Shown here: positions 1 to 52,780 of the stretch, one piece after another
How the letters are laid out: every line of letters begins with the position of its first letter
How positions within the stretch are numbered: the stretch's first letter is position 1
NCBI GenBank assembly: GCA_964412965.1
Contig: CAYPQU010000001.1
Location: 91,771-144,550, forward strand
Direction: 5' to 3'
Length of the DNA: 52,780 nt
Source of the DNA: an uncultured Candidatus Saccharibacteria bacterium
Lineage (GTDB): Bacteria; Patescibacteriota; Minisyncoccia; Phycocordibacterales; UBA9973
Notes under the pieces: model-generated
The model's input: the letters and a program-made list of their open reading frames with translations, nothing else
Databases searched by the model: none
What the model was told of the DNA's origin: nothing
Position numbers and translations under genes: made by a program

Positions 1-94
1 AGCTACGGGCGGATAATGAAACAAAACTTTACCAACCTTTGTGCTGTATATTAGCTTTAGACCTACCAAAACAGCTACGGGCGGATAATGAAAC
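1..94 (-). CRISPR. Terminal end of a probable CRISPR array: one partial repeat (1-22), one ~35-nt spacer and one full ~37-nt repeat (about 58-94); continues off the left edge
   Basis: AGCTACGGGCGGATAATGAAAC(AAAA) occurs at 1 and 73 (72-bp period) with unique sequence between. The reverse complement of 58-94 is GTTTCATTATCCGCCCGTAGCTGTTTTGGTAGGTCTA (GTTTC start, weakly palindromic). AT-rich non-coding DNA follows. Only ~1.6 copies are visible, so the left repeat boundary is uncertain. Confidence 0.6.
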
Positions 95-413
95 AAAAAA
101 AACAACACAATTTAATTAACCCTTATAAATTATCACAATTTGTAATTAAAATCAACAAGTTCCAATGTACAACCTTTTAATTATCATTTTTGATTGCAAT
201 AAAATACCAGTAATGGTATAATGTATTTAAGAGTAATTTGTAACAAAAATCTTCGAGTACGTTCCCCCGACGATAATAGGGTAAAAAAATAAATCGAGAA
301 GATTTAAACACAAACAACAGTACATTATATATTTTGTCCAAAAGGGCATGTTCTTTCATCAAAAATTAAGCAAGGGCTTAGGAGCCATTTCTCAAAGAAT
401 TGAGAGCTGACTC

Positions 414-1067
414 CTAGGCCTTTTCTTTTTGTTTTTTATCTAGAGAAGAAAGAATGAATTGCTCTAGCCCTACAGAAAAATCCTTTTTGCCCAAATGGGA
501 ATCGTGATACAAAGAAATTAAATTACTTGAAATTATTTTTAGTTCACTACTAGTAAAATATTTATTCTGATGAGTTACGATTGTTTTTATTTTCCAAAAA
601 AGAATACCTGCTATTTCTTCAGGTGAGACCCCTTTTGAGATAACGTCTTTATACAACAACCATGATTTAAATTTATTTCTAACAGCAAAACTATCTGCAA
701 TCGCAAAATTATTTATTGATTTGTCTTTATTTGTTTTTTTATCTTCATTAAAAGACTCTATTGTGGCAAATTTTTTAAATTTATTAATATCAGAAACCAG
801 TATTTTATCTTCTGTTATTATAAAAATATTTTCAGACTTAGACAAAACTTCTAATTCGTCTTTGGTAAATTCGATACCACTCTTGCTTAAATCTTCTAAG
901 AGAAAAACAGAAATCTCTCCAAAAAGACTTTGAGATGAAGCAAAAGACATCACGCTTTCTTTTGTTAAATCTTCTGAATCAAAAACAGTTAATGGAAGAC
1001 CCTTTGATGCATTTTTTATGCTTGCGTTCTTTTTTTTATTATCATTACCAGAAACTAGGTAAATCAT
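414..1067 (-). CDS. holA: Short DNA polymerase III delta subunit (HolA)-like protein
   Basis: N-terminal MIYLVSG.., SQSLFG motif and C-terminal FAIADSF..RNK...W / K.DF..GLEQFIL helical region typical of HolA; only 217 aa. Confidence 0.6.
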   Translation of the reverse strand: MIYLVSGNDNKKKNASIKNASKGLPLTVFDSEDLTKESVMSFASSQSLFGEISVFLLEDLSKSGIEFTKDELEVLSKSENIFIITEDKILVSDINKFKKFATIESFNEDKKTNKDKSINNFAIADSFAVRNKFKSWLLYKDVISKGVSPEEIAGILFWKIKTIVTHQNKYFTSSELKIISSNLISLYHDSHLGKKDFSVGLEQFILSSLDKKQKEKA

Positions 1068-1068
1068 A

Positions 1069-1551
1069 CTACATTCTTACTTTTTTCTTATAGTCTAAAT
1101 AAATCTGACCATATTTTTCTTCTAGTGTTTCTTCTTCTTTTTTTACAAAAGTTAATTTAACTATGAGATACGTAATTAAAATAAGAAGAACAGAGAAAGT
1201 AGATCTTATCACGATTCCAAAACCTAAAACCATAAAAAATACTCCAAGATATGTTGGATGTCTAAAGTATTTATATGGACCATACATAAAACCTTCAACA
1301 CTACTATTTTCTGGTTTAATTTTACTTGCATTAAAAGAAGCTTTTTGAGCTAAATAAATTAGCAATGTTCCAAAAAAAATAATACCAGTACCTATATAAG
1401 AGTGCTCAAAATTAGCCAATAATTCCAATTTTAATATCTCATCAAGTAAAACACCAAGAATCATGGAAACAAAAAAAACAGCATACACATAAACAAGCAT
1501 TGCGTGTATTGTGTTTTTATTTCCATCTTTTTTGTTTAAAAAATTAACCAT
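1069..1551 (-). CDS. Isoprenylcysteine carboxyl methyltransferase (ICMT/PEMT) family membrane protein
   Basis: Four hydrophobic segments, GPYKYFRHPTYLG and EEETLEEKYGQIYLDYKKKV motifs. Confidence 0.85.
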   Translation of the reverse strand: MVNFLNKKDGNKNTIHAMLVYVYAVFFVSMILGVLLDEILKLELLANFEHSYIGTGIIFFGTLLIYLAQKASFNASKIKPENSSVEGFMYGPYKYFRHPTYLGVFFMVLGFGIVIRSTFSVLLILITYLIVKLTFVKKEEETLEEKYGQIYLDYKKKVRM

Positions 1552-1585
1552 AAATAAATAATATCACCTTGAAAAAAATTTGCTA

Positions 1586-4006
1586 CTATTTCAAGTCTCC
1601 CCAATTTTTACCAATCGAGACTGAAACAACTAGGGGAACATTTTCTTTGTCACCCAAAAACTCCTTAGGAATAATATTTTCTAATGATTTTTTAATTACA
1701 GAAGATACCTCTTTACAATATTCATCCTTCACTTCATAAATTAATTCATCATGAACTTGTAAAATAAGATCTGCTTTGTCTAATAGATTATTCCTGGAAA
1801 GAGTTTCTTCTGCCTTTTTCATTCCTATTTTTATGATATCCGCCGTTGCTGTACCTTGAATTGGAGCGTTAATGGCCATTCTTTCTGCCATTGCGCGAAT
1901 AAAAGGGATTGGAGATTTGATTGTCGGAAAGTATCTTTTTCTTCCAAATAAAGTTTCGGTATAGCCATGTTTTTTTGCGAAAATTTTTATACTTTCTAAA
2001 TATGATGCTATCTGAGGAAATTGCATAAAATAGTTGTCGTAGAAATTTTGGGCCTCTTGTCTTCCAACTTCTGCTTTTTGACCAGTCTCAAAATCTTCAG
2101 TTAAGAGATTTTGTCTAAGAGCATTAACCCCCATTCCATAAAGAATTCCAAAATTAATAATTTTCGCTCGTCTTCGCATTTCTTTTGTTAAACCATTTTC
2201 ATCTACGCCAAAAACCTTCATGGCGACAGCTTGATGAATATCTTTTCCTTCTTTAAATGATTTTATAAAATAAGAATCCTGAGATAAAAGAGCTGCTATT
2301 CTTAATTCGATTTGTGAATAATCAAAAGATACCAGAGAATGACCTTCCTTTGAGATAAAAGCATTTCGAATACTTTTGCCCCGCTCTGACCGGGTTGGAA
2401 TATTCTGGAGGTTAGGATTATTTGAAGCAAAACGCCCAGTAGTCGTCCCTGTTTGTATAAAACTAGCATGTAACCGCCCATCTTTACCAACTAAGGCAGG
2501 AATTGTGTCTATGTAAGTCGATAGAAGTTTTTGCAATTCTCTATGTTTTAATATTTCTCTAATTACAGGATGACTGTCAACAAGCTTCTCTAGCTCGCTC
2601 TCTCTGGTTGATATTGACCCTCCTGCACTTTTTTTAATACCTTTAGTAGAAATTCCTAATTTACCAAAAATTATTTCTCCAATTTGCTTAGGAGAATTAA
2701 TATTGAATTCTTGACCAACTAATTTAAAAATTCTATTTTCTATTTTTTTTAATTCTATGTGATACTCTTCGCTTATTTTTTTAAAATATTTTAAATCTAT
2801 CAATATTCCGTTTTTTTTCATTTTGTCTATTATTGGGATGATTGGAATTTCTATGTTTTGATAAACATACTCAAGTTTCTCTTTTTTTATGTCCTCTTCC
2901 AGCCTGATCATTGCCTCTTTGAAATTACGGCTTCCATTATAATGAACAATTTCGTCAATGTCAGGATTAGTCCTTTCTGAGTTTAGTAGCCAGTAAGCTA
3001 TTTTAGCTTTTTCTACTTCAGTCTTATCTTCTAAGTGATTTTCATCATTAGTCTCTTCTTTTTTATTATCAATTTCTCCGTCAAAAAGCTTCAAAAAACG
3101 CTCCTGCAAACTTCTAAATTCTAACTCTCTAAAAAGATTGGCAACTTTTTCTTTGTTTACTTCTTTAATCCAACTTTCTTTGGGAATATTAAATTTAATC
3201 GGAGCGTCTAACCTAATTGTAGCTAGCGTCTTTGAAAATAGGGCTTCATCTTCTCCTTCTTTTAAAAGACCAAGGATTCTTTCAGTTATTCCAATTTCTT
3301 TAAAATGTGATTCATTTTTTTTAATATTTTTATAAATATTTTCGATCGTTGAATATTTTGAAATTAAATTTGTCGCTGTTTTTTCTCCTATGCCTTTTAT
3401 CCCGATAATATTATCTGATGGGTCCCCCCTTAGTCCCTTGTAGTCAGGTAAAAAAGATGGGGCAAAACCAAATCTTTCAAAAACCTTTTTCTCGTCATAT
3501 AAAATTGTGTCATTTATACCCTTCTTTAGGGTGTAAACATAAACAAAGTCTTGTTTAATTAGTTGAAGAGTATCCATGTCTCCAGAAGCGATAATGATTT
3601 CATATTTGTCTTTCTGGTTCTTTAATTGTTCCGTGATTGTCCCCAGTAAATCATCGGCTTCAAATCCTTCACATTCATAAATTGGAATCGAGAATGTTCT
3701 AAAAAAATCTCTGGCTCGAGTAAGCTGAAAAATTAAAGCGTCATCTGCTTTGGCTCGTCCAGCTTTATAATTTTCATAAGCTTCATGTCGAAAAGTTTTT
3801 TTGGGTAAATCAAAACACGCGATCACATAATCTGGCTTTAGCTCTGTGATAATCTTGAATAACATTGTGGCCAAACCATAAATAGCACCGGTTGGCTCTC
3901 CTTGTGAATTATTAAAATCGGGCAATGCATGATAAGCACGGTGAATAATCGCATGAGAATCAAGCAGAATAATCTTTTTTTTGCTTTCAAGATTGGCTTT
4001 TGGCAT
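1586..4006 (-). CDS. polA: DNA polymerase I (5'-3' exonuclease plus polymerase; proofreading domain largely absent)
   Basis: LLDSHAIIHRAYHALP, EADDLLGT, GDPSDNIIG, TGRFASNNPNLQNIP, DYSQIELR, AKIINFGILYG, LQVHDEL. Confidence 0.97.
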   Translation of the reverse strand: MPKANLESKKKIILLDSHAIIHRAYHALPDFNNSQGEPTGAIYGLATMLFKIITELKPDYVIACFDLPKKTFRHEAYENYKAGRAKADDALIFQLTRARDFFRTFSIPIYECEGFEADDLLGTITEQLKNQKDKYEIIIASGDMDTLQLIKQDFVYVYTLKKGINDTILYDEKKVFERFGFAPSFLPDYKGLRGDPSDNIIGIKGIGEKTATNLISKYSTIENIYKNIKKNESHFKEIGITERILGLLKEGEDEALFSKTLATIRLDAPIKFNIPKESWIKEVNKEKVANLFRELEFRSLQERFLKLFDGEIDNKKEETNDENHLEDKTEVEKAKIAYWLLNSERTNPDIDEIVHYNGSRNFKEAMIRLEEDIKKEKLEYVYQNIEIPIIPIIDKMKKNGILIDLKYFKKISEEYHIELKKIENRIFKLVGQEFNINSPKQIGEIIFGKLGISTKGIKKSAGGSISTRESELEKLVDSHPVIREILKHRELQKLLSTYIDTIPALVGKDGRLHASFIQTGTTTGRFASNNPNLQNIPTRSERGKSIRNAFISKEGHSLVSFDYSQIELRIAALLSQDSYFIKSFKEGKDIHQAVAMKVFGVDENGLTKEMRRRAKIINFGILYGMGVNALRQNLLTEDFETGQKAEVGRQEAQNFYDNYFMQFPQIASYLESIKIFAKKHGYTETLFGRKRYFPTIKSPIPFIRAMAERMAINAPIQGTATADIIKIGMKKAEETLSRNNLLDKADLILQVHDELIYEVKDEYCKEVSSVIKKSLENIIPKEFLGDKENVPLVVSVSIGKNWGDLK

Positions 4007-4038
4007 ATAATAATTATATCACAAAAAAACCTTGTATT

Positions 4039-4485
4039 TTAATACTCAAAAATCCGAGTCTCTTCGTCTACGTGCTTTAAATAAATATAGTGAGTTTTTG
4101 AATCAAGACAATCTTTTACATTTTCAGGCCATTCAATAATGATAAGATTTTCTTTATTTTCATAAAGATTATTCCATCCAATTTTTTCTAATTCTTTATA
4201 CCCTTCTAACCTATAGGCATCTATGTGTACGAGTCTTTTTACTTCTTTAAGGACCTCGTTCTTAGGATTTGTTCTGTATATCTTCATAATCACAAAAGTA
4301 GGAGAAACAACTGAATTTTTTATACCTAGTTCTTTTGATATTTCTTGGGTCAATGTAGTCTTGCCTGCTCCAAGGCCTCCTGACATCGCAATAATTCTAG
4401 CCTTATCGGTTTTAATCTTTGAAATCTTCAAGAGCAATTCTTTTGCTACTTCATTAATATCAGATTTTTTAATTTTTCTTTTCAT
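4039..4485 (-). CDS. tsaE: tRNA threonylcarbamoyladenosine biosynthesis ATPase TsaE
   Basis: GGLGAGKTT, VVSPTFVIMKIY, HIDAYRL, IIEWPE. Start moved from 4503 to 4485 (MKRKIKK), which has an extended -10 just upstream. Confidence 0.93.
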   Translation of the reverse strand: MKRKIKKSDINEVAKELLLKISKIKTDKARIIAMSGGLGAGKTTLTQEISKELGIKNSVVSPTFVIMKIYRTNPKNEVLKEVKRLVHIDAYRLEGYKELEKIGWNNLYENKENLIIIEWPENVKDCLDSKTHYIYLKHVDEETRIFEY

Positions 4486-4500
4486 ACCTCTACATATTAA

Positions 4501-4526
4501 CATACCTCGACCAATGTCGAGGTGTG
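4501..4526. terminator. Hairpin/terminator downstream of the 921-aa gene
   Basis: CATACCTCGA-CCAATG-TCGAGGTGTG inverted repeat. Confidence 0.6.
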
Positions 4527-4543
4527 TTAATATATTTTTATCT

Positions 4544-7309
4544 TTATTGATTTTTAGGTTCTTTGTTGTAATAAGTTCTTGCTATTAAAACAATCAATAA
4601 TATTAACAAGATTATAAACAACCATCCAACCAAACTTAGTCCTAAGAATCCTCCTTGGAAAGCTGTTGCTCCTAATAGGCTACCTGAGGCATCTCCTGGA
4701 TTATTCAGCACATAGGCCATTGCATTTTCTTGTGCTCCGTTAGTGTTGGTGTAAATCAAGATAGCTGTAGTTACAATCTGAGCTCTTGTAGAGTCTATTG
4801 AATTAACTCGTGCCAGGAAATAAATAATACCTTCTTCTTGTGAAGATAAGTCTTCTATTGGTACAGATAATATTCTATCGTCCATAGAATATGTTCCGGC
4901 TGAGTTGTTTGTTACAGTAATTCCTTCTGGAATATAAACCTGAACCATAGGATTTCGCAATGTTGACTTGCTAATGTTCTTGTAATAGACAGAATATTCT
5001 ACCACATCTCCTTTGTTTAGGGTTGCATATTTATTTTCTATTTCAAGCATTACAGGTGAGGCAGATCCAACTACAGTAGTACCCTGTGTAACTCTAGTAG
5101 TTGTAGAACCTGAGCTACCGCCAGTGCCAACAACAGAGTATCCTGGTGTTCTAAATACTTCTATCGCCCCTCGAGAAATTCCATTATTCCCACTGGCAAC
5201 CGCTTGGAAAAAATAAATCGTATTAGGGGCTAAACCAGAAACATATTCTGTAAAGTTTACACTTCCAGAAACAGTTTTAGCATTGGTTCTATTTCCCATA
5301 TTTACAGTTGTTCCATAATCAAAATAAACATTTTGAGAGCTAGAACTCGTGTTGGTTAGTAATCCGTTTAACGAGGCGCTACTTTGTGTTACATTTGTTG
5401 CAACAGTAGTGACAACACTGGTGTTGTATTCATAAATGTAATCTTGCCCAACATTAATTTTTAAAGTTTCAGTATCGTTATTTTTATCTCCATAAGCTCT
5501 AAGTATATATGTGGTTGTTGCCGATGGATAAACAATCTCACTTCCACTCTCTGGAACTCTTCCAATGTTTGATATAGTTAAATTTTTACAATTAGTAGTT
5601 CTCCATGTTAGTTTAGATAGTTCACCTTGGTCTATATAGGAATCGGAAGTTCTAAAACTATTAATTTTACAGCTATCACTGCTGGTGCTATCACTATTTC
5701 CTCCATCAACATAAATCCTTACAGAGTCTTTAACATATGAACCATTTGGATTATATGCTGTTAATGTATAAGTAATATCTCCGTCAGGATAAACTGTTTT
5801 TGATCCATCCTCTGAAACATTTCCAATATTTGAAATATTTACACGATCACAATTTGTGGTGTCCCATCTTAATTTTGTATAATCACCTTCTTCAATAGAA
5901 ATATTGGATGCAGAGAAGCTATCTATTCGACAATTATTTTTATTGTCTATCTGGTCATCTACATACACAGAGATTGTTCTTGAATCTATTGTTCCGTTTA
6001 CCCCTGCAGCTGATAATGTGTAAGACTTCGTGCTTGTTGGCCAAATTATCTGAGAACCATTTTTACTTAATCCGTAAGAACCAATACCACTGATTGAGAT
6101 ATTAGCACAATTTACTGTTGTCCAAGAAAGAAGAGATGAGTCTCCTTTTTTAATCGAGGAAGGATTTGCACTAAAAGAAGTTATTGTACATTCGTTATTG
6201 TCAACAACAATATCTGGTGTACAGTAATTACCATTCCAGTAGGAACCCGAAACACAAGAAGCTGATGCACTTGTTTGGTCTAGAAGCTTGCCGTTGTTGT
6301 ATAAGTAATAGGTTTTACTACCATTAGACAAACTAATAATTTTGTTTCCATTGTTACCATTTGCAACAGTGTTTCCATTAGATGTTACAGAGGAGGTATT
6401 TTCTGGATTTGTGGTTGTCCAAGAAAGATTCACAGAACAAGAACTATTTCCAGAAGAAATAATACAAGAAGATGGAGAGGTGTTAATGTCACCAGACATT
6501 TCATTTACAACCTGGTTAACATTTACTTTTGCATTAGAAGAGTCTTGATTTGAAGATCCAATAGCATTTAGAGTATAAATTGTAGTTGAAGAAGGATAAA
6601 CGATTTTGCTTCCAGAATAAGCAACAGTCCCAAGGCCTTCAATATTTACGGAATTGCAGTTAGTAGTTGTCCATGAAAGCTTTGAGGATTCCCCTTTGCT
6701 TATAGTAGAAGGAGTTGCGGTAAAATCAGTGATTGAGCAAGTTTTTGGTTCTACAACATTATTGCTAACCTTAAAACTAACAACCAAAGATCCTTGGGTT
6801 GCCCAACCTGGAGCAATTGATCCAATAGAAAGACCTCCGCTTAAAATTTCTGAACCATCCTGCCCATTTAATAGAGGTGTTAGGGTTTGACTTGTGTTTT
6901 CGGTATACCATTTAACAGAATCAAAGGTTAGTGATTGTTCTGGATTTGTTGTTATATAAACTGGTCCAAAAGAAAGATTCCCCTCACTTGAAGTAATGCT
7001 TCCAGTGAATCTATGATTTGTAGAGGTAGCAGTTCCTGCACTAAGGAAAACTTTTGTATTGTTGGCAATCCTCGTGCCTGTATTGTGATAATAAATTCGA
7101 ACACTAACAGTGTCTCCTGGATTTGCAGGAATATTGGTTCCTGTCCAACAAGGGTTGCTCCACCCCTCTTTTGTGGTTGCATTTGCAACATTAATAGACG
7201 GACAGTCGTTTGAAACTCCGTTCCAAGTAGAAGCAAAAACACCTTGCGCTAAAAACAAAGCTCCGAGCGCAAATATTCCGACTATTATTTTTTTTATATA
7301 TTTTTTCAT
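4544..7309 (-). CDS. Large surface protein: signal peptide, tandem Ig/PKD-like modules, FN3-like and DUF11-like domains, C-terminal TM anchor
   Basis: Signal peptide ending VFA; four C.I.SF.A....I..G....L.W.T.NC repeats plus one degenerate copy; TTVATNVTQSSASLNG (FN3-like); NKGDVVEYSVYYKN (DUF11-like); hydrophobic C-terminus followed by RTYYNKEPKNQ. Confidence 0.7.
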   Translation of the reverse strand: MKKYIKKIIVGIFALGALFLAQGVFASTWNGVSNDCPSINVANATTKEGWSNPCWTGTNIPANPGDTVSVRIYYHNTGTRIANNTKVFLSAGTATSTNHRFTGSITSSEGNLSFGPVYITTNPEQSLTFDSVKWYTENTSQTLTPLLNGQDGSEILSGGLSIGSIAPGWATQGSLVVSFKVSNNVVEPKTCSITDFTATPSTISKGESSKLSWTTTNCNSVNIEGLGTVAYSGSKIVYPSSTTIYTLNAIGSSNQDSSNAKVNVNQVVNEMSGDINTSPSSCIISSGNSSCSVNLSWTTTNPENTSSVTSNGNTVANGNNGNKIISLSNGSKTYYLYNNGKLLDQTSASASCVSGSYWNGNYCTPDIVVDNNECTITSFSANPSSIKKGDSSLLSWTTVNCANISISGIGSYGLSKNGSQIIWPTSTKSYTLSAAGVNGTIDSRTISVYVDDQIDNKNNCRIDSFSASNISIEEGDYTKLRWDTTNCDRVNISNIGNVSEDGSKTVYPDGDITYTLTAYNPNGSYVKDSVRIYVDGGNSDSTSSDSCKINSFRTSDSYIDQGELSKLTWRTTNCKNLTISNIGRVPESGSEIVYPSATTTYILRAYGDKNNDTETLKINVGQDYIYEYNTSVVTTVATNVTQSSASLNGLLTNTSSSSQNVYFDYGTTVNMGNRTNAKTVSGSVNFTEYVSGLAPNTIYFFQAVASGNNGISRGAIEVFRTPGYSVVGTGGSSGSTTTRVTQGTTVVGSASPVMLEIENKYATLNKGDVVEYSVYYKNISKSTLRNPMVQVYIPEGITVTNNSAGTYSMDDRILSVPIEDLSSQEEGIIYFLARVNSIDSTRAQIVTTAILIYTNTNGAQENAMAYVLNNPGDASGSLLGATAFQGGFLGLSLVGWLFIILLILLIVLIARTYYNKEPKNQ

Positions 7310-7435
7310 AATACTTTTTAGTTTTGTTTAAACTAATAAAAATCAACTTACAATTTTAAACCTTCAACCATTTGGTTAAAGACTTAAAAAAGTGGAGGAC
7401 TACCACTTTGTGATATTTTTGTCCTCCGTTTTTTA

Positions 7436-8137
7436 TTATAGTGGCGCTCCACCTGGACCACCACCTCCACCTAGGGGTGCACCACCTGGACCACCAGGGT
7501 TTGGTGGCGTAGTTGGTGCACCACCTGGACCACCGCTACTACCACCACTTGCAAGATAGTAAATTAGACCAGCTATGCTTACTCCGAGAGTTATTCCCCC
7601 AAATATTATCAAACCCGGGCTAATTTGTTTTTTAAATTTCTGGGGTTTAGGAACGATTTCTCTTGGTTCACTATTAATTTTTTCTTTGTAAACAATAATG
7701 GGTTTGGTTAAGAAAACAGTGTCCTTAACCTCTTTTTCAATAACCCTGTCTAGGATTTTCTCAACAACAATGACCCTTTTAACAGGACGGATATACTCTA
7801 TTTTGTTTCCACATTTAGCGGAATAAAAAACCCCGGATGAATCAGCATATACAATTTCTCCCTTAGGAAAAACTATGTAGTTGATATCCAGTCGATTGTG
7901 TTCCCCTTCAGCAAATCTTACATAGTACTCTTCTTCGAGTACATAAATATCATAACCTGAAGGACGATATCCGTAGTAAATGTCTCGGGCTTCTGGTCTT
8001 TTGGACCACATAGCTCCTTGTGTTATTTTCTCATATCCATCTGTGCGCACGACCCCATAAATTATTTCTTTATGAATTTGTGCAAAGACCTGAGTGCTCA
8101 CTATCGCAAGCAACACCAGAATAAAAAACTTTTTCAT
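7436..8137 (-). CDS. Hypothetical exported single-TM protein with Gly/Pro-rich cytoplasmic tail
   Basis: MKKFFILVLLAIVSTQVFA signal peptide (start 8137; ORF track start 8164), TM GLIIFGGITLGVSIAGLIYYL, three GGPGGAP repeats, own sigma70 promoter. Confidence 0.7.
   Translation of the reverse strand: MKKFFILVLLAIVSTQVFAQIHKEIIYGVVRTDGYEKITQGAMWSKRPEARDIYYGYRPSGYDIYVLEEEYYVRFAEGEHNRLDINYIVFPKGEIVYADSSGVFYSAKCGNKIEYIRPVKRVIVVEKILDRVIEKEVKDTVFLTKPIIVYKEKINSEPREIVPKPQKFKKQISPGLIIFGGITLGVSIAGLIYYLASGGSSGGPGGAPTTPPNPGGPGGAPLGGGGGPGGAPL
7476..7534. repeat. 20-bp identical direct repeats encoding GGPGGAP units
   Basis: GGTGCACCACCTGGACCACC at 7476 and 7515; a third degenerate copy near 7443. Confidence 0.85.
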
Positions 8138-8239
8138 TTTTTTGATTTTAATATTGTTATACACACCCCCAAAAAGGTTTGTTTTTATTCGTTTTTTAGG
8201 AGAATATACAACAACACTAAAATCAGACTATTTGCTTAA

Positions 8240-8268
8240 AAGATAGCATATTTAACACAAAAAGTCAA
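8240..8268 (-). promoter_or_regulatory. Sigma70-type promoter for the 7436-8137 gene
   Basis: TTGACT-17 nt-TATCTT with extended TG on the minus strand; adjacent tandem GTCAATACCT x2 (8264-8283). Confidence 0.6.
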
Positions 8269-8337
8269 TACCTGTCAATACCTCTTTTGTCCTTATTTTA
8301 TTAGCTTTTATTAGGCCAATAATATATAATAAAACAT

Positions 8338-10038
8338 ATGGTTATATCATTTGACGATGAAAAACAGATAAAAGGTCTTGAGGATTTGAGAAAACAAGAA
8401 GAAGAAAATCTCATTGAGTTTATTGCTCAAGCTAAATACGGAATACCTCCTATCAATCTAGCTGGTATGACAATAGACAATGATGCTCTTAGAGCAATTA
8501 CCGAAAAAGAAGCAAGAGAATTTGGAATAGCTCCCTTTAAACTTGTTGGTAAAAATTTACACATAGCGATCAGGTCTCCCCAACCAGAAAAATTACAACA
8601 ACTAAGTGAGTACTTTGTCTCTAAAAAATATAACCCTTATTTTTATATGGCATCAATGGCCAGTCTTGAAAAAGTATGGGAAAGATACAAGGAATTGTCT
8701 TATGCTTCAGAATCTAAAATAGGAACTGTTACAATCACAGGTGAGGCTTTGCAAAAAATAATACCTGAAATTAAAAATGTAGACGATATCACCAGGCTCA
8801 TCAAAGAAGCAGAGAAAGAAAAAATCCGAACAACTTCAAAAATACTAGAAGTTGCAATTGCTGGAGCGATTGCAGTTAACGCATCCGACATACATTTTGA
8901 ACCAGAAGAAAAATTTGTTCGACTAAGATTTAGACTAGATGGAGTTCTTCAGCAATTAATGGAGATCTCCCCAGAAGTTCATAAATTCATCAATTCTCGA
9001 ATAAAACTTATTTCAGGATTAAAAATAACAACCAGTGAAGCAGCTCAAGATGGGCGATTTAGTTTCTTTTTTGGAGATGATGAAATTAATCTCCGTGTTT
9101 CTTTTATGCCAGGTGCGTACGGGGAATCAATAGTTTTACGTATTCTTAATCCAAAATCTATTAGGCATGAACTTGAAGAATTTGGAATAGAACAAAAACT
9201 GTACGATGTTTTTATGGATGAAATCAAAAAACCAAATGGTTTAATTCTTTTAACAGGTCCAACCGGTTCAGGTAAAACAACCACCTTGTATGCATTTTTA
9301 CAAAGAATTTATTCCAAGGAAATAAAAATAATTACAATTGAAGACCCTATCGAATATCACCTTCCTGGCATTTCGCAAACACAAGTCGATGAAGACAAGG
9401 GTTATACATTTTTCTCAGGATTAAGGTCAGCCCTTCGACAAGACCCAGATGTGATAATGGTAGGAGAAATTCGAGATCCAGACACAGCAAAAACAGCAGT
9501 TGAATCAGCATTAACAGGACACCTTGTTTTTTCTACCCTTCACACCAACAATGCTGCGGGAGTTATCCCAAGACTAATCGATCTGGATGTAAACTCAAAA
9601 ACTCTAGTTTCTGCGTTATCACTTTCTATTGCTCAAAGACTAGTTCGCAAGCTCTGTGATAATTGTAAAAAAGAAAAACCTTTCACCGATAAAGAAAAAA
9701 ATCTTGTCCTAGATATTTTAAATAAAGCCAAAAATAATGGTAAGGATATTGATAATTACGGAGTAGATATGGGTAAAGAATTTATTACCTATGAAGCAGT
9801 AGGCTGTGATAAGTGTAATCACACGGGGTATCATGGGCGAATAGGAATTTTTGAAGCCATTAAAACCGACGAGGAAATAGAAAAGATTATTCCACTAAAC
9901 CCTAGTGAAAGAGAAGTTAAAAAAATAGCCAACACTCAGGGAACATTAAATTTAAGAGAAGATGGGATAATAAAAGTCTTAAAAGGAATCACTTCTTTAG
10001 AAGAAGTAGCCAGTGTAGTAGATCTCGCTGAGGAGTAA
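8338..10038 (+). CDS. pilB: GspE/PilB family type IV pilus assembly ATPase
   Basis: ASDIHFEP, GPTGSGKTTT Walker A, TIEDPIEY, LRQDPDVIMVGEIRD, STLHTN, CDNC...CDKC zinc site. Confidence 0.9.
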   Translation: MVISFDDEKQIKGLEDLRKQEEENLIEFIAQAKYGIPPINLAGMTIDNDALRAITEKEAREFGIAPFKLVGKNLHIAIRSPQPEKLQQLSEYFVSKKYNPYFYMASMASLEKVWERYKELSYASESKIGTVTITGEALQKIIPEIKNVDDITRLIKEAEKEKIRTTSKILEVAIAGAIAVNASDIHFEPEEKFVRLRFRLDGVLQQLMEISPEVHKFINSRIKLISGLKITTSEAAQDGRFSFFFGDDEINLRVSFMPGAYGESIVLRILNPKSIRHELEEFGIEQKLYDVFMDEIKKPNGLILLTGPTGSGKTTTLYAFLQRIYSKEIKIITIEDPIEYHLPGISQTQVDEDKGYTFFSGLRSALRQDPDVIMVGEIRDPDTAKTAVESALTGHLVFSTLHTNNAAGVIPRLIDLDVNSKTLVSALSLSIAQRLVRKLCDNCKKEKPFTDKEKNLVLDILNKAKNNGKDIDNYGVDMGKEFITYEAVGCDKCNHTGYHGRIGIFEAIKTDEEIEKIIPLNPSEREVKKIANTQGTLNLREDGIIKVLKGITSLEEVASVVDLAEE

Positions 10039-10040
10039 AC

Positions 10041-10070
10041 AAAACACCCCGACTTTTGTCGGGGTGTTTT
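10041..10070. terminator. Bidirectional intrinsic terminator (AAAACACCCCGAC family)
   Basis: 13-bp perfect stem AAAACACCCCGAC-TTTT-GTCGGGGTGTTTT just after the pilB stop. Confidence 0.85.
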
Positions 10071-10227
10071 TTAAGAAAACATAAATCTCTAAACAATCCT
10101 TTGAGAAAATAATTTTTCAAAGTAATATAATATTACAGGATAGTCCCAGTAAACCAAAGGAACCAGGGCGTCCTACTCTAAGATATAGAGCCTGTGGCCG
10201 ATTGCTTAGAGATTTATATCCTCTTAA
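10071..10227 (-). ncRNA. Candidate structured ncRNA (6S-like long closing stem); identity unconfirmed
   Basis: Ends 10071-10098 and 10200-10227 form a 28-bp helix on the minus strand (4 G-U pairs, no mismatch) enclosing several internal hairpins. It is flanked by a minus-strand TGCTATACT (10279-10287) and the 10041-10070 terminator. Confidence 0.5.
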
Positions 10228-10299
10228 TTTAAATGCTATAATAAGGAAGCGAACTTCCGTTTAACCTTAATTATTTAAAGTATAGCATATCGTAAAAAA

Positions 10300-11292
10300 A
10301 TGTCAAGTCCTGATAAAAACAAAAAAGAAGATAGCTTTTTAGACCAAACATTGAGGCCGAGTGTTTGGGATGAATATATTGGTCAAGAAAGCATCAAGAA
10401 TAATTTAAAAATACTTCTAGTTGCAGCTGAGGAGAGATCTCATCCAGCAGAACACATTCTTTTCTATGGACCACCAGGCCTAGGAAAAACAACTTTGGCT
10501 CATTTAATAGCAAAAGAAACAAATCGCCAGATGAAAATTACTTCTGGCCCAGCTATCGAAAAAGTTGGGGACCTTGCTTCAATACTTACAAATTTATCTC
10601 CCGGAGATATTGTTTTTATCGACGAAATTCACAGACTAAACAAAATGGTTGAAGAAGTCCTCTACCCTGCGATGGAGTCTGGTGTTCTAGATATAATAAT
10701 AGGTAAAGGACCTTCCGCTCGCACGATACAACTAGACCTTCCTCCTTTTACACTAATTGCTGCAACAACTCGCGTAGCTCTTATTTCATCTCCACTTAGA
10801 TCAAGATTTTCTGGAGGAGTTTTTCGTCTAGAATTTTATAATAACGAAGAGATTAAAAAAATAATCAAAAGATCCGCAAAAATTCTAGGAGTAGAACTAG
10901 AAGACGAAGCCCTAGAAGAAATTAGCAAGCGAGCTAGATTCACCCCAAGAACAGCTAATTATTTGCTTAAAAGGTGTAGAGATTATGCTCAAGTAAATAA
11001 AACAATCCTTTCTAAAGAATCAGTCAAGAAAGCACTCGCTTTATTAGAAATAGACGAACTAGGACTATCTTCTTCTGATAGAAGAATTTTGGACATCATC
11101 ATTAGTAAATTTAATGGTGGCCCAGTAGGGCTAAAAACAATTTCTGCAGCAACGGGAGAAGAAGAAGCAACAGTTGAAGAAGTTATTGAGCCATATTTAA
11201 TCCAACTTGGTTTATTAGACAGAACAATTCGTGGTAGAATTATAACAAGAAAAGGCTACGAACATCTCGGATATGAATACAACAAAGAATAG
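10300..11292 (+). CDS. ruvB: Holliday junction branch migration helicase RuvB
   Basis: LRPSVWDEYIGQ, GPPGLGKTT, FIDEIHRL, LIAATTR, RFTPRTANYLL, VIEPYLIQLG. Confidence 0.97.
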   Translation: MSSPDKNKKEDSFLDQTLRPSVWDEYIGQESIKNNLKILLVAAEERSHPAEHILFYGPPGLGKTTLAHLIAKETNRQMKITSGPAIEKVGDLASILTNLSPGDIVFIDEIHRLNKMVEEVLYPAMESGVLDIIIGKGPSARTIQLDLPPFTLIAATTRVALISSPLRSRFSGGVFRLEFYNNEEIKKIIKRSAKILGVELEDEALEEISKRARFTPRTANYLLKRCRDYAQVNKTILSKESVKKALALLEIDELGLSSSDRRILDIIISKFNGGPVGLKTISAATGEEEATVEEVIEPYLIQLGLLDRTIRGRIITRKGYEHLGYEYNKE

Positions 11293-11764
11293 AATACTTT
11301 CCATCGACCCAGGATACGAAAGAATAGGAGTTGCTGTTTTAGAAAAAGACTCTTCGGGAAAAGAAATACTTTTATTTTCTGAATGTTTCAAAACTTCATC
11401 TAATATTCTACACTACGAAAGACTCGCTTCAATAGGAGAAGAACTTGATTCTGTAATCAAAAAATATAAACCAAATATAATGTCAATTGAAAAATTGTAT
11501 TTTACGACAAACCAAAAAACTGTTATGGGTGTTTCTGAAGCAAGAGGGGTTATGCTTTTTGTCGGAAAAATAAACAATCTAGAAATTTTTGAATATACTC
11601 CACCGGAAATCAAAGTTGCAGTTACTGGATACGGAAAAGCTACAAAAGAAATGGTGATGGCGATGGTTCCTAAATTAATTAAAATTGAAAAAACAATAAA
11701 GTCAGACGACGAGCTAGATGCAATAGCTATCGGTCTAACATGTTTTGCTTGTGAAAAATTCTAA
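11273..11764 (+). CDS. ruvC: Holliday junction resolvase RuvC
   Basis: ILSIDPGYERIG, IEKLYF, EYTPPEIKVAVTGYGKATK, DDELDAIAIG. Confidence 0.95.
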   Translation: MNTTKNRILSIDPGYERIGVAVLEKDSSGKEILLFSECFKTSSNILHYERLASIGEELDSVIKKYKPNIMSIEKLYFTTNQKTVMGVSEARGVMLFVGKINNLEIFEYTPPEIKVAVTGYGKATKEMVMAMVPKLIKIEKTIKSDDELDAIAIGLTCFACEKF

Positions 11765-11804
11765 AACTACACAATAGGCTTATTTTAAAAGCTTATATTT
11801 ACTA

Positions 11805-11833
11805 TTGCAAAGTGTATTATATTTTGCTACAAA
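11805..11833 (+). promoter_or_regulatory. Sigma70-type promoter for the small acidic protein
   Basis: TTGCAA-17 nt-TACAAA with extended TG. Confidence 0.5.
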
Positions 11834-11875
11834 TAATCTATTATTAAAAATATTTTTTATTTCGCATAGTTAGGT

Positions 11876-12133
11876 ATGGATAAAGATGATATCAAAAATA
11901 TAGACTTAGAAGAGGAGGAGGATCTAGATTTTACCAAAAAGAAAAAAGGTCGGGGTTTTAAAGATGACGAAGAGGAAATAGTAGGAGGAGTAAAAGACCC
12001 TCTTGATGATGATTTTATAGGTGACGAAGATGTGCTAGATGACGAAGAAGAGGGTTATTATTTAAACGAAGATGGAGAAGAAGCAGATGAGTGGGATGAT
12101 GTTTATGGATACAAAGACGAATATGAATCTTAA
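11876..12133 (+). CDS. Small, very acidic, probably disordered protein
   Basis: 38 of 85 residues are D/E, with a KKKKGR patch; own promoter and terminator. Confidence 0.7.
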   Translation: MDKDDIKNIDLEEEEDLDFTKKKKGRGFKDDEEEIVGGVKDPLDDDFIGDEDVLDDEEEGYYLNEDGEEADEWDDVYGYKDEYES

Positions 12134-12173
12134 AATTAAAAACACCCAACAAATCGGGTGTTTTTAATTTTAA
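12130..12173. terminator. Bidirectional terminator between the convergent acidic ORF and tyrS
   Basis: 18-bp perfect stem TTAAAATTAAAAACACCC / GGGTGTTTTTAATTTTAA, 8-nt loop. Confidence 0.85.
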
Positions 12174-13363
12174 GTAAAAGATATTTTTACAAACCTCTTC
12201 TTGCCTATTCGGTAAACTCCTTCAAAAACTTTCTGATTGTATTCAATAATTTTTTGATTTTCTCCTAAAAGAACAACAGCCCCACCATCTACTAACCGCC
12301 TAAAATCACTCTTGGAAGAAACTATTTTATTTAAAACCAAAACGTTAACAAGCGACTCATCTTTTTTTGTTGTTATTACTTCTACGTCATCAGGAATTTC
12401 TTTTTGTGAAAAAGTTCTTTGCCAACCTTTTTCAGCTAACTCACCTTTTTCTTGACCGTAAAAAGCAGAAACCACTTCCCTGGCTAATCTCATTTTATTT
12501 TCTTTAAAACAAGGATTGTCTCCCTTGAGCTCTTTTTGTATTTTTTCTATTTCTTCATCTTCAACATTTGTACAAAGCTCCAACGCAGACGGAATCATCT
12601 CGTCTGTCCAACTCATAACTTTTCCATACATATCATCTGGTGTGTCTGTAATTGTGACCATATTACCTTCTGTCTTACCCATCTTTTTTCCATTAGGATC
12701 TTCTAATAATTTCATTGTGATAACAAATTTTTCTTTGCCTTTCATGCTTTTCAACATATCCCTACCACAGAGCATGTTGAATGTTTGATCATTACCGCCA
12801 ATTTCTCCATCTACATTCATTGCCACTGAATCATAAGCTTGCATTAGTGGGTACATAAATTCGTGAATAAAAACAGGTTTACCTTCGTTCATTCTTTTTT
12901 TAAACATATCCCTTTCTAGCATTTGCTGAACTGTCATTTGTGAAGCCAAAGACAAAACTTCTTCAAACCTCATTTTTGAGTGCCATTTTGAATTAAATCT
13001 AAGTTCTGCTTTATTTTTTCCACTAAATGAAATTATTTTTGAGAGTTGTTTTTTGTATCCCTTTAAATTTTTTAAAACTTCTTTTTTAGTAAGTTGTTTT
13101 CTTGTTGCACTTTTATCTGTTGGATCACCTATCATGGCGGTAAAATCACCCAAAAGTAGTATTATTTTGTGTCCAGCTTTTTGAAATTCACTTAATTTTT
13201 TTACAGGAATAGCATGACCAAGGTGCAAACTAGGACCTGTTGGGTCAATTCCTAAATAAATAGTTAATTTTTCTCCTTTTTCCAGTCTTGATTTTAAATA
13301 TTCACGAGATGGATAAATAGAGGCCACCCCGCGATTTAGTATCTGTTCATTAATCTTATTCAT
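12170..13363 (-). CDS. tyrS: Tyrosine--tRNA ligase
   Basis: YLGIDPTGPSLHLGH (HIGH), YPLMQAYD, GGNDQTFN, KMGKT (KMSKS), C-terminal S4-like domain ending RIGKKRF. Confidence 0.97.
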   Translation of the reverse strand: MNKINEQILNRGVASIYPSREYLKSRLEKGEKLTIYLGIDPTGPSLHLGHAIPVKKLSEFQKAGHKIILLLGDFTAMIGDPTDKSATRKQLTKKEVLKNLKGYKKQLSKIISFSGKNKAELRFNSKWHSKMRFEEVLSLASQMTVQQMLERDMFKKRMNEGKPVFIHEFMYPLMQAYDSVAMNVDGEIGGNDQTFNMLCGRDMLKSMKGKEKFVITMKLLEDPNGKKMGKTEGNMVTITDTPDDMYGKVMSWTDEMIPSALELCTNVEDEEIEKIQKELKGDNPCFKENKMRLAREVVSAFYGQEKGELAEKGWQRTFSQKEIPDDVEVITTKKDESLVNVLVLNKIVSSKSDFRRLVDGGAVVLLGENQKIIEYNQKVFEGVYRIGKKRFVKISFT

Positions 13364-13482
13364 TGTTATATTTTAACACATTTACAACTTTTTAAGAATA
13401 TTATATGGTATTATACTAAATAGGATCATGTTCCCGTCCTGGAATTTAAATCCGCATTATTTTTATAAAAAACATTAAATTT

Positions 13483-15996
13483 ATGGTGAAAGAAAAGAAA
13501 AAAAAGATTAAAAAAGACTCGACTAAGACTAAAAATATTATATTTATGATATTGGGAGCAGGTATTCTGCTTTCAGGTTTGTTTATTTTATGGATAAGCA
13601 CACTAAAGATGCCTGATTTTAAATCTTTTACTGAAAGAAAAATACAGAGCTCAACAAAAATATATGACAGGACGGGTGAAATACTTTTATATGATGTTCA
13701 CCAGGACATCAAAAGAACAATTATCCCCTACGAAGAAATGGGTGACAATATTAAAATGGCAACTATTGCCATAGAGGATTCTGAATTTTTTAACCACAAA
13801 GGAATAAGAATATCTTCTATTATTAGAGGAACTGTCTGGGCCAAACTAACAGGAAAAAGAATTCAAGGAGGTTCAACAATTACCCAACAATTAATCAAGA
13901 ACACCCTTTTGACCCAAGAGGTTTCTATCGCTAGAAAAATAAAGGAATGGATTTTGGCAGTTAGACTTGAAAAAATTATGACAAAAGAAGAAATTCTCGC
14001 TCTTTATTTGAACGAAGCTCCATACGGAGGAAATGTTTATGGAATCAAAGAAGCTTCTAAAATGTTTTTTGACAAAGAACCAGAAGACCTTAGTTTAAAT
14101 GAGGCCGCATATTTAGCAGCAATTCCAAATGGGCCTACCTACTATTCACCGTACGGGAAAAATGTTGATAAATTAGAAAATCGAAAAAACCTCGTTTTAT
14201 CGAGAATGCTAGAGGTTGGTTATATTAACCAAGAACAGTATGATGAAAACAAAAATCAAAAAGCTGTTTTCCAGCCACAAAAAGTATCTAACATTGCAGC
14301 TCCTCACTTTGTATTCTTTGTAAAAGATTATTTAGAAAATAAATACGGAACAAATGCTTTAACAGAAGGTGGGCTAAAGGTTATAACAACACTAGATTAT
14401 GATCTTCAAAAAAAAGCAGAAGAAGTAGCCTTAGCCAAAGCAAAAGAAAATGAAACTAACTGGGGTGGAAACAATGCCGCTATAGTAGTGATAGATCCAA
14501 AAACTGGACAAATTCTGTCGATGGTTGGCTCTAGAAATTATTTTGACAAAGACATAGATGGTAATTTTAATGTTACAACAGCTGCCAGACAACCAGGTTC
14601 CTCCTTTAAACCAATTGTCTACGCCTTGGCTTTTGAAAAAGGGTACACAGACAAAACAACTTTATTCGATGTAAAAACAGAGTTTAACTCTTCTTGTAAC
14701 CCACAAGGTGAACCAAACAACGACAAGTGCTACACTCCAAGTAATTATGATAATTCTTTTAGGGGCCCAATGACCCTTCGAGATGGACTTGCTCAATCCA
14801 TCAACGTTATTGCAGTTAAGGTTTTGTATTTAGTTGGTATTCAAGACGCAATAAAGCTGGCTCAGAATCTTGGCATAACCACAGTTAGAAACGACCCTAG
14901 CCGATATGGACTCTCTTTGGTTATTGGAGGAGGAGAAACTACTCTTTTGGATATGACCTCAGCTTATGGTGTTTTTGCTAACGAAGGAATTAGAAATCCT
15001 TATCAAAGCATCTTGTCTGTTATAGATAACAACGGAAACACACTAGAAGAGTTTGAAATAAATTCAAAACAAATATTAAAACCAAACACAACAAGAATTG
15101 TCTCCAGTATCCTTTCAGACAACACGTCAAGAACTCCCACCTTTGGCGCTAATTCAATTTTAAACATTCCTGGCAGCGAGGTTGCTGTAAAAACCGGTAC
15201 GACAAACGACAATAAAGACGCCTGGACTATTGGATACACACCCTCTGTGGCGGTAGGTGTTTGGGTTGGAAACAACGACAATAAACCAATGAAGAAAGGC
15301 GGAGCCGCTTTGGCTGGGCCTATATGGAACGCTGTAATGAGTGAGGCAATAAGAAAAATGCCAAGTGATGGTTTTAGTCGACCTGAAGCAATAGACCCTA
15401 CCATACCCCCAATTCTAAGAGGATACTGGCAAGGAGGGGAAACATTTGTGGTGGATAAAATATCTGGTGGATTGGCAACAGAAAACACCCCTCTTGAATC
15501 TAGAGAAGAAAAATCGATTACAGATGTTCATACTATTTTATACTGGCTAGATAAAAACAATCCACTTAAAAAAGAAGCTGGATTAAAAAATGATTTTCAG
15601 TTTAAAAACTGGGAATATGGGGTACAAAAATGGTGGGATGCCAATAAAACAAAATACTCAACAGTGACAGAAAAAGATCTTCCCTCTTTTTATGATAATG
15701 TTCACACAGAAGAATACCGTCCTCAAATAAACATTGTAAACATAACTAACAATATTTACAGTAAAAACGATTTATTAAAAATAGAACTCGAGATAAACAG
15801 TAAAAATACTATTAAAAAAGTTGATATTTTTATTAATGATTCTTATATAACATCATTAAAATATTATCCTTTTGAAACTACTGTTGATTTAAGTAAAACA
15901 GACAACCTATCAAGCACAAACAACTTAAGAGTCATTGCTGTTGACTCGTTAGGAAATATATCTGAACAAGGCACAAACTTTTTTGTAGCTGAATAA
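13483..15996 (+). CDS. Class A penicillin-binding protein (transglycosylase-transpeptidase) with C-terminal Ig-like domain
   Basis: N-terminal TM, IEDSEFFNHKG, GGSTITQQL, RKIKE; SxxK (GSSFKP), SxN (QSIN), KTG motifs; C-terminal beta-rich LRVIAVDSLGN. Confidence 0.93.
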   Translation: MVKEKKKKIKKDSTKTKNIIFMILGAGILLSGLFILWISTLKMPDFKSFTERKIQSSTKIYDRTGEILLYDVHQDIKRTIIPYEEMGDNIKMATIAIEDSEFFNHKGIRISSIIRGTVWAKLTGKRIQGGSTITQQLIKNTLLTQEVSIARKIKEWILAVRLEKIMTKEEILALYLNEAPYGGNVYGIKEASKMFFDKEPEDLSLNEAAYLAAIPNGPTYYSPYGKNVDKLENRKNLVLSRMLEVGYINQEQYDENKNQKAVFQPQKVSNIAAPHFVFFVKDYLENKYGTNALTEGGLKVITTLDYDLQKKAEEVALAKAKENETNWGGNNAAIVVIDPKTGQILSMVGSRNYFDKDIDGNFNVTTAARQPGSSFKPIVYALAFEKGYTDKTTLFDVKTEFNSSCNPQGEPNNDKCYTPSNYDNSFRGPMTLRDGLAQSINVIAVKVLYLVGIQDAIKLAQNLGITTVRNDPSRYGLSLVIGGGETTLLDMTSAYGVFANEGIRNPYQSILSVIDNNGNTLEEFEINSKQILKPNTTRIVSSILSDNTSRTPTFGANSILNIPGSEVAVKTGTTNDNKDAWTIGYTPSVAVGVWVGNNDNKPMKKGGAALAGPIWNAVMSEAIRKMPSDGFSRPEAIDPTIPPILRGYWQGGETFVVDKISGGLATENTPLESREEKSITDVHTILYWLDKNNPLKKEAGLKNDFQFKNWEYGVQKWWDANKTKYSTVTEKDLPSFYDNVHTEEYRPQINIVNITNNIYSKNDLLKIELEINSKNTIKKVDIFINDSYITSLKYYPFETTVDLSKTDNLSSTNNLRVIAVDSLGNISEQGTNFFVAE

Positions 15997-16263
15997 TTAT
16001 TTTATATCTATAACGCAAAAACCAGGATCTAATTCTTGAGCTAGGTCTTTTAATATTTTTTCTTTCCTTATTATTATTTCATTTTTAAAAACAGGAGAAC
16101 ATTTTAAATAAACAATTCCGTTTTTATAATCAAAAAAATCATCGTTAATATTAAAAGAAATGTTTTTTGAGACAATATCTCTAATTATTTTTTTTGTTTC
16201 TTGCTTTTGATAAATTATTTTCTTAAATTTATCAAAAAAACCATTTATATGATTATATTCCAT
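15997..16263 (-). CDS. Hypothetical protein, DciA/DUF721-like
   Basis: Overlaps the dnaN stop (TAATG); KNGIVYLKCSPVFKNEIIIRKEKILKDL resembles the DUF721 beta-beta-alpha core. Confidence 0.5.
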   Translation of the reverse strand: MEYNHINGFFDKFKKIIYQKQETKKIIRDIVSKNISFNINDDFFDYKNGIVYLKCSPVFKNEIIIRKEKILKDLAQELDPGFCVIDIK

Positions 16264-17360
16264 TATCTGTTCATTGGCATAACGAGATACATAAAAGAAG
16301 TATCTCCTACCCCTCTTAAAATCATCGCCTTATTATTACCACTAAGTTCTAGGCTTAGACTATCAACAGAAACTGACTGTAAACAGTCTAATATATATTT
16401 AAAGTTAAAACTAGCGGAAACATCTTCTCCGGAAAAAGCTCCATCTATCTCTGTGTTATTTTCTCCAATGTCTGAATTTTTTGATTCGAAGTTAAATAAT
16501 TTTTCGTTAGGTTTTATTGTTATTTCTACTTGATTAAATTTATCAGAAAAAATATTTGATATTTTTAAAGAAGACAATAAATCTTGTTTTAAAATAATGG
16601 CTTTTGTTGTTGGGTTTTTAGGAATTATTTGTTTATAATCTGGAAAACTTCCATCCACAACCCTTGAGGTCAAATAAATATTATTTGTTGATAAAGATAT
16701 TTGGTTTTTTTGTAAATTTATAGTGATATCGTCATCAATATTTTCAAATATTCTTATTATTTCAACTGTATTTTTGAATGGTATTAAAATTCCATCAAAG
16801 TTTAATTTTTGTTTAATCTTTATTTTTTTCTCTGCCAATCTAAATGAGTCTGTTGAAACAAAAACCAACATATCATCTTCTGGATAAACATAAACACTGC
16901 CTATCTCTGGTTTAATCTCTGAAATTGAAGCGCTATAATAAACTGACTTTATTCCCTCTATAAACTTTTTATTTTGAAGAATTATTGATTCACCCTCAAC
17001 TGTTGGTATTGTTGGAAAATCTTCATGAGGAATACTTTTTAATAAAATAGTGCTTGTTTTTGTTTTAACTAAAAGATTACCATTAACTAATTCAAATGTA
17101 ACATTAAAATCTCCTTGTAAAATGGAAAACAAAGAAGAAAGAATATCTCCTCTTACGGCCACAGTACCTTCTTTTTCTATTTTTGCGGGGACTTCTATTT
17201 CTATACCTATATTTAAATTTGTCGCTCTTAATTTAAGAGTTTTTCCTGACGCTACCCACAAAACAGATCCCAAAACTGGTAGTGTTAGATTTTTACCAGT
17301 TACCCTTTCTACAGAGATTAGAGCATTTTTAATTTTATCAATTGAGCATTCTATTTTCAT
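16263..17360 (-). CDS. dnaN: DNA polymerase III beta sliding clamp
   Basis: LRATNLNIG, STDSFRL, SRVVDGSFPDYKQIIP, YLVMPM; immediately downstream of dnaA. Confidence 0.97.
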   Translation of the reverse strand: MKIECSIDKIKNALISVERVTGKNLTLPVLGSVLWVASGKTLKLRATNLNIGIEIEVPAKIEKEGTVAVRGDILSSLFSILQGDFNVTFELVNGNLLVKTKTSTILLKSIPHEDFPTIPTVEGESIILQNKKFIEGIKSVYYSASISEIKPEIGSVYVYPEDDMLVFVSTDSFRLAEKKIKIKQKLNFDGILIPFKNTVEIIRIFENIDDDITINLQKNQISLSTNNIYLTSRVVDGSFPDYKQIIPKNPTTKAIILKQDLLSSLKISNIFSDKFNQVEITIKPNEKLFNFESKNSDIGENNTEIDGAFSGEDVSASFNFKYILDCLQSVSVDSLSLELSGNNKAMILRGVGDTSFMYLVMPMNR

Positions 17361-17587
17361 ATAAGTTATTAGATTAATTAGTATCTATTTTATATATTAT
17401 AAATTATTATTAATACTATGAGTGTGGATATGTGGATTAGTTGATTTATTGTTTTAAAATAAGATTGAAAATAATTTTTTTTATTTAATATCTCTTTTAA
17501 AAATGTTTATTAATTTTATAAAAACATATTAGCTGATAATTTTCCACTTTCTATTTCCACAATAGTCACACCTTATCCACAGCTTTA
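17361..17587. other. Replication origin oriC (dnaA-dnaN intergenic part)
   Basis: Perfect TTATCCACA at 17573-17581; near-consensus boxes at 17423-17431, 17431-17439, 17540-17548 and 17553-17561; AT-rich unwinding region with seven NAN trinucleotides at 17402-17422. Confidence 0.85.
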
Positions 17588-18937
17588 TTACTTTAACATT
17601 ATTCTGATTTTTTCAATTTCTTGTAATAAAGATGGATCTGTTTTTAAATCCTCTTTAACTTTTAAATGGGAGTGAATTACAGTAGTATGGTCTCTGTCTC
17701 CTAACTTTTGTCCAATTAAAGGATAAGAAATATTAAAATCTTCTCTTAAAATATACATTGCAACCTGTCTAGCCCTAACAATTTCTTTTCTTCTTGTTTT
17801 ATCATATATAACACTCTCTGATAAATTGTAGTGATCAGCAATAACTTTAACTATATCAGCAATAGCAACTGATTTTTTAGGCTTAATATTATTCTTAATA
17901 AGATTTTTAACTTCAGTAATGGTTAAAGCCTTGTTTTTGAGTTGAGATTGACACAATACGGCATTTAAACTACCTTCTAGTTCTCTTATGTTACTATCAA
18001 GAGATTCTGCTAAGAAACTAATAATTTCAGGGTCTACAATACTGTTAGTTGATTCAAATTTTGCTTTAATAATTGCAATTCTAGATTCGTAATCTGGTTC
18101 TATTATTTGAACAGTCATTCCAGAAGCGAATCTTGATTGAAGTCTTTCTTCTAATCCTTGTATAAAATTAGGGTGTTTGTCTGAAGAAAAGATAATTTGT
18201 TTGTTGTTTTCATAAAGAGTATTAAAAAGATGAAATAGTTCTTCTTGTGTTTTGTCCATTTTTGAAATAAATTGAATGTCATCCATAATAAAAACATCAT
18301 ATTTTCGATACTTCTCTTTAAAAGCATTTGGATTTTTATTTTGAATAGAATTTATATAATCAATAGCAAATTTTTCTAAACTAACATAATAAACTCTTTT
18401 TTCTGGGTACTTAACTTTAATAGTATTACCAATTGATTGAATCATGTGTGTTTTTCCAAGACCAGTTCCGCCATAAACAAAGAAAGGGTTATAGTTTTTT
18501 CCAGGATCTTGAATTATTGCCTGAGCAACAGCATAAGCAAGTTCATTAAAAGGTCCTACGATAAAAGAATTAAAGGTATATTTGGGATTTAGATTGTCTT
18601 CCTTATTAATATACAAATCATTTAAAGGAAGTTCTTTGTTTAGATTCATTTTGTGGGCTACTTCTGTTTCCTTGCCCCCACTCCTCATTTCTTGTTTGTT
18701 GATAACATATTCAACTCCTCGAACATTTTCATTGTTACTAATTAGAGTTTTTAGTATTAGTTTGTGAAATTTATTATAAAGCCAGTCTTTAACAAATTCA
18801 TTAGGAACACCAATTTCGACTATTCCACCCTCTTCTTTTAAAATAGAGGTATTTTTAAACCAAGTCGTAAAATTGGCTTTAGAAATATTCATTTCTATTT
18901 CATTTAAACATTTATTCCAAAATTCTTTTTTATCCAT
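17588..18937 (-). CDS. dnaA: Chromosomal replication initiator DnaA
   Basis: LNPKYTFNSFIVG, YNPFFVYGGTGLGKTH, DDIQF, RLQSRF, NIRELEG, DRDHTTVIHS. Confidence 0.98.
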   Translation of the reverse strand: MDKKEFWNKCLNEIEMNISKANFTTWFKNTSILKEEGGIVEIGVPNEFVKDWLYNKFHKLILKTLISNNENVRGVEYVINKQEMRSGGKETEVAHKMNLNKELPLNDLYINKEDNLNPKYTFNSFIVGPFNELAYAVAQAIIQDPGKNYNPFFVYGGTGLGKTHMIQSIGNTIKVKYPEKRVYYVSLEKFAIDYINSIQNKNPNAFKEKYRKYDVFIMDDIQFISKMDKTQEELFHLFNTLYENNKQIIFSSDKHPNFIQGLEERLQSRFASGMTVQIIEPDYESRIAIIKAKFESTNSIVDPEIISFLAESLDSNIRELEGSLNAVLCQSQLKNKALTITEVKNLIKNNIKPKKSVAIADIVKVIADHYNLSESVIYDKTRRKEIVRARQVAMYILREDFNISYPLIGQKLGDRDHTTVIHSHLKVKEDLKTDPSLLQEIEKIRIMLK

Positions 18938-19034
18938 TTAATATTCTCTTAGGCTATTAAATAAAACCAATACAACCATAAGATTAATTATACATTTTTT
19001 ATAAAATCTAAAAAAATCAAAACCTTGATTAACC

Positions 19035-19054
19035 TGTTGATATCCTGTGGATAT
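19035..19054. promoter_or_regulatory. Two DnaA-box-like sites upstream of dnaA
   Basis: TGTTGATAT (19035-19043) and TGTGGATAT (19046-19054), reverse-orientation variants of TTATCCACA. Confidence 0.6.
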
Positions 19055-19070
19055 TTATTTTAGCCTGATA

Positions 19071-19099
19071 TTGCAATGTTTCCAAATATGTTATATATT
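19071..19099 (+). promoter_or_regulatory. rpmH operon promoter (leaderless geometry)
   Basis: TTGCAA-17 nt-TATATT, then 6 nt to the ATG. Confidence 0.6.
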
Positions 19100-19105
19100 C
19101 TTGGT

Positions 19106-19246
19106 ATGTCGCAAACATATCAACCAAACAGAAGAAAAAGAGCAAAAACTCACGGATTCTTAGTTCGAACCAAAACGAAAGATGGCAGAAAGATTAATAC
19201 TGCCCGACGTCGTAAGGGTAGAACCAATGTTTCAGTAAAAAAGTAA
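19106..19246 (+). CDS. rpmH: 50S ribosomal protein L34 (not in ORF track, 46 aa)
   Basis: Manual translation [46 protein letters not shown]; canonical position before rnpA. Confidence 0.96.
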
Positions 19247-19247
19247 A

Positions 19248-19586
19248 ATGCTTCCCAAAAAAAAGCGAGTAAATAAGAAGGATTTTGAGTTTATAATAAA
19301 AAACGGAAAAACCTTATATTCCTCGCTTTTTTCTTTTTATTATATATATTCCTCGTTTCCCCACTATGCTTTTGTAGCTCCTAAAAAAATATTTAAAGGG
19401 GCTATTAAAAGAAATAAATACAAAAGGATTGGGTATAACTTACTAAGAGAAATGACCTTTCGTCAAGACATTTCTGGTATTTTTATGTATAAAAAAGAAG
19501 CTCTTTTGGCAACAAAAGAAGAGATTGATCAAAATATAAAATTTTTAATTAATAAAATACCCCAAAATGAGCAAAATTCTAATTAA
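19248..19586 (+). CDS. rnpA: Ribonuclease P protein component
   Basis: [20 protein letters not shown] (RNR motif), rpmH-rnpA-yidD-yidC synteny. Confidence 0.85.
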
Positions 19587-19773
19587 AATTATAGAGTTTT
19601 ATCAAAAAACACCTTTAAGATCACACAATTCTTGTAAGTTTATACCGACCTGTTCCGAATACACCAAGGAAGCCATATATAAATACGGTTCAACAAAAGG
19701 TTTATTTCTTGGATTTTGGAGAATTATCAAGTGTAACCCTTTTCAAAAAAACAAGTATGATCCTCTAAAATAA
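19567..19773 (+). CDS. yidD: Membrane protein insertion efficiency factor YidD
   Basis: [28 protein letters not shown]. Confidence 0.92.
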
Positions 19774-19805
19774 GACACAAAATTCATTTTGAATTTTGTG
19801 TCTTA
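19771..19805. terminator. Perfect 16-bp-stem hairpin between yidD and yidC
   Basis: TAAGACACAAAATTCA-TTT-TGAATTTTGTGTCTTA. Confidence 0.55.
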
Positions 19806-19824
19806 TGATATACAATGACTAGAT

Positions 19825-20574
19825 ATGATTAATCTATGGAATACTTTTTTATACGAACCAATTTATAATGCCCTTATTTTTATTATAAACAACGTTACTT
19901 TTGGAGATGTTGGTTTTGCTATCGTAATTGTTACAATCCTTGTTAAGGTTATTCTTTTCCCCTTAACTAAAAAATCAGCTCGTAGTCAAATCTTAATGAA
20001 AAAGATGGAGCCTGAAATAAAAAAGATAAAGCAAGATTATCCCAATAAAGAAGAGCAAGCCAAAAAAACCCTGGAACTCTATAAAAAGTACGGGACAAAT
20101 CCTTTCTCTGGTTGCCTTGTTGTCCTTTTGCAAATGCCGGTCATTTTTGCACTGTACTATGTCTTTTATGAAGGGCTAAAGATTGATGAAAGCCTTATAT
20201 ATTCATTTATCCAAATTCCTACGACACTCTCAACAAACTTTTTAGGTATTTTTGAATTGGGAGAAAAAAGCTTGTTTTTGGGTGTTTTAACTGGTTTAAG
20301 CCAGTTTATACAAGGATATTTAGCTTCACCTGTTAAAAATAAACAGATAGAAATTATAAAGGACAACGATTCGGTAAAAGACAAAAAGGCTGATTTTCAA
20401 GAACAGTTGTCCGATAGCATGCAAATGAATGTAAAATACATACTACCTGTATTTATTGGTTTTATCGCCTGGAAAATATCTGCTGCTGTGGCTTTATACT
20501 GGACAGTAAGCAACATTTTTACTATTCTACAAGAGTGGTATATAAGAAGAAAATTATCTAAAAATGTAATATAA
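19825..20574 (+). CDS. yidC: YidC/Oxa1 membrane protein insertase (short form)
   Basis: FAIVIVTILVKVILFPL, MKKMEPEIKKI, NPFSGCLVVLLQMPV, ALYWTVSNIFTILQ. Confidence 0.95.
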   Translation: MINLWNTFLYEPIYNALIFIINNVTFGDVGFAIVIVTILVKVILFPLTKKSARSQILMKKMEPEIKKIKQDYPNKEEQAKKTLELYKKYGTNPFSGCLVVLLQMPVIFALYYVFYEGLKIDESLIYSFIQIPTTLSTNFLGIFELGEKSLFLGVLTGLSQFIQGYLASPVKNKQIEIIKDNDSVKDKKADFQEQLSDSMQMNVKYILPVFIGFIAWKISAAVALYWTVSNIFTILQEWYIRRKLSKNVI

Positions 20575-20581
20575 TTAATTT

Positions 20582-21046
20582 ATGAAAGAATCCAAGATAA
20601 AAGAAATAATAGAGGAAATTTTTAGACTAACATCTTGTTCCATTTCTGCTCTAGATATAAAAAATGAGAATAATATGGTTTGGTGTGCAATAGAGACGCC
20701 AGACTCTAGATTTATGATTGGTCGTGAAGGAGAAACTCTTAAATCTTTAAATCATTTAATCCAAAAAATTTTAGAGAAAGATTTTGAAGAAAATGAAGCT
20801 AAAAATATTTTAATTGATATTAATGGTTATCAAAAGAAGCGTTTTGATAATTTAAGAAACATAGCTCATATGATGGCAGAGAGGGCAAAATACTTTAAAA
20901 GCAATATAGAGATTGATCCAATGCCTGCTTTTGAAAGAAGAATCATTCATCTTTTTTTGGAGAACGACAAGGAAATTAAAACAGAATCTGAAGGAGAAGG
21001 GGCAAATAGAAGAGTGGTGATCAAATATATAAATAATCAAAGATAA
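20582..21046 (+). CDS. jag: Jag/EloR-type KH-R3H RNA-binding protein (lacks N-terminal Jag domain)
   Basis: MIGREGETLKSL (KH), PMPAFERRIIH...TESEGEGANRRVVI (R3H); position after yidC. Confidence 0.85.
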   Translation: MKESKIKEIIEEIFRLTSCSISALDIKNENNMVWCAIETPDSRFMIGREGETLKSLNHLIQKILEKDFEENEAKNILIDINGYQKKRFDNLRNIAHMMAERAKYFKSNIEIDPMPAFERRIIHLFLENDKEIKTESEGEGANRRVVIKYINNQR

Positions 21047-21079
21047 AAAAACACCCGAAAATCGGGTGTTTTTTTATCT
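21041..21079. terminator. Bidirectional terminator between jag and the T4SS-like operon
   Basis: 18-bp perfect stem AGATAAAAAAACACCCGA / TCGGGTGTTTTTTTATCT. Confidence 0.88.
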
Positions 21080-22540
21080 AATATCTACTCCCCAGAGAGT
21101 GTAGTCTTTTTTGTTAATAAAGTAGATTGTGTTTTCTTCTTTGTTTATAGATAAATTATAACCATCAACAGGAGTTCCCTCAATAGAGTTTACATACGTA
21201 ATACTTTCGCCACTATCGGTATTAATTTTTACTAAGAAATCGTCAAAAGAAACAATTCCTTGATACCAAGAATCAGGATATTGGTTACCTTTTATTGTGT
21301 TAGGAACAAAACAATAGACATTTATACTATCTAAACTCCAGGTACATTTATCAGCTAGCCCATAAGAGTCTAGGTCTATGAATTTTCTACCTTCTTCGAT
21401 AAAGGCCATGAGTCTGGGGCCTTTATTTTCTGAAGAACTATAAAGAACTCTTTTCCCATCAGGGCTAATTTTTGTCGTTAAACCATTGATTCCACCAATA
21501 ACCTTCCTTAATGTTTTATTGGATTGACTTAATAAGTACATGTTTCCAGGGGCTACAAATGAGGGCTTCGTGGTTAGATAGATATTTCCTTTGTTGTCCC
21601 AATCTGACAACCACTCAGTAAATTGATGGTTAAAGATGTTTTGGCTGGCCCCAGTTTCAAAATTTCTAACAATTCCAGTGGTCGAATTATTGCTTTTTAC
21701 TAAATAAAAAAATCTACTTTGATCTTTTGATACACTAATGTCTGTAATATTTACGGGCAAATACTCCCCTGTTGGTTTACCAAGAGTTGCTAAAAATGTA
21801 TTTACGGTGTTTTCGTTTGATAAGTATCGATAAATTGTTGTATTCCCTTCTTTGTTAAAGAAAGCCTCATAAATTCTTGGTATGGTGGAATTAGATATTT
21901 TTTCTGAAGAACGATCTTTTTCTAACATTTTATATAGGTGTCCATTTTTTCTCTCCACATAGCGTATAGCTGGAAGCATTTCGTATGCTGCTTCCCCGGG
22001 TATTATTTTTGTTTCAGTAAAAGTGGGGGCTGTGTCTTTGTCTATTTTGCCTGTTACAGGAAGGCCTCTTTCTTTTTGATAGATCTTTAGGGCTTCTGTG
22101 GTAGCTTGGTCAATTACTCCGTTTTCTATTAGGGGTTTTAAAAGCGTTATGTTTTTGTTTAAGATTTGTTGAATTTTTGCAACCCCTTCTTTGGTGTTAG
22201 GACTAATTGGAAACTGTGTTTCTTTTGGCTCGAGTGAGTTTTCTATTAGAGATCTTTCTGTTGTTATAGACACTCCAGATACAGCAAAGTCTGTAATTTT
22301 AAATAGTCTAGATTTTTGCGTGGGTGTTTCTGTCTCTGTTCCTAAATCGATACCCTCACCTGGACCTGTTGGTTGCCCAGTGTTCTCACTAGTGCCGAAG
22401 GGATTAAATTGTTGATACCAAGGTAATTCTGCTTCGGGGGTATTTTTACCCCCCCTGTTAAACCAGAAAAATCCAAGTAGTATTAGAACACCTGCTATTA
22501 TAAATGTGACTATAAAAATTTTTTTCTGTTTTGAAGACAT
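21074..22540 (-). CDS. Membrane-anchored protein with peptidoglycan-binding domain and C-terminal beta-propeller-like region
   Basis: N-terminal TM; VAKIQQIL...ATTEALKIYQKERGLPVTGKID (PG_binding_1 pattern); SVSKDQSRFFY and ISPDGKRVLY propeller-type repeats; start at MSSKQKK preferred over 22573. Confidence 0.7.
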   Translation of the reverse strand: MSSKQKKIFIVTFIIAGVLILLGFFWFNRGGKNTPEAELPWYQQFNPFGTSENTGQPTGPGEGIDLGTETETPTQKSRLFKITDFAVSGVSITTERSLIENSLEPKETQFPISPNTKEGVAKIQQILNKNITLLKPLIENGVIDQATTEALKIYQKERGLPVTGKIDKDTAPTFTETKIIPGEAAYEMLPAIRYVERKNGHLYKMLEKDRSSEKISNSTIPRIYEAFFNKEGNTTIYRYLSNENTVNTFLATLGKPTGEYLPVNITDISVSKDQSRFFYLVKSNNSTTGIVRNFETGASQNIFNHQFTEWLSDWDNKGNIYLTTKPSFVAPGNMYLLSQSNKTLRKVIGGINGLTTKISPDGKRVLYSSSENKGPRLMAFIEEGRKFIDLDSYGLADKCTWSLDSINVYCFVPNTIKGNQYPDSWYQGIVSFDDFLVKINTDSGESITYVNSIEGTPVDGYNLSINKEENTIYFINKKDYTLWGVDIR

Positions 22541-22545
22541 ATAAA

Positions 22546-23961
22546 TTATTGACCTGTTGTTGACCAGTGCCAAGGTTCTTTCCCTGACTTAAGATTAATA
22601 AGTAAGGGCCCGGCGTTTTTTGATAGCCACTTAAAACAGGTATTTTCTTTATTGTTAATTGGAGCACCGTCGCAGCGGAAATCTATAGCCTTACCAGACT
22701 CGTGCATAGAATAACCAGGGCGAGCTGTTTCGGGATTACATTGATTTGACGGAGTGTTGTCATCTGGACAACCATGCCTAATCCTAAGAGCCTTTTGTTG
22801 TGCTGTGCTTCTAGAGCCAAATCCTCCGAGTTTTACACCTTCGGTTTTAGCTTTTTCTAATAATTTTGTTAAATCTGCTGCTATCGTTTTACAAACATTA
22901 ATAGGAGATGGGGTTCCAGGAGCTATTACGTCTACGAAACCTTCTGGACAAAGTATTTTGCTTCCTGAAGACGAGTATTCTGACCATGGAACGTTTTCTG
23001 TTTCTGGATCTATTTTTATCTCGACGGCTCTTATGTTCACGCCCCCTCCACCAAGCAATCTAGGGTCAATTGTATTTAAAAGTGCATAAGCACTAAGAGC
23101 AATCAAAAGTCCAAACAAAGCATTTTTCATTTGTTCTCTCCATTTAGTTTTTCCAAAAATGGATTCTTCCCCCATATATAGGATACCAGCAACTACCAGC
23201 ATTACTACAGCTAATGCTCCACACAAGGCTATTCCTATCACAAAAATCTTGTTTAAATAGTCACCAACATTTTCTGGCGCTTCATTGAATCCTGCAAAAG
23301 GTGCTAGTAGTGTATATTTTTCCCAACTTGGTTTACTTTTTGCAACCCTAGGGTTTACTTGTATTATGCCATTGTCGGTGTCTTGGAAATAATAAGTATC
23401 TTCTTCAAGAGGTTTGCCGTTTTTATCGGAAATGAAACAGTTTTGCCATGTAGTGTCAAATCGAGACTTGTCGGCAAATGGATTATTTGAAGATGCGTTC
23501 ATACAAGAAGCTTCGTCCATAAACACCTCGCCACTAAGGTCTTTTTTGTCAGATCGATAATAACTCCAATATTTTGTGATACTATCTTGCGTGGTTGTAG
23601 TTTGTGTTGTTCCTGTGGTGGAGGCCTTAGGATTATTTGTAGTTGTGGTTGTAGTTTGTGTTGTTCCTGTGGTGGAGGCCTTAGGATTATTTGTAGTTGT
23701 GGTTGTAGTTTGTGTTGTTCCTGTGGTGATATTTTTAGGAATTTCTGGTGTTTTTTGCAAAACACAAGGACCAGCGTCTTGTCTTAGCGGTTTAGCTAAA
23801 AATTTATTTCGCTCGACATTACATTCTGTTTCTGTATTGTATGTGTGGATTGTTTTTATTGGTGATTCAGTAAAAGTCCAAGTATCAGCAGAAAAAACAT
23901 CTTTTTCTAAAACAGCAAAAAGGATTATAAAGATTGCTAGTGTTGTAATTATATTCTTCAT
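22546..23961 (-). CDS. CPR T4SS pilin (TrbC/VirB2-like) domain fused to an M15 (VanY-like) peptidase, with Thr-rich linker
   Basis: Signal peptide; GALAVVMLVVAGILYM...MKNALFGLLIALSAYALLNTIDP pilin hairpin; RSTAQQ, SMHESGKAID (SxHxxGxAxD) and EPWH M15 motifs. Confidence 0.8.
   Translation of the reverse strand: MKNIITTLAIFIILFAVLEKDVFSADTWTFTESPIKTIHTYNTETECNVERNKFLAKPLRQDAGPCVLQKTPEIPKNITTGTTQTTTTTTNNPKASTTGTTQTTTTTTNNPKASTTGTTQTTTTQDSITKYWSYYRSDKKDLSGEVFMDEASCMNASSNNPFADKSRFDTTWQNCFISDKNGKPLEEDTYYFQDTDNGIIQVNPRVAKSKPSWEKYTLLAPFAGFNEAPENVGDYLNKIFVIGIALCGALAVVMLVVAGILYMGEESIFGKTKWREQMKNALFGLLIALSAYALLNTIDPRLLGGGGVNIRAVEIKIDPETENVPWSEYSSSGSKILCPEGFVDVIAPGTPSPINVCKTIAADLTKLLEKAKTEGVKLGGFGSRSTAQQKALRIRHGCPDDNTPSNQCNPETARPGYSMHESGKAIDFRCDGAPINNKENTCFKWLSKNAGPLLINLKSGKEPWHWSTTGQ
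23591..23729. repeat. 54-bp in-frame tandem repeat (~2.6 identical copies) encoding TTGTTQTTTTTTNNPKAS
   Basis: Unit starts at 23591, 23645 and 23699. Confidence 0.92.
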
Positions 23962-23962
23962 A

Positions 23963-24970
23963 TTATAGATTTACATTAAAAACATTGGTAACTTTTTGGA
24001 ATAACTCCTGAAGATTTTCGATTGTTAAGCCTATTTCTACATATCCATCTCTAGATGCTGGCCTTATGGATATTTCGTTTTTCTTAGGCGTGGATACCAT
24101 TTCCCCGTTAACATACCAAGTGTAATCAAAAAGATTATCGTTGTTACCAGTTGCTAGATTGTAAGGAGAAGCAACAAAGGTCGCCTGATCTTCCTCCAAA
24201 CTGAAATCTGTCGTGATGCCTCTATTATAAAGGATTCCATCTGTGGGGGATTTTTTATAAAAAATTAAAGATGGATTATATAATGGAATCCCAACTTTTT
24301 TTGTCGCATTGTAATTACCAGAAACAGAAGATGCCACTACTTCAATACTGTTTATTGTCTCAAACGCACTATTTTTGAAATAATAAGAATTCATATTATA
24401 TCCAGAACTTTCTTCTTGTGTCTTATTGCTATTTTTCCATGTATAATCAATCTTTCCAATTCCAGAAGTGATAGTATTAGAATTAGGTAATGCTACTACT
24501 TTGATTACTCCACCCCTAGAAGGTAAAGATTTTCCTTTATAAAAAGGAGGTGTGTACCCATCAAACGATTCCCACAGTAAATCGATATCTGATGGACTAA
24601 TAACAATCTTCTTTTTTATTGCTCCAGATTGTTCAGCTGGATTAATAGTGATATCAAAACTAATAGACAAATCTGGTCCTGGTGCATTAAATGTGATATT
24701 TTTTTTCCCTATACCAGATTGTGTCATGCCATTGTTTGACTGCCAGGTAATAAAAGCTTTATCGATATCAGTAGCATAGCTATATAATCTTATAGTAACC
24801 TCCTCGTATGGCTCAGGATTTGTTGGTATCATTTCGTAATTAATTTCATTTTCTTGCACGGTAATTTGAGAATCTGCAAAATGAACACCCTGAAAAAAGA
24901 TGATTCCTAGTGTAAAAATGTTAATTAAAAAAGTTTTTAATTTAAGCTTACCCACTATTCTATTATACAT
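23963..24970 (-). CDS. Hypothetical exported beta-rich (Ig-like) protein of the T4SS-like cluster
   Basis: Signal/TM at the N-terminus; PTNPEPYEEVTIRL, PPFYKGKSLP, YTW motifs; co-oriented and closely packed. Confidence 0.6.
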   Translation of the reverse strand: MYNRIVGKLKLKTFLINIFTLGIIFFQGVHFADSQITVQENEINYEMIPTNPEPYEEVTIRLYSYATDIDKAFITWQSNNGMTQSGIGKKNITFNAPGPDLSISFDITINPAEQSGAIKKKIVISPSDIDLLWESFDGYTPPFYKGKSLPSRGGVIKVVALPNSNTITSGIGKIDYTWKNSNKTQEESSGYNMNSYYFKNSAFETINSIEVVASSVSGNYNATKKVGIPLYNPSLIFYKKSPTDGILYNRGITTDFSLEEDQATFVASPYNLATGNNDNLFDYTWYVNGEMVSTPKKNEISIRPASRDGYVEIGLTIENLQELFQKVTNVFNVNL

Positions 24971-24999
24971 TAATATTAACTTGTGAACAATTTAAACCT

Positions 25000-26832
25000 T
25001 TATGCTCCACCAGAGTTCAATAGTTCATCTTTGGCCTTTTTAATTGCTAAAATTTGAGAAGGATCAGACGTAATTATCTGGTCTTCAGTATATGAAGCAA
25101 TTGTTTTGATTGCTACGTGCTTAAGTCCCGCGAAAAAGATACCCTCCCCCACATTGGCCTCTAACAAAAGATATTTTTCTTCATCTGTTAAGTTGAATGT
25201 TTTTTGTAAAACATCAACAGTAGAAGGAGATTGTTTTAAAAGAAGTTGCATTGATGAGTTTGTAACTATTGGGACTCCATATGGGCTTCTCATGAAGTCC
25301 CCAACATCTTGGGTAATAGTTGCTAAACCAAGCCAATATTTTCTCCCTCTTTTTGCAATTGAATACAAGAACGAGGCTGTGTCATCTGATTTCATCATCC
25401 ACCAAGCTTCATCCACCACCAGAAGTCTCTTTCTTATATTTTTTCTAACAGCGTTCCATATGTAGTGTGTCACAATATACATTGCGACTGGTTTTAAATC
25501 GTCCTCCATGTCTCGAACAGAAAAAACGATAAACTTTCTATTAATATCAACATTTGATGGTTGGTTTAAGAATGAAGACCAAGAACCCCTCGTGTATTTA
25601 ACCAGTCTTTGCATTAAAGAATCACTTCCCTCCATGCCAGATAGCACTATTTCAAAGTCTGACAACATTGGAGGTTCAATGTTTGAAAAGTCTGATTCGG
25701 CAGTGATATCTTTTAGTGCGTATGTTTCAGTAATAGCATGATCTATTATTGAGTCTTCTTCGGGGGTCAATCCTCCAAGCATAATTCTAAACAAGCCAAC
25801 AAGATTGATTACGTTAGCTCTTAATACATCAGCCCCTGTTTCGTCTCCTGTTGGGATCGGAAGGTCAAACGGATTTATGTGGTGATCTGAAGAAAGAGAT
25901 ATGTTAAAAAACCTTCCACCAACTGCTTCTGCTAAATACTCGTATTCTTTTTCAGGGTCAATTACAATAACTTCTGTATCAAACATCAGTGTTCTTAAAA
26001 TTTCTAGTTTTGTTGCGTATGATTTTCCAGCACCAGAAGTTGCAAAAGTAATAGAGTTATAGTTTGGAAGCGAAAATCTGTCAAGTAAAATAAGGCTAGA
26101 ATTGTGTCTGTTGACCCCATAAAGTATTCCCTTGTCTTCTGTAAGATCAAAAGAAACAAATGGGAAAATACTAGAAAGTGGCTCTGTGTTTAATTTTTGA
26201 CTAATAGTAAGAACATCACTTCCAATAGGTATAGAGCTCCTAAATCCTTCGTATTGTTGAAATAATGCAGGCTTTAGGTAGACAAGTTTTGATTCCAGTA
26301 TTGATTTAATTTCATTTTCAATCTTAAATAAATCATTTTCACTATCTGCGTAAACAGTTATATAAAGACTAACATCAAACATTTTTTCTTGAGCTTGCAT
26401 CAAATTATCTCGCAATTCTTCAAGATCTCTGTTGGCAGTGTCTAGCATGGGATCTCTAACCAGCCCTTTTGATTCTCGAACAGATATCTGGCTTTGAACC
26501 TCTGCCACCTTTTTTTGAAAAGCTCTTAATATTTCTGAAGTGTCAATTGGGTGGACAAAAATAGATATATCAAAAACTTTATCTAGGTTGATTATTGGAG
26601 AAAACCAGTTATCACTTAGGTATCTTGGATATGAAATAACAAAAAAGGTTCGAGCTATTTTGTCACCAAGATTCAGTGATTTCGGGGTTATTTGCATTGC
26701 TGAAGGCGCAATAATATCTTGGAGCTCTAGGGCTGCAGCTTTGTATATTTCGTTAGGCAGAATAGGCATAACAACCTTTTGGTCTATTATGGATTCTGGT
26801 TTTTTGTTAAATAATGAAGAAAATATTCCCAT
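25000..26832 (-). CDS. virB4: VirB4/TraC-like ATPase
   Basis: FATSGAGKSY Walker A, VIDPEKEY, INPFDL, LLVVDEAW Walker B, GRKYWLGLATITQ. Confidence 0.88.
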   Translation of the reverse strand: MGIFSSLFNKKPESIIDQKVVMPILPNEIYKAAALELQDIIAPSAMQITPKSLNLGDKIARTFFVISYPRYLSDNWFSPIINLDKVFDISIFVHPIDTSEILRAFQKKVAEVQSQISVRESKGLVRDPMLDTANRDLEELRDNLMQAQEKMFDVSLYITVYADSENDLFKIENEIKSILESKLVYLKPALFQQYEGFRSSIPIGSDVLTISQKLNTEPLSSIFPFVSFDLTEDKGILYGVNRHNSSLILLDRFSLPNYNSITFATSGAGKSYATKLEILRTLMFDTEVIVIDPEKEYEYLAEAVGGRFFNISLSSDHHINPFDLPIPTGDETGADVLRANVINLVGLFRIMLGGLTPEEDSIIDHAITETYALKDITAESDFSNIEPPMLSDFEIVLSGMEGSDSLMQRLVKYTRGSWSSFLNQPSNVDINRKFIVFSVRDMEDDLKPVAMYIVTHYIWNAVRKNIRKRLLVVDEAWWMMKSDDTASFLYSIAKRGRKYWLGLATITQDVGDFMRSPYGVPIVTNSSMQLLLKQSPSTVDVLQKTFNLTDEEKYLLLEANVGEGIFFAGLKHVAIKTIASYTEDQIITSDPSQILAIKKAKDELLNSGGA

Positions 26833-26836
26833 ATTA

Positions 26837-27502
26837 TTACTCGATTCTTATTCCTTGGCTAATATCACCAGGATTAAATGTTTTATAAAACAATTCTACT
26901 ACTTGGTCTGTTTTTAATTCTGTGGCTCGGATACCCATCCTTCCCAGCCCTCCTATTACTACCCCTACCCTTTGATCTAGCTGAGTCCTTTTTTCTTCAA
27001 AAGATATTAATTCAGAAGCTTCTTTTGATTTATTACCAGTCCCTCCACCAACGTTAACACTTCTACTGGCCCCCTTTAAAAGATCATCAAAAATTTTTCC
27101 AGTTTTAATCGTTGTTTCAGTATAAGGAACTACTATAAAAAAAGTTTTTGTCATAATATTAACTTCGTCAGTGAAAGTTTTGATGAAATCAATATATTCT
27201 TTCGTTTGTATTTTTAATAAAGGTTCAACTTGGTCTCTCATTCTGTTCTCTAGCGTTAATAAATATGGCCTAATATCTAATCGTCTTGATTGAACACATA
27301 TTTGTACAGTAAAATCCAAACTGTTTAAAAAATTCTGGAACTCTCTGATTATTGCTATTTGCTCATCAGAAGATTTAAGAGATAAGTTTAAGGAAGAAGC
27401 AAGCAAAACTGCCCTAAGGCCACCGTCTTTCAGTACGATGATTCCGTTTCTAACTTCTTTTATTGGAACAAAGTCTTGTGAACTTTTTGCGTTAATAGCC
27501 AT
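26837..27502 (-). CDS. VirB4-associated (TraC N-terminal-like) protein
   Basis: GIIVLKDG.LRAVLL.SSLN..LKS.DEQ, FQNFLNSLDFTVQICVQSRRLD; sits between PrgI and VirB4. Confidence 0.65.
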   Translation of the reverse strand: MAINAKSSQDFVPIKEVRNGIIVLKDGGLRAVLLASSLNLSLKSSDEQIAIIREFQNFLNSLDFTVQICVQSRRLDIRPYLLTLENRMRDQVEPLLKIQTKEYIDFIKTFTDEVNIMTKTFFIVVPYTETTIKTGKIFDDLLKGASRSVNVGGGTGNKSKEASELISFEEKRTQLDQRVGVVIGGLGRMGIRATELKTDQVVELFYKTFNPGDISQGIRIE

Positions 27503-27566
27503 AATGTTTATGTAATTTATTCAATGTTACAAATTAATTGTAGCATTTTTAAGATATAAAAACAGC

Positions 27567-27974
27567 TTACCTTTCTTCTTGTTCTTGAATGTCTAAACTC
27601 CAAGCCAAATCTTTTAGTTTGCTTGTGGTTGTCATTGGGACAATGGTAGTTAATGTTGGTTCTATTTCCTCTTTTTTCTTATCTTCGGCATGAACCAATC
27701 TTTGTTTCCATATAAAAAGCTTATTTGAAAAAAGATAATTAAAACCAGCTTGTAAATAAAAAACAAAAGGCTTGCCGTTCACTTTGTAAAAAGCTAGAAG
27801 TCCTGTCAGGATCCCCAGAGGAACTATTAATAGAATTGCTGCCCAAAAAGGAAATACTTTGTATACTATGTAGATGAGACCCGCTCCTCCGGCCAAATAA
27901 ACAAATTGCTTAAAGGTTAGTGGTCCAAAAAGCTTGTCTTCTACGTCTATAAATTGTGGAACTTTAAATTGCAT
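27567..27974 (-). CDS. PrgI family (VirB3-like) membrane protein
   Basis: MQFKVPQFIDVEDKLFGPLTFKQF, two TMs, AFYKVNGKPF. Confidence 0.85.
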   Translation of the reverse strand: MQFKVPQFIDVEDKLFGPLTFKQFVYLAGGAGLIYIVYKVFPFWAAILLIVPLGILTGLLAFYKVNGKPFVFYLQAGFNYLFSNKLFIWKQRLVHAEDKKKEEIEPTLTTIVPMTTTSKLKDLAWSLDIQEQEER

Positions 27975-27978
27975 ATTT

Positions 27979-28968
27979 CTATATTATTTCCCTGTAAGGG
28001 TCGTGGTTTATTTTTGATGGCATGTCCACGCTGTCTTCGGTAATATCCTTATTGTCGTTATTAATTTGTGTTTTGGGTATAGAAAAATCATGACTCTGTA
28101 TGCCGCCTATGTTTGAAGTCATTGTCTTATCTGATAAAACTTCTTTGACGTTGTTTTTAAATAATTCTTCATTACCCTCAATGAATCCCTGCTTTTCTTC
28201 CAGTGTGTCTGTCTCTGCATAAGGAGGCTTAGGCGGTTCGTCATGATAAACCTCATTATCTTTTACTCTATTTTCTTTTGTGTATGGAGGTAGGGGCACG
28301 TCCAAAAGGTTGTCATCTGTGTCATCCTCCAATTCCCTCATTATGTTTCTGATCTCATTAAATATTTTTTCTGCCACAGAAGATACTATTTTTGAAGAGG
28401 TTTCATTATCTAGTCTGAGCAGAGATGAAATTTTTGAAGGATAATCACTATGAGAAATTTCGTTTTTCATGGTCTTGATAGTGATATCTTCCAGAATTCC
28501 GGATTGTTCGATGTTTAGTTTATTTTCCTTTGCAATCTCCAATAAAGATTCTTGCCATCCAGATAGGGATATTGCTTCCTGTACGGTTTGAGGTAAAACA
28601 TCAAACCTAATATCTTCCTCTGTGTCTATTATTTCTTGAGATAAAATTTCAGCAAGTTCTTTTTTTCTTCTTATTTCTTTATCTAAAAGATTCAGAATTT
28701 CTTTTATTGAAGAAATTATTTTTTCTCTTACAGAAGGATTATCTGTAGAATTTTTGATCTCTTCCTCTAGCTCATTCTCGTCGATTAATTTTACAATTCT
28801 TAAGTTAACCAAGAAGTTGATGTTGTTTGTAATATTTTCATCAAGCTCGTTTTGATCACAAAATTCCTTTATTCTTGAGTCAAGGTTTATTTTATTCATT
28901 GCCAAGATAACCTCGTCTGGAAGTTTTTCGAAAGCTGTATTAATTTGTTCTGATGTTAGATTAATCAT
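27979..28968 (-). CDS. Hypothetical acidic helical protein with an internal duplicated domain
   Basis: Two related units (FEKLPDEV..AM / FDVLPQTVQEAI) and a low-complexity Pro/acidic tail. Confidence 0.6.
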   Translation of the reverse strand: MINLTSEQINTAFEKLPDEVILAMNKINLDSRIKEFCDQNELDENITNNINFLVNLRIVKLIDENELEEEIKNSTDNPSVREKIISSIKEILNLLDKEIRRKKELAEILSQEIIDTEEDIRFDVLPQTVQEAISLSGWQESLLEIAKENKLNIEQSGILEDITIKTMKNEISHSDYPSKISSLLRLDNETSSKIVSSVAEKIFNEIRNIMRELEDDTDDNLLDVPLPPYTKENRVKDNEVYHDEPPKPPYAETDTLEEKQGFIEGNEELFKNNVKEVLSDKTMTSNIGGIQSHDFSIPKTQINNDNKDITEDSVDMPSKINHDPYREII

Positions 28969-31887
28969 TTAAGATGAACTTTGTTGTTGTTTTTCATATT
29001 TATCTATGGTTTCCTGTTCTTTCTCAATAATTTCTTTCTGTTTTGCTATAATGGATTCTTGCCTTTCTATGTTAGCTAGTAGCATTGCTTCTTTTTCTTT
29101 GCTCTTATTCTTTCTATCTAGGACACTAGAAATGTTCTTTATTTTAGCCTCACCATCTCTCTTTGTCTTATTGGCTTCAGCAAGCTCTCTTTGGGCGACC
29201 TGGCTTCCAGGATTTTGAGCTAAGATATTACTTAGTGAAATTATTCGAGCCTCTGCTTCTGAGACACTTTTGTTTACTTTTTCCATTGCTTGTTTAATGT
29301 GTTCTTTGTTGATATCCGCTATAGCTATTGGCTGACCTAATGTGTTCGCAACATCTTCCAGGTCTTTATTGATATCCTCCATTTCATTAGCAACATCTTC
29401 TTGACGACCCCTCATTTTTTCTATGATTTTTTCCACTTCTTCAACTTTGTTTTCTGCTCGAAGTTTGTTTTTTTCCGATAAGAAGTTTTCTTTGTGAGTC
29501 ACAGGTTTCTCGGCGTCAGGATCTTTTGATTTATCCTTTAGGTTTTTATCAATTCTGGCCATTGTGTTATCATTTGCGCCCCATACACCCCTCTTAAGAG
29601 ATTCTCTGTATGTTTGAACCTTTTCTCGATAAATCTGATCAGATGTTTTACCGTCGTTTTTATGTTTTTCTGTGTATTCTTTTTCGAACTTGTCTTGTTC
29701 TTTTTGATCAAAGGATTTACCCTTCCTGGCAAGTTCTTGAATCCTCTCGTTCTTCTCTTGATCCTTAATGTTGTTTTTATATTCTTCTTTGTATGCTTTC
29801 TCGTCGAAAGTACCACCACTATTCTCTACCTCGCGTTTTTTAGCATACATACTCCTCTGATACTTATCGTTGTATTCTTTTGCGGCGGCGTCTTGTTTTG
29901 CTGCTTCTGCATCAGAAGATTTTAATGTTTCAGCCATTTCTGTTTTCTTCTTTTCTACTCGACTCTGATAGTCAACATATCCTCCAGTCTTTCCTTTTCC
30001 AAGATTCTCCACTCCTGCTTCTTTGGCTACCTTTTTCCCAACATCTGTATTTCTTGCATCAAAACTACTCTTACTAGTAAAACTACCTATGTTTCTTAAC
30101 TGTCTTGCTCCCCACCCAGAGACACCTCCTTTGGCCGCTGCGTTTTGGAGTTTTTCGCTATTAGCAATACTTGCACCCATTTTACCTACCGTTGATCTCA
30201 TTGCAAAAGCACCTAGCCCAAGAGCTCCCCCAAGAGCTAATCCTCCGACCTTACCACCAATATTTCCAATCTTTGAAGTTATTGCTCCTGATATTTGTCC
30301 TGCTAGTTTAGTAGAGATTTTTTCAGCTTGTTTTAGGAGAACAATGATTACTATAAAAGGAATAATAACTGAAAGGACTTTGTTAAAATCAGTTAAAGAA
30401 GATGATTTTGTTAGTAGGTCTAACCCCATATTTGACTCCAAGAACATTACAATGATGTACATAAAGAAAACAAAGACAGGTGCCATAAAGGCAGCCTTAG
30501 TTGTTTCTGACCACCAACTAGACCACCCAACATAACTCCAATTTTGTGTTTCGGGTACCGTATAACTCAGAAAGGCTAGAGGAGATAAAACCATCGCGAT
30601 CCATAATCCAATAACTCTTCCTATGAAAGAAAGAGAGATTGTTAAAAAAGTCATCATTCCGACAAAGTTCACAATTGAAGCCATTATGGTGACAAGAATA
30701 AAAGTTCCAGCGCTGATGCCTTTACTTTCTTGTTCTATATTTGCCCTGGTTGTAATCTTCTGCGCATTGTCTCTGGCCACATTCTGGTTTTCTTGCAAAA
30801 GCAATCTTTGCGGATTGATTTTAGCAACTATTCCTTCAGACAATGGTATGTGTTCAAGTTCTTCATCTTGAGTATTATTTATTTCTCCACTAGCATCTTT
30901 TTCTCCTATAACAATAACTTTTGGATTATAAAACACTCTAGCCATTATATTTGAAGCATCGATGATTAAGTGTGTGGCAAAAAGACTAAAGTTTATTAAC
31001 AGACCAATTATTATTACATTTACAACACCAGCTTTATTTTTTGAACCACCAGAATCTAATATTGTAGTTAAAGCAATATAAAGAAGAATGAATATAAAGA
31101 ACATATTACAAAGATCTCTAACCACTTGCCAGCCCTCTGAAACAAAAGGTGTTCTATATGAACTATCGGAAACAGAATACATAATAGTAAAGTCCATTAC
31201 TGTACCTGCTAATCCAAAAAGGAAAGATGTTGGAACAAATAAAACATAGTAGAAAATTCTGGCAATACAACCCCCTATGTTTCTAAATCCGCAAGGTGGG
31301 AGATTTGATTGAGGAGCAACTCCTTCTGTTTCACCACTTAAATTTCCTCCTAAGCCAGTGTTTTCTGGTGTTGTATTTCCTTCTGGTAATGTCTCAGGGC
31401 CAAACTCCTGGGTCTCGATCACTATAGTATTCCCTGCAACATCTGGTTTTTCTAGGCCAAGATTACTTGTTTCTATAAGACTTTTTTCAAGATTAATGAC
31501 TAATTTGTATTGGGTCTCTGGTAATATTTTTTTATCGTCGAACAATAAGTCAAAAGGTTTTCCAATGTCTAGCTCCCTAATTGTTTTAAACTTTGTCTGA
31601 ATCTCTTTTTCATCTTTATCATAAAGGATGGCGGTGACTCTAATAGAAGCCTTTTCTGATCCTTTTAAAGACCTCCATAATTCAGAAACATTTTCTGCTT
31701 TTCCTACTGTGGTGGTAACTGTTATTGTCTTGTCTGTTACAAAAATAACATTATTAACATCTGCTCTCATTGTGTTTGCTCGAACTATTCTTGCTGAGAG
31801 TTTTTTGTTTAGAATGTCAATCGTAAAAGGCGCAAAGAATTGCATTATTACTGAAGATATTAAAATGAAAGGCAAAAATCTTTTCAC
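28969..31887 (-). CDS. VirB6/TrbL-like polytopic membrane protein with long coiled-coil C-terminal tail
   Basis: GWQVVRDLCNMFFIFILLYIA, LLINFSLFATHLIIDASN, LSPLAFLSYTVP...WWSET...AFMAP, 6-8 TMs, Gly-rich then K/E-rich tail; GTG start. Confidence 0.75.
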   Translation of the reverse strand: MKRFLPFILISSVIMQFFAPFTIDILNKKLSARIVRANTMRADVNNVIFVTDKTITVTTTVGKAENVSELWRSLKGSEKASIRVTAILYDKDEKEIQTKFKTIRELDIGKPFDLLFDDKKILPETQYKLVINLEKSLIETSNLGLEKPDVAGNTIVIETQEFGPETLPEGNTTPENTGLGGNLSGETEGVAPQSNLPPCGFRNIGGCIARIFYYVLFVPTSFLFGLAGTVMDFTIMYSVSDSSYRTPFVSEGWQVVRDLCNMFFIFILLYIALTTILDSGGSKNKAGVVNVIIIGLLINFSLFATHLIIDASNIMARVFYNPKVIVIGEKDASGEINNTQDEELEHIPLSEGIVAKINPQRLLLQENQNVARDNAQKITTRANIEQESKGISAGTFILVTIMASIVNFVGMMTFLTISLSFIGRVIGLWIAMVLSPLAFLSYTVPETQNWSYVGWSSWWSETTKAAFMAPVFVFFMYIIVMFLESNMGLDLLTKSSSLTDFNKVLSVIIPFIVIIVLLKQAEKISTKLAGQISGAITSKIGNIGGKVGGLALGGALGLGAFAMRSTVGKMGASIANSEKLQNAAAKGGVSGWGARQLRNIGSFTSKSSFDARNTDVGKKVAKEAGVENLGKGKTGGYVDYQSRVEKKKTEMAETLKSSDAEAAKQDAAAKEYNDKYQRSMYAKKREVENSGGTFDEKAYKEEYKNNIKDQEKNERIQELARKGKSFDQKEQDKFEKEYTEKHKNDGKTSDQIYREKVQTYRESLKRGVWGANDNTMARIDKNLKDKSKDPDAEKPVTHKENFLSEKNKLRAENKVEEVEKIIEKMRGRQEDVANEMEDINKDLEDVANTLGQPIAIADINKEHIKQAMEKVNKSVSEAEARIISLSNILAQNPGSQVAQRELAEANKTKRDGEAKIKNISSVLDRKNKSKEKEAMLLANIERQESIIAKQKEIIEKEQETIDKYEKQQQSSS

Positions 31888-31893
31888 AATTTT

Positions 31894-31902
31894 ATTATAA
31901 CA
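31894..31902 (-). promoter_or_regulatory. Internal extended -10 promoter of the VirB6-like gene
   Basis: TGTTATAAT, 6 nt before the GTG; a TTTCGCGAAA palindrome lies just upstream. Confidence 0.55.
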
Positions 31903-31968
31903 TTTTTTTCGCGAAATAACTCATACTTTTTGTTCGGAAAATTAAAAAACAGATATGCTACCAATGTG

Positions 31969-34023
31969 CTACCAAACATTAAGCAAAGCCTCGTATTCTT
32001 TTATAGGGAATGTATAAACCCATTCACACCCGGTCGCGTATCCTCTTCCGTACATTCGACAGGATTCAAAAGTTTTGAAATTACTACAGTTAAAGTTTTT
32101 ATTATGAGGGTCTGTTTTCCCCTTTCTGCAATATCCAAAAGTGTCACTTATTTGAGGTTTACAAGCCTCTGTTCCCGATAGTTCGGGGGTGCATCCTTGG
32201 ATTGCTTCTATTCCGCGATTTGCATACGGATCTTCATATAAATAATCAGCAATAGCTTTTTCATCCAAATAAGAACCTCTATTGTCGTAATCATACCAAG
32301 GGTTACCATATTTTGCTGTTGGGCCTGTATAACTAGGGCTACTTGTTTCCGCATAGCACTCTTTAATTAAAGTGTCTAATTGGCCGATAAAATTATCTTG
32401 ATCTAAAATATCCAAGTACACACTCGAAATACTTTCTTCTGACTGAAGGCTTGGTGCTATTAAGAAAAATTTCTTAGTTAAATCAGCTAGCTTGGCTTTC
32501 TCTTCCTCAGTAAAGGTGATAGGATTTTGTTCTATTAACAGACACTTATCTTCTGTTGGTGATTCGGATTCTGAATCGTGAGTCGGTTTATATTCGTTTG
32601 ATAAAATACCATCTATATGACAGTTTGGGTCTTCTATATCAATAAATTTATCACCATCATTATCAAGAGTGTCGTTACAAGCGTACGACAAAATTGATTC
32701 TGAGTTATAGTTGGGTGTATATTCTTTATTTAAATCACCTCCTACGTGACAAACAGGATCTTTTTCGTCTATCAATCCATCATTGTCGTTGTCTAAAGTG
32801 TCACTACATTCCGTTGAGTTTTTTGACTCTGAATCATATTCTGGCAAGTACTCTGCATTTAAATCACCTCCTACGTGACACTGAGGATCGTCGATGTCAA
32901 TGAGTCCATCCCCATCGTTGTCTTTTTCGTCACTGCACTCTGGTCTGCCTCCCGTGTCTGGAAGAACATTGGTTACCGAAAAAGTTGTCCATCCGCCACA
33001 GTTGTTGTCTTCAAAAGCTTCGTTTATGGAACCTTCATCAGATAAATCTTTTTTGTCAGCACATGCTCTTATGTAATAATTTCCAATCGAAGTAAAAGTA
33101 TTTTTTACTTTAGCTATCGCAGTATCTCGAGAATTGATTTGTGGAATAGTTGTTAATAAAAATAAACTATTAATAGAATTTCCTTCTTTTGTATCAGATA
33201 TTGTAAACAATACGTTTACGTCTTGTCCTGAATTTTCATTGCCCCTATTTTCTATAATTGAAGAAAGTTCAACTTCTGTATTGACGGGTGAGCTAATTGG
33301 ATAAACTATACCAGTAGTTAAATCCACTCCCTCAATTCCAAAATCAGGATCAAAAGGACTTACTGATTCTGAATAGTGATCAGGCACATATTCTTTATTT
33401 AAATCACCTCCTACGTGACACTGAGGATCTTCGATGTCAATGAGTCCATCCCCATCGTTGTCTTTTCCGTCACTGCAAATAGAGCTAGGATCAAAAGGAC
33501 TTACTGATTCTGAATAGTGATCAGGCACATATTCTTTATTTAAATCACCTCCTACGTGACACTGAGGATCTTCGATGTCAATGAGTCCATCCCCATCGTT
33601 GTCTTTTCCGTCACTGCAAAATTGATTGAATTTAAATCCATTACCTAAGAATTGAGAAAAGGAATTCCAGAAGGAATTAAAATCGGCTTCTGCAATTTCT
33701 ATTTCTCCTGACGCCCCTGCTTCTATGTTAGAAATAGCCTTACCGATACTATTGTCAGAACCTTTTTTAACTTTTCTAATGTCGCCATCTTTACCTGTTT
33801 CAATAACACTGTCTCCTGCACTAATGTATTCCTCAGCTATAACAAGCTCCCTTTTTAGATTTTCAGAAGTTTCTAGAGGGTTAAATATCTTAGTTAAAAC
33901 AGAAGAGGTTTTTACTCCGAAAGAATCTTTATTTTTATAAGCTAGAAACAGAACCAAGATTAGTACTATTAATACTAGTAGAGAAATTATTATTGCCTTG
34001 TTTCTTTTTTTCTTGTTTTCCAT
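31969..34023 (-). CDS. Membrane-anchored surface protein with five Cys/Asp-rich Ca-binding-like repeats and a CARDB-like domain
   Basis: N-terminal TM; 5 x C.D..DND.DG.ID..DP.CH; IENRGNENSG...YYIRACAD...INEAFEDNNC (CARDB-like). Confidence 0.75.
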   Translation of the reverse strand: MENKKKRNKAIIISLLVLIVLILVLFLAYKNKDSFGVKTSSVLTKIFNPLETSENLKRELVIAEEYISAGDSVIETGKDGDIRKVKKGSDNSIGKAISNIEAGASGEIEIAEADFNSFWNSFSQFLGNGFKFNQFCSDGKDNDGDGLIDIEDPQCHVGGDLNKEYVPDHYSESVSPFDPSSICSDGKDNDGDGLIDIEDPQCHVGGDLNKEYVPDHYSESVSPFDPDFGIEGVDLTTGIVYPISSPVNTEVELSSIIENRGNENSGQDVNVLFTISDTKEGNSINSLFLLTTIPQINSRDTAIAKVKNTFTSIGNYYIRACADKKDLSDEGSINEAFEDNNCGGWTTFSVTNVLPDTGGRPECSDEKDNDGDGLIDIDDPQCHVGGDLNAEYLPEYDSESKNSTECSDTLDNDNDGLIDEKDPVCHVGGDLNKEYTPNYNSESILSYACNDTLDNDGDKFIDIEDPNCHIDGILSNEYKPTHDSESESPTEDKCLLIEQNPITFTEEEKAKLADLTKKFFLIAPSLQSEESISSVYLDILDQDNFIGQLDTLIKECYAETSSPSYTGPTAKYGNPWYDYDNRGSYLDEKAIADYLYEDPYANRGIEAIQGCTPELSGTEACKPQISDTFGYCRKGKTDPHNKNFNCSNFKTFESCRMYGRGYATGCEWVYTFPIKEYEALLNVW
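33346..33620. repeat. Two identical 134-bp copies (141-bp period) within the 684-aa gene
   Basis: 33346-33479 and 33487-33620 read base-for-base identical; diverged copies near 32580-32940. Confidence 0.92.
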
Positions 34024-34025
34024 AA

Positions 34026-37000
34026 TTATCTACGGAAGGCACCATTGCCTTGATTATTATTTTGATCACTAAAAGCATCACCACCAGTATTACTAAAAGC
34101 ATCACCACTTGGATTCATGGTTCCACCAGGAGTGGTTGAACCTCTTATTATGCGAGAACAGTCTGGGTCTAGAGAGTCAGTTAACCCGTCAAAATCATTG
34201 TCTAATCCATCATAACATCTGTCCTCGGTATTTCCATCACCATTCATTATTTCTAAATCATCATAAAAAATAATTTGTTCGGTTTCTAGACAGCTAGAGT
34301 ATTTGTTTTTATAATCAGAGAGTTCCATAATTTTTCCTCCCCTTCTTTCTGCTTCTTCGTTTAGTATTTCTATCATTCTAGCATCTCTTCTCTGCTGAGC
34401 AGCTTTGATAATTTTATCAACCTCTGTTTTTATTTTTTCTAACTCGTAGACACCAGCTTGGACAGTAGCAATATTATCTTTATAAGCATTAATTTTATCA
34501 GTAATTTCCTGGTTATAATCCATAATTTGTCCAGCTATAGGATAGGCCACCTTCCCCACGGGCAGATAGGCACTGTTAGGGATTTTTTCTGCAGTATCTT
34601 CATGAATAAAATATTCTATATTTACTAAACCGTCTGTTCCATAAAGAAAATTAACAATCGAAGAGTAGTCTTTTTCAAATTGTTTTATTCCGTCTTCTAT
34701 TGCGGAAATAAGCATATCAACTTTTTCTATTAAATGATTTTCTTTTAAATTAATTTTCTCTGTTCTTATATTTCCTGTGTTGATTATTTCTCTCCAAGTA
34801 GAGGTATTGGATATCTTACCAGATCCATAAGTTACCATATCTTTAAAACCAACGGTTACGCCGTTTAGCATTGATGGTGTGTCTTTAAAGACATTTAAAT
34901 ATTTATCGAAAGTGTCTTCTCCAGGCTTAGCTATTCCAAAGTCTGTATATCCTCTTTTAAACCACCTTGCTTGTGTTGTCGTTGTTTTTAAAGAATACAC
35001 AAAATCTACCATGGCATTTTGGTATTCTTCAATATTTAGCAGCCAATTTCTGTTTGGTCCAGGAAGACAATAGTCTAACTCTCCTATTTTAGGCATGATA
35101 GAGGGAAGTTTTTGTAGTATTTCTTTGGCCGCAACGATGTAATCATACTGTATTTGGATAACACCTCTCTTTCTAATTGGATAAGTTTCTGAAATGCATT
35201 TACCCTCCATATTTGTTTTGCATTTTTTCCAATTTTGCCACTTCTCCCCGTCCCAAAAAGCTCTGTCTCCTACTTCCCAATAAGTGTATCCGTTATCAAA
35301 AAGTTTAGCTCTTCCGGGTTTAGATACCACATAATATACATTGAGCGGATAATTTATACTACCATCTGATTTAATCACTAAAGGTCCTATTCCTTCTACC
35401 AGGTTTTCTCTCGCCCCATTTTTCTGTGTAGCAATATTAGTAGTTACATCCCAAGTACCAAGATTATTCTCTTTTGTTATGCCAAAGATAAAACGATTTC
35501 CTAGATCTCTTGTTAAATCAAAAGAGCCATTTGTGTACCCAGTAGTAAGGGATTCCCCAGCATCTAATGCTCTACTAGTAGAAAGTCCTGAAGTCCAATT
35601 GAAGCGATCATCTTCGTAGACAAAGCTTTCTTTGGTGTTAATACCACTTAGCCCTTGAGATTCTAATTTGCTTACTAACATGGAAAAAACTGAGTTTAAC
35701 ACATGGTTAATGTCGTCAGCCAGCTCCAATTGTCTTTCTGGAGAATTCAAATAGTGAGAAGTCTTATCTTTAATAATACTTCCTGGGGTAACTGTTTCCC
35801 ACTTAATACACACTCTAGGCTGTATTGCTTTTGAGTTTGTCGTGTTTTGGTAATCAGTCATTTGTTTTCTGTAATTTTCTTGAAGATTTTTACATTCCTG
35901 GCTTCTAATGTCTTCACATATAGGAGCTAGGGGGGCTTTTGCACTGATCTGATCTTTAGTCTCTTCTTTTGAATACTCAACACACATTCTTTGACTTAAA
36001 AAACCGTCGTTTTGTATTAACTCTTCTTTTACTTCTTGTTTCCTTGTAAACGCATCTTCGTGAATGATATCTGAAGCACTCATGAAATATCCAAGAGGGT
36101 TATCGGCTTCATTTTGGGTAAAAGCTCCCCAAGCATCCCACCCTCCTCGATTAAAACTATCATAATAAAGTTCAACTGCTCTTCGGGACTTTTCTAGTTC
36201 TGTTTGCTTATGATTTTCCAGATTGTTTAATTGTTCATTAGACAAGTAGCTTCTAGGGTCAGTTACAAAATAGGATAACGTAGAGGTAAGATTTTGAAGA
36301 GCAGCCACCCCGCTTCGTTTTATACTTTTATCATTAACAAAAGCTCGAGCAAAAGCATTGCTATATGGGTAGGCTCCATCTGTGGTTGGCATTAAATAAT
36401 TAAGAGCTTCCTCAAAAAGATTTCTCTCTATATTATCAAGAAAACTTTGAGTGTTTTGGACAAAAAAAGGATCTCCTCCAAAACCAGAATTAACCCAATT
36501 GATAGCGTATCTCGTCATGGAGGTTAATTGATTTTTTGCTAGAGTAAAAGCCACTCCTTTTAGACACTGGGCATAGTCAAGTTCAGCTTTTTCCCTATTT
36601 TCTTTTTTGTTTTCCCAATAGTAATCAAAAGTTCCCATTGTGGTTTTCGTTTCGCTTTGACAAAGATATTTAATTCCATTAACAATTGCCGTAGTTTTTC
36701 CAGCTGATGGTGTTTGAGAAGTTTCTGTTCCGGCTGTTACGGTAGCTACTTTCCCTCCCGCTCTGTCGCATTGAGCTTTTATTTTATTAGTCAATTTTGC
36801 TCCCATCACTAAAGAATCCCAAGCTGAAGAAGTTAGGTCTGTGAATGCGGTGGAGAATGTGTTTACAAATCCTGTACAACCAAGTATCTGTCCAAACAAA
36901 TCAGCATTAACTATATCTGTAATTTTGACTTTATAAGGAGAAACTTTGCTGTTTGGATTTTCCCAGTTTAAAACAGCTGCCTCTAGTTTTGTTGCCCCTG

Positions 37001-37070
37001 AAAACAAAAAAATAAACAAAAATATTGTTAAACAAACTAATGATTTTAAATTTATTTGTCTATTAAACAT
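34026..37070 (-). CDS. Large exported Cys-containing protein of the T4SS-like cluster
   Basis: Signal peptide; MTRYAINWVNSGFGGDPFFVQN, GGWDAW, VTPGSIIK motifs; C-terminal CYDGLDNDFDGLTDSLDPDC repeat. Confidence 0.7.
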   Translation of the reverse strand: MFNRQINLKSLVCLTIFLFIFLFSGATKLEAAVLNWENPNSKVSPYKVKITDIVNADLFGQILGCTGFVNTFSTAFTDLTSSAWDSLVMGAKLTNKIKAQCDRAGGKVATVTAGTETSQTPSAGKTTAIVNGIKYLCQSETKTTMGTFDYYWENKKENREKAELDYAQCLKGVAFTLAKNQLTSMTRYAINWVNSGFGGDPFFVQNTQSFLDNIERNLFEEALNYLMPTTDGAYPYSNAFARAFVNDKSIKRSGVAALQNLTSTLSYFVTDPRSYLSNEQLNNLENHKQTELEKSRRAVELYYDSFNRGGWDAWGAFTQNEADNPLGYFMSASDIIHEDAFTRKQEVKEELIQNDGFLSQRMCVEYSKEETKDQISAKAPLAPICEDIRSQECKNLQENYRKQMTDYQNTTNSKAIQPRVCIKWETVTPGSIIKDKTSHYLNSPERQLELADDINHVLNSVFSMLVSKLESQGLSGINTKESFVYEDDRFNWTSGLSTSRALDAGESLTTGYTNGSFDLTRDLGNRFIFGITKENNLGTWDVTTNIATQKNGARENLVEGIGPLVIKSDGSINYPLNVYYVVSKPGRAKLFDNGYTYWEVGDRAFWDGEKWQNWKKCKTNMEGKCISETYPIRKRGVIQIQYDYIVAAKEILQKLPSIMPKIGELDYCLPGPNRNWLLNIEEYQNAMVDFVYSLKTTTTQARWFKRGYTDFGIAKPGEDTFDKYLNVFKDTPSMLNGVTVGFKDMVTYGSGKISNTSTWREIINTGNIRTEKINLKENHLIEKVDMLISAIEDGIKQFEKDYSSIVNFLYGTDGLVNIEYFIHEDTAEKIPNSAYLPVGKVAYPIAGQIMDYNQEITDKINAYKDNIATVQAGVYELEKIKTEVDKIIKAAQQRRDARMIEILNEEAERRGGKIMELSDYKNKYSSCLETEQIIFYDDLEIMNGDGNTEDRCYDGLDNDFDGLTDSLDPDCSRIIRGSTTPGGTMNPSGDAFSNTGGDAFSDQNNNQGNGAFRR

Positions 37071-37082
37071 TTTGATTATTTT

Positions 37083-37988
37083 TTATTCTGAAAATTTTTT
37101 TTGTAAACTATTCATTGTAGCTTCTATTTCCTCATTAATTTTATTGTAGAGTATAATTGATTTTAGTCCAGTAAGGGGGTCAATAATAGAATTTGATAGT
37201 CCTTCAATTGCTTGAGCAAGTTTTTCGTAATTATTTATTAAATTTAAATGATGCTGGTATAGAGTAGACGGCACTTCAGATAACAACATGAATTCTGACA
37301 AGCCTCTATAAACATCTGCCATTGATTTTGCTGTAATCAAAGGAATTGCATCTTGGTTGGCTATTCCTTGAGAAATTAGAACCATCTCACTGCCAAGATC
37401 ATTTTGTTCATAGATACTATACCATATTATCATGTCAGCGGCATAATCCGCAATAGAATCTTCTGTGTCGGCGACAATTTTAATATTATTTTGATTATAT
37501 TTATCAGGCGGTTCCTCTGCTATTATTTGCTGACCGATGGTTTCAGAAATAGAATTAATGTTTTCGTCGTTAATCTGGTCAGACCCAGAAAGTGATATTA
37601 TGGTAGCCAGGAGCTGTCTGGTCATTATTTCGTTGTCTGAAATGATGTTATTCTCTTTTTCTGGTGTAATTTCACCACTTTCTATCATTGTTTTTTTCTT
37701 AGCCAGGATAAAAGCTTTATTTTCCGGGCCATTTTTAGTAGGGTCTAATCCCCAAATATACTCTTCCCAATCAGGAATTCCGTTATTGTTACTGTCTTCT
37801 TGTATGATATCAGCCACTGTTGTTACCTCGACTTGTCCATTTTTATCCTTGTTTTTATTAATTAGATTTTTAGCAAAAGAAAAAGCTTCTTTTATTAAAA
37901 AACCAAGAGCCGCTACAACAACTATTGTTATCAAGCTCGTGGTGAATTTTTTACTCGGAAGATATTTTTTAAAATCTATTGTAGACAT
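37083..37988 (-). CDS. Single-TM protein with thrombospondin type 3-like Ca-binding repeat
   Basis: TM near the N-terminus, DSNNNGIPDWEEYIWGLDP, helical C-terminal domain. Confidence 0.7.
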   Translation of the reverse strand: MSTIDFKKYLPSKKFTTSLITIVVVAALGFLIKEAFSFAKNLINKNKDKNGQVEVTTVADIIQEDSNNNGIPDWEEYIWGLDPTKNGPENKAFILAKKKTMIESGEITPEKENNIISDNEIMTRQLLATIISLSGSDQINDENINSISETIGQQIIAEEPPDKYNQNNIKIVADTEDSIADYAADMIIWYSIYEQNDLGSEMVLISQGIANQDAIPLITAKSMADVYRGLSEFMLLSEVPSTLYQHHLNLINNYEKLAQAIEGLSNSIIDPLTGLKSIILYNKINEEIEATMNSLQKKFSE

Positions 37989-38029
37989 AATTTATCTTCA
38001 CATATTATACTGTTTATTTTATAAAAAAG

Positions 38030-38821
38030 CTACAAGTTAACCTGCTTCGCAATGTCGACCCAGTTTTGAGCTGTTAAATTTTCAGCTCGAGAATTTTTAT
38101 TTATTTCTAATTTGTTAAAAATTCTTTCAAGTTCATCTTTTTGCTTAAATGTTTTAGTTAAATTACTTAAGACTAGTTTACGTTTATGGGCAAAACCCGC
38201 TTTAAGTATTTCAAAGAATTTTTTTTCTGAGATATTGCCATTAAAGGTATTTTTTGAGATATCGGATATTAAAATAACAGCCGAATCTACCTTGGGAGAC
38301 GGGGAAAAGAATTTTTTGCCAACAGTCGTTATGTATTTGGGTAATCCGTAAATCTTTACGCTGATAGACAAAATACTTTCCTTTTTGTTTCTCGCGACAA
38401 TTCTTTCGGCTACTTCTTTTTGAACTAACAGTACCATTTTTTCGGGTTGCTTTTCTTCTTCTAAAAATTTTTTAAAAATTGCACCAGTAATATTGTATGG
38501 GATATTGGCTATCAGTTTATATTTTTTTATGTTTTTGGGAATACTAAAATCTAAAATATCTTGATTTAACAAGATAAATTGACCTGTTTTGGTTTCATTA
38601 GTGAATTTTTCTTGCAAAAACGGTATGAGTGAATCATCTTTTTCTATTGCAATGACTTGAACCCCTCTTTCTAGAAGTTTTTCAGTAAGAGCCCCCTTGC
38701 CTGGCCCTATTTCCAAAACAATATCTCTTGAAGATAGTTCACCTGCTTCACATATTCGAGCCAAAATCTTTTTTGATTTTAGAAAATTTTGCCCGAGAGA
38801 TTTTTTGGCTTTATGTTCCAT
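38030..38821 (-). CDS. rsmA: 16S rRNA m6,6A dimethyltransferase RsmA/KsgA
   Basis: AKKSLGQNFL, LEIGPGKGALT, IANIPYNITG, FSPSPKVDSAV, RAENLT. Confidence 0.97.
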   Translation of the reverse strand: MEHKAKKSLGQNFLKSKKILARICEAGELSSRDIVLEIGPGKGALTEKLLERGVQVIAIEKDDSLIPFLQEKFTNETKTGQFILLNQDILDFSIPKNIKKYKLIANIPYNITGAIFKKFLEEEKQPEKMVLLVQKEVAERIVARNKKESILSISVKIYGLPKYITTVGKKFFSPSPKVDSAVILISDISKNTFNGNISEKKFFEILKAGFAHKRKLVLSNLTKTFKQKDELERIFNKLEINKNSRAENLTAQNWVDIAKQVNL

Positions 38822-38858
38822 TTTTTTATTTTATCACTGAACTATATTTATATAAAGT

Positions 38859-40781
38859 TTATAAATAGACAATTCTTTCCCCACTAATACTGTGAGCCTG
38901 TTCAAATGAAGTTAGCCTTGATGGAATGTCATAGATAAATTCACTTGGAGAATTAACTTGCTTCATCCCAAAGATTGTTCTTAGAGAAGTATAGGTTAAA
39001 AATAATTTTTCTCGAGCTCTGGTGACTGCAACATAGAAAAGACGCCTCTCTTCCTCTTTATCCTCTTTTGTTTTTGAGCCATCTTTGGTGTGGGGGAAAA
39101 GGTCTTGCTCTAATCCGGCTATAAAAACATATTTAAATTCCAACCCCTTTGAAGCATGGACTGTCATTAACCTGACACCTTTACTTTTATGAAGAAGGGT
39201 ATCTTGGTCTGAAGACAAAACGGCATCTTCCAAAAGTTTTTCAACTCCATTTTCTTGATTGTCATACTTGAGGGATAGTGTTACTAACTCCATAATATTT
39301 TCTAGTCTTTCTAAATCGTCGCTTGAACCATTTTCTAACTCTGACTTAATTCCGGTTTTTTCAATAATAAATTTAATAATTTCAGATGGTTTGTTTTTTT
39401 CTGAAAATTCAAAAATATCTTTAAGGGTTTTGTAGAAAAGATTAATTTTATCCTGAGTTTTTTTAGGTAACTCTTCTTGTTGTCCGGCAAATAATTTTGC
39501 AATAGTGACTTTTCCCAATCCTCGAGTGGGGAAATTAATTATTCTTTTGATGTCAGAAAGATTGTCTTGATTATAAGCAGCTCTAAGATAAGCCAGAACA
39601 TCTTTTATTTCCTTTCTTTCAAAAAATTTTGTTCCAAGCACTTGATATGGTATTTGTCTTTGTAAAAAAGCTTCTTCTAAAACACGAGATTGAAAATTTG
39701 CTCTGTATAAAACCGCGATTTCTTCTGGGTCCACGTCTCTTAAGAGTTCATCAATTTTGCCTGCTATATAAGATCCCTCTGTTTGTTCGTCAAAAGATTC
39801 ACAAATAGTAATCGTCTCCCCCTCCTTGTTTTCGGTAAATAAGTTTTTAGGAACTCTATATTGATTTTTTTCGATAATTGAATTAGCTGCTTCGATTATG
39901 GTTTTTGTTGAACGATAATTTTGTTCGAGCATTACAATTTTTGCACTTGGAAAATCTTTTTCAAAGTGAAGCATGTTTTTAATATTAGCTCCGCGCCAAC
40001 TATAAATATTTTGGTCTGTATCACCAACAACACAAATATTCTCATCTTTGCCAACGAGTAATTTAGTAAGTTCGTATTGAACTTCATTGGTATCTTGGTA
40101 TTCATCTATGTGAATATATTGCCAACGATTTTGATATTTATGTTTTATTTCTGGATATTTTTTTAGAATCAAAACAGCTTCGAGTAAAAGATCATCAAAA
40201 TCCAAAGATTTTTCTTTTCTGTTTCTGGCTTCGTACTCACGCCAAATTCTGGCCACCATGTCTTGGAAGTGCCCGTTCGAATTTACACCAAATGTTTCTA
40301 CTGTAACAAAATCCCCTTTTGCTCTAGAGATAATAGATTTTATTTTTTTAGGTTCATTTTCTTTAGGATCAATATCAAAATCTTTCATGATGCTTTTAAT
40401 GTTAGATATAGCATCCCCCTCATCAAGAATAGAAAAATGTTTATTTAATCCTATGAGATGAGCATTTTCTTTTATAATATAAACGCCAAGAGAATGAAAT
40501 GTGGATATAAAAGGAATTTCGTTTTTAAAAGTCAAATCAAACCCATGTTCTTTTTCTTCAATCATTTTGAAAACTCTTTCCCTCATTTCTTTTGCGGCTT
40601 TATTTGTAAAGGTTATAGCTAAAATATTTTCAGGATTAATGCCCTCGTGTATTAAGTGCATTATCCTGGAAGTAATAGTTTTTGTTTTTCCTGCCCCTGC
40701 CCCAGCTACTATCAAAAGAGGTCCCTTGGTGTATAAAACAGCTTCTTTTTGTTGGTTGTTTAATGATTCCAGATAATCCAT
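38859..40781 (-). CDS. pcrA: UvrD/PcrA family DNA helicase
   Basis: AGAGAGKTKT, IDEYQDTN, VGDTDQNIYSWRGA, LEQNYRST, MTVHASKGLEF, EEERRLFYVAVTRA; lacks C-terminal Tudor-like extension. Confidence 0.95.
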   Translation of the reverse strand: MDYLESLNNQQKEAVLYTKGPLLIVAGAGAGKTKTITSRIMHLIHEGINPENILAITFTNKAAKEMRERVFKMIEEKEHGFDLTFKNEIPFISTFHSLGVYIIKENAHLIGLNKHFSILDEGDAISNIKSIMKDFDIDPKENEPKKIKSIISRAKGDFVTVETFGVNSNGHFQDMVARIWREYEARNRKEKSLDFDDLLLEAVLILKKYPEIKHKYQNRWQYIHIDEYQDTNEVQYELTKLLVGKDENICVVGDTDQNIYSWRGANIKNMLHFEKDFPSAKIVMLEQNYRSTKTIIEAANSIIEKNQYRVPKNLFTENKEGETITICESFDEQTEGSYIAGKIDELLRDVDPEEIAVLYRANFQSRVLEEAFLQRQIPYQVLGTKFFERKEIKDVLAYLRAAYNQDNLSDIKRIINFPTRGLGKVTIAKLFAGQQEELPKKTQDKINLFYKTLKDIFEFSEKNKPSEIIKFIIEKTGIKSELENGSSDDLERLENIMELVTLSLKYDNQENGVEKLLEDAVLSSDQDTLLHKSKGVRLMTVHASKGLEFKYVFIAGLEQDLFPHTKDGSKTKEDKEEERRLFYVAVTRAREKLFLTYTSLRTIFGMKQVNSPSEFIYDIPSRLTSFEQAHSISGERIVYL

Positions 40782-40811
40782 AGGTTTTTATTATATTCGG
40801 AAATGAGATAA

Positions 40812-40850
40812 AAACAAAACTCCTCCGACTGTGTCGAAGGAGTTTTGTTT
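40812..40850. terminator. Intrinsic terminator after the 100-aa acidic ORF
   Basis: AAACAAAACTCCT...AGGAGTTTTGTTT stem. Confidence 0.8.
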
Positions 40851-41151
40851 ATTCGGCGATTATAGTATCTTCGCTAGCTTCTTTTTCTTCGTTCGCTATG
40901 TTTTCAGATTCTTCCAGCATTAATTTTTCAAAATCAATTTCGGCTTCTTTGTCTGCTTCGTCTAACTCTTCTAAGCCTCGATTAATTTCATCTATGTTTT
41001 GATTTATTTCAGCATCTTTTTGGGTTATTTCTTTTTCAAAATCACCTGCAATGTTTTCTACATCTGCGCTAATACTCTTTGCTTCGTTGACCAGAGCTTC
41101 AATGTCGGCGATTAACTCGTCTTCGTTTTTTATTTTATCTTCATCGTTCAT
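40849..41151 (-). CDS. Hypothetical acidic coiled-coil protein
   Basis: 100 aa, D/E-rich heptads; ATGA overlap with the upstream gene. Confidence 0.65.
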   Translation of the reverse strand: MNDEDKIKNEDELIADIEALVNEAKSISADVENIAGDFEKEITQKDAEINQNIDEINRGLEELDEADKEAEIDFEKLMLEESENIANEEKEASEDTIIAE

Positions 41152-42605
41152 TTTGTTTCTATAAATTTATTTATAATTTTTCCATACATAGACTTTTCTA
41201 CTTTTCTGACTTTGTAGTATTGTTTTACGATTCTTACAAAATTTTCTTTTGTCATTTGATTTTTCGGAGGCATTCTTGTTGCTCGAATTATTTCTTCTGG
41301 TGGAATCATTAAGAATTCAGAGCTCTGTCTAACCTTTCCTTGCTCGTCTGTTACATGCTCTGAATTTTCAACAACTAGAATATTCCATTTTTCTGTTAGA
41401 TTTTCAAAACTTTCCATACCCTTATATACGATTTCAGAATTATTTTCTGAATCACTATAACCATATTGTTTTTCATATATGTCATTTCCCGGCTCACGTG
41501 GGTGACCTTCTGTTTCTTCGGTTCCTTTCCATTCATCAGCATATTTTCTTTCTTTTAACCCAAAATCGATTGGTCGATTATTTTTAACTCTAATGAAATT
41601 ATTTTTCTTATTCCTGTAAGGTTCAGCTTTTCTATTAACCTTAGCTATTTTTGCGTTGATCTCTTTCCTTCTGTTTGCTATTTTAGCTTGTTCTAATTGT
41701 ATCCCAGTATAAATATTATTAATCTGGTCGTTCAGTGCTTTTACGGAGTCGTTTTTTCTGATTTGTTTGTCTGAATAACCAGCTTTCATGTAGGCGGCTT
41801 CTATCTTAGCTCTAGTTTCTTCAATTTTTTTGACTTTAGCCTTTTGTTCATCTAGTCTAACTTCTGATGACATACAAAGAAGTTCGATTTCATTTCTTTG
41901 ATCTTCTAACATACCAAGCCTGCCCTCGATTGGAGAAAGTTTCTTCTCGTAATGAGTGATAAGCCTGTCTGCGATGGCATCTCTTTTGTTGGCAAAAAGT
42001 TTTATTCGATTTTCTCGATCCTCAATTCTTCCTTGCAGTTTATCCATTTTCTTTTCATTTTTAGTGATTTGATTTTCTACTCTCTTTTCTGCTCGAAGGT
42101 TGGATGCTACGCCGGGCAACCCCATTTCTTCTAATATTGATGAAGCTTTGGAAATTTCAGACTTAACATTTTCAAGAACATTGTTTTGGGATCCGAATGA
42201 ATCCATCTTGTCTTTGAGACGAGCAGCCTTTCCCTCTTTTTTGTCCATCCAAAATTGATTGTAGGCGATTTCCATTTTTCCAACAACCTTGTTTAGTCCA
42301 GGCGTCATATAAATTCCTTCGTAAGCATTAGACATTATTTCTTTTGCTCCACTTGAAATTTTGCCCCATAGACTTTTGTTGGGGCTCTCTATTGTTGGAG
42401 TAATTCTTTCGGGCTCCAATGAGGCTCGGTTTATGTTTTCGGGGGCGTTGTTTGTGGTGTTTGTTGTTTCCATATTATTTTGATTATTATTTATGTCGAC
42501 ATCTTCTGCGAAAACCATTAAATCAAATTTGGGCCAAAGGTGTTTGGCTGGTTCTGATTTTCCTTTTTGAGAGTTGTTTTTTTGTATCCCTTTAATTTTT
42601 TTCAT
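41148..42605 (-). CDS. Hypothetical long coiled-coil protein
   Basis: 485-aa ORF with ~250 aa of K/E/R heptads; alternative start at 42473; consensus promoter upstream. Confidence 0.7.
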   Translation of the reverse strand: MKKIKGIQKNNSQKGKSEPAKHLWPKFDLMVFAEDVDINNNQNNMETTNTTNNAPENINRASLEPERITPTIESPNKSLWGKISSGAKEIMSNAYEGIYMTPGLNKVVGKMEIAYNQFWMDKKEGKAARLKDKMDSFGSQNNVLENVKSEISKASSILEEMGLPGVASNLRAEKRVENQITKNEKKMDKLQGRIEDRENRIKLFANKRDAIADRLITHYEKKLSPIEGRLGMLEDQRNEIELLCMSSEVRLDEQKAKVKKIEETRAKIEAAYMKAGYSDKQIRKNDSVKALNDQINNIYTGIQLEQAKIANRRKEINAKIAKVNRKAEPYRNKKNNFIRVKNNRPIDFGLKERKYADEWKGTEETEGHPREPGNDIYEKQYGYSDSENNSEIVYKGMESFENLTEKWNILVVENSEHVTDEQGKVRQSSEFLMIPPEEIIRATRMPPKNQMTKENFVRIVKQYYKVRKVEKSMYGKIINKFIETK

Positions 42606-42673
42606 TTTTTATTAGTACCATTAGCCCCTTTATATTAAAACAAACATTTAATAATTTGTTTACTTATATTTAT

Positions 42674-42703
42674 ATTATATCACATTATTGCTTATATTGT
42701 CAA
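42674..42703 (-). promoter_or_regulatory. Consensus sigma70 promoter for the coiled-coil gene pair
   Basis: TTGACA-18 nt-TATAAT with extended TG. Confidence 0.7.
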
Positions 42704-42711
42704 TATATAAA

Positions 42712-42743
42712 AATAGCGCTAACTCGGTTGAGCTAACGCTATT
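42712..42743 (-). terminator. Terminator of the LysM lipoprotein gene
   Basis: AATAGCGTTAGCTC-AACC-GAGTTAGCGCTATT on the minus strand followed by T-run. Confidence 0.7.
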
Positions 42744-42765
42744 AATTTATTCGTGAGAAATTCGA

Positions 42766-43434
42766 TTATCTACGAACGGAAAGGCTTGTTCTGCCGTTCG
42801 CGTCCCGATTAAAAGTTGTTTCTCCAAACCCTCTAGAGGTTAGACTAAAACCTCCGTCGGGGCATGATTGATAATCCATGCTTGCCGGCCTTCCCACCAT
42901 ATAGAATGGCTCACAGCAATGATCTATTGAGTGTAGACCACATGGACGACACTGTCTGTGATATGACGACAATCCTACTAATCCAAATAGGAAGAACAGG
43001 ACTACTACTGATCCTACAGCAATCAACAGCCATCCCCACCATGGCACACCTACTGTTTCGGTGGTTGTGGTAACGTGGGTCTCTTCCGAAATGAAGGTTG
43101 GTGTTACCACCTGCCCCCTTATTCTGATTTGTTCGCCGGGATAGATAAGTACTATCCATTTCTCTCGTCCTTGGTCGTAATAAATACGGCTGGGCTCGTT
43201 GAGAAATGGATTTTCAGCGACGATATCACGCCACTGAGTTCCTGTGCCATATGCCTCATCTGAGTAACCCCAGATGGTGTCCCCTTTAACCACTTTTTTG
43301 AGAACGAATCCTTCGGATCCAATCTCTTTAACTGTTGTTTTCACAACAGTTGTGGTCTTAGTGTCCTTGTTTTGGCACGAAGCCATAAGGACAATAGAAA
43401 AGATGACCAAAAAGAAAGAAATGATATTTTTCAT
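42766..43434 (-). CDS. LysM-domain lipoprotein-like protein with TM and Cys-rich tail
   Basis: Lipobox LMASC at C20; VVKGDTIWGYS..AYG.G..WRDIVAENP LysM pattern; TM; CRPC..CC..C tail. Confidence 0.7.
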   Translation of the reverse strand: MKNIISFFLVIFSIVLMASCQNKDTKTTTVVKTTVKEIGSEGFVLKKVVKGDTIWGYSDEAYGTGTQWRDIVAENPFLNEPSRIYYDQGREKWIVLIYPGEQIRIRGQVVTPTFISEETHVTTTTETVGVPWWGWLLIAVGSVVVLFFLFGLVGLSSYHRQCRPCGLHSIDHCCEPFYMVGRPASMDYQSCPDGGFSLTSRGFGETTFNRDANGRTSLSVRR

Positions 43435-43498
43435 TTCTACTTGTGTTCAGTATTGCCCCCCTGTCCCCGGTTTAAATTTTTAACTAATCTTAATAAAA

Positions 43499-43527
43499 AT
43501 TGTATCACAATCAAGCTCAAAAGTCAA
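43499..43527 (-). promoter_or_regulatory. Sigma70 promoter for the LysM lipoprotein gene
   Basis: TTGACT-17 nt-TACAAT with extended TG. Confidence 0.65.
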
Positions 43528-43574
43528 GACCTATGCCCATATTATTACTTTCCTTTATCCTGTGTATAACTCGA

Positions 43575-43603
43575 TTGACTTAAATCTCCTTCTGGGCTAC
43601 CCT
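43575..43603 (+). promoter_or_regulatory. Candidate promoter for the LysM-M23 gene (long leader)
   Basis: TTGACT-17 nt-TACCCT (weak -10). Confidence 0.4.
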
Positions 43604-43960
43604 TAAATAGTAGGGTTCTTAGATGAGCCCTAATTTGTGCCGAAATCTAGAAATAGCCTTATTTTTTATTGGGCTTTCCGAAAGATTGTAACTTTTACAC
43701 AATAAACACTCAGACTTCAGCTTTCGCTTTGGCGGTCGGACTAGAAGTTCCTTTGTGGAGGTGTGGATGTGTAATATATTTATTTTATAGAAAACCAAAC
43801 TACAAAAGCAGAAGAGGGTTCATATTCTTCAAAAAGCCCCTTTGCTAAAATAGCCTTATCTAATAAGTCTTTAACCACAAAGGCTTGGTTCTTTTTTGCC
43901 ATTATTTTTGCTTTTACCAGCACCCCAGGCGTAGCCAGTGCTGGTCTTTTTTCTAATTTA

Positions 43961-44956
43961 TTGGGCGATTCGACCAATAAAGCAGAAGGATCTTCTGTCG
44001 CAACCGGAGAAACAGGATTTGTTCACAACTCGCAAACAATGCCTTTATTGGAAACACTTTCTATTAATCCTGATACAAAAAATATTTCAATCGATGAAGA
44101 TATCATAATTATTCAAGATGATTCTTTTATATATAACAACGCCCCTATTGATATGGGTATTTCATACGAGAAGAGTTCAATCTCTGACAAGATGTATGTT
44201 TATACTGTTCAAAAAGGAGATACTCTTTCTGAGATAGCCGAACTTTTTGATATTTCTACAAATACTATCCGTTGGGAAAACAAAATTTCAGGAGAAAAAA
44301 TATCAGTTGGTCAAAAATTAAATATTTTGCCGGTTACAGGTGTTAGACACACTGTTCAAAAAGGGGATACTATAGTTAAGATAGCTAATAAGTACGAAGC
44401 AGAATCAGAAGATATTTATATCTTTAATGATTTAACCAAAGAAAGCACTCTTAAGATTGGGGATATAGTGTTCGTGCCTAACGGTATTATTAAGCCTCAA
44501 GTGTCTGTTTCATCCGCTAAGACTTCTAGTTCTTCCTCAACTAAATCATCAAACACTAAAGCAGAAAGTGGATATTACATAAGACCTGTTTCTGGTATTG
44601 TTTCCTCTCCTTACGGTTCTCGAAAAGGTGGATTCCACTACGGAATAGATATTGCCAATAAAAGAGGCACACCTATCAAAGCAGCAGCTTCAGGGGTAGT
44701 GGTAAAAATTGTCACTGGCTGTAAAGAGGGTAATTCTAGTTGTGGAGGAAGATATGGTAATTATATAGCTGTCCAACATGCCAATGGAACAAAAACAATT
44801 TACGCACACTTGAATACAGTAGGAGTATCTTACGGTCAAAATGTTTCTCAAGGAGAAACTATTGGAACACTTGGAAACACAGGAAGGTCTACTGGTCCAC
44901 ACTTGCACTTTGAAATTGAAAATGCTAATGGATCAAAGATGCGTCCTCCATTTTAA
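43961..44956 (+). CDS. 2x LysM plus M23 metallopeptidase (peptidoglycan endopeptidase); true start probably upstream of the TTG
   Basis: YTVQKGDTLSEIA and HTVQKGDTIVKIA LysM; HYGIDI (HxxxD), GYGN-like YGNY, STGPHLHFE (HxH). Frame is open from 43775 and encodes a signal peptide before 43961. Confidence 0.9.
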   Translation: MGDSTNKAEGSSVATGETGFVHNSQTMPLLETLSINPDTKNISIDEDIIIIQDDSFIYNNAPIDMGISYEKSSISDKMYVYTVQKGDTLSEIAELFDISTNTIRWENKISGEKISVGQKLNILPVTGVRHTVQKGDTIVKIANKYEAESEDIYIFNDLTKESTLKIGDIVFVPNGIIKPQVSVSSAKTSSSSSTKSSNTKAESGYYIRPVSGIVSSPYGSRKGGFHYGIDIANKRGTPIKAAASGVVVKIVTGCKEGNSSCGGRYGNYIAVQHANGTKTIYAHLNTVGVSYGQNVSQGETIGTLGNTGRSTGPHLHFEIENANGSKMRPPF

Positions 44957-44967
44957 AATCTAATATT

Positions 44968-45002
44968 ATTAAAAGACCAGATTTATTATCTGGTCTTTTA
45001 AT
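44968..45002. terminator. Terminator after the M23 gene
   Basis: 15-bp perfect stem ATTAAAAGACCAGAT / ATCTGGTCTTTTAAT. Confidence 0.85.
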
Positions 45003-45051
45003 TTAAGTAAGCAATAGAATTATTTTTTAAAAACTAATTAAAAACTTCACC

Positions 45052-45089
45052 CCACCATCGCTGCAAGCGATCGCTTGCAGCGATGGTGG
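45052..45089. repeat. Perfect 38-bp loopless palindrome
   Basis: CCACCATCGCTGCAAGCGA|TCGCTTGCAGCGATGGTGG. Confidence 0.95.
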
Positions 45090-45191
45090 TTTTAGATAGT
45101 AAATAATTAAGTTGAATAATTTAATAAGCGTTTTTTGTTTTTTAACAACCCTCCCTGTCATGAAACTGAAGAGATTCTGGTTTTTTTGTTT

Positions 45192-46763
45192 TTAATAAAT
45201 TTCTTTAGGACGATATTGAAGAGCTTCTAGTATATGAGATGTTGAAATTTTTTCACTACCTGCGAGGTCAGCAATTGTACGAGCAAGCTTGATTGTTCGA
45301 TGATATGCTCTTGCGGATAGCTGAAGTCTCTCTGCACTTTGATTCAGAATTTTCTTAGCTTCATCGTCTAGCGGAGCGTAGATATTTAATTCTTTAACAT
45401 TCATCTCACTATTACTATTTATTTTTCTTGTAGCATTTTTAAATCTTTTAATTTGAATCTCTCTGGCTTTCAGCACTCTTTCCTTAATGTCTTTTGTGCT
45501 GTCACCTTCTCGTTGCCCGTTAGATAATTTTTCAAAATCAACATTACCTACTGTTACCCATAAGTCGATGCGGTCGATTATTGGTCCAGATATTTTTCTT
45601 TTATATCTATCCAAGTCAGAAGGTTTGCAAATGCATTGTTTTTGTTTACTACCTTTATTCCCACAAGGGCACGGATTCATAGCCGCAATTAAAATAAAAT
45701 TAGAAGGAAATATCGCTGAGCCTTTAGCTCTAGAAACTGAGACAAAATTATCTTCTAGTGGCTGACGAAGTGCCTCTAAAACTCTTTTTTCAAATTCAGG
45801 AAATTCATCTAAAAATAGCACTCCGCGATGAGCAAGAGTTACTTCTCCTGGTTTAATGTTTTGACCGCCACCAATCATTGAAACATAACTAGCTGTATGG
45901 TGTGGCGCCCTAAATGGCGGTTCGGTTATGAGATTGTCATCGAGAAGACCAACCACAGAATGAATTCCCATAATCTCTAGACAATCTTCTTTGCTAAGCC
46001 CTGGTAATATTTGAGAGAAAACCCTAGCCAGCATTGTTTTTCCTGTTCCGGGAGGTCCCGACATGGCTATGTTGTGGCCACCAGCCGCTGCTATTTCCAA
46101 TCCTCTTTTTGCAGCCTCTTGTCCTTTAATGTCAGAAAAATCTAAGCTTTCTATTTTTTCTTTATATTCAATTTCCGTTCTTGGTGTTGGCGAAATTTTT
46201 TGTCTCTCTCTTTCTAACGGCTTTTCGCCCCTATCTATTTTTGTGGTGTGTAAATGATCGACAACCTCTTTAAGATTATGAGCGCCAAATACCATGATTC
46301 CATCTATAAGAGCAGCTTCCTTGGCATTATCTATTGGTAAAAATATTTCTTTAAATCCAAGCTTCTTTGCTTCTTCTGCCAAAGGCAATGCTCCCTTGAT
46401 TGACCTTAGATCTCCGTTTAGCGAAAGTTCTCCTAAAAATATTTTTCCTTCGGGATTGAAATTAATTTCTTCAGCAGACAAAAGATAAGCGAGCGCGATA
46501 GCTAAGTCAAAATATGGCCCCTCCTTTTTTAAATCAGCAGGAGACAATGAGATAACTATTTTTTGTTGTTGGTTTTTGGGAGATGGATACCCGGAATTTT
46601 TTAAAGCAGAACTCATTCTGTCTTTGGATTCTTCAACAGCTTTATCGGGTAATCCAACTACCGTAAAACTATGAAGTGTTTTATTTGTGATATCCACTTC
46701 GATGGTTACGAGTTTACCTCGCAAGAGATTTGTTTGAGCTGAATATATTCTTGAGAATGACAT
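45192..46763 (-). CDS. comM: ComM/YifB Mg-chelatase-family AAA+ ATPase
   Basis: VVGLPDKAVEES, SPADLKKEG, GELSLNG, GPPGTGKTMLA, LFLDEFPEF, NPCPCG, LSARAYHR. Confidence 0.92.
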   Translation of the reverse strand: MSFSRIYSAQTNLLRGKLVTIEVDITNKTLHSFTVVGLPDKAVEESKDRMSSALKNSGYPSPKNQQQKIVISLSPADLKKEGPYFDLAIALAYLLSAEEINFNPEGKIFLGELSLNGDLRSIKGALPLAEEAKKLGFKEIFLPIDNAKEAALIDGIMVFGAHNLKEVVDHLHTTKIDRGEKPLERERQKISPTPRTEIEYKEKIESLDFSDIKGQEAAKRGLEIAAAGGHNIAMSGPPGTGKTMLARVFSQILPGLSKEDCLEIMGIHSVVGLLDDNLITEPPFRAPHHTASYVSMIGGGQNIKPGEVTLAHRGVLFLDEFPEFEKRVLEALRQPLEDNFVSVSRAKGSAIFPSNFILIAAMNPCPCGNKGSKQKQCICKPSDLDRYKRKISGPIIDRIDLWVTVGNVDFEKLSNGQREGDSTKDIKERVLKAREIQIKRFKNATRKINSNSEMNVKELNIYAPLDDEAKKILNQSAERLQLSARAYHRTIKLARTIADLAGSEKISTSHILEALQYRPKEIY

Positions 46764-46775
46764 ATTATTAAAATA

Positions 46776-46799
46776 AAAACCACGATATTCCGTGGTTTT
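46776..46799. terminator. Terminator after the DksA-like gene
   Basis: AAAACCACG-ATATTC-CGTGGTTTT. Confidence 0.7.
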
Positions 46800-46805
46800 T
46801 ATTAC

Positions 46806-47165
46806 TTAAACTTTGTTCATACAAATTGTGCATGTTCTTGCAGAAGGATTTATGTCTAATCTTTCTTCCTCAATTTTCTTTCCGCAAACCTCACAAATTC
46901 CATACTCACCTTTTTCTATTTTGTCTAAAGCGTCGTTTACATCTATCAATTTTTTCTCTAAAGAATTAACCTTGATTGTTCTTTCTTCATAGTCTTCTGA
47001 TCTTTCGGCCATATCTGCTTCGTCAGGGACTTCTTGGTTGATTATCTCTGTTTCAGGTACAGCTTCCCAGTCGCCGTGTTCATCTTTTTTGGCGATTAGA
47101 GAAATATCTTCCTCTGCTCTTGTTTTTTCTGCTATTAATTTTTCTTTGAATTTTTCTGTTTTCAT
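46806..47165 (-). CDS. DksA/TraR C4 zinc-finger protein
   Basis: DEADMA coiled-coil tip (DxxDxA), YGICEVCGKKIEEERL...ARTCTIC. Confidence 0.88.
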   Translation of the reverse strand: MKTEKFKEKLIAEKTRAEEDISLIAKKDEHGDWEAVPETEIINQEVPDEADMAERSEDYEERTIKVNSLEKKLIDVNDALDKIEKGEYGICEVCGKKIEEERLDINPSARTCTICMNKV

Positions 47166-47284
47166 GTCTAAGAGTGAATTACATCCACTTGTATTATCTT
47201 CATAATTACAACCTTAAAATTTACTTTAATCTTATCATTTATTAAATAAATAACAACCACAAATTAAGTCATTTAATAAAGGCT

Positions 47285-48181
47285 TTATTTAGGATTTTTG
47301 ATTAAAATTGCATTTATTATTCTTTTTAAGACTTCGGAGTTTTCAGTAATAACTAGAGTGTTTTTATTAACAAAAGAATAAAAAAGAACTCCTTCTCCGT
47401 CTATCCCATACAAGACTCTGGCGTCTTTATTATTAACAATAATATCCTTCCAGTCTTTCTCGAATAATGCTGTGTCAGAGTCAGAAAGTGTTATGTCAAA
47501 AAGAATAAATAAATCAGAGAAGATAGATTTTTCCCAATCAAGCATTGATGCATACGCTAGGTTGTAGTCGTTAATTCCAAAAATAAGAAAACCCGTTGAT
47601 CCATTCACGGCAGAATCGCCTTTATATTTTCCAAAAAGGAAATCATTGTTCATTGATCTAATTAGAGACCCAGGTGCCGTAGATTTCAAGATTGCAAGAA
47701 ACTCATCTTTTGTTAGGTGTCGCTCTTCCTCATTATTTTCTTTTTTGTTTATAAAGACGGCATTAGCCCCGTTCTTTTCCTCGGATTTTACAGAATGAAT
47801 AATTCCAACAAGATTCATTAGGCCGCTCACTTTTGTGGCGTCTATTTTGATAGCGTTGTCGTAACTAATGAATGTCTCAATTCTAGGTTCATGGCGAATT
47901 ATATTACTCTCGCGTATCTTTTTCTGGTTTATAAAATAATAAGCCCCGTAAGCTGATCCAGCAATTAACATTATTCCGCCTAAGAAGAACATGATTTTAG
48001 AAAATACCGAATTGCCTGACTTGGCAAGGGCTTCTTGTTGCTCTCGCCTCTCTTTTTCGGCCATAGCAATTTTAATCACGGAAATTTGATTCTCTCGTAC
48101 GGCTTCAGCCATATCAGAAGAAAAAGTTCTGATTGTTTTTAGGTTAGACCCTTTCTTTTGTTGTTCATTCTTTTCTTCCAT
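47285..48181 (-). CDS. Hypothetical single-TM protein
   Basis: IRTFSSDMAEAV N-terminus, TM at ~63-82, soluble C-terminal domain; function not recognised. Confidence 0.65.
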   Translation of the reverse strand: MEEKNEQQKKGSNLKTIRTFSSDMAEAVRENQISVIKIAMAEKERREQQEALAKSGNSVFSKIMFFLGGIMLIAGSAYGAYYFINQKKIRESNIIRHEPRIETFISYDNAIKIDATKVSGLMNLVGIIHSVKSEEKNGANAVFINKKENNEEERHLTKDEFLAILKSTAPGSLIRSMNNDFLFGKYKGDSAVNGSTGFLIFGINDYNLAYASMLDWEKSIFSDLFILFDITLSDSDTALFEKDWKDIIVNNKDARVLYGIDGEGVLFYSFVNKNTLVITENSEVLKRIINAILIKNPK

Positions 48182-48208
48182 GAAATAAATTTTATTTTTT
48201 AGAGAATA

Positions 48209-50338
48209 TTATTTGGTTATAGTTTTAGGTTTAAAGAAATCTTTGTCTGCTTCTTTAATAGAGAAATTGATTCTGTCTCTTTCGTCTACTTTAATAACCT
48301 TCACGGGAACCATATCACCTCCTTTAATAATATCAGAAACTTTCTCTACTCGGAAAGGTGCAATTTCTGAAATGTGGACTAGCCCTTCAGTGTCTTGCCC
48401 TACTCGGACGAAGGCTCCAAAGTCTGTTATTTTGACCACTTGTCCGGTGGCCGTTTCGCCAACCTTCCACTCGTGAGTCATTTCAGCAATTATTGCCAGT
48501 GCTTTGTCGGCTCCTCCGTTTTTACCTGTAATAAATACTGTCCCATCTTCTTCAATAGTAATTTCTGTTCCAGTTTTTTCTCTAATTCCATTTATATTTT
48601 TTCCCCCAGGTCCGATAACCATACCAATTTGATCTTTATCAATCTTGATAGTTAGTATTTTTGGAGCATGAGGTGAAATATCTGATCGAGGCGTGCGGAT
48701 TTCTTTCTCTATAGTTTCTAAGATTTGAGCACGTGCCACTTTTGCTCTTTCTAAAGCCTCTTTTAATATTTTTGGTTTAATACCTCCAACTTTAATATCT
48801 AGTTGGATAGCAGTAATACCATTTTTAGTGCCGGCTACTTTGAAATCCATATCCCCATAGTGATCTTCTGGTCCTTGTATGTCTGTTAGAAGAACATATT
48901 TGTCACTATCTTTTTCGTCAGACATTAATCCAATTGAAATTCCAGCTACTGGAGTTTTGATTGGCACCCCTCCATCCATCAAAGCCACTGTAGAAGCACA
49001 GATAGAAGCTTGAGAGGTTGATCCATTTGAAGCCGTTGATTCTGAAACCACTCTGATTGAATAAGGGAATACATTTTTTTCTGGGATAACTGGGATAAGA
49101 GCTTTTTCTGCTAAAAATCCATGACCCATTTCTCGTCGTCCTACGTTTCCCACCCTACCTGTTTCACCGCTTGAGTATGGAGGAAAATTATAGTGGTGCA
49201 TAAATCTCTTTTTTGTTTGAGATTCCATACCTTCTATGACTAATTTGTCTTCTGGGCCACCAAGAGAAAGAATAGACAAGACGTGTGTTTCTCCTCTGTA
49301 GAATATTCCGGAACCGTGTAACATCTCTGAAATGCCCCCCGCTTTTACAAAAAGCTTACGAATTTCATCTAGTTTTCTTCCATCAGCACGAACACCTTTT
49401 TCTAGGGCCATTCTGTGAAACTCTGCATCTAGATATGTGTGAAGATAATCTTCCGCTACTCCAATATAATTTTCTTCTTCGGCATATGTTTCTTTCAAAA
49501 TATTTTTCCAAAGATCTTCTGCCTCGTGAGAAACTTTTTTACTTTCACTAGTAAATAATTTTTCTTCTAATATTGGTCGGATTTTTTCGTTGAACAGATT
49601 TATTGTCTCTGGCTTGATTTCTGTTTTTGCGAAAACTAATTTTTCTTTACCTAGTTCTTGTGCTATTTTCTTTTGAAAATCTTCCCACTTAGATATTTCT
49701 TTAACTGCCAAATCAAAACACTCGCCAATTTTTTCTTCATTGTATTCATATGCCATGGCTTCAATCATGTTGATTGTCTCATCTTTTCCGCAGACCAATA
49801 AATCTAAATCGTATACAGATTCTTCTTCGGTTGGAATATAGTTATTGATCTTGATTTCCTGATTTCCTTTTGTGACACCTACCTGAACAGCTCCGATTGG
49901 TCCATTCCAAGGAATGTCTGAAACGAGAGTTGCTATTGATGCAGCATTAATACCAAGAACTTTTGGATCAGCTTTTCCTACGGCGATAACTGTGACAATA
50001 ACCTGGACTGCATTTTTGATACTTTGATCAAAAAGAGGTCTGATGGTTCGGTCAATCATTCTAGACGCAAGTATTGCTTGGTCACTCGCACGTCCTTCTC
50101 TCTTGTTATATTGTCCACCAAGAATTTTTCCAGCTGCATAATATTTTTCTAGATATTCTACTGTAAGATTAAAAAATCCAAGATTCTCATTTGCAGATTT
50201 TGAGATAACAGCTGTTGCCATTACCACTGTTCCTTCACTTTTTAAAATCACAGATCCATTAGCCTGGTCAGCTAGGTCTGTGAATAAAGCAGTAATTTTC
50301 TTACCACCTATTTCTATTTCGTATTCTTTGCTTTGCAT
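48209..50338 (-). CDS. pnp: Polyribonucleotide nucleotidyltransferase (PNPase)
   Basis: IDRTIRPLF, RADGRKLDEIR, FMHHYNFPPYS, SNGSTSQAS, GDMDFKVAG, KH (IGPGGKNI) and S1 domains. Confidence 0.98.
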   Translation of the reverse strand: MQSKEYEIEIGGKKITALFTDLADQANGSVILKSEGTVVMATAVISKSANENLGFFNLTVEYLEKYYAAGKILGGQYNKREGRASDQAILASRMIDRTIRPLFDQSIKNAVQVIVTVIAVGKADPKVLGINAASIATLVSDIPWNGPIGAVQVGVTKGNQEIKINNYIPTEEESVYDLDLLVCGKDETINMIEAMAYEYNEEKIGECFDLAVKEISKWEDFQKKIAQELGKEKLVFAKTEIKPETINLFNEKIRPILEEKLFTSESKKVSHEAEDLWKNILKETYAEEENYIGVAEDYLHTYLDAEFHRMALEKGVRADGRKLDEIRKLFVKAGGISEMLHGSGIFYRGETHVLSILSLGGPEDKLVIEGMESQTKKRFMHHYNFPPYSSGETGRVGNVGRREMGHGFLAEKALIPVIPEKNVFPYSIRVVSESTASNGSTSQASICASTVALMDGGVPIKTPVAGISIGLMSDEKDSDKYVLLTDIQGPEDHYGDMDFKVAGTKNGITAIQLDIKVGGIKPKILKEALERAKVARAQILETIEKEIRTPRSDISPHAPKILTIKIDKDQIGMVIGPGGKNINGIREKTGTEITIEEDGTVFITGKNGGADKALAIIAEMTHEWKVGETATGQVVKITDFGAFVRVGQDTEGLVHISEIAPFRVEKVSDIIKGGDMVPVKVIKVDERDRINFSIKEADKDFFKPKTITK

Positions 50339-50374
50339 ATGATTTTGTTATCCGGCTATCTTTTGATTGCCCAG

Positions 50375-50452
50375 GATAATTTAATCCTCAGACTCTAGTT
50401 TTGAAACTTGCGAAGGCTTCAACTCTAACTGTCTGAAGATTAATAAATTATC
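50375..50452 (-). promoter_or_regulatory. Long stem-loop in the pnp 5' leader
   Basis: GATAATTTA..AATCTTCAGAC...GTCTGAGGATTAAATTATC closes a 78-nt hairpin on the mRNA strand. Confidence 0.6.
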
Positions 50453-50493
50453 TTTTAATATTAATATATATATCACAAAATAGTGATTAATTC

Positions 50494-50526
50494 AAAAACA
50501 CCCCGACTTTTGGTCGGGGTGTTTTT
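50494..50526. terminator. Terminator after the NYN gene (AAAACACCCCGAC family)
   Basis: 14-bp perfect stem; differs from the 10041-10070 copy by one loop base. Confidence 0.85.
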
Positions 50527-51031
50527 AGTAAATTAAATATTTACGATAGTTGGCAGAAAGGTCTAAGAAATCGTCGGCTTGTTCTTTTAGTTTCATACTT
50601 GCAGATTTACCAAATGAAACAACTTCAACTTGGACACCAGAAGTACTTTGCAGATACTCAACAAGTGGAACGAAGTCTCCATCTCCAGCAATTAAAACGA
50701 CAGCATCCAGCTTGGGAGCCATTTTCATGGCATCAACAGCCATCCCAACATCCCAGTCGCCTTTTTTGGCACCACCAGCAAAAATTTGTAAATCTTTTGT
50801 TCTAGTCTCTATGCCTAATTTTGTTAATGCATCAAAAAAATGTTTTTCTTCACCACCTTCACTTGTGATTACGTAAGCTATTGCTCTGACTAATTTTCTA
50901 CCAGCAACAGCATCTTTTAAAACAGCTCCAAAATTAACTTTTCTTTTATATAAATTTTTAGCGGAATGATATAAATTTGATGTATCTATAAAAACTCCAA
51001 CCCGCTGTTCTTTATGTTTGATTATACTCAT
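50525..51031 (-). CDS. NYN (LabA/DUF88, PIN-like) domain protein
   Basis: VFIDTSNLYH, KKGDWDVGMAVD, IAGDGDFVPL, VEVVSF, ADDFLDL; start at MSIIKHK preferred over 51067. Confidence 0.92.
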   Translation of the reverse strand: MSIIKHKEQRVGVFIDTSNLYHSAKNLYKRKVNFGAVLKDAVAGRKLVRAIAYVITSEGGEEKHFFDALTKLGIETRTKDLQIFAGGAKKGDWDVGMAVDAMKMAPKLDAVVLIAGDGDFVPLVEYLQSTSGVQVEVVSFGKSASMKLKEQADDFLDLSANYRKYLIY

Positions 51032-51108
51032 AAAAAAATTTCCTATTATTAAAAAACTCGACCACAATATTAATGATACTACTTTTTAAAACAATAATAT
51101 AGATTAAA

Positions 51109-51143
51109 AACAAAAACCCTCGGACAAGCCGAAGGTTTTTGTT
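51109..51143. terminator. Terminator after rpsO
   Basis: AACAAAAACCCTCGG-ACAAG-CCGAAGGTTTTTGTT. Confidence 0.75.
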
Positions 51144-51402
51144 ATGATTTGATTTTTCTGGTTTCTTCTAAGAATTTCTCTTTATCTTTCTTTTCGATAG
51201 ATTTCAAGTGTGTTCTTCGATCAGCAACCATTTTTATCAATCCACGGCGAGAGTGGTTGTCTTTTTTGTGGACCTTTAAATGATCTGCAAGTTCATCTAT
51301 CTTTTTACTTAAGATAGCAATTTGAACCTCAGGACTACCGGTGTCTTTGTCGTGTCTTTGGCTTTTCTTGATAACATTTTGTTTTTTCTTTGTTGTTAAC
51401 AT
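51142..51402 (-). CDS. rpsO: 30S ribosomal protein S15
   Basis: [28 protein letters not shown]; start at MLTTKKK. Confidence 0.96.
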
Positions 51403-51585
51403 TGCTCCAAAATAGTAGCATAAAATCACTAAAAAAGCAAATCAGGACAAATGCTTGTGGCCCTTGTGAAAAAATTAGCTTAGTATATAATAATATTATA
51501 CCTATTTATTAGGGATCGTTTGCAAACGGTCGAGTATTATATTAATTAGCATTTGTGTTTGTAAAAAAAATACAAAACTAAAATA

Positions 51586-51858
51586 ATGAATAAACAAGCA
51601 TTAGTAGAAATGGTTCACGAAAAACTAGGCGGAACGAAAGTTCAAGCAGAGGATGTAGTGAATAGCATATTTGACTCTATCGTTGCTACCTTGAAAAAAG
51701 GTGGCGAAGTATCAGTAGCAGGTCTTGGAATCTTTTCAGTTAAAGCTCGTGCAGCACGCATGGCTCGTAATCCTAAAACAGGAGAACAAGTTAAAGTCGC
51801 AGCTACGAAAGTTCCAAAGTTTAGAGCCGCAAAAGCTCTTAAGGACGCTGTTAAATAA
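51586..51858 (+). CDS. hup: DNA-binding protein HU
   Basis: MNKQALV, GLGIFSVKARAARMARNPKTGE, VPKFRAAKALKDAVK. Confidence 0.96.
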   Translation: MNKQALVEMVHEKLGGTKVQAEDVVNSIFDSIVATLKKGGEVSVAGLGIFSVKARAARMARNPKTGEQVKVAATKVPKFRAAKALKDAVK

Positions 51859-51880
51859 TTGTTAAACAACAATTGCTTTT

Positions 51881-51914
51881 AAAAAAGCCATCCATTCTAT
51901 CTGGATGGTTTTTT
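51881..51914. terminator. Bidirectional terminator between hup and the ZIP transporter
   Basis: AAAAAAGCCATCCA...TGGATGGTTTTTT. Confidence 0.75.
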
Positions 51915-51930
51915 GTTTTTTAATTTAAGA

Positions 51931-52680
51931 TTAATGAGCTCCTGCTAAGAGAATCATCGCGGCTACGCCGATGCCAATAAAAAATAGAGGCATAACAGAC
52001 TTTCGCGTTTTTGAATCTTTGTGAAGTATCGGTATTAAATCAGCGACGGCAACATATATGAACCCTCCTGCTGCTATGGGCATAAGCCAAAGCGCAAATC
52101 CTTCGGTGGTCGATCCGAAAATTATGGCCACTATTGTTCCTAAGAGTGCCGCGCTGGCAGAAATAAAATTGTAAAGAAGGGCTTTTTTCTTTGAAAAACC
52201 AGAATGAATTAAAACAGCAAAATCCCCTATCTCCTGAGGTATTTCATGAAGGACTACCGCAATGGTGGTTGCGACACCAAGAGGAATGCTGACGATAAAG
52301 CTTGCACCGATAATTATACCATCAATAAAATTATGAAACCCGTCGGTCAAAAGAATCATTCTTCCGGCTGGGTGAATTTCTGAATGTTCGCAATCTTCGC
52401 CGTGATGGTGCCAATGGATAAATTTTTCGATAATAAAAAATATAAGGATACCACCAATAATTAAAAGACTAACAATATGTTCATCTAAGCCACTTTCAAA
52501 TGATTCGGGGATGATGTGGACAAAAGCTCCACCCAAGAGAGCTCCGATAGCAAGACCGATAAAACACCCAATATATTTTTTAAGAATATTTTCTTTGACA
52601 GCCAAAGATATAATTCCGATAAAAGAAACGAGGCCAACAATGGCCACACTTAGAATTGCGTATAAATAATTTGTAATCAT
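51931..52680 (-). CDS. ZIP family divalent metal (zinc) transporter
   Basis: GGAFVHIIPES, HWHHHGEDCEH loop, DGFHNFIDG, HEIPQEIGDF, AAGGFIYVA. Confidence 0.93.
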   Translation of the reverse strand: MITNYLYAILSVAIVGLVSFIGIISLAVKENILKKYIGCFIGLAIGALLGGAFVHIIPESFESGLDEHIVSLLIIGGILIFFIIEKFIHWHHHGEDCEHSEIHPAGRMILLTDGFHNFIDGIIIGASFIVSIPLGVATTIAVVLHEIPQEIGDFAVLIHSGFSKKKALLYNFISASAALLGTIVAIIFGSTTEGFALWLMPIAAGGFIYVAVADLIPILHKDSKTRKSVMPLFFIGIGVAAMILLAGAH

Positions 52681-52757
52681 TCTTTTATTATAGCAAAGCT
52701 GTCAAGATAAAAAAATTGTTTTTATTAAAAAATATGCTAATATATAGTGGTTATCAT

Positions 52758-52780
52758 CGAGGTGTGGTGTAACGGCTAAC
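52758..52780 (+). tRNA. 5' fragment of a tRNA truncated by the window edge (CG start is tRNA-Pro-like; isotype not determinable)
   Basis: CGAGGTG acceptor strand, T8, D-stem GTGT, A14, GG in the D-loop; TATAGT -10 at 52743-52748. Confidence 0.6.

Follow-up and report, generated by a model that had tools for sequence, protein, structure and literature searches.

Promoters abutting start codons point to leaderless, Shine-Dalgarno-independent initiation in a Paceibacteria clade

In the stretch of 52,780 nucleotides analysed here, referred to as the window, a -10 promoter hexamer is repeatedly found only 6-9 nt before the start codon, and the same arrangement recurs in related species. The best explanation, to which we assign a probability of about 0.85, is that the housekeeping promoter directly abuts the coding sequence and that initiation in this Paceibacteria clade is leaderless and independent of Shine-Dalgarno (SD) sequences. 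Leaderless initiation had been proposed as a dominant mode by a sequence-only reading of the window. The geometry is indeed the commonest promoter arrangement in the window and in 80 related species, with "dominant" to be read as about 40-55% of transcription units.

Start-proximal promoters in the window and in related species

The 13 sites listed in the sequence-only reading are all present as described and at the right coordinates, and two clear and two weaker sites were added to them (Table 1). The 34-nt intergenic gap of the ICMT-like gene corresponds to about one promoter length, and the 233-aa hypothetical protein has the length given by an independent gene call. The site before jag could reflect chance or else mark a weak promoter internal to the operon's coding sequence. 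At yidC, pcrA, tsaE and rpsO the spacer between hexamer and start codon is 8-9 nt, and their mRNAs may carry leaders of 1-3 nt rather than being strictly leaderless. The window also holds two leadered counter-examples, and the leadered arrangement of dnaN is kept in relatives.

Table 1. Start-proximal -10 sites, leadered counter-examples and the rpsO terminator in the window
Feature	Position	Strand	Arrangement	Remark
ICMT-like gene	1549..1566	-	TGATATTAT, 6 nt, ATG	start 1551
polA	4004..4021	-	TGATATAAT, 6 nt, ATG	start 4006
tsaE	4483..4502	-	TGTTAATAT, 8 nt, ATG	start 4485 (4503 in one pipeline)
233-aa hypothetical protein	8135..8150	-	TAAAAT, 7 nt, ATG	start 8137; clear site, newly listed
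pilB	8325..8340	+	TATAAT, 7 nt, ATG	start 8338
tyrS	13361..13378	-	TGTTAAAAT, 6 nt, ATG	start 13363
dnaN	17358..17405	-	TATAAT about 35 nt upstream, A/T-rich leader	leadered counter-example, no SD
rpmH	19071..19108	+	TTGCAA (-35), 17 nt, TATATT, 6 nt, ATG	start 19106
yidC	19789..19827	+	TTGAAT, 16 nt, TACAAT, 8 nt, ATG	start 19825
jag	20570..20584	+	TATAAT, 6 nt, ATG	start 20582; within 3' end of yidC
221-aa gene	27500..27550	-	TGCTACAAT, 34 nt, ATG	leadered counter-example, no SD
PrgI-like gene	27972..27986	-	TAATAT, 6 nt, ATG	start 27974; weak candidate within 3' end of upstream gene
"VirB6-like" gene (972 aa, polytopic)	31885..31902	-	TGTTATAAT, 6 nt, GTG	start 31887
rsmA/ksgA	38819..38836	-	TGATAAAAT, 6 nt, ATG	start 38821
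pcrA/uvrD	40779..40795	-	TATAAT, 8 nt, ATG	start 40781
Further weak site		-	TATTTT, 6 nt	start 46763; newly listed
298-aa hypothetical protein	48179..48194	-	TAAAAT, 7 nt, ATG	start 48181; clear site, newly listed
Terminator directly 3' of rpsO	51109..51143	-	intrinsic terminator	
rpsO	51400..51440	-	TTGCTT, 17 nt, TGCTACTAT, 9 nt, ATG	start 51402
ZIP transporter	52678..52695	-	TGCTATAAT, 6 nt, ATG	start 52680

The enrichment of TANNNT over a shuffled null, which the sequence-only reading had put forward as a check, takes the form of a sharp peak at spacer 6 that stands above background in both the window and the 80 loci. With window starts set mechanically as the first ATG of open reading frames of at least 100 aa (n=39), TANNNT lies at spacer 6 in 9/39 frames, compared with a mean of 1.65 and a highest count of 7 among 5000 dinucleotide shuffles (binomial P = 2.5e-5), and at spacers 6-8 in 15/39 (shuffle mean 4.9, with 0/5000 shuffles as high). 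A scan that is independent of gene calls likewise peaks at spacer 6. The excess is weaker in an automated "first gene" subset of the window alone (36% vs 23-27%); several true cases have gaps of less than 40 nt, short genes or non-first starts.

The window belongs to an ultrasmall bacterium of the Patescibacteria (CPR), class Paceibacteria, from the neighbourhood of "Nomurabacteria/Moranbacteria". DnaA hits carry the names Moranbacteria or Paceibacterota, and the comparison set comprises genome loci of 80 related species, 1.4 Mb in all, with titles that refer to Nomurabacteria, Paceibacteria or Patescibacteria. Among about 1100 genes, TANNNT is found at spacer 6 in 19-21%; the figure is 3-4% for offsets 31-60 and 1-2% upstream of internal ATGs. 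For the 614 operon-first genes of the 80 loci, strong -10 motifs number 98, 48, 41 and 22 at spacers 6, 7, 8 and 9, with no more than 9 at each remaining offset in the range 0-69; the background-corrected excess amounts to 0.42 of first genes. The most enriched intergenic gaps are those of 25-59 nt, close to the length of one promoter.

It might be argued that such hexamers are simply a by-product of AT-richness, as TANNNT is common in intergenic DNA of 27-35% GC and has, in the regions preceding genes, a background of about 4% per position, or 16-25% in an interval of 5 nt. Neither the shuffles nor the absence of a peak at spacers 0-5 and 10-69 agrees with this view, and the same pipeline applied to an AT-richer control that uses SD sequences, Staphylococcus phage K (29% GC), gave no peak, with 0/53 hexamers at spacers 3-7. 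The sites are, moreover, kept in orthologues. This explanation is thus very improbable, being refuted for the ensemble and possible only for individual weak sites, such as the TATTTT of the comM-like gene and the sites of jag and the PrgI-like gene, any of which could be chance.

The start-proximal hexamers have the features of sigma-70/sigma-A promoters, namely a TATAAT-like -10 in which A2 and T6 are invariant, an optional TGn and a -35 TTG at 16-19 nt. The hexamer occurring most often is TATAAT, and a TRTG "-16" pattern can be made out; 30.5% of the start-proximal hexamers have a TGn in front of them vs 4.8% of control hexamers, and a -35 TTG accompanies 23.5% vs 5.5%. These features bear on a second explanation, that the hexamer is an mRNA element, a non-SD ribosome- or S1-binding signal on leadered transcripts like the A-rich signals of the Bacteroidetes, "group B" of GeneMarkS-2. 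Such an element would suit the A/U-rich, G-poor regions upstream of all genes and the modest spacer-6 excess of TANNNT before operon-internal genes (12% vs about 4%), and the clade resembles group B in making no use of SD sequences and in its A-rich, G-poor upstream sequence. However, the extended -10 and -35 elements are meaningless in an mRNA, and the modal spacer of 6 is the canonical distance from a -10 to a transcription start. A gap of a single promoter length also speaks against it. A ribosome-binding site is expected before first and internal genes alike, as is the case for the group B motif on its leadered transcripts, whereas strong motifs at spacers 6-9 precede 43% of divergent genes and 40% of those at 25-79-nt gaps, and are fourfold rarer (10%) before operon-internal genes (gap below 25 nt). 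The motif of this clade behaves as a promoter, depleted before internal genes, and the mRNA-element explanation is unlikely, if the strongest of the competing accounts.

Conservation and the choice of start codons

The -10 sites are kept at orthologous rpmH, yidC, tyrS, pilB, dnaA and rpsO despite drift in the sequence of the spacer. TANNNT is found at spacer 5-9 in 76/80 orthologues of rpmH (95%), 73/73 of yidC (100%, mostly at spacer 6), 39/44 of tyrS (89%), 24/28 of pilB (86%) and 82% of those of dnaA; at rpmH, TTGCA-17-TATATAT is conserved and the spacer is variable. The corresponding values are 10% for rnpA and 7% for an 88-aa gene, both of them operon-internal, and the jag site is not conserved (18/68 orthologues, 26%).

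A third explanation accepts the promoters as real and holds that the annotated starts are wrong, with translation beginning at a downstream codon behind an ordinary leader. A few genes are in fact ambiguous (tsaE, 4485 or 4503; the "VirB6-like" gene, GTG at 31887 or ATG at 31845), and public gene callers differ on some starts in the clade. Several observations nevertheless make it a distinctly unlikely account. Pfam models align from residues 1-3 of L34, RsmA, DnaN and HU: residues 1-44 of the rpmH product match L34 model positions 1-44, and the RrnaAD match to RsmA begins at residue 3, model position 2. Orthologue N-termini lie at shift 0 relative to the proposed starts, and the downstream codons have neither an SD sequence nor another signal. 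The start choices of the sequence-only reading are further backed by the 86-aa length of S15 in most relatives and by the sole tsaE orthologue examined (in locus L026), whose alignment favours the start at 4485 and whose own arrangement is TGTTAAAAT, 6 nt and ATG. Finally, the codon that follows a strong -10 at spacer 6 is ATG in 150 cases, GTG in 16, and TTG and CTG in one each. This preference for ATG and GTG fits the need for a 5'-terminal start codon, and the GTG start of the "VirB6-like" gene is in line with it.

Absence of Shine-Dalgarno signals and the case of rpsO

No gene class was found to have an SD-led initiation signal, in the sense of a purine-rich core above background. The cores AGGA, GGAG and GAGG occur at spacings of 4-12 in 0.6-3.9% of genes vs 2.7-11.7% at control offsets, and hence lie below background, whereas phage K, analysed with the same script, showed a pronounced SD peak at spacings of 5-11. 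It had been stated that none of the 13 original sites has an SD motif, which needs a small correction: tsaE has GAGG 1 nt and rpsO GGAG 2 nt from the ATG. Both are too close to the ATG to be functional SD sequences, and the GGAG of rpsO is not conserved. Neither the window nor the related loci contain a 16S gene, and scans of sequence collections gave unrelated rRNAs only.

In rpsO, the promoter and its 9-nt spacer are conserved in three species (loci L089, L099 and L109) as TTGC-17-TGnTA(C/G)TAT, and a search for an S15 leader gave no Rfam match, whether the gathering score or E <= 10 was used as the cut-off. With the terminator that follows the gene, rpsO would be transcribed alone, on an mRNA that is nearly all coding sequence. 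Together, these features leave no room for a classical S15 operator in a 5' untranslated region, and the earlier claim that such an autoregulatory leader is ruled out is supported. The window has another promoter-like site, TTTACA-18-TATAAT, some 134 nt upstream of rpsO, in a region that is not conserved in relatives. Among the sparse Logan contigs of metatranscriptomes, which carry no read starts, a low-depth "RNA?" contig of a related strain (51325-51516) crosses the rpsO promoter, and could represent DNA or read-through. The gene itself is the same as in E. coli, and the order rpsO...pnp is kept, with a gene for an NYN-domain protein inserted between the two; unlike the E. coli type, the rpsO of the window has no leader and has its own terminator.

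Proposed mechanism and relation to known systems

In the layout of these transcription units, a -35 TTG is followed at about 17 nt by TAnnnT, which may carry a TRTGn extension; the start codon comes 6 nt or, less commonly, 7-9 nt later. RNA polymerase with sigma-70/sigma-A would start about 7 nt past the -10 hexamer, from which we infer that the transcript begins at, or 0-3 nt before, the AUG (occasionally GUG). The 5'-terminal start codon would then presumably be bound by the 70S ribosome, or by the 30S subunit with initiator tRNA, in the absence of SD pairing. Downstream genes of operons, which have neither promoter nor SD sequence, are most likely translated by termination-reinitiation at very short junctions; these are typically TAA-T-ATG, with U at -1 in an A/U-rich, G-poor context. 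Leaders of about 10-35 nt, A/U-rich and likewise lacking SD sequences, precede a minority of the first genes.

The archaeon Haloferax volcanii is dominated by leaderless transcripts, with most first genes leaderless and SD sequences playing a minor part. The clade resembles archaea of this type in its predicted leaderless first genes and the small role of SD sequences. In archaea, however, the TATA/BRE promoter is placed some 26 nt upstream, and both the polymerase and the initiation factors are unlike those of this clade.

Among bacteria, the leaderless "group C" genomes of GeneMarkS-2 are defined by a Pribnow box that precedes gene starts by 6-8 nt and include Actinobacteria such as Mycobacterium tuberculosis as well as Deinococcus-Thermus, in which 25-50% of operons are predicted to be leaderless (PMC6028130). 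The clade shares with this group the Pribnow box 6-8 nt before first genes, the predicted 5' AUG or GUG and the depletion of the motif before operon-internal genes (10% vs 40-43%). It differs in that the leadered and internal genes of group C use SD sequences, whereas SD cores are below background throughout this clade, and in that this genome is AT-rich, with promoters that have Firmicute-like TRTGn extensions.

Leaderless expression is of a known kind, and we found no description of it for this lineage in the literature. The loss of the anti-SD sequence has already been published for Parcubacteria, which belong to the same broad lineage: no more than 48% of them had a detectable motif (Tsurumaki et al. 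2022, RNA 28:1041; PMC9297842), in a study that did not address the mode of initiation or mention leaderless mRNAs. That about half of the Parcubacteria have lost CCTCCT (PMC9297842) predicts SD-independent initiation, and the SD depletion described here agrees with that prediction. As judged from promoter geometry, the analysis supports leaderless initiation at the fraction of transcription units given above, which would correspond to roughly one-third of all genes; the remaining genes are operon-internal and coupled, or leadered, and they too lack SD sequences.

Geometry of start-proximal -10 hexamers

The sequence-only reading described 13 genes in which a -10 hexamer lies a few nucleotides before the start codon, and took leaderless initiation to be a dominant mode. 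All 13 sites were re-read as it had given them. The less obvious start choices also stand: residue 1 of L34 aligns to model position 1, S15 is 86 aa long in the great majority of relatives, in agreement with the chosen rpsO start, and the sole available tsaE orthologue aligns to the start at 4485 and has TGTTAAAAT, 6 nt and ATG. Two further clear sites and two weak ones were added (table).

ORFs of at least 100 aa were called mechanically and their first ATG taken, a procedure that avoids picking starts to suit the leaderless idea. With these starts, TANNNT occurs at a spacer (the distance between hexamer and start codon) of exactly 6 nt in 9 of the 39 window genes and at spacers of 6-8 in 15; when these upstream regions are shuffled with dinucleotides preserved, the mean counts are 1.65 and 4.9, respectively. 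The observed counts were reached in none of 5000 shuffles (binomial P about 2e-5). A scan independent of gene calls, which collected all TGnTAnnnT and TATAAT matches ahead of an ATG that opens an ORF of at least 60 aa, likewise has its maximum at spacer 6; 10 of the 13 sites are among its matches. The other three are missed because the hexamers of rpmH (TATATT) and yidC (TACAAT) match neither of its motifs and because the VirB6-like gene starts with GTG.

The window has a GC content of 27-36% and holds around 44 genes, including dnaA-dnaN, rpmH-rnpA-yidC-jag, polA, tyrS, pilB, ruvBC, rsmA, pcrA and rpsO-NYN-pnp; no tRNA or Rfam match was found in its 52.8 kb. Its DnaA is 80-98% identical to proteins of MAGs labelled Candidatus Moranbacteria or Paceibacterota. 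For comparison, one genome per GTDB species was scanned, which gave 80 dnaA loci (62-94% identity; 1.4 Mb, ~1100 genes) titled Nomurabacteria, Paceibacteria, Paceibacterota or Patescibacteria. The DnaA matches and these titles place the host, as judged by sequence, in the class Paceibacteria (Parcubacteria) of the CPR/Patescibacteria. Window DNA is contained in wastewater metagenomes at 99% word share, exact-protein look-ups for sequence beyond the window returned only short contigs internal to it, and RNA runs with window sequence hold sparse, isolated assembled contigs of low depth. The window also encodes a type IV secretion-like cluster (table), for which a bioRxiv preprint (10.1101/2025.01.22.634366) that reportedly treats Patescibacteria type IV secretion offers a comparison case.

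Across the related loci, TANNNT stands at spacer 6 in 19-21% of the ~1100 genes; at offsets 31-60 the share is 3-4%, and ahead of internal ATGs it is 1-2%. When the stricter motif (TGnTAnnnT, TATAAT or TACAAT) was applied to 614 genes that are first in their transcription unit, the counts at spacers 6, 7, 8 and 9 were 98, 48, 41 and 22, with at most 9 at any remaining offset in 0-69; spacers 6-9 thus account for more than half of the strong -10 motifs that lie within 70 nt of first genes. After background correction, 0.42 of first genes have this geometry, a share that is similar between DnaA-identity bins and between GC bins from 25% to 40%. A second promoter class was considered for a bump at spacer 11 in the TANNNT profile and was rejected, the bump being largely the TRTGn extension, TATGnT, 5 nt upstream of a spacer-6 hexamer.

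Features of the window, with coordinates on the whole stretch
Feature	Position	Strand	Details
Added site, clear	8137	-	TAAAAT, 7-nt spacer
Added site, clear	48181	-	TAAAAT, 7-nt spacer
Added site, weak	27974	-	
Added site, weak	46763	-	
Stop-T-ATG junction	1067/1069		
Stop-T-ATG junction	19246/19248		
Stop-T-ATG junction	23961/23963		
ruvB upstream region	10230-10302	+	
dnaN upstream region	17358-17405	-	
221-aa gene	27502		
rpsO-NYN-pnp	48209-51402	-	
rpsO intrinsic terminator	51109-51143		3' of stop codon
HU RNA contig	51572-51889	+	run X32, ~97% identity
HU terminator	51882-51914		
Type IV secretion-like cluster	21074-37070	-	includes peptidoglycan-binding and VanY-type hydrolases, CARDB-domain and 1014-aa proteins
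TraG/VirB4-like P-loop ATPase of cluster	25000-26832	-	
PrgI-family protein of cluster	27567-27974	-	
972-aa polytopic protein of cluster	28969-31887	-	

Promoter character of the hexamers and the case of rpsO

Four lines of sequence evidence, namely promoter features, gene context, conservation in orthologues and the codon that follows, identify the start-proximal hexamers as predicted promoters. TGn directly precedes 30.5% of them, against 4.8% of hexamers lying 22-33 nt upstream, and a TTG at 16-19 nt accompanies 23.5% against 5.5%. TATAAT and TACAAT predominate, and a T-R-T-G pattern resembles the '-16 region' of Gram-positive promoters. A start-proximal -10 is found in 43% of divergently transcribed genes and in 40% of genes after a gap of 25-79 nt, but in just 10% of genes that follow their predecessor by less than 25 nt; enrichment is strongest at gaps of 35-59 nt, about the length of one promoter.

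In orthologues the hexamer is conserved while the sequence of the 6-nt spacer drifts. It is present in 76 of 80 rpmH orthologues, where a TTGCA -35 is conserved too, and in those of yidC (73/73), tyrS (39/44), dnaA (64/78) and pilB (24/28), whereas operon-internal genes mostly lack it (rnpA, 7/72; the 88-aa gene after dnaN, 4/57). The dnaA genes of the window and of one relative (L001) no longer have the TATAAT close to the start that is found in 82% of relatives. Where a long ORF opens 6 nt after a strong -10, the codon is ATG in 150 cases, GTG in 16, and TTG and CTG in one each, the preference expected of a 5'-terminal start codon; it lends support to GTG as the start codon of the VirB6-like gene. 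Chance, misannotated starts and a motif acting at the mRNA level were weighed as explanations and rejected for the ensemble.

The rpsO gene has a longer spacer than the mode. Its layout in the window (TTGCTT, 17 nt, TGCTACTAT, 9 nt, ATG) is that of three relatives (L089, L099 and L109), in which TTGCA or TTGCG is followed after ~17 nt by TG-n-TAGTAT or TACTAT and then by exactly 9 nt and ATG. A spacer of 9 lies within the observed distribution (22 cases) and would give a leader no longer than 2-3 nt. No Rfam S15-leader match was obtained at rpsO, even at E <= 10. The sequence-only reading had reasoned that a classical S15 operator in a 5'-UTR would be ruled out here, and the conserved 9-nt-spaced promoter, the lack of an Rfam match and the terminator 3' of the gene together exclude it; regulation through structure within the coding region is possible. 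A further promoter-like match, TTTACA-18-TATAAT, lies ~134 nt upstream in a region that is not conserved in relatives. A gene for an NYN-domain protein, a predicted RNase, follows rpsO in the three relatives and separates it from pnp in the window and in L109, the only one of the three in which pnp was seen beyond it.

Shine-Dalgarno disuse and downstream genes

The claim that SD motifs are absent from the 13 sites holds in that none stands at a functional distance; SD-like tetramers do occur at tsaE (GAGG, 1 nt from ATG) and rpsO (GGAG, 2 nt, not conserved in relatives). Both are too near the start to act as SD sequences and would fall at or before the transcription start. At spacings of 4-12, a core (AGGA, GGAG or GAGG) precedes 3.9% of operon-internal genes; among first genes the share is 0.6% where a proximal -10 is present and 2.4% where it is not, and each value falls short of the frequency at control offsets. 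When 50 kb of Staphylococcus phage K, an SD-using genome of 29% GC, was put through the identical script, SD cores peaked strongly at spacings 5-11, and none of 53 genes had TANNNT at spacers 3-7.

No 16S rRNA is present in the window or the 80 related loci. A scan of viral contigs for the 16S 3' end gave seven matches, all unrelated, and a scan of metagenome contigs for helix 45 followed by a non-CC sequence gave mostly eukaryotic 18S and mitochondrial rRNA, with none linkable to Paceibacteria. Two contigs unrelated to the window (L171 and L179) are mitochondrial-like, with ATP synthase, NADH dehydrogenase, COX1, TatC, RNase P RNA and many tRNAs, and carry bacterial-type SSU rRNA 3' ends without CCTCC.

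Operon-internal genes start at very short junctions, the commonest of which is TAA-T-ATG (TAATATG, gap +1; 62/309), unlike the ATGA or TAATG overlaps typical of bacteria. A T occupies position -1 at 72-80% of operon-internal starts, against 35% before internal Met codons, and the sequence upstream is A-rich with 2-7% G. These genes probably start by termination-reinitiation, for which the -1 T junction may provide the context; extended pairing with A37 of the initiator tRNA is a speculative addition.

Some first genes are leadered and also lack an SD. Upstream of dnaN, at ~35 nt, a TATAAT with an AT-rich stretch (TATAATAGTAATAATAAAT-like) after it is conserved across relatives, and the 221-aa gene has TGCTACAAT 34 nt upstream. 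In most of 58 ruvB orthologues a conserved (A)GTATAGCATA ends 12 nt short of the ATG; it exceeds a -10 hexamer in length and could be an operator, in DNA-damage control for instance. The window ruvB also has TGCTATAAT and a GGAAGCGAACTTCC hairpin ~56 nt upstream. One thin metatranscriptome contig of low depth covers the HU gene alone, beginning 14 nt upstream of the ATG and ending within the terminator, which hints at a short-leadered monocistronic mRNA. HU is not of the leaderless type, because in the window its TAAAAT is just 1 nt from the ATG.

A proposed leaderless model for Paceibacteria

Transcription starts ~7 nt downstream of the -10 hexamer, and translation of leaderless mRNAs proceeds from a 5'-terminal AUG with neither an SD nor protein S1. 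With the modal spacer of 6, the predicted +1 would fall on the A of the ATG. The spacer peak, promoter features, conservation, codon preference and SD disuse are shown by the sequences and support leaderless initiation as a dominant mode; the transcription start sites and the ribosomal route are inferred from them. Leaderless first genes alongside complete disuse of SD would, on this evidence, be an unusual combination. In 'group C' of GeneMarkS-2, mainly Actinobacteria and Deinococcus-Thermus, 25-50% of operons are leaderless, and Paceibacteria share the defining -10/start geometry of that group (PMC6028130), but differ in that no gene class in their loci uses SD. For Parcubacteria, Tsurumaki et al. 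2022 report a detected anti-SD motif in just 48% and propose that SD helices are not formed; leaderless mRNAs are not discussed there (PMC9297842). Our incomplete coverage of the full-text literature yielded no description of leaderless initiation in CPR, Patescibacteria, Parcubacteria, Paceibacteria, Nomurabacteria or Saccharibacteria.

Public gene calls are too long at S15 (124-133 aa in several relatives' records, P0124-P0127 and P0129, against 86 aa) and at TsaE (154 aa against 148 aa; L112, 5600-6064), with the tsaE start called at 4503. Such over-extension is the error expected when a gene finder seeks a ribosome-binding site that does not exist. A leaderless model is advisable for gene finders on Paceibacteria genomes, and the NCBI pipeline may already model such starts implicitly. 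For expression constructs in newly tractable Patescibacteria, the design rule is a -35, TGnTATAAT, 6 nt and ATG, with no ribosome-binding site. Regulation through 5'-UTRs, by riboswitches or ribosomal-protein leaders such as that of S15, is largely closed to leaderless genes.

The CPR/Patescibacteria account for a large part of bacterial diversity, are nearly all uncultured and have stripped-down ribosomes; loss of uL1 and bS21, besides the anti-SD, is reported for Parcubacteria. The sequence-level evidence that promoters lie directly against start codons and that SD goes unused provides the class with a model of gene expression that is concrete and can be tested. The broadest reading, to which we give a probability of roughly 0.4, is that Paceibacteria do wholly without SD/anti-SD pairing and have only two, SD-independent routes: a 5'-terminal AUG on leaderless mRNAs for virtually all promoter-proximal genes whose promoter can be recognised, and stop-U-AUG reinitiation with a -1 U for downstream genes. 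If this is true, a large class with reduced ribosomes would be closer to leaderless archaea than to textbook bacteria, and the loss of the anti-SD, uL1 and bS21 would be a consequence or an enabler of the arrangement.

Follow-up and report, generated by a model that had tools for sequence, protein, structure and literature searches.

6S RNA (ssrS; RF00013 and related families) is one of the described systems closest to the RNA reported here. Both are stand-alone RNAs of about 160 nt, elongated in shape, with a long helix closing their ends and a strong housekeeping-type promoter. Unlike 6S RNA, the RNA described below gave no match to a covariance model, has a four-way junction in place of the large open bubble, conserves the sequence of its helices and is strictly linked to ruvB. 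With regard to the arrangement of its promoter, the nearest parallels are face-to-face promoter pairs with 5′-overlapping transcripts, which are known from IS10 (pIN/pOUT, with RNA-OUT) and from coliphage 186 (pR/pL). There, as predicted here, promoters fire at each other from a few tens of bp, and one of them is located within the beginning of the gene that the other transcribes, with promoter competition and a short antisense overlap as the expected consequences. The present case differs in that the antisense product has a large, conserved and independently folded domain, the overlap misses the ruvB start codon and the sequence adjacent to it upstream, and interference is here a prediction.

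Two further groups of RNAs bear a more general likeness. Orphan RNAs of the raiA, OLE and HEARO type, which are Rfam motifs that came out of comparative genomics, were also defined by conservation and covariation only, are built of several helices, are restricted to certain lineages and had no known function when discovered; the RNA of this study has no sequence or structure match to them, its hosts are Paceibacteria and its association is with ruvB. Y RNAs are protein-binding RNAs, and the bacterial one (YrlA) likewise joins a long conserved stem, made of both RNA ends, to a multi-helix module, but inspection of our alignments by eye revealed no T-loop-like or Ro-binding motif, and there was no Rfam match. 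To our knowledge, the Paceibacteria, ultra-small members of the candidate phyla radiation, are abundant, uncultured and genome-reduced bacteria in which few non-coding RNAs are known.

The window, that is, the whole stretch of 52,780 nucleotides that was analysed, carries polA (1586-4006, minus strand), pilB (8338-10038, plus), ruvB (10300-11292, plus), ruvC (11273-11764, plus, overlapping ruvB), tyrS (12170-13363, minus), dnaN (16263-17360, minus), a group of DnaA boxes on both strands (17423-17581) and dnaA (17588-18937, minus). The closest relatives of its RuvB belong to metagenome-assembled genomes labelled Paceibacteria, Paceibacterota, Nomurabacteria, Zambryskibacteria, Lloydbacteria or Minisyncoccia, which places the organism in the Paceibacteria, within Patescibacteria. 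A casual look at the neighbourhood revealed no rsr gene near the RNA. A first-pass annotation, made from the sequence, had placed an unannotated structured RNA between pilB and ruvB, on the minus strand and with a promoter facing that of ruvBC, and had taken it for a divergent 6S RNA or a new non-coding RNA. Every sequence feature that it listed is present in the window. The structured RNA is borne out by homologues and covariation, and its strand and its facing promoter stand as well; the 6S label does not, and the alternative of a new non-coding RNA fits the evidence. A real and so far undescribed gene for a structured RNA lies in the gap between pilB and ruvB, in opposite orientation to ruvB. 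The analysis shows that this gene, at positions 10036-10306 (minus strand), is complete in itself and encodes a new small structured RNA of the Paceibacteria (Patescibacteria).

Homologues, covariation and the four-way junction

The element is bounded by an inverted repeat (10071-10098 and 10200-10227) with arms of 28 nt, which form 24 Watson-Crick pairs; reading the sequence confirmed what had been noticed at first, namely that the 4 remaining positions are G·U when read on the minus strand but A·C on the plus strand. On the minus strand the arms close an RNA core of ~158 nt. The window contains a single occurrence of the arm, for which shuffles give an expectation of 0. By single-sequence folding, a 241-nt minus-strand RNA reached -71.9 kcal/mol with z = -7.4 relative to shuffled sequence; the plus strand of the element gave z = -4.2.

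Homologues amount to ~190 copies from Paceibacteria loci. BLASTN recovered the intergenic element 5′ of ruvB in most of 80 genome loci, with 67-87% identity. A covariance model built from 37 MAFFT-aligned copies detected it in ~75 of these 80 RuvB-selected loci, always on the strand opposite ruvB and, save in L049 and L071, directly upstream of it. Metagenome contigs were scanned with a pattern taken from the RNA only (CTCTAAG...AGGAC...YATCCT), and 74 and 42 of the 120 stretches so retrieved were confirmed by the models.

Covariation was evaluated with a model of 56 pairs in alignment A2, which was made with MAFFT and is blind to structure. In it 95.8% of the cells pair, compared with 38-51% when the 3′ partner is slid by 1-3 columns, and 25 of the 56 pairs change on both sides. 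These values were equalled by 0 of 500 shuffles, a result whose significance is overstated by the kinship among the sequences; the slid controls and the MAFFT alignment lessen this problem without removing it. In a model-fitted alignment of 72 sequences, 36 of 48 pairs change on both sides. The pairs with the highest mutual information were nearly all nested pairs or extensions of P5, and mutual information gave no pseudoknot or tertiary covariation. Among the paired cells, G·U outnumbered A·C by 529 to 52 in 72 sequences and by 767 to 102 in 97 sequences. Given such an excess on the minus strand, the selected molecule is an RNA read from that strand of the window, which settles a point that had been left uncertain. 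It had also been proposed that the RNA should be judged by conservation and covariation in relatives, and both were found. A coding sequence was discarded, since no conserved reading frame, not even that of a small ORF, spans the element.

The ~158-nt core was shown to fold as a four-way junction of helices P1, P2, P3 and P5, all given here on the minus strand. P1, the closing helix of 27 bp, pairs 10200-10226, whose inner core AAAUCUCUAAGCAAUC is conserved in sequence, with 10072-10098 (GAUUGUUUAGAGAUUUAUGUUUUCUUA), whose end is a U-rich tract; sequence conservation covers the inner 15 bp, among them a G·U that is G-C in about one quarter of the sequences. The mini-hairpin P2 (10189-10199; GGCC-ACA-GGCU) has 3-4 bp, and all three of its pairs covary in 72-97 sequences. 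P3 starts with P3a, between 10180-10186 and 10125-10131, where 5 of 7 pairs form in the window and 6 of 7 change on both sides in the MAFFT alignment. It goes on with P3b, in which GUAGGA (10171-10176, AGGA invariant) is joined to UCCUGU (10135-10140, UCCU invariant). The distal part of P3 (10143-10169) is formed by the pair G10169-C10143, which covaries (G-C 33, A-U 4), by P3c (CCUGG 10163-10167 with CUGGG 10145-10149) and by a variable apex (10150-10162), which in some relatives is a UCCG, CUCG or UUCG loop of the UNCG tetraloop type. The tandem U·G/G·U of P3c is an invariant feature, the U·G being found in 85 and the G·U in 90 of 97 sequences. The hairpin P5 (10099-10122; CUUUG...CAAAG) is contiguous with the 3′ strand of P1; all its pairs covary and mutual information lengthens the helix further. 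The junction linkers measure 0, 2, 2 and 0 nt, and the remaining internal loops are roughly 3x3 and 1x2.

Some of the elements first seen in the single sequence have a different place in this conserved fold. The inner CTCTA/TAGAG hairpin exists in the window and in locus L001 only, and in the conserved fold its segment pairs instead with the 3′ AU-rich segment, forming P3a. The GGAAG-TTCG-CTTCC hairpin is found at 10245-10258 as described, and is a lineage-specific feature inside the RNA leader. A proposed P4 hairpin (GUAAU/AUUAC) was rejected, as it is unpaired in distant homologues when alignment A1 is inspected by eye, and its bases belong in alignment A2 to the 3′ strand of P3a. The supposed rod with an AU-rich central bubble has to be given up as well, since covariation fills this bubble with P2, P3a and P5. 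The consensus fold lies ≤0.2 kcal/mol from the lowest-energy single-sequence fold in L013 and L044, and P3a is present in the lowest-energy folds of L013, L044 and L027. The window sequence has a lowest-energy fold that is 4.5 kcal/mol more stable than the consensus fold, because two P3a pairs are lost and the local CUCUA/UAGAG hairpin competes.

Searches for known families were carried out with Rfam 15. At the gathering score, no 6S, SRP or other family matched the RNA in the window, and at E ≤ 10 there was no match to it in 9950-10400 or in seven diverse homologous loci; the comparison with the 6S (RF00013) and SRP models suggested at first was therefore negative throughout. The only matches were weak ones from assorted small-RNA models to the terminator hairpin. 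SRP RNA (4.5S), whose helix 8 has symmetric and asymmetric loops and a conserved GNRA tetraloop, was discarded on the lack of a model match and on the variable apices of the hairpins (UCCG, CUCG, UUCG, AU-rich). ARAGORN gave no tRNA or tmRNA, and BLAST against E. coli genomes and phages gave no meaningful similarity. In size the RNA agrees with 6S, having a 158-nt core whose ends are closed by the 27-bp P1, but where the bubble should be, no more than 2 + 2 bases of the junction are unpaired, apart from small internal loops. Considering that P2, P3a and P5 are supported by covariation, a bubble of the open-promoter-like 6S type is absent. Our literature searches gave nothing relevant on RNA motifs associated with ruvB, nor on 6S RNA or other structured RNAs of Patescibacteria or the candidate phyla radiation. 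The RNA is a new family, covered by no described family or paper that we found.

RNA promoter, gene end and the ruvB start

The promoter scan showed a predicted near-consensus sigma-70-type promoter with an extended -10 for the RNA, TTGACA-16-TGcTATACT, on the minus strand at 10306..10279, with 11 of 12 matches to the consensus. It consists of the -35 hexamer TTGACA (10301..10306) and the extended -10 TGCTATACT (10279..10287), and would place the RNA start site near 10272. The resulting 5′ leader (10227..10272, minus strand) carries the GGAAG-UUCG-CUUCC hairpin mentioned above. Over the first ~24 nt the leader is antisense to the predicted 5′ UTR of ruvB, and this overlap stops short of the ruvB start codon and of the ~27 nt upstream of it, the expected region of a ribosome-binding site. 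Among the relatives, only 3 of 143 loci lack TTGACA-N13-15-TGnTAnnnT 5′ of P1 on the strand of the RNA. Its -10 element and P1 are separated by anything from 8 to ~185 nt, which places the leader outside the conserved core. In some lineages there is a second promoter, 12-17 nt from P1, from which the RNA starts ~5-8 nt before P1; this also indicates that the conserved functional unit is the core bounded by P1 and not the leader.

At the other end of the gene, a bidirectional intrinsic terminator (10041-10070, both strands) is shared by pilB on the plus strand and the RNA on the minus strand. As originally noted, it abuts the 3′ end of the RNA. It is a perfect 13-bp stem (10041-10053 and 10058-10070) with a 4-nt loop, and the A- and T-runs on its flanks make it able to terminate in both directions. 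Among the homologues, at least 6 U in 8 nt were found at the 3′ end of P1 in 121 of 186 loci, and 55 of the 186 have a further G+C-rich hairpin, accompanied by a T-run, no more than 80 nt downstream. In the window a weak U-tract occurs together with the terminator that pilB also uses. By these features, the putative end of the RNA gene is the U-rich end of P1, this shared terminator, or both. The usual downstream neighbour is pilB, in convergent orientation. In a few loci same-strand ORFs are inserted downstream. They do not form one conserved family and had no Pfam match, and their N-terminal sequences suggest that they may encode secreted or lipoprotein-type products.

The relation of the RNA to ruvB is very close. 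Of the loci retrieved with the RNA pattern and with enough flanking sequence, 109 of 109 have ruvB as the immediate neighbour upstream, on the other strand and at a distance of 42-362 nt; ruvC, tyrS and pilB are less constant in position. L049 and L071, in which the RNA is no longer next to ruvB, retain it intact and with a promoter of its own. The -35 hexamer in the window is complementary to the first two codons of ruvB and one further base (start ATGTCAA); among the 143 loci, 108 have it as TTGACAT, within the ruvB start-codon region. In these 108 loci codon 2 of ruvB is TCA without exception. Taking into account that residues 4-9 of RuvB are hypervariable, this fixed codon suggests that the promoter sequence itself is under selection.

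On the plus strand, the scan gave an extended -10 element for ruvB(C), TGCTATAAT (10234-10242), with a predicted ruvB start site near 10249. This element faces TGCTATACT of the RNA promoter, as had been claimed from the single sequence, and 36 nt separate the two. The predicted start sites, 10249 (plus) and 10272 (minus), are ~23 nt apart, and considering the known footprint size, two polymerases would be unable to hold both promoters at once. By its sequence, the window has the convergent-promoter arrangement with 5′-overlapping antisense transcripts. Of 141 loci, 81, which make up the closer half of the family, have a facing TGnTATAAT on the ruvB strand within the RNA leader, and in most of them the gap between the -10 elements is 22-47 nt. 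The more distant half yielded no facing extended -10 for ruvB, so the interference geometry is not universal. In Lloydbacteria-like relatives the promoter at the ruvB start is retained although the RNA has a second promoter.

Candidate functions

A complex, covarying fold kept at one locus across the class, together with a near-consensus promoter, suggests an important function. Conserved bases are located in helices and in small internal loops and almost none is single-stranded; from this conservation pattern we infer that the RNA is probably a protein-binding structural RNA. It would most likely act as a ribonucleoprotein scaffold or decoy and not as a base-pairing antisense regulator. No candidate partner gene co-localises with it. 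Our combined reading is that of a protein-binding structural RNA whose promoter is interlocked, and competes, with that of ruvBC, and to this we give about an even chance. A polymerase at one promoter should exclude another from the facing one, and RNA and ruvBC transcription would be inversely coupled, by promoter competition or by transcriptional interference. The near-absolute linkage to ruvB would be explained by the interlocked promoters.

It may be asked whether the promoters by themselves account for the locus, as a purely cis-acting ruvBC module in which antisense transcription (interference plus the ~24-nt overlap) is what matters and the folded RNA is only a by-product, stable and able to terminate itself. 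Such a module agrees with the ruvB linkage in 109/109 loci, with the -35 in the ruvB start-codon region in 108/143, with facing -10 elements 22-47 nt apart in ~80 loci and with the ruvB-start promoter that Lloydbacteria-like relatives keep despite their second RNA promoter. We hold it nevertheless to be unlikely, considering that a 158-nt junction with invariant loops and helices, at RuvB identities of 63-95%, exceeds what interference needs, that the RNA and its promoter are intact away from ruvB in L049 and L071, that a separate promoter starts the RNA ~5-8 nt ahead of P1 in several lineages, and that the overlap misses the ruvB start codon and ~27 nt upstream. A highly divergent 6S RNA, binding the sigma-70 holoenzyme as an open-promoter mimic and templating short product RNAs, would have the ~158-nt core, the ends paired in a long helix, the elongated shape given by P1 and P3, and the single-copy gene with a very strong sigma-70-type promoter that are seen here, and the literature is without a report of 6S in these phyla. 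This identity is quite unlikely, as there is no 6S-type match even at E ≤ 10 in the window and the seven homologues, P2, P3a and P5 covary where the bubble belongs, and the conserved helix sequences and the absolute ruvB linkage would be left unexplained.

The near-perfect four-helix junction, with linkers of 0-2 nt, brings to mind a mimic of the Holliday junction that would titrate or guide the RuvA/RuvB/RuvC machinery as a decoy or cofactor. In typical ruvAB operons ruvA is directly upstream of ruvB, and it is this slot that the RNA occupies, with absolute linkage to ruvB. But RuvA and RuvC recognise DNA junctions and RNA helices are A-form, the sequence-invariant loops of P3 would have no explanation, and L088 encodes a RuvA homologue 10 kb from ruvB, so that a simple replacement of RuvA by the RNA was rejected; we consider this mimicry highly improbable. 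Very little probability is also given to a ligand-sensing aptamer, a riboswitch-like small RNA whose junction core would bind a metabolite, for which the conserved nucleotides of the junction and internal loops, the compact multi-helix fold and the size would be suitable. The RNA has neither a conserved same-strand gene downstream nor an expression platform, its 27-bp P1 is too stable for a switch helix and no Rfam riboswitch matched it; a leader or riboswitch of a downstream gene was discarded on the usual convergent pilB and on same-strand ORFs that are not one family. Finally, the long inverted repeat beside a promoter could be a DNA element (a protein-bound repeat, a cruciform or the remnant of a MITE), and the plus strand, which folds better than its shuffles (z = -4.2), could be a leader of ruvB. 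These options have an almost negligible probability: the ratio of G·U to A·C (767 to 102) would be meaningless for DNA and rules out the plus strand, the internal hairpins covary, and no conserved ORF spans the element. The single copy in the window and the synteny fixed in 109/109 loci exclude a mobile inverted-repeat element such as a MITE; the ruvB promoter lies downstream of the element, which is on the wrong strand for a ruvB leader and outside the ruvB 5′ UTR.

Whichever of these functions applies, the RNA is a new family for annotation, missed by Rfam 15, and a clean four-way-junction RNA suited to structural work. The reading as a protein-binding RNA with interlocked promoters offers a testable link between an RNA gene and the control of the recombination genes ruvBC. 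Should the Ruv proteins or RNA polymerase prove to be the partner of this RNA, the RNAs that mimic a DNA structure would gain a new member; were the Holliday-junction mimicry true, the RNA would copy a recombination intermediate as 6S RNA copies an open promoter.

Contigs from RNA-type libraries

Signs of expression were sought in assembler contigs (Logan), which are unstranded, of low depth and with ragged ends, some of them reaching the pilB 3′ end or the promoter. In the RNA-type libraries X43, X44, X45 and X46, contigs with at least 95% identity to L001 were located at 2436-2612, 2456-2705 and 2382-2564 of this locus. They span only the RNA gene, plus the last ~47 nt of pilB in X46, and nothing from the bodies of pilB or ruvB was present in these libraries within the 2.2-kb stretch of L001. 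These contigs are weak evidence, consistent with an abundant discrete RNA without proving it. In the metatranscriptome X51, a contig begins 3 nt from the position in L001 that is equivalent to the predicted ruvB start site.

Constraint on the ruvB start and the partner gene of ruvB

Without exception, RuvB begins with ATG TCA A (Met-Ser), both in the window (10300-10308) and in 108 related loci. The serine codon is invariably TCA and the next six residues are hypervariable in this same set, which points to the antisense -35 hexamer of the four-way-junction RNA, and not the RuvB protein, as what constrains the nucleotides at the start of ruvB. Only one RuvA homologue was found in the 1.5 Mb of DNA examined, on the minus strand of related locus L088 (12690-13259), and ruvB of that locus is 10 kb distant from it. 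The partner gene of ruvB in this lineage is ruvC, not ruvA.

Elements between the RNA and ruvB

The facing -10 hexamers of the RNA and ruvB promoters are separated in the window by the interval 10243-10278. Among approximately 80 related loci, which share ancestry and were not corrected for kinship, the gap sizes cluster near 24, 35, and 46 nt, that is, in steps of about one helical turn. Tandem DnaA-box-like repeats, TGTGGA(T/A)NN, were observed in two or three copies between the RNA core and ruvB, within the RNA leader, in L027, L028, L039, L041, L043, L044, L050, L055, and L063. They are spaced by about 11 nt; in L027 they directly precede the extended -10 element of ruvB, and one repeat of L043 is a perfect TGTGGATAA. 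Through these repeats, ruvB may be controlled by DnaA or by another factor.

The Lloydbacteria-like loci L062, L066, L067, L069, and L079 carry an additional unit of about 130 nt upstream of ruvB, with the invariant motif (C/U)(C/U)AGUAUGCCA(C/U)(G/A). This unit, which may be a second small RNA, is flanked by the ruvB-start promoter and by a second promoter, TTGACAA...TGATAnAGT. The latter serves as the promoter for a divergent RNA copy in L062, L067, and L069; in L066 and L079 no RNA copy was detected.

Surrounding genes and other RNAs

Between dnaN and dnaA, both on the minus strand (16263-18937), there are three DnaA boxes (17423-17581), one of them a perfect TTATCCACA. This interval is probably a replication origin and lies some 7 kb away from the RNA. 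The region is followed by yidC (19825-20574). Neither tRNA genes nor Rfam matches at gathering score were found in the whole 52.8-kb window (1-52780). Among the relatives, a DUF805b RNA motif exceeded its gathering threshold with 49.2 bits in L044 (7419-7453, minus strand), and a type III hammerhead ribozyme in L076 (7627-7681, plus strand) scored 41.8 bits, slightly under the threshold of 48.5.

The window also encodes a 921-aa ORF without Pfam domain (4544-7309, minus strand) and a 242-aa ORF (7436-8164) whose tail is rich in glycine and proline. In L002, L017, L019, L035, L038, and L076, variable ORFs 205-245 aa long form insertions between the RNA and pilB, on the downstream side of the RNA. 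Pfam matches were absent from these ORFs. Three of the six inserted ORFs are weakly related to one another, and the N-termini of the inserted ORFs resemble signal peptides or lipoprotein signals.

Follow-up and report, generated by a model that had tools for sequence, protein, structure and literature searches.

What does a T4SS-like gene cluster do when nothing around it would move DNA? The question is raised by eleven co-oriented, minus-strand open reading frames that occupy positions 21074–37988 of a 52.8 kb stretch of DNA, which we refer to as the window. They make up the parts list of a T4SS in a conserved order and chromosomal slot, and no mobility genes lie in the window. The cluster is a typical Paceibacteria-type copy of the known non-conjugative chromosomal T4SS of Patescibacteria. 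A sequence-only reading had suggested that the locus type was already known, and it was indeed published in 2025 (PMC12102498). We propose, with a probability of about 0.6, that the locus is a vertically inherited Patescibacteria T4SS that descends from MPF-FATA systems, has lost its DNA-processing and coupling module, and opens the wall at the point of host contact. The function proposed in the sequence-only reading (attachment, penetration, uptake or effector delivery) matches published speculation. The role of the Patescibacteria T4SS has been called ‘completely unknown’ (PMC11665869).

Eleven co-oriented genes between jag and rsmA

The open reading frames, numbered g1 to g11, encode 301, 1014, 684, 972, 329, 135, 221, 610, 335, 471 and 499 residues. 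They are separated by 0 to 81 nt, which agrees with the initial description of a tightly packed cluster. Eight of the 11 products have an N-terminal signal or anchor. Only one minus-strand terminator-like hairpin is found, at the 3' end of the cluster. This perfect 18-bp-stem inverted repeat (I11, 21041–21079) sits where the convergent genes jag and g11 end and is likely a bidirectional terminator that closes the operon. The flanks are core genes, as had been noted: jag (20582–21046) on the 3' side, beyond g11, and rsmA (38030–38821) preceding g1. Just past jag are dnaA, dnaN, rpmH, rnpA and yidC. The locus had been called origin-adjacent; what is shown is a position next to dnaA, and the raw cumulative GC skew does not reach a minimum at this place. 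For comparison we used the loci of 80 related species, in which the 10 kb flank limits gene counts. Across this set, the genes keep both their order and their chromosomal slot.

The secretion core

The VirB4 ATPase (g8, 610 aa, 25000–26832) is of the Gram-positive CD1110/MPF-FATA type and lacks an N-domain of its own. It matches the CD1110 family above the cut-off (E 2e-112, model positions 183–734 of 752) and P-loop_TraG at 3e-24, in agreement with the original VirB4 call. Both Walker motifs are intact, A as GAGKS at residue 267 and B as VVDEAW at residue 472. PDB matches include 4AG5 (7e-39) and TrwK (1.4e-4). The best 120 of 8,000 matches are 86–100% identical, and the named homologues among these 120 all come from Patescibacteria (Paceibacterota, Nomurabacteria or Moranbacteria). 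Identity to plasmid VirB4 proteins reaches at most 36%. By profile score and nearest homologues, the ATPase appears to belong to the MPF-FATA lineage.

In all 80 loci, virB4 is immediately preceded by a gene for a TrsD-like protein (g7, 221 aa, 26837–27502), the VirB4 N-terminal domain as its own polypeptide. It matches NCBIfam TrsD (NF041427) at 3.2e-6 and aligns to the N-terminal part of VirB4 models, at positions 101–233 of the Mbov_0397 family (5.3e-9) and positions 2–128 of CD1110. These matches fit the TraC-N-like label given to it before. The small membrane protein g6 (135 aa, 27567–27974) was rightly recognized as PrgI/VirB3-type: it matches PF12666 PrgI at 1.9e-9, above the cut-off, and TcpE at 3.6e-6, and is present in 76 of 80 loci with 39–67% identity.

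The fourth core component, g4 (972 aa, 28969–31887), is an extended VirB6/TrbL-type polytopic membrane protein. A signal or anchor segment is followed by approximately seven TM segments at residues 200–520 and a long, charged coiled-coil tail. The protein itself has no direct Pfam match and no PDB sequence match. Homologues at E-values of 1e-20 to 1e-32 bear PF04610 and PF19590. The predicted model of residues 185–575 has a pLDDT of 84.8 and a pTM of 0.81, and the best three hits in a PDB fold search are TrwI/VirB6 of R388 (probability 0.99, E ~0.02), with low TM-scores of 0.24–0.36. The VirB6-like assignment is thus supported through homologues and fold, but not by a direct profile match. Between g4 and g6, g5 (329 aa, 27979–28968) encodes an acidic, helical, fast-evolving protein that is probably cytoplasmic, judging from its composition: it has no TM segment and contains 71 D+E versus 38 K+R. 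A family search with g5 was empty. It is recognizable in just 18–23 of 80 loci, and the slot usually still holds an open reading frame.

A pilin hairpin embedded in a wall-acting protein

The window contains a single pilin hairpin, which is part of g10 (471 aa, 22546–23961), a modular protein consisting of a signal peptide, an N-domain that contains Cys and three Thr-rich repeats, a VirB2-type hairpin (approximately residues 216–303), a Gly linker and a VanY/M15 domain. It has three TM-like segments. The hairpin is two-helix and hydrophobic and fits pilin profiles: T4SS_pilin (PF18895) matches residues 234–297 at 3e-5, just below the cut-off, orthologues reach 9e-10, and PF04956 is found in five of them. 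The VanY/M15 (LAS) zinc peptidase occupies residues 356–467 (E 1.4e-8), with the zinc motifs SMHESGKAID (418) and EPWHW (462) intact. The proposed pilin-M15 fusion is therefore borne out. A small-pilin form (~100 aa, with the hairpin right behind the signal peptide) is not what g10 has; the hairpin is embedded, with ~190 residues before it and ~170 after. Long proteins also prevail among the 150 nearest family representatives (about 144). With these extensions g10 may fail to polymerise, and the hairpin may be a membrane anchor only. The VanY/M15 domain, for its part, may be a wall-trimming carboxypeptidase rather than a wall-cutting endopeptidase.

Among g10 orthologues the hairpin is the sole common part. 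T4SS_pilin is found in 58 of 69, and about half have a recognized peptidoglycan enzyme; in a wider set the counts are 88 and ~70 of 103. The C-terminal enzyme domain is swapped: M15, NlpC/P60, YkuD, SLT and amidase alternate among species whose VirB4 proteins are 92–94% identical. M15 is the cassette in eight of the 69 orthologues. In this copy, g10 has M15 and no SLT, CHAP or NlpC/P60 catalytic domain, and SLT and NlpC/P60 stand at the same position in orthologues. The YkuD domain of orthologues has a transpeptidase fold. On the VirB4 tree, the 23 domain types require at least 44 changes, a rough count because the tree is poorly resolved at such identity. At the N-terminus, too, modules are swapped among orthologues, and these are adhesin-like (TIG, Big_1, Filamin, CBM_10). 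Fusion of the hairpin to wall-acting enzymes thus appears, from the domain content of orthologues, to be the rule in the lineage. The swappable enzyme on a pilin-bearing protein is the less-described detail of an otherwise typical locus.

Whose wall would this enzyme act on? It could serve the organism's own wall only, as an assembly helper of the VirB1/PrgK type, in which case the swapping would be neutral replacement and not host adaptation. Gram-positive T4SSs do have an anchored multi-domain peptidoglycan hydrolase by virB4, with differing domains (PrgK, TraG, TcpG; main text of PMC12102498). The organism makes peptidoglycan, as indicated by the peptidoglycan synthesis gene PBP1 (13483–15996) and an M23-LysM protein gene (43961–44956) in the window, and g10 and g11 are ~5 nt apart, with no immunity-like gene in between. 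Against a helper confined to the own wall stand the non-homologous enzymes in species with such similar VirB4 proteins, the number of changes on the tree, rough as it is, and the exchange of adhesin-like modules at the other end of the protein. Swapping of this kind is seen more typically on surfaces that experience diversifying pressure. We regard the self-directed helper as a real possibility, though one short of an even chance.

Surface and wall-binding genes

Upstream of g10, g9 (335 aa, 23963–24970) encodes an anchored extracellular beta-rich protein with an N-terminal TM-like segment, probably composed of about three Ig-like domains on the basis of distant matches. A PDB search returned Ig-type matches, to Hoc and a neuregulin Ig domain, and 70 orthologues include Ig_3 in five, BiPBP_C in three and PKD_3 in one. 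The matches behind the Ig-like label are weak. The last gene, g11 (21074–22540), encodes a membrane anchor, a PG_binding_1 domain and a TolB-like beta-propeller. Its true start is probably Met12 of the 499-aa open reading frame, at 22540, giving ~488 aa; Met12 is nearly invariant among orthologues. PG_binding_1 (residues 128–181 of the 499-aa frame, 8.1e-9) is present in only seven of 65 orthologues. The C-terminal propeller part is conserved in 64–66 of the 80 loci; its TolB profile match is weak (E 0.0018), and PD40 is found in four orthologues. Of the ‘PG-binding propeller’ in the sequence-only reading, the first half is firm and the second weakly matched.

At the other end of the cluster, the first gene, g1 (301 aa, 37083–37988), encodes a protein with a membrane anchor at its N-terminus (one TM-like segment, residues 14–32) and a helical domain; at residue 65 it carries a single Ca-binding motif of the bacterial TSP3 type, DSNNNGIPDWEE. 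It has no Pfam or NCBIfam match. The motif is conserved in orthologues (consensus DTDGDGIxDWEExLWGxDP), consistent with the earlier TSP3-like call. The largest conserved protein of the cluster, g2 (1014 aa, 34026–37070), is rich in Cys and Trp, is exported or anchored, and has one acidic double-disulfide repeat at its C-terminus (residue 952; NCBIfam acid_disulf_rpt, 4.3e-7). Its family comprises only ~1000-aa ‘hypothetical’ Paceibacterota proteins with no Pfam domain, and an alignment of 43 sequences has 69 invariant columns. AlphaFold predicts its structure poorly (pLDDT 51.9), and neither Foldseek nor PDB profile searches with g2 gave a match. The anchored surface protein g3 (684 aa, 31969–34023) has five acidic double-disulfide repeats (NF033662, 7.6e-34 in five stretches; DNDGDG at residues 136, 183, 363, 406 and 449), CARDB (2.3e-6) and a Cys-rich C-terminus. 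Its gene contains an exact tandem duplication of 141 nt (33346–33620). The repeats found in g2 and g3 fit their description as Ca-repeat proteins.

The sequence-only reading treated subunits for binding and cutting the cell wall, and further surface modules, as additions made by this copy. Most of these are conserved positions instead: among the 80 loci the Ig-like gene is found in 76 (full length), the pilin-enzyme gene in 67, the propeller gene in 66, the ~1000-aa gene in 45 and the TSP3 gene in 38, the lower counts arising because the 10 kb flank limits the view. In this lineage, the genes for wall binding, wall action and surface proteins have fixed places in the locus, and the parts that vary between lineages are only the M15, PG_binding_1 and 684-aa g3 cassettes.

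Synteny and co-orientation suggest that g1–g3 are part of the machine. They might instead be an unrelated surface-protein cassette that merely adjoins an eight-gene T4SS: g3 is a lineage-variable insertion with relatives in only nine of 80 loci, and none of the three has a T4SS-family match. This reading is doubtful, as g1 and g2 are found between rsmA and VirB6 wherever the locus extends far enough, the gaps are 2–81 nt, and no minus-strand terminator lies within the cluster.

A machine proposed to open the wall

Based on these parts, we suggest the following arrangement. VirB4 and its separately encoded TrsD-like N-domain would dock via PrgI/VirB3 and the extended VirB6 to form a cytoplasmic-membrane engine, which would pull the VirB2-type hairpin out of the membrane as in other T4SSs. 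Since g10 alone holds the hairpin, the machine would display or assemble a short surface appendage, which would bear a peptidoglycan-acting enzyme (in this genome M15) along with an N-domain resembling adhesins. The Sec-dependent Ig-like g9 and TolB-like g11, together with the Ca-binding, Cys-rich g1–g3, may constitute the wall-spanning and contact part, to which g11 of this copy would contribute a PG-binding domain. The machine would then open the cell wall where a host cell is touched and let macromolecules pass, in one direction or the other, in a process other than conjugation.

A related proposal is an uptake machine, similar to ComB of H. pylori or archaeal Ced, that imports DNA or host macromolecules for an organism unable to make nucleotides. 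Known uptake T4SSs are also without coupling protein and relaxase, and, since S. epibionticum can do without ComEC, the T4SS has been put forward as a candidate route for acquiring nucleotides (PMC11665869). VirB4 also matches the CedB model weakly (7.9e-7 over ~70 residues, 28 bits against a cut-off of 700). This match is confined to the conserved ATPase core and is the only ComB or Ced component homology detected; furthermore, the locus is without any DNA-binding or processing part. We consider dedicated uptake unlikely. It differs from the wall-opening machine solely in the direction of transport, which is beyond the reach of sequence.

Vertical inheritance with no DNA-transfer module nearby

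Among window open reading frames of at least 100 aa, there is no relaxase, VirD4, VirB11 or integrase; the 52.8 kb window contains no tRNA, and no flanking or att-like direct repeats bound the cluster. To this extent the absences first reported hold. In many Patescibacteria, T4CP homologues sit far from virB4 (main text of PMC12102498), and a VirD4 or relaxase may lie elsewhere in this genome. The slot is kept across relatives: jag/yidC follow the cluster in 56 of 59 loci, and rsmA is ahead of g1 in 20 of the 20 that reach that far. VirB4 identity tracks DnaA identity (Spearman 0.75), and VirB4 is the more conserved of the two in 53 of 53 loci, which argues for vertical inheritance rather than an ICE. 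These data, with the distance to plasmid VirB4, agree with the earlier view of a chromosomal, monoderm-type (MPF-FATA-derived) machine with no DNA-transfer module nearby; the flanking relaxase and integrase and the patchy spread expected of an ICE are not seen in the window and its fixed slot. A standard integrative conjugative element that moves DNA between cells, or what is left of one, is largely refuted as a reading of the locus and highly improbable: its VirB4 belongs to the conjugative Gram-positive CD1110 family and a UvrD/PcrA-type helicase lies two genes upstream, but the helicase gene is a conserved housekeeping neighbour, T4CP is absent from the window along with the other mobility features, the jag–rsmA slot is the same across species, and the base composition of the operon is inside the window's own range.

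Comparison with known systems

The Gram-positive conjugative T4SSs (pCF10 prg/pcf, pGO1 trs, CTn2 CD1110) resemble the locus in a VirB4 above the CD1110 cut-off, in TrsD-like and PrgI-like partners, and in a membrane-anchored peptidoglycan-acting enzyme downstream of virB4, here the VanY/M15 protein two genes away. The order VirB6, PrgI, TrsD, VirB4, one further gene and wall enzyme parallels that of pCF10 and pGO1. Unlike these systems, the locus has no relaxase or coupling protein and is chromosomal and vertically inherited; it also has a VirB2-type pilin module, which the Gram-positive systems lack. Bordetella Ptl, Brucella VirB and H. pylori ComB are likewise VirB4-driven machines with no VirD4 in the locus. 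They are diderm systems with VirB7/9/10 outer-membrane cores, and the shared sequence is limited to VirB4, VirB3 and VirB6.

The closest counterpart is the Patescibacteria-clade T4SS without relaxases (Quinonero-Coronel et al., 2025, Microb Genom; PMC12102498). As described in the main text of that report, it shares the MPF-FATA-type VirB4, TrsD, PrgI/VirB3, VirB6 and a VirB2-like pilin near virB4, with no relaxase or T4CP nearby, and its chromosomal position in Paceibacteria beside dnaA, dnaN, rnpA, ksgA and rpmH is already reported there. The same main text does not appear to describe a pilin hairpin inside a larger protein with swappable peptidoglycan enzymes, nor to list among the fixed Paceibacteria members the Ig-like, TolB-like, ~1000-aa and TSP3 genes.

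A related T4SS is essential for epibiotic growth in Southlakia epibionticum, and ComEC is not (Wang et al., 2023, Cell; PMC10633639). Essentiality has been demonstrated only for this Saccharibacterium. In S. epibionticum ML1 (SEML1_0005/0006–0019), VirB6, PrgI, a pre-VirB4 gene and VirB4 follow in the same one-strand order; a large protein, a wall hydrolase and an Ig-like exported protein come after VirB4, which parallels the locus studied here. The ML1 system begins ~4.5 kb from genome position 1 and is also without coupling protein and relaxase. Its pilins are six small separate genes in an array, compared with the single M15-fused hairpin here. In ML1 the hydrolase is encoded on its own and is lysozyme-like, and the system also includes an NTF2-like protein.

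Organization of the operon and its flanks

Eleven minus-strand ORFs occupy positions 21074–37988 and encode, from the rsmA side (g1) to the jag side (g11), proteins of 301, 1014, 684, 972, 329, 135, 221, 610, 335, 471 and 499 aa. The ten adjacent gene pairs are spaced by 0–81 nt, so the ORF map bears out the eleven co-oriented, tightly packed genes described in the sequence-only reading. An overlap, of 28 nt, arises only if g11 uses an upstream TTG start; judging by the aligned orthologues, its translation probably begins at Met12 (22540). A perfect hairpin with an 18-bp stem (21041–21079) lies between the convergent ends of jag and g11; it is the sole minus-strand terminator-like hairpin and sits at the 3' end of the operon. 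The G+C content of the operon (0.33–0.38) is inside the range of the window, and a promoter scan returned 61 candidates where 63.5 were expected.

The flanks are core genes, as had been proposed. On the 3' side, jag (20582–21046) adjoins the operon, and beyond it lie yidC, rnpA, rpmH (19076–19246), dnaA (17588–18937) and dnaN (16263–17360). On the other side, rsmA/ksgA (38030–38821) is directly upstream and co-oriented, as is a UvrD/PcrA helicase gene (38859–40781). These two genes, separated by gaps of 41 and 37 nt, keep their position in related loci. Because a further hairpin (40812–40850) precedes uvrD, uvrD, rsmA and the operon may together form one co-directional unit of about 19.7 kb.

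The operon and a possible replication origin near dnaA

The window contains the classic divergent arrangement rpmH-rnpA-yidC-jag | dnaA-dnaN. Three DnaA-box-like sites clustered at 17423–17581 are suggestive of an origin; across the window as a whole, DnaA boxes show no enrichment, with 21 counted and 16.2 expected by chance. Raw cumulative GC skew has no minimum at dnaA. We also separated the share of third-codon-position skew due to the coding strand from that due to replication. The replication term, taken on the plus strand, is –0.09 left of 19 kb and +0.06 right of it, a noisy difference of about 3 sigma by our own estimate, and this switch hints at an origin near 19 kb. Thus the description of the operon as origin-adjacent holds for its proximity to dnaA and has a hint of support from third-position skew, but not from the raw skew minimum.

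Transcription of the operon runs toward the rpmH-dnaA spacer (18937–19076), converging with that of rpmH-rnpA-yidC-jag. Coding sequence right of 21 kb amounts to 28.1 kb on the minus strand and only 1.0 kb on the plus strand. Should oriC lie at dnaA, a conserved, essential-looking operon and almost everything to its right would run head-on to replication.

Assignment of the gene products

Profile matches are secure for PrgI (g6), VirB4 (g8), the T4SS_pilin and VanY/M15 domains of g10, in which the zinc motifs are present, and PG_binding_1 in g11. The 610-aa VirB4 exceeds the cut-off score for the Gram-positive CD1110 family, has intact Walker A and Walker B motifs, and is closest among solved structures to 4AG5. 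It covers positions 183–734 of the CD1110 model, and the 221-aa g7, a TrsD-like copy of the VirB4 N-domain with no significant PDB match, covers positions 2–128. With this coverage, the two proteins (831 aa together) constitute a split VirB4. The 684-aa (g3) and 1014-aa (g2) proteins are securely assigned CARDB and acidic double-disulfide repeats. In g3, an exact 141-nt tandem duplication (33346–33620) encodes two identical acidic disulfide repeat units. The 301-aa g1 has one TSP3-type motif of the bacterial kind, which stands out clearly in the consensus of its orthologues. The VirB4, TraC-N-like, PrgI/VirB3, pilin-M15, PG-binding and TSP3-like calls of the sequence-only reading are all recovered in these matches and in the orthologue consensus.

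Three other calls fared less evenly. The VirB6-like protein, g4, and ten of its orthologues have no direct match in Pfam, NCBIfam or PDB sequences, but homologues found at E values of 1e-20 to 1e-32 carry PF04610 and PF19590. The membrane region of g4 is modeled with confidence (pLDDT 84.8), and its top three PDB matches are TrwI/VirB6 of R388, with a probability of 0.99 but low TM-scores. We consider the VirB6 identity settled through the homologues and the predicted fold. For the 'Ig-like' g9 and the 'propeller' of g11 the matches are weak, and both names are used here as tentative labels. A VirB8/TcpC-like NTF2 identity for g9 was also considered; the searches gave weak Ig-type matches only and no NTF2 signal. 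No fold was obtained for the 1014-aa protein from a PDB profile search, an AlphaFold model (pLDDT 51.9) or Foldseek, and the acidic 329-aa g5 received no assignment. An N-terminal signal or anchor is found in eight of the eleven products; VirB4, TrsD and g5 look cytoplasmic.

Conservation across genomes

At E ≤ 1e-20, VirB4 matches 8,000 homologues; among these, the best 120 listed are 86–100% identical, and the named records in that set belong to Paceibacterota, Nomurabacteria or Moranbacteria. Every protein of the window was then placed on 80 loci taken from genomes that each represent one species. The usual order is dnaN-dnaA, then rnpA-yidC-jag on the opposite strand, followed by the propeller, pilin protein, Ig-like, VirB4, TrsD, PrgI, VirB6, ~1000-aa and TSP3 genes, rsmA and uvrD. 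Of the 59 loci that extend far enough, 56 have jag or yidC after the propeller gene, and the TSP3 gene comes after rsmA in 20 of 20; the synteny comparison called for in the sequence-only reading therefore reveals a conserved slot. VirB4 has a median identity of 79%, compared with 65% for DnaA, and is the higher in all 53 loci compared, although picking the loci by VirB4 similarity somewhat inflates its figures. The two identities correlate (Spearman 0.75). This is the signature of a chromosomal locus passed on vertically under strong constraint.

The sequence-only reading had this copy adding wall-binding, wall-cutting and surface genes to a reduced system. The comparison contradicts this: in this lineage the locus has set places for the Ig-like, pilin-enzyme, propeller, ~1000-aa and TSP3 genes. 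What varies is limited to cassettes, namely the 684-aa gene (9/80 loci), PG_binding_1 (7/65 propeller orthologues) and the enzyme domain of the pilin protein, which differs between species.

An integrative conjugative element would be expected to carry a flanking relaxase and integrase and to be patchily distributed. Among the other window ORFs of at least 100 aa there is no relaxase, VirD4, VirB11 or integrase, as had been stated, and the 52.8-kb window contains no tRNA and no direct-repeat pair bounding the cluster. The closest VirB4 among 72,556 plasmids is 36% identical. Given this distance and the vertical pattern of a conserved slot, we reject such an element.

In three loci (L013, L052 and L060) the T4SS gene order is kept and jag, yidC and dnaA are absent downstream; the dnaA-side junction is rearranged in a few species. 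Many related MAG records (L001, L005, L006 and others) are titled 'uncultured Candidatus Saccharibacteria', with VirB4 and neighbors matching Paceibacteria/Nomurabacteria, and one homologue of the 1014-aa protein (P0320) is labeled Clostridia. These labels are probably labeling or binning issues in the source records.

Relation to known systems

Quinonero-Coronel et al. (2025; PMC12102498) report VirB4 in 2,417 of 3,035 Patescibacteria genomes, as one clade nested in MPF-FATA, with TrsD, VirB3/PrgI, VirB6 and VirB2-like pilins as neighbors. They also describe almost no relaxases, T4CP homologues mostly distant from virB4, and, in Paceibacteria and Microgenomatia, a T4SS adjoining dnaA, dnaN, rnpA, ksgA and rpmH. 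Wang et al. (2023; PMC10633639) showed that S. epibionticum cannot grow epibiotically without a related cluster, which has neither coupling protein nor relaxase. According to a 2025 review and a 2024 perspective, what the T4SS does is unknown, and effector delivery or nucleotide/DNA uptake are the guesses offered.

That Patescibacteria have a relaxase-free chromosomal T4SS beside dnaA, and that the single species tested depends on it, is thus already known, as the sequence-only reading partly acknowledged, and the window opens no new class. The locus is a well-preserved member of this system: the observation is confirmed and its interpretation partly supported. It provides a clean, complete example of the Paceibacteria architecture, whose parts list is conserved across at least about 60 species. 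What is new is limited to this conserved accessory gene set and the pilin-enzyme cassette pattern.

Domain swapping in the pilin-enzyme protein

Across 69 orthologues of g10, the conserved part is the hairpin only (residues about 200–320 of the window protein), with T4SS_pilin matched in 58 and TrbC/VirB2 in five. The C-terminal domains fall into 23 unrelated BLAST clusters. Labeled types are NlpC/P60 (13 species), VanY/M15 (8, including the window), YkuD (5), Peptidase_M15_4 (3), SLT_2 (3) and SLT; for several clusters Pfam gives no match. On the VirB4 tree these types require at least 44 changes against a possible minimum of 22, a rough count since the tree is poorly resolved. Species pairs whose VirB4 proteins are 92–94% identical bear non-homologous C-terminal domains, and these close pairs are robust sequence evidence for domain swapping. 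The N-terminal modules also vary (TIG, Big_1, Filamin, CBM_10); the window copy is Cys- and Thr-rich. Its Thr-rich linker is encoded by a 54-nt repeat of 2.6–3 copies (23591–23752), of which the plus-strand ORF at 23576–23968 is a shadow.

The fusion extends beyond these loci. Searching 1.84 billion representative proteins with the hairpin only gave 7,318 clusters at E ≤ 1e-3, and about 144 of the best 150 matches are long proteins with at least 100 residues past the hairpin. Among 103 long proteins examined, 88 carry T4SS_pilin; enzyme domains include VanY (42), SLT, YkuD and NlpC/P60 (8 each) and a few SLT_2, Amidase_5 and CHAP. The nearest relative of the window hairpin, 80% identical, is joined to YkuD rather than M15. 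In the closest related locus (L001, VirB4 95% identical; 7161–8578), the pilin (313 aa) and M15 (146 aa) parts are separate ORFs, broken in a Gly-rich linker by either a real split or an assembly frameshift.

We found no description of a pilin-hydrolase fusion in the limited collection of literature searched. In the S. epibionticum T4SS the six pilins are free proteins and the lysozyme-like hydrolase is a protein apart, whereas the window has one hairpin, fused to an enzyme, and no further pilin hairpin.

A possible role for the pilin-enzyme protein

A reading of g10 as a classical polymorphic toxin paired with an immunity gene was rejected, since the gene is not followed by any variable small ORF. 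By established T4SS biology, VirB4, VirB3 and VirB6 would form a membrane engine that dislocates pilin from the membrane. Since g10 is the only pilin-type substrate here, we propose that this engine displays or assembles a surface appendage bearing an adhesin-like domain and a peptidoglycan-acting enzyme, with the Ig-like, propeller and Ca-binding/Cys-rich proteins forming the wall-spanning and contact part. The enzyme may act on the cell's own wall, in a VirB1 role, or on that of the host.

We give roughly a one-in-four chance to the fuller proposal that the Paceibacteria T4SS 'pilin' is no plain filament subunit but carries a tool that varies from species to species, composed of an adhesin-like domain, a pilin hairpin and a peptidoglycan enzyme, which the VirB4 engine pushes out to breach the host wall. 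Fast turnover of the enzyme and adhesin cassettes would then record adaptation to differing host envelopes, and g10 would be a host-range determinant readable from sequence. The testable lead is a sole pilin module fused to a peptidoglycan-acting enzyme whose type differs from one nearly identical machine to the next. Should the host wall be the target of this enzyme, the role of the CPR T4SS would be tied to a simple biochemical assay and to host prediction from metagenomes.

Other genes in the window

Six ORFs of 217–921 aa (4544–7309, 41148–42605, 42766–43434, 47285–48181, 7436–8164 and 414–1067) have no Pfam family; those of 921 and 485 aa are large unknowns close to the locus. A PilB/T2SSE-type ATPase with an MshEN domain, of the type IV pilus assembly kind, is encoded at 8338–10038, at a distance of 11 kb from the operon. 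Besides the T4SS, type IV pili are linked to epibiosis in Patescibacteria.

Follow-up and report, generated by a model that had tools for sequence, protein, structure and literature searches.

Here we report that a type IV secretion system (T4SS) operon encodes a protein in which a VirB2-like pilin core carries an M15B zinc peptidase domain at its C terminus, and that this C-terminal enzyme is an exchangeable cassette, with at least 12 unrelated types found behind one conserved core. Relatives of the protein are encoded in at least 228 species-level Paceibacteria-type genomes; the named ones are mostly called Paceibacteria, Nomurabacteria or Parcubacteria. Our literature search found no paper describing a fusion of a pilin with a wall enzyme, and a pilin core with swappable wall enzymes is apparently a conserved, undescribed way of equipping a secretion machine. 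We propose, with moderate confidence, that the protein is a pilin-anchored functional replacement for VirB1 in Paceibacteria-type T4SSs.

The DNA analysed here (the window) is a stretch of 52.8 kb from an ultrasmall Patescibacteria (CPR) bacterium of the Paceibacteria type, and the locus within it is a chromosomal, dnaA/oriC-proximal, Gram-positive-type T4SS operon with the fusion gene as its penultimate gene. From upstream to downstream, the operon has the following features in addition to the fusion gene.

31969..37988, minus strand: upstream operon genes, encoding proteins of 684, 1014 and 301 aa.
28969..31887, minus strand: candidate VirB6-like polytopic membrane protein of 972 aa, assigned from position and topology (no family match), with at least six hydrophobic segments and a long charged C-terminal tail.
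27567..27974, minus strand: PrgI/VirB3-like protein (Pfam PrgI, 38 bits).
25000..27502, minus strand: VirB4 ATPase, split into two genes (P-loop_TraG, 86 bits).
26837-27502, minus strand: TraC-like N-terminal part of VirB4, 221 aa (TraC-like is the annotation in homologous loci).
25000-26832, minus strand: P-loop part of VirB4, 610 aa.
23963..24970, minus strand: p335, a conserved secreted or anchored partner, the stop codon of which lies 1 nt before the pilin ATG.
21074..22540, minus strand: PGB499, the last operon gene and downstream partner, N-terminally anchored and with a PG_binding_1 domain (Pfam, 36 bits).
21041..21079, minus strand: strong intrinsic terminator (18-bp stem, then a T-run) that ends the operon and is common to the convergent jag gene.

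The fusion gene is located two genes downstream of VirB4 and is flanked by p335 and PGB499, for both of which PDB sequence searches gave nothing useful. In the upstream part of the operon, the 684-aa protein has a CARDB domain and Cys-flanked repeats of the DxDxDG type, the 1014-aa protein is secreted and the 301-aa protein has a single hydrophobic N-terminal segment. In Patescibacteria, VirB2-like T4SS pilins are encoded close to virB4 and dnaA, and most of these T4SSs have no recognisable VirB1 (PMC12102498). An earlier reading made from the sequence only had stated that VirB1 is absent here, and this stands for the operon, which contains no SLT/VirB1-type gene; elsewhere, the window does encode an M23 peptidase with LysM, at 43961-44956 (plus strand).

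The fusion gene itself (22546..23961, minus strand) begins with ATG and encodes 471 aa, arranged as a signal peptide, two disulfide modules, the T4SS_pilin core, a flexible linker and the M15B domain.

23887..23961, minus strand: signal peptide, aa 1-25, in a hydrophobic segment modelled by AF2 as a helix (aa 2-22), with a likely SPase I site FSA↓D (...VFSA↓DTW).
23728..23886, minus strand: N-module 1, aa 26-78, a small domain with Cys47/Cys66, present in close relatives only.
23590..23727, minus strand: Thr-rich spacer, aa 79-124, a perfect 54-bp tandem repeat of 2.6 copies, pLDDT <50.
23317..23589, minus strand: N-module 2, aa 125-215, a small domain with Cys153/Cys175.
23047..23316, minus strand: VirB2-like pilin core, aa 216-305, with a YxLLAP motif, a pair of TM helices connected by a short K/R-containing loop, and then LNTIDPxLL.
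22957..23046, minus strand: flexible linker of ~30 aa, aa 306-335, with pLDDT <50 at aa 308-316.
22549..22956, minus strand: M15B (VanY/LdcB-fold) zinc peptidase domain, aa 336-471, with R384, Q389, S418-H420-D427, E462-H465 and three conserved Cys pairs.

TRF places the Thr-rich repeat, which splits the two Cys-pair modules and shows 100% identity between copies, at nt 23591-23728. Every feature listed in the sequence-only reading (signal peptide, Cys pairs, Thr-rich repeat, hairpin and M15 motifs) is present, and the hairpin that it had placed at about 23050-23265 coincides with hydrophobic helices at nt 23262-23065.

The core belongs to a pilin family. When the 93-aa core is isolated, it scores 30.7 bits against T4SS_pilin (PF18895; gathering score 26.6) over profile positions 6-70 of 71, whereas the full protein stays just below that threshold (24.4 bits); all 22 family cores scanned alone match the same profile. 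A hairpin outside the pilin family had been named beforehand as the outcome that would speak against the fusion, and the match is to PF18895, a computationally defined Pfam family on which the pilin assignment rests. The core is also the best conserved region of the protein, with a mean identity of 61% to 75 homologues as compared with 50% for the enzyme, and the most invariant positions of the whole protein (Y216, L219, P221, T297 and P300) mark its two boundaries. Hydropathy analysis of the 471-aa protein defines segments at aa 1-26, 234-270 and 280-299, the last two joined by a short, basic inter-helix loop, GEESIFGKTKWREQMKN, and the AF2 model has core helices at 232-264 and 268-298. The TrbC/VirB2 profile (PF04956) scores below its gathering threshold (11.9-15.9 bits versus 27.9) and gives weak matches in 20 of the 22 cores, with a best E value of 4e-4. 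In searches against solved pilins (VirB2, TraA and others), the core has no sequence match, the best hit (E 3.2) being an unrelated protein, and all that Foldseek retrieved for the pilin-core region of the full model were generic helical hairpins. With 471 aa and extra N- and C-terminal modules, the protein lies outside the size range of a small single-domain pilin (~70-160 aa).

The closest described counterparts are the VirB2-like pilins of Patescibacteria (PF18895; Wang et al. 2023, PMC10633639; Quinonero-Coronel et al. 2025, PMC12102498), which belong to the same core family, likewise have a two-helix hairpin behind a signal peptide, have genes adjacent to virB4 and close to dnaA, and include stand-alone members at the identical position. 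The described pilins are ~100-160 aa long and have no extra domains, whereas the window protein adds ~190 aa at the N terminus and a catalytic C-terminal part of ~140 aa. In sister lineages (loci L092 and L093), a stand-alone pilin of 150 aa occupies the same position in the operon. Stand-alone relatives are 81-163 aa long, start just before YxLLAP, end shortly after LNTINPxLL and are homologous to the window protein across the whole core; in these lineages, the T4SS exists without an enzyme on the pilin.

The fusion protein is the pilin of this locus. A search of the 52.8-kb window with an HMM of the core family found nothing at E<1 besides the fusion gene, and the only window ORFs of 60-300 aa with at least two hydrophobic segments encode YidC, a ZIP transporter and a methyltransferase-like protein or are antisense ORFs. 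The earlier suggestion of a minor or tip pilin is therefore not borne out: the window has no other pilin-like gene, and this one is orthologous by position to the lone stand-alone pilin of the sister lineages.

The C-terminal domain matches Pfam VanY (PF02557) over aa 356-467 with 35 bits (gathering score 25; E 1.4e-8), and a profile search matches it to VanYB (PDB 5hnm) with an E value of 4.5e-15. The motifs GSRSTAQQ (R384, Q389), SMHESGKAID (418-427) and EPWH (462-465) are present and kept in 72 to 76 of 76 homologues, and the zinc and catalytic residues S418, H420, D427, E462, H465 and R384 are each found in 74 or 75 of them. AF2 models aa 330-471 with pLDDT >93, and the top 16 Foldseek matches of the model are all LdcB, VanY, VanXY or VanX (E down to 2e-6, probability 1.0), the best PDB fold matches being LdcB (4jid, 4mph and 4ox3) and VanY (5hnm). 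The sequence-only description of an intact M15 domain thus holds, with all zinc and catalytic motifs in place on an LdcB/VanY fold. By sequence, the domain is placed within the superfamily and is not an LdcB orthologue (19.3 bits for the LdcB equivalog NCBIfam NF041194, versus a cut-off of 275). VanY, LdcB (DacB) and M15 endolysins such as Ply500 have the fold, the zinc ligands and the SxHxxGxAxD and ExxH motifs in common with it, whereas three extra conserved disulfide pairs and the C-terminal tether to a T4SS component set it apart from VanY and LdcB. The domain is predicted to lie outside the cell, because a signal peptide is combined with an even number of TM segments and the domain has three conserved Cys pairs; the topology check proposed earlier therefore points to an extracytoplasmic and not a cytoplasmic location. 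We infer that the domain is catalytically active, and its bond specificity may be that of a DD- or LD-carboxypeptidase or of an L-Ala-D-Glu endopeptidase.

The gene order around the fusion is fixed in relatives: VirB4, p335, the core with its enzyme, and a peptidoglycan-binding protein. Among 91 related loci, PGB499 is found downstream in 87, p335 upstream in 85 and VirB4 in 80, and the position inside the T4SS operon is constant across 79 distinct species-level loci. At E<=1e-30, 198 clusters (50% identity) match; of the 150 clusters listed, almost all do so as one stretch spanning the core and VanY. As to the domain co-occurrence that had been suggested as a check, relatives have the core and VanY in one continuous architecture across these 198 clusters.

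Although the position is constant, the enzyme is not. Behind the core, other genomes carry VanY, M15_4, YkuD, NlpC/P60, Amidase_2, SLT, SLT_2, SLT_3, lysozyme types or unassigned types, as typed with custom HMMs and Pfam matches that are sub-threshold for some SLT-like groups; the counts favour VanY, since a VanY-type protein served as the search seed. Locus L010, on a contig with ~1x coverage whose mosaic could be chimeric, encodes a protein identical to that of the window at 317 of 320 positions through aa 320 and unrelated beyond. The alignment ends at nt 23001, which puts the exchange breakpoint in the linker, near aa 313-320, and the enzyme differs between strains with an upstream flank (2 kb) that is >=99.8% identical. 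Since L010 is possibly chimeric, the swap pattern was checked in independent pairs, and L046/L047 and L042/L052 show the same pattern. Nearest neighbours carry different enzyme types in 58 of 74 cases. The N-module and the enzyme are both hypervariable, while the core and the flanks are collinear, and in relatives N-module 2 is found together with VanY, HYH or YkuD C termini.

HYH is the second commonest cassette (18 of 115 homologues). Its residues H411, H417, D425 and H471 are invariant and E407 and H473 nearly so; it has no Pfam, PHROG or PDB sequence match, and its weak AF2 model (pLDDT 66.5) has no Foldseek match at E<0.1. A LAS-type zinc peptidase was suspected, but HYH stays unassigned, with no relationship to the VanY cassette in hhalign. 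No family was found for the types u90, u81, u85 and u119. The downstream gene was also considered as an immunity protein and rejected, as the same PGB499 homologue stands beside VanY, YkuD, NlpC/P60, SLT and HYH alike.

In the mechanism that we propose, Sec would export the protein, a VirB2-family membrane subunit ('pilin') that may polymerise, and its signal peptide would be cleaved. The hairpin of the two helices would then run out-in-out, its short K/R-containing loop in the cytoplasm, so that the variable N-terminal module and the enzyme at the C terminus both end up on the outer side of the membrane. The M15B enzyme, on its linker of ~30 residues, would trim or cleave peptidoglycan stem peptides beside the secretion channel and so do the work of the separate VirB1, PrgK, TraG or CwlT hydrolases of other T4SSs, and recombination within the conserved linker that follows the core would swap it for unrelated peptidoglycan enzymes. 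We infer both the membrane topology and the choice of wall, with a slight preference for the cell's own as the primary substrate. Taken as a whole, this best explanation stands for us about evenly between being right and being wrong.

Comparison with known systems bears on the proposed replacement of VirB1, a claim already made in the sequence-only reading. VirB1 (Agrobacterium), PrgK (pCF10), TraG (pIP501), CwlT (ICEBs1) and TcpG (pCW3) are wall-active enzymes encoded in a T4SS operon, as here, and T4SS hydrolases in monoderms are usually membrane-anchored and modular. The claim is reasonable, because in other genomes positional orthologues of the window protein carry SLT or NlpC/P60, the classical VirB1-type catalytic domains, and the operon has no separate gene of that type. 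It does not extend to the window enzyme as a domain, which is M15B and thus falls outside the SLT, CHAP, NlpC/P60 or M23 domains of VirB1-type hydrolases. The anchors also differ, with a pilin-like hairpin in the window protein and a single N-terminal TM segment in VirB1-type hydrolases, and the enzyme classes at this one orthologous position cover a far wider range than is known from VirB1-type systems. Because VanY/LdcB-type enzymes are typically stem-trimming carboxypeptidases and YkuD is a transpeptidase fold, pure 'hole-punching' fits only some of the cassettes. Replacement of the enzyme and the N-module at the strain level would be unexpected if the sole substrate were a slowly evolving own wall, an observation that runs against the own-wall reading.

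An alternative that we hold tentatively, close to the inference of the sequence-only reading, is a weapon or tool directed at the host, in which the core polymerises or is extruded and shows the N-module and the enzyme to the host, whose peptidoglycan the enzyme would breach, weaken or harvest. If cassette exchange tracks host wall chemistry or resistance, the gene would help set host range. Of the T4SS parts, only the one that bears the enzyme is predicted to reach outward, and T4SS and pilins are essential for the epibiotic growth of Saccharibacteria (PMC10633639). The hypervariability of both surface modules between collinear cores and flanks, seen even in the strain pair that is nearly identical over the upstream 2 kb, argues in the same direction. 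Polymorphic peptidoglycan-targeting effectors (T6SS Tae, Tge and Tlde1; Rhs, CDI and LXG-type) combine a conserved carrier with interchangeable C-terminal enzymes exchanged at a junction. The window family likewise has a conserved part and a swappable C terminus, the enzyme classes overlap (NlpC/P60, lysozyme-like and YkuD), and the cassette repertoire (NlpC/P60, lysozyme/SLT, amidase, YkuD and M15), which includes non-lytic remodelling enzymes, resembles that of antibacterial effectors such as the T6SS families. Unlike those effectors, however, the family has no co-varying downstream immunity gene, PGB499 being there whatever the enzyme type, and its conserved part is the membrane hairpin of the machine and not a secreted carrier. 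No pilus has been shown for these systems and, to our knowledge, for any PF18895 member. Subunits with ~190 aa at one end and ~170 aa at the other might be hard to pack into a VirB2-type filament. Some cultured Paceibacteria live as parasites of methanogenic archaea, which have no murein, yet express T4SS pilins and peptidoglycan-binding proteins highly. The donor's own wall is, as far as we know, the target of every characterised T4SS hydrolase, which counts against a host target. That the pilin is an effector carrier, extruded to the host with a strain-specific N-terminal binding module and a C-terminal enzyme that are both swapped at the core boundaries, we consider doubtful.

It is improbable, although not without precedent, that the protein is a pro-pilin or polyprotein from which the N-module and the enzyme are cut off at the core boundaries (YxLLAP on one side; LNTIDPxLL followed by GGVNI on the other), yielding a pilin of normal size and a free wall enzyme at the assembly site. 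Two-sided propilin processing occurs in IncP TrbC and Ti VirB2. The invariant boundary positions, the low pLDDT of the adjoining linkers and the ends of the stand-alone pilins, which fall at the same two places, would all fit such processing. The boundary motifs are, however, also present in the stand-alone pilins and may thus simply belong to the pilin fold, and the operon contains no recognisable dedicated peptidase, TraF-like or other.

A housekeeping membrane-anchored DD- or LD-carboxypeptidase (LdcB/DacB-like), lying beside T4SS genes by chance with the hairpin as a generic anchor, is very unlikely. NCBI names relatives 'D-alanyl-D-alanine carboxypeptidase family protein', and the best structural matches are LdcB and VanY. 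Against this stand the constant operon position across species, the unrelated enzyme classes or stand-alone pilin found there, a core that matches a pilin family and is better conserved than the enzyme, and the LdcB equivalog score (19 bits); we reject this reading on synteny and regard it as close to refuted. A frameshift or assembly error joining a pilin gene to a peptidase gene has nothing specific in its favour beyond the very low coverage of the comparator contig of L010, and is ruled out, with negligible probability, by the recurrence of the continuous architecture in the 198 clusters and in dozens of independent MAGs from different studies.

As a pilin-anchored replacement for VirB1, the protein would account for the missing wall hydrolase of a large clade, built into a pilin-like subunit. 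Our analysis also singles out which two surface-exposed parts of the T4SS machine vary most, and it provides handles for further work: a soluble, disulfide-stabilised enzyme domain, natural 'isogenic' cassette swaps, and a marker gene with which enzyme type can be set against host identity in metagenomes. In the single system examined so far, epibiotic growth requires the Patescibacteria T4SS (PMC10633639). Should the enzyme act on the host, the protein would be the first T4SS pilin that is also an enzymatic effector; and if the pilin is indeed an effector carrier, one gene would be the host-range or host-wall 'key' of CPR epibionts, possibly harvesting host wall fragments.

The open reading frame at 22546–23961 on the minus strand is an uninterrupted frame of 471 codons with an ATG start, and its translation comprises the following features, all on the minus strand.

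aa 1–25 (...VFSA/DTW): signal peptide
Cys47/Cys66: small N-module 1
nt 23591–23728: Thr-rich spacer (perfect 54-bp tandem repeat, 2.6 copies, 100% match)
Cys153/Cys175: small N-module 2
aa 234–270 and 280–299 (nt 23262–23065): two strongly hydrophobic segments
between these segments and the C-terminal domain: Gly-rich linker
C-terminal domain: motifs GSRSTAQQ, SMHESGKAID and EPWH

Every feature listed in the sequence-only reading was found where that reading placed it, including the transmembrane pair, which fits its hairpin at 23050–23265. The spacer repeat (23591–23728) encodes TTGTTQTTTTTTNNPKAS; related Thr-rich repeats are present in one relative, P0006, and the spacer is wholly missing from another, P0009. 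It may serve as a stalk of variable length that is possibly glycosylated.

In the full protein, residues 234 to 297 match the Pfam family T4SS_pilin (PF18895) with 24.4 bits, slightly below the cut-off of 26.6; scanned alone, the 93-aa core reaches 30.7 bits and exceeds it. PF18895 also matches all 22 of the family cores tested, consistent with the proposal that the hairpin belongs to the pilin family, and the cores scanned gave only weak, sub-threshold matches to TrbC/VirB2 (PF04956).

The C-terminal domain matches VanY (PF02557; residues 356 to 467, 35 bits against a gathering score of 25), and a profile of 76 homologues retrieves VanYB (5hnm, E 4.5e-15) and LdcB (about 1e-11) from the PDB. 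The AF2 model has a pLDDT above 93 over residues 330 to 471, and each of the 16 best matches found by Foldseek is an LdcB, VanY, VanXY or VanX. In the LdcB equivalog test, the protein scores 19 bits, below the cut-off of 275. Of the 76 homologues, 74–75 retain each zinc ligand and catalytic residue (R384, S418, H420, D427, E462 and H465), and the M15 domain looks functional. Cys338/357 never vary, and 74 of the 76 homologues keep each of Cys408, Cys430 and Cys442, which indicates a disulfide-stabilised secreted domain. VirB2-type propilins have both ends outside and a short loop in the cytoplasm; with an apparently cleavable signal peptide ahead of two membrane spans, this protein would likewise hold its N-module and M15 domain outside the membrane, and a short K/R-containing loop in the cytoplasm. 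The motifs of the enzyme are intact, as first noted, and its extracytoplasmic position is predicted.

The pairing of pilin and M15 domains is recurrent. Searched exhaustively, 1.84 billion cluster representatives gave 198 clusters at E ≤ 1e-30, and nearly all of the 150 clusters listed match the core and VanY as a single unbroken stretch; the core is found in 115 of 120 database homologues. When one genome was scanned for each GTDB species, relatives turned up in at least 228 species; most titles among the matches listed name Paceibacteria, Paceibacterota, Nomurabacteria, Parcubacteria, Wolfebacteria or Minisyncoccia. Across 91 fetched loci, the gene order VirB4, p335 (a secreted or anchored partner), core–enzyme fusion, PGB499 (an N-terminally anchored PG_binding_1 protein) and convergent jag is almost invariant, with PGB499 present in 87, p335 in 85, VirB4 in 80 and Jag in 79, absences occurring mainly where contigs end. 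The fusion is no accident but a conserved family.

Behind the shared core and an approximately 12-aa junction (GGVNIxxVxAEI) lie VanY, divergent VanY, Peptidase_M15_4, YkuD, NlpC/P60, Amidase_2, the SLT, SLT_2 and SLT_3-like lysozyme folds, and several unassigned types; profile–profile comparison revealed no mutual relation among the types tested. Enzyme type does not track phylogeny: of 74 loci, 58 differ in type from the locus with the closest p335, including pairs whose p335 proteins are 100%, 94% and 86% identical. Over 8 kb, the related locus L010 matches the window at 98.2% identity (at least 99.8% in the 2 kb upstream), and its fusion protein shares 317 of 320 residues up to aa 320; similarity is absent over the whole C-terminal domain and returns exactly at the stop codon, at 86–92% identity. 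Because L010 has a coverage of only about 1x, two independent locus pairs, L046/L047 and L042/L052, were checked: their flanks are collinear (about 77–86% identity), and inside the gene the core alone aligns, N-module and C-module both being unalignable. The window protein's N-modules occur only in close relatives, joined freely to VanY, HYH (an unassigned type) or YkuD C-termini. Compared with the window protein, 75 VanY-type homologues are on average 61% identical in the pilin core, 50% in the M15 domain, 35% in the linker and 17% in the N-module. Two loci, L032 and L079, each carry two core–enzyme paralogues, one on either side of PGB499. The C-terminal enzyme is an exchangeable cassette.

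The paralogues are SLT-like and VanY in L032 (1131–2423 and 3839–4837), and an unassigned type, u90, and NlpC/P60 in L079 (3761–4948 and 6354–7421). The PGB499 genes of the window (21074–22540, minus strand) and L010 (8497–9963) are 86–92% identical, the upstream genes at least 98% over the nearest 5 kb, and portions of the L010 copy are 99% identical to L011; either recombination has made a mosaic of the region beyond the cassette breakpoint, or the L010 assembly is chimeric. The HYH cassette (about 165 aa) recurs in L010 (7056–8489), L009, L011, L039, L060, L071 and L077, and contains GGTECWLHS...H-x7-D...HYH, with H411, H417, D425 and H471 invariant and E407 and H473 almost so. It has no match in Pfam, PHROG, PDB or Foldseek; a wall enzyme that depends on metal and is new to description is one possibility.

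The window is a stretch of chromosome near the origin of replication, with dnaA, dnaN, rnpA, yidC and jag, together with genes for a class A PBP, tyrS, ruvABC, polA and further housekeeping genes. The fusion gene is the last but one of a minus-strand operon running from about 37988 to 21074.

gene 1: 301 aa, single hydrophobic N-terminal segment
gene 2, 34026–37070: 1014-aa secreted protein
gene 3, 31969–34023: 684-aa CARDB/Ca-repeat protein
gene 4, 28969–31887: 972-aa polytopic protein, candidate VirB6-like
gene 5: 329-aa acidic protein
gene 6: PrgI/VirB3
genes 7 and 8, 25000–27502: 221-aa TraC-like protein, then VirB4 ATPase (610-aa P-loop)
genes 9, 10 and 11: p335, fusion protein and PGB499 (N-terminal anchor, PG_binding_1)
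21041–21079: strong terminator, after PGB499

A single nucleotide separates the p335 stop codon from the fusion ATG. VirB4 is apparently encoded by two genes, the TraC-like N-terminal protein and the P-loop ATPase, a split identical in all related loci examined. In the 684-aa protein, a CARDB domain is accompanied by at least six repeats of an Asp-rich motif flanked by Cys (C-x-D-x-x-D-N-D-G-D-G-L-I-D-x-x-D-P-x-C-H) and resembling a calcium-binding site; one copy ends the 1014-aa protein. Beyond its membrane domain, the candidate VirB6-like protein has a Lys/Glu-rich tail of about 400 aa, which resembles a coiled coil and is longer than is usual in VirB6.

Outside the operon, a PilB-like T2SSE ATPase of type IV pilus or competence machinery (8338–10038, plus strand) adjoins ruvB and ruvC about 12 kb away. 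Two small proteins (42766–43434 and 7436–8164, both minus) have a hydrophobic N-terminal segment, likely a signal peptide, and a second hydrophobic segment downstream; the tail is Cys-rich in one, which also has a Thr-rich stretch, and Gly/Pro-rich in the other, and no family match was found for either.

The operon is the Patescibacteria T4SS of Quinonero-Coronel et al. 2025 (PMC12102498), which is related to monoderm MPF-FATA conjugation machinery, has VirB2-like pilins and often adjoins dnaA. In Saccharibacteria, the T4SS is essential for epibiotic growth (PMC10633639; PMC12857230).

The fusion protein had been proposed to be a minor or tip pilin, an assignment that the locus contradicts. 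Neither the family HMM nor a search for small two-TM proteins found a second pilin-like gene in the 52.8-kb window. The core profile retrieves hundreds of stand-alone pilins of 81–163 aa, some called 'pilin' by NCBI, which are 35–55% identical over the whole core, YxLLAP and LNTINPxLL boundary motifs included. Two of these, on 220-kb and 617-kb contigs, occupy exactly the same position, flanked by p335 and PGB499 homologues and adjoining jag/yidC/dnaA. Given this whole-core homology and identical position, sequence comparison identifies the fusion protein as the orthologue of the system's single pilin, with extra modules grafted on.

These facts support a predicted T4SS pilin-family membrane subunit carrying a putatively active, extracytoplasmic peptidoglycan enzyme on a flexible tether. 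VirB1 is missing from most Patescibacteria T4SSs (PMC12102498), and here too, as first noted, the operon has no separate hydrolase. The sole other wall hydrolase recognised within the window, a protein with two LysM and a Peptidase_M23 domain (43961–44956, plus strand), lies on the opposite strand about 6 kb past the operon's upstream end and is probably a cell-division or wall enzyme; such M23/LysM proteins are included among the 'VirB1 homologues' of PMC12102498. In other species, SLT or NlpC/P60 domains, the catalytic domains of VirB1, PrgK, TraG and CwlT, occupy the position of the fusion enzyme. With no separate hydrolase present, the most economical reading is that the fused subunit would provide the T4SS wall-remodelling activity, and to that extent the suggestion that it replaces VirB1 is reasonable.

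Whose wall would be cut is more finely balanced. That the enzyme is directed at the host wall, as originally envisaged, is a serious rival: exchange affects both of the exposed modules even between strains, the range of cassettes is like that of antibacterial peptidoglycan effectors and takes in non-lytic remodelling enzymes (VanY, YkuD), and the enzyme is attached to the sole component expected to reach outward. Nevertheless, the producer's own wall is slightly favoured as the substrate, because to our knowledge every characterised T4SS hydrolase targets its own wall, a tether of 30 residues would let the enzyme reach that wall from the producer's membrane, and the conserved PG-binding partner is anchored in the same membrane. 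Methanogenic archaea have no murein. Some Paceibacteria parasitise them and still express T4SS pilins and PG-binding proteins highly (PMC10936435), which again slightly favours the own wall. On a third, less likely reading, proteolysis at the strongly conserved boundaries of the core would release a normal pilin and a free enzyme. Readings as a housekeeping carboxypeptidase or an assembly artefact were effectively ruled out.

Published work already covers the Patescibacteria T4SS, including its pilin family and its oriC-proximal location, and both M15B enzymes and the hydrolases associated with T4SSs are familiar. In the searchable literature, we found no description of a VirB2-like subunit fused to peptidoglycan enzymes, of such a subunit as the fixed locus pilin across a large Paceibacteria clade, or of cassette-like exchange of both exposed modules. 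The architecture is visible in precomputed Pfam annotations, and NCBI names members simply carboxypeptidases. The virB4-associated VirB1 homologues occur mainly in Paceibacteria (Quinonero-Coronel et al., PMC12102498), which would fit if some published 'VirB1' hits and 'VirB2' hits came from one set of fusion proteins. We regard the fusion as a real, widespread and mechanistically suggestive feature of this T4SS, with predicted roles.

What the first reader, a model, noticed from the sequence alone, without database searches (positions are those of the whole stretch)
43594..43762. Long structured 5' leader upstream of the LysM-M23 hydrolase (riboswitch-like)
Seen: successive helices GGGCT/AGCCC enclosing ACCCT/AGGGT; GCCGA pairing with TTGGC; AATCT/AGATT enclosing GAAA.AGCCT/GGGCT.TTC; and ACTTC/GAAGT ending just before GGAGGT, the only strong SD I noticed in the window. 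Established: cell-wall hydrolase genes are common riboswitch targets (c-di-AMP ydaO) and orphan motifs named M23 and lysM-TM7 exist. Inference: an undescribed cis-regulatory RNA controlling a peptidoglycan hydrolase. Only fragments (UGCCGAA, CAGCU) resemble ydaO.
Basis: partly seen in the sequence, partly recalled or inferred. Interest (0 to 1): 0.65.

Follow-up and report, generated by a model that had tools for sequence, protein, structure and literature searches.

The report
New folded leader before M23 hydrolase
A roughly 175-base folded RNA leader that is in no RNA family catalogue sits in front of a cell-wall-cutting enzyme gene in many ultrasmall (Paceibacteria) bacteria and always accompanies an unusual AUA/AUU/AUC start codon, so it probably controls how that enzyme is translated.

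Summary
The flagged stretch is real and conserved. Window 43611-43786 (+) is the 5' leader of a LysM-LysM-M23 peptidase mRNA in a Paceibacteria (CPR) genome from wastewater.

**Structure.** In 25 non-identical loci the leader keeps seven helices. 91% of cells are paired, against 37-50% for slid controls; 28 of 42 pairs show double changes; 0 of 500 shuffles reach this. Six loci not used to build the model score 119-173 bits.

**Catalogue.** Rfam 15 has no match, including ydaO, M23 and lysM-TM7.

- Two are confirmed (P2, P4).
- Two have their upstream arms in the promoter (-10 TACCCT); comparison supports a different hairpin P1 instead.
- Two are not conserved.
- GGAGG is a helix strand, not a ribosome site: 1 of 38 window genes has one.

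**Transcript.** An RNA-run contig starts at 43613, matching the predicted start.

**Start codon.** The ORF has no ATG/GTG/TTG before its membrane segment. It starts at a conserved AUH codon (AUA 43787), 12 nt after helix P3.

**Short variants.** Variants lacking the 3' junction domain, at four or more places in the protein tree, all have AUG.

**Reading.** This is most likely a cis-acting controller of translation initiation. The ligand or partner is unknown, and no function was tested.

The parts
43561..43569 (-). DnaA-box-like element (TTATACACA = consensus TTATNCACA), 5 nt upstream of the -35 box
   Evidence: Conserved at a fixed distance in the 15 loci found by protein search, with one mismatch in L060. 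The consensus match is exact in the window. dnaA is in the window at 17588-18937. Binding was not tested.
43575..43580 (+). -35 box TTGACT
   Evidence: Invariant in all 27 aligned loci. The same TGTGGATAAC-N-TTGACT arrangement precedes TATAAT-like -10 boxes in other CPR-like contigs.
43598..43603 (+). -10 box TACCCT, 17-nt spacer
   Evidence: T1, A2 and T6 are invariant, and positions 3-4 vary (TAACCT, TACTCT). The RNA-run contig starts 10 nt downstream.
43611..43786 (+). Whole leader RNA, from the predicted transcript start (about 43610-43613) to the base before the start codon
   Evidence: The covariance model R1 scores the window at 138.8 bits, E = 1.6e-20, and gives one hit only in the window. 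The X24 RNA contig spans 43613-43856.
43611..43632 (+). P1, 5'-terminal hairpin UAGGGUUC / GAGCCCUA
   Evidence: 8 of 9 model pairs show changes on both sides. It is present in the window's minimum-energy fold.
43655..43675 (+). P2 hairpin AGCCU / GGGCU with a conserved U-rich loop
   Evidence: 87% of cells are paired, and one pair shows UA to CG changes. The helix is mostly invariant.
43681..43692 (+). Conserved single-stranded element A (family consensus AYGAUUGUAAC)
   Evidence: Nearly invariant columns. It is complementary to UGCGGUCGU (90% paired), but without variation that could test the pairing.
43695..43701 (+). P3 5' strand UUACACA
   Evidence: It pairs with 43768-43774. 7 of 7 pairs show double changes, and 95% of cells are paired.
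43706..43710 (+). P3b 5' strand
   Evidence: It pairs with 43760-43764. 5 of 5 pairs show double changes.
43714..43748 (+). P4 (ACUUCAG / CUaGAAGU) enclosing P5 (CGC/GCG, 43725-34) and the invariant internal loop GUCGKA (43735-40)
   Evidence: P4 is 94% paired with 3 pairs showing double changes. P5 is 99% paired with one compensated CAC/GUG case. GCGGUCG is invariant.
43749..43759 (+).
   Evidence: The closing pair is UA:8, CG:6, AU:4 across the family.
43760..43774 (+). 3' strands of P3b (43760-64) and P3 (UGUGUAA, 43768-74)
   Evidence: The window's AUG 43767 uORF and GUG-UAA 'start-stop' lie inside this strand, and their frame is not conserved.
43787..43789 (+). Proposed start codon AUA (family: ATA, ATT or ATC)
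   Evidence: - From this codon to the conserved Lys-Ile codons there are 0 stops in 404 in-frame codons. The other two frames have 34 and 41.
- An in-frame stop lies 1-10 codons upstream in 23 of 25 loci, and directly one codon upstream in L136 and L182.
- 10 of the 23 long-leader loci have no ATG/GTG/TTG between the upstream in-frame stop and the conserved Lys-Ile codons ahead of the membrane segment.
- The sequence is confirmed in DNA runs of other studies and in RNA contigs.
43787..44956 (+). LysM-LysM-M23 peptidase ORF, with an N-terminal tail, a membrane/signal segment, and the motifs HxxxD (FHYGID) and HxH (HLH)
   Evidence: Pfam Peptidase_M23 at 2.5e-31 and two LysM domains at 1.3e-20. 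The motifs were read from the translation.

Best explanation
Window 43611-43786 is a conserved cis-acting leader RNA of the LysM-M23 peptidoglycan hydrolase mRNA. I think it governs translation initiation at a weak, near-cognate AUA start codon (43787).

**Shown**
- A sigma-70-type promoter (TTGACT, 17 nt, TACCCT) lies upstream, with a DnaA-box-like element in front of it.
- The transcript begins at about 43611 with hairpin P1, followed by hairpin P2.
- Next comes a 3' junction domain. Long-range helices P3 and P3b enclose P4/P5 and P6, and the unpaired segments AYGAUUGUAAC and GCGGUCGKACU are nearly invariant.
- P3 ends 12 nt before the start codon, and the stretch between them is A/U-rich and unpaired.
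- There is no terminator and no usable Shine-Dalgarno site.

**Inferred**
- The folded 3' domain sets how often ribosomes start at AUH. It could do this in two ways. It could sense a ligand or partner through the conserved junction and change access to the start region, as a riboswitch does. Or it could act as a landing platform that makes the weak codon usable.
- The result is low, controlled synthesis of a potentially lethal wall hydrolase.
- The ligand or partner is unknown.
For: - **Family.** Model R1 finds the leader directly 5' of the M23 gene in 25 non-identical loci. Six of them were not used to build it (119-173 bits). It finds none in 64 M23 loci of other phyla.
- **Covariation.** 91.3% of cells are paired, against 37-50% for slid controls. 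28 of 42 pairs show double changes, and 0 of 500 shuffles reach this. RNAalifold recovers all seven helices on its own.
- **Strand.** 145 G-U cells, and 91.3% paired on the + strand against 79.8% on the - strand.
- **Transcription.** RNA-run contigs cover 43613-43975. RNA-labelled runs show none upstream of 43613, while DNA runs continue upstream.
- **No terminator** on the + strand.
- **No Shine-Dalgarno use.** 1 of 38 genes has one.
- **Start codon.** 0 stops in 404 in-frame codons after AUH, against 34 and 41 in the other frames. Spacer lengths differ by whole codons. In-frame stops lie just upstream.
- **Link between domain and codon.** All long leaders have AUH. All six short leaders that lack the 3' domain have AUG, at four or more places in the protein tree.
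Against: - No function was tested. The evidence is comparative, plus low-depth assembled RNA contigs whose ends are not mapped 5' ends.
- Alternative pairings that a switch would need are complementary but show no covariation:
  - element A with GCGGUCGU;
  - element A with the P3 5' strand;
  - 5' GUAGG with CUUAU at the start.
- A more distant M23 clade has an AUU start with a different, shorter leader. The 3' domain is therefore not the only context in which AUH is used.
- Initiation at AUA/AUU/AUC is inferred from reading frames, not from protein data.
Confidence: 0.6

Rival explanations
1. The leader is a classical small-molecule riboswitch. The conserved junction of the 3' domain would bind a metabolite or second messenger linked to the cell wall or to growth. 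Binding would shift the fold so that the start region is hidden or exposed. This is a special case of the best explanation.
For: - Size and complexity: seven helices and a multi-helix junction with nearly invariant unpaired nucleotides.
- The gene class is one that c-di-AMP riboswitches and the orphan motifs M23 and lysM-* often precede (PMC5737381).
- Candidate competing pairings exist.
Against: - None of the competing pairings has covariation.
- No second gene class carries the motif, so nothing hints at a ligand.
- Short variants keep only P1 and P2 and still precede an intact gene.
Confidence: 0.3
2. The leader is a ribosome landing or initiation platform. The folded 3' domain would dock the small ribosomal subunit and place a non-AUG codon in the P site. 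The lineage has largely given up Shine-Dalgarno pairing, so the fold would act as a constitutive or growth-coupled enhancer, not a sensor.
For: - The spacing between the end of P3 and AUH is fixed and short.
- AUH is invariant in all long leaders.
- Loss of the domain always goes with a change to AUG, at four or more places in the tree.
- The genome lacks SD sites, and many genes look leaderless.
Against: - The T2 clade uses AUU with another, shorter leader.
- No bacterial precedent is known to me (own knowledge).
- There is no evidence of ribosome contact.
- There is no tRNA-like feature.
Confidence: 0.2
3. The leader is a target of a protein or small RNA, or an mRNA-stabilising 5' structure with no sensing role. 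The 5'-terminal hairpin P1 would protect the transcript from 5'-end-dependent decay, and the remainder would bind a regulator.
For: - P1 begins at the predicted first bases of the transcript.
- P1 and P2 are kept even in the short variants.
Against: A stabiliser does not need about 110 further nucleotides with five covarying helices and invariant loops. No partner is identifiable.
Confidence: 0.12
4. The leader is a divergent member of the ydaO c-di-AMP riboswitch, or of the M23 or lysM-TM7 motifs.
For: It shares the downstream gene class, and short words such as UGCCGAA occur.
Against: These families give no match at E <= 10 in the window region. None appears at gathering score in the window, and none at E <= 1 in eight relatives.
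Confidence: 0.04
5. The leader is a mobile repeat (MITE-like, bounded by the inverted repeats that form P3), a separate small-RNA gene, or a chance set of hairpins.
For: - The 3' domain is bounded by a 7-bp inverted repeat and is absent in some relatives.
- The single-sequence fold is not significant.
Against: - There is one copy in the window, and none elsewhere in about 0.9 Mb of loci searched.
- The position is orthologous in all loci.
- Five helices inside the domain show compensatory changes.
- RNA contigs run from leader into ORF.
Confidence: 0.03

Closest known systems
[quoted passage not shown] 2017, PMC5737381)
   Same: They are orphan structured motifs in the presumed 5' UTRs of M23 peptidase or LysM genes. 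One of them comes from a CPR phylum (TM7). They are candidate cis-regulators with no known ligand, and c-di-AMP did not bind them.
   Different: No covariance-model match to any Rfam 15 family. This RNA is larger (about 175 nt, seven helices), occurs in Paceibacteria-type genomes, and is tied to a non-AUG start codon.
ydaO/yuaA c-di-AMP riboswitch (Rfam RF00379)
   Same: It is a large leader RNA that often precedes cell-wall hydrolase genes (own knowledge; PMC5737381).
   Different: No match even at E <= 10. I did not see a pseudo-two-fold symmetric architecture. Ligand binding is untestable here.
infC (IF3) AUU start-codon autoregulation in E. coli (own knowledge; compare PMC5499595 and PMC9723500 on IF3 and AUU/AUA starts)
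   Same: A conserved near-cognate AUU/AUA start keeps translation low and makes it depend on the state of the initiation machinery.
   Different: Here the gene is a secreted wall hydrolase, not an initiation factor. The codon is preceded by a large structured RNA and no SD site. Dependence on IF3 is untested.
Structured initiation elements (ribosome standby sites; viral intergenic IRES that start at non-AUG codons) (own knowledge)
   Same: A compact multi-helix RNA lies immediately 5' of a non-AUG first codon.
   Different: There is no evidence of ribosome docking and no similarity in sequence or fold. It is named only as a functional analogy for the boldest reading.

Membership tests
ydaO/yuaA c-di-AMP riboswitch (RF00379) | Match to the family covariance model | tested here: not met
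   No hit at gathering score in the window, at E <= 10 in 43350-44050, or at E <= 1 in 8 relatives.
ydaO/yuaA c-di-AMP riboswitch (RF00379) | Binds c-di-AMP | not testable with these tools
   This needs in-line probing or equilibrium dialysis.
M23 / lysM-TM7 / lysM-Actino / lysM-Prevotella motifs (Weinberg 2017) | Match to the Rfam covariance models of these motifs. That they are in Rfam 15 is my recollection, not checked. | tested here: not met
   Searches list no such family.
M23 / lysM-TM7 / lysM-Actino / lysM-Prevotella motifs (Weinberg 2017) | Lies in the 5' UTR of an M23 or LysM gene | tested here: met
   Pfam gives LysM x2 plus Peptidase_M23. The leader lies directly upstream in 25 loci.
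Riboswitch (generic) | Conserved structured domain with covariation, in the 5' UTR of the controlled gene | tested here: met
   Searches give the covariation. Searches give the promoter and the RNA contigs.
Riboswitch (generic) | Expression platform with mutually exclusive pairings | tested here: inconclusive
   Three candidate pairings were counted:
- element A with GCGGUCGU: 90% paired, no variation;
- element A with the P3 5' strand: 79% paired, not above shuffles;
- 5' GUAGG with CUUAU at the start: the five core pairs 92-100% paired, not above shuffles.
Riboswitch (generic) | Direct binding of a small molecule | not testable with these tools
   No assay is possible, and the motif precedes only one gene class, so nothing points to a ligand.
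Sigma-70-type promoter | Conserved -35 and -10 hexamers at 16-18 nt spacing, with the transcript start 6-9 nt downstream | tested here: met
   TTGACT, 17 nt, TACCCT, with T1, A2 and T6 invariant in 27 loci. The RNA contig begins at 43613, but this is a contig end, not a mapped 5' end.
DnaA box | 9-mer matching TTATNCACA | tested here: met
   TTATACACA at 43561-69, conserved in position across loci found by protein search.
DnaA box | Bound by DnaA | not testable with these tools
   dnaA is present in the window, but binding needs a gel-shift or footprint assay.
MITE / dispersed repeat | Several copies per genome at non-orthologous sites | tested here: not met
   There is one hit in the 52.8-kb window and none outside the M23 leader in the loci searched. 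The rest of the genome could not be searched.
Non-canonical (AUH) initiation codon | The ORF is open and coding from the codon, is closed just upstream, and has no canonical alternative | tested here: met
   AUG replaces it two codons upstream only in the short-leader variants.
Non-canonical (AUH) initiation codon | The protein N-terminus maps to this codon | not testable with these tools
   This needs N-terminal proteomics or toeprinting.

The most novel reading that the evidence does not exclude
The 3' junction domain (P3/P3b/P4/P5/P6) may be a bacterial internal initiation element. It would be a folded RNA that recruits the ribosome and lets it start at a non-AUG codon (AUA/AUU/AUC) in a lineage that has largely abandoned Shine-Dalgarno pairing. 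A ligand or the state of the initiation machinery might tune it. On this reading, synthesis of a division-type wall hydrolase would be coupled to translation capacity through the weak start codon. It would also be coupled to replication through the DnaA-box promoter.
Probability: 0.15. Interest if true: 0.9.

Novelty: new variant of a known kind. Interest (0 to 1): 0.68.

Why it matters
Large, well-supported structured RNAs without a catalogue entry are rare. Almost nothing is known about gene control in Patescibacteria/CPR, which are uncultured, ultrasmall and host-dependent.

This leader offers three things:
- **A new orphan regulatory RNA class** with a clear target, a peptidoglycan hydrolase. 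It can be synthesised and probed directly.
- **A natural experiment.** The 3' domain was lost repeatedly, each time with a switch from AUH to AUG. This links an RNA fold to the use of a near-cognate start codon, and so makes initiation without a Shine-Dalgarno site or AUG testable in CPR bacteria.
- **A correction for gene callers.** They currently truncate these M23 genes inside their membrane segment.

Tried and rejected
- **Rfam.** Searches at gathering and at permissive thresholds, in the window and in 8 relatives, gave nothing relevant.
- **Single-sequence folding.** Not significant on the + strand. The - strand scored z = -2.05, but G-U counts reject that strand.
AAUCU/AGAUU and GCCGA/UUGGC are not conserved.
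- **Switch or pseudoknot candidates.** Element A with GCGGUCGU, element A with the P3 5' strand, and 5' GUAGG with the start region are all complementary but without covariation.
- **Energy comparison.** Comparing the consensus fold with an alternative fold across 25 members was uninformative, partly because the model misregisters P1 in some rows.
- **Other ways to start the ORF.** I considered a programmed frameshift from the window's AUG 43767 uORF, a GUG-UAA start-stop, stop-codon readthrough and termination-reinitiation. I rejected them because those codons sit in the P3 3' strand and their frame relative to the ORF is not conserved.
- **Assembly error or RNA editing at the start.** DNA contigs from other studies and RNA contigs show no change at 43767-43857.
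- **tRNA- or tmRNA-like element.** None found.
- **MITE or repeat.** Rejected.
- **Attenuation inferred from RNA contig coverage (43613-43975).** Not used as evidence. DNA depth is also higher over the leader (X7), which I attribute to related strains sharing the conserved leader, so coverage there may not reflect RNA level.

Full report
**Setting.** The window is an AT-rich (about 34% G+C) stretch of an ultrasmall CPR bacterium. The nearest loci are labelled Paceibacterota/Paceibacteria (some Saccharibacteria, Nomurabacteria, Moranbacteria). DNA runs that hold it come from wastewater and sludge. The finding lies in the 526-nt gap between a divergent gene (42766-43434, -) and a gene with two LysM domains and a Peptidase_M23 domain. 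The translation keeps the HxxxD and HxH metal-site motifs, so the protein looks like an active LytM-type endopeptidase. In relatives the order is UvrD(-) | M23(+) | ComM-like(-). The window has three extra genes between UvrD and M23.

**Checking the observation.** The stretch alone does not fold better than shuffled copies (z = -1.09), and Rfam has nothing there. What decides the matter is comparison. Fifteen loci found by protein similarity show nucleotide-level conservation of the whole region, from a promoter to the ORF. A metagenome scan with a promoter pattern added twelve more.

**The RNA.** I built a covariance model on 22 sequences (199 positions, 42 pairs).
- It finds the element once in the window (43605-43800, 138.8 bits).
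- It finds the element directly 5' of the M23 gene in 25 non-identical loci. Six of these, fetched afterwards, were not used to build the model (119-173 bits).
- It finds nothing in 64 M23 loci from Bacillota, Actinomycetota, Bacteroidota, cyanobacteria and others.
- On the 25-row alignment 91.3% of cells form standard pairs, against 37-50% when partners are slid by 1-3 columns.
- 28 of 42 pairs have changes on both sides, and none of 500 shuffles reaches any of the five measures.
- RNAalifold on the same alignment predicts all seven helices by itself, and already found the 3' domain on a plain MAFFT alignment.
- The alignment was fitted to the model, which favours it, but the slid controls and the MAFFT result argue that the signal is real.
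- G-U pairs (145 cells) give 91.3% pairing on the + strand against 79.8% on the - strand.

**Helices in window coordinates** (six of the seven are in the window's own minimum-energy fold):

| Helix | Coordinates |
|---|---|
| P1 | 43611-18 / 43625-32 |
| P2 | 43655-59 / 43671-75 |
| P3 | 43695-701 / 43768-74 |
| P3b | 43706-10 / 43760-64 |
| P4 | 43714-20 / 43741-48 |
| P5 | 43725-27 / 43732-34 |
| P6 | 43749-51 / 43757-59 |

The most conserved nucleotides are unpaired: AYGAUUGUAAC (43681-92) and GCGGUCGKACU (43732-42).

- The outer GGGCU/AGCCC and ACCCU/AGGGU helices use bases that belong to the promoter. The family supports P1 instead.
- AAUCU/AGAUU and GCCGA/UUGGC are not conserved.
- GGAGG (43757-61) is the 3' strand of P6/P3b and covaries.
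- Only 1 of 38 window genes has an SD-like word upstream, and many have a -10 box 6-9 nt before the ATG, which looks leaderless. GGAGG is therefore not a ribosome site.

**Promoter and transcript.** TTGACT (43575-80), a 17-nt spacer and TACCCT (43598-603) are conserved in all 27 aligned loci. T1, A2 and T6 of the -10 box are invariant. This predicts a transcript start at about 43610-12, the first bases of P1. In six RNA-labelled metatranscriptome runs, assembled contigs cover 43613-43975 and none lies upstream. One contig from a close relative begins at 43613 and runs to 43856, so leader and ORF start are on one RNA. DNA runs continue upstream. These are low-depth contigs, not mapped 5' ends. 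No + strand terminator is predicted.

**The start codon.**
- The M23 frame is open from the stop at 43772-74. It encodes a tail and a membrane/signal segment but has no ATG, GTG or TTG until 43961, inside the mature part.
- DNA contigs of three other studies and RNA contigs show no indel or change in 43767-43857. It is therefore neither an assembly error nor editing.
- Across the family, a codon ATA, ATT or ATC (window 43787) is invariant 12-17 nt after P3.
- From that codon to the conserved Lys-Ile codons there are 0 stops in 404 in-frame codons, against 34 and 41 in the other frames. The spacer is 22 codons in most loci, with 21 and 10 as the only other lengths.
- In-frame stops lie 1-10 codons upstream in 23 of 25 loci, and one codon upstream in L136 and L182.
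- Ten of the 23 long-leader loci have no canonical start between the upstream in-frame stop and the conserved Lys-Ile codons ahead of the membrane segment.
- The window's uORF (AUG 43767) and GUG-UAA pair are by-products of the P3 strand GUGUAA, and their frame is not conserved.
- I conclude that the gene starts at AUH. This is an inference from frames, not from protein data.

**Domain and codon go together.** Six loci have a short leader that keeps P1 and P2 but lacks the 3' junction domain. All six have AUG (AAUUAUG), aligned with AGG two codons before the AUH of long leaders. On a tree of the M23 proteins, well-supported branches force at least four changes for the short type. All 26 long-leader rows have AUH. 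Recombination of leaders between lineages could lower the number of events, but at least two different deletion architectures exist. A more distant M23 clade was found only through the promoter pattern. It has another, shorter leader, the same promoter layout and the same GGCUU-AUU start context, again without a canonical start in two of four loci. AUH use is thus older than the long leader.

**Mechanism.**
- *Shown:* a conserved, transcribed, structured 5' UTR; no terminator; no SD site; an unpaired A/U-rich start region next to P3; and the domain-codon correlation.
- *Inferred:* control at translation initiation.
- I cannot tell whether the domain senses something (riboswitch or protein target) or acts as a landing platform for a weak codon. 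Three candidate competing pairings are complementary in nearly all members but do not vary enough to test.

**Comparison with known families.** The nearest relatives in kind are the orphan motifs M23 and lysM-TM7/-Actino/-Prevotella. They precede the same gene classes and did not bind c-di-AMP (PMC5737381). The c-di-AMP riboswitch is the other obvious comparison. No Rfam model matches. Full-text searches found no description of such an RNA in Patescibacteria. That is a lead that agrees, not independent proof.

Noticed in passing
window 43561-43569 (and the same position in L001-L015, L060): A consensus DnaA box (TTATNCACA) sits 5 nt upstream of the -35 box of the M23 promoter and is conserved in position across the family. 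The same TGTGGATAAC-N3-TTGACT layout precedes ordinary TATAAT-type promoters in other AT-rich (32-40% G+C), possibly CPR-type, metagenome contigs. dnaA itself is at 17588-18937 (-), with a perfect box at 17573-81.
   Followed up: partly
window 43775-43963: The M23 ORF has no ATG/GTG/TTG before its membrane/signal segment. Gene callers therefore start relatives inside the hydrophobic segment (for example P0002, P0006, P0008). The conserved AUA/AUU/AUC at 43787 is the likely start.
   Followed up: yes
whole window, upstream of 38 ORFs: Only 1 of 38 genes has an SD-like word upstream. Many have a TATAAT-like box ending 6-9 nt before the ATG, which suggests leaderless mRNAs.
   Followed up: partly
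L115:1100-1430, L156:963-1290, L158 (- strand), L170 (- strand): A more distant clade of M23 genes has a different, shorter leader with a conserved AUGGCUUAACAGRGCCAU hairpin. It shares the promoter layout and the GGCUU-AUU start context, and in L158 and L170 no canonical start occurs before the membrane segment.
   Followed up: partly
L004, L135, L178, L210, L204, L012 (leader regions): These are natural deletion variants of the leader. They keep P1 and P2, lack the 3' junction domain, and have AUG instead of AUH. They sit at four or more places in the M23 protein tree.
   Followed up: yes
window 40849-43434: Three genes lie between UvrD and the M23 gene: a 100-aa ORF, a 485-aa ORF and a 222-aa ORF, none with a Pfam hit. 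In four relatives (L203, L204, L206, L211) UvrD lies next to the M23 gene. The three genes may therefore be an insertion specific to this lineage.
   Followed up: no
L008:142-236 and L189:206-306 (- strand): There are sub-threshold Rfam hits to n00280, 'C. difficile sRNA included into helicase gene' (55 and 38.6 bits, gathering score 65.2). They lie upstream of the M23 leader, where L203, L204, L206 and L211 carry UvrD. I did not check what is encoded there; it is probably conserved coding sequence rather than an RNA.
   Followed up: no
window 43983-43997: A hairpin CAGAAGGAUCUUCUG lies inside the M23 ORF, near where most RNA-run contigs end. It has no U-tract on the + strand and scores only as a - strand terminator-like site.
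   Followed up: no
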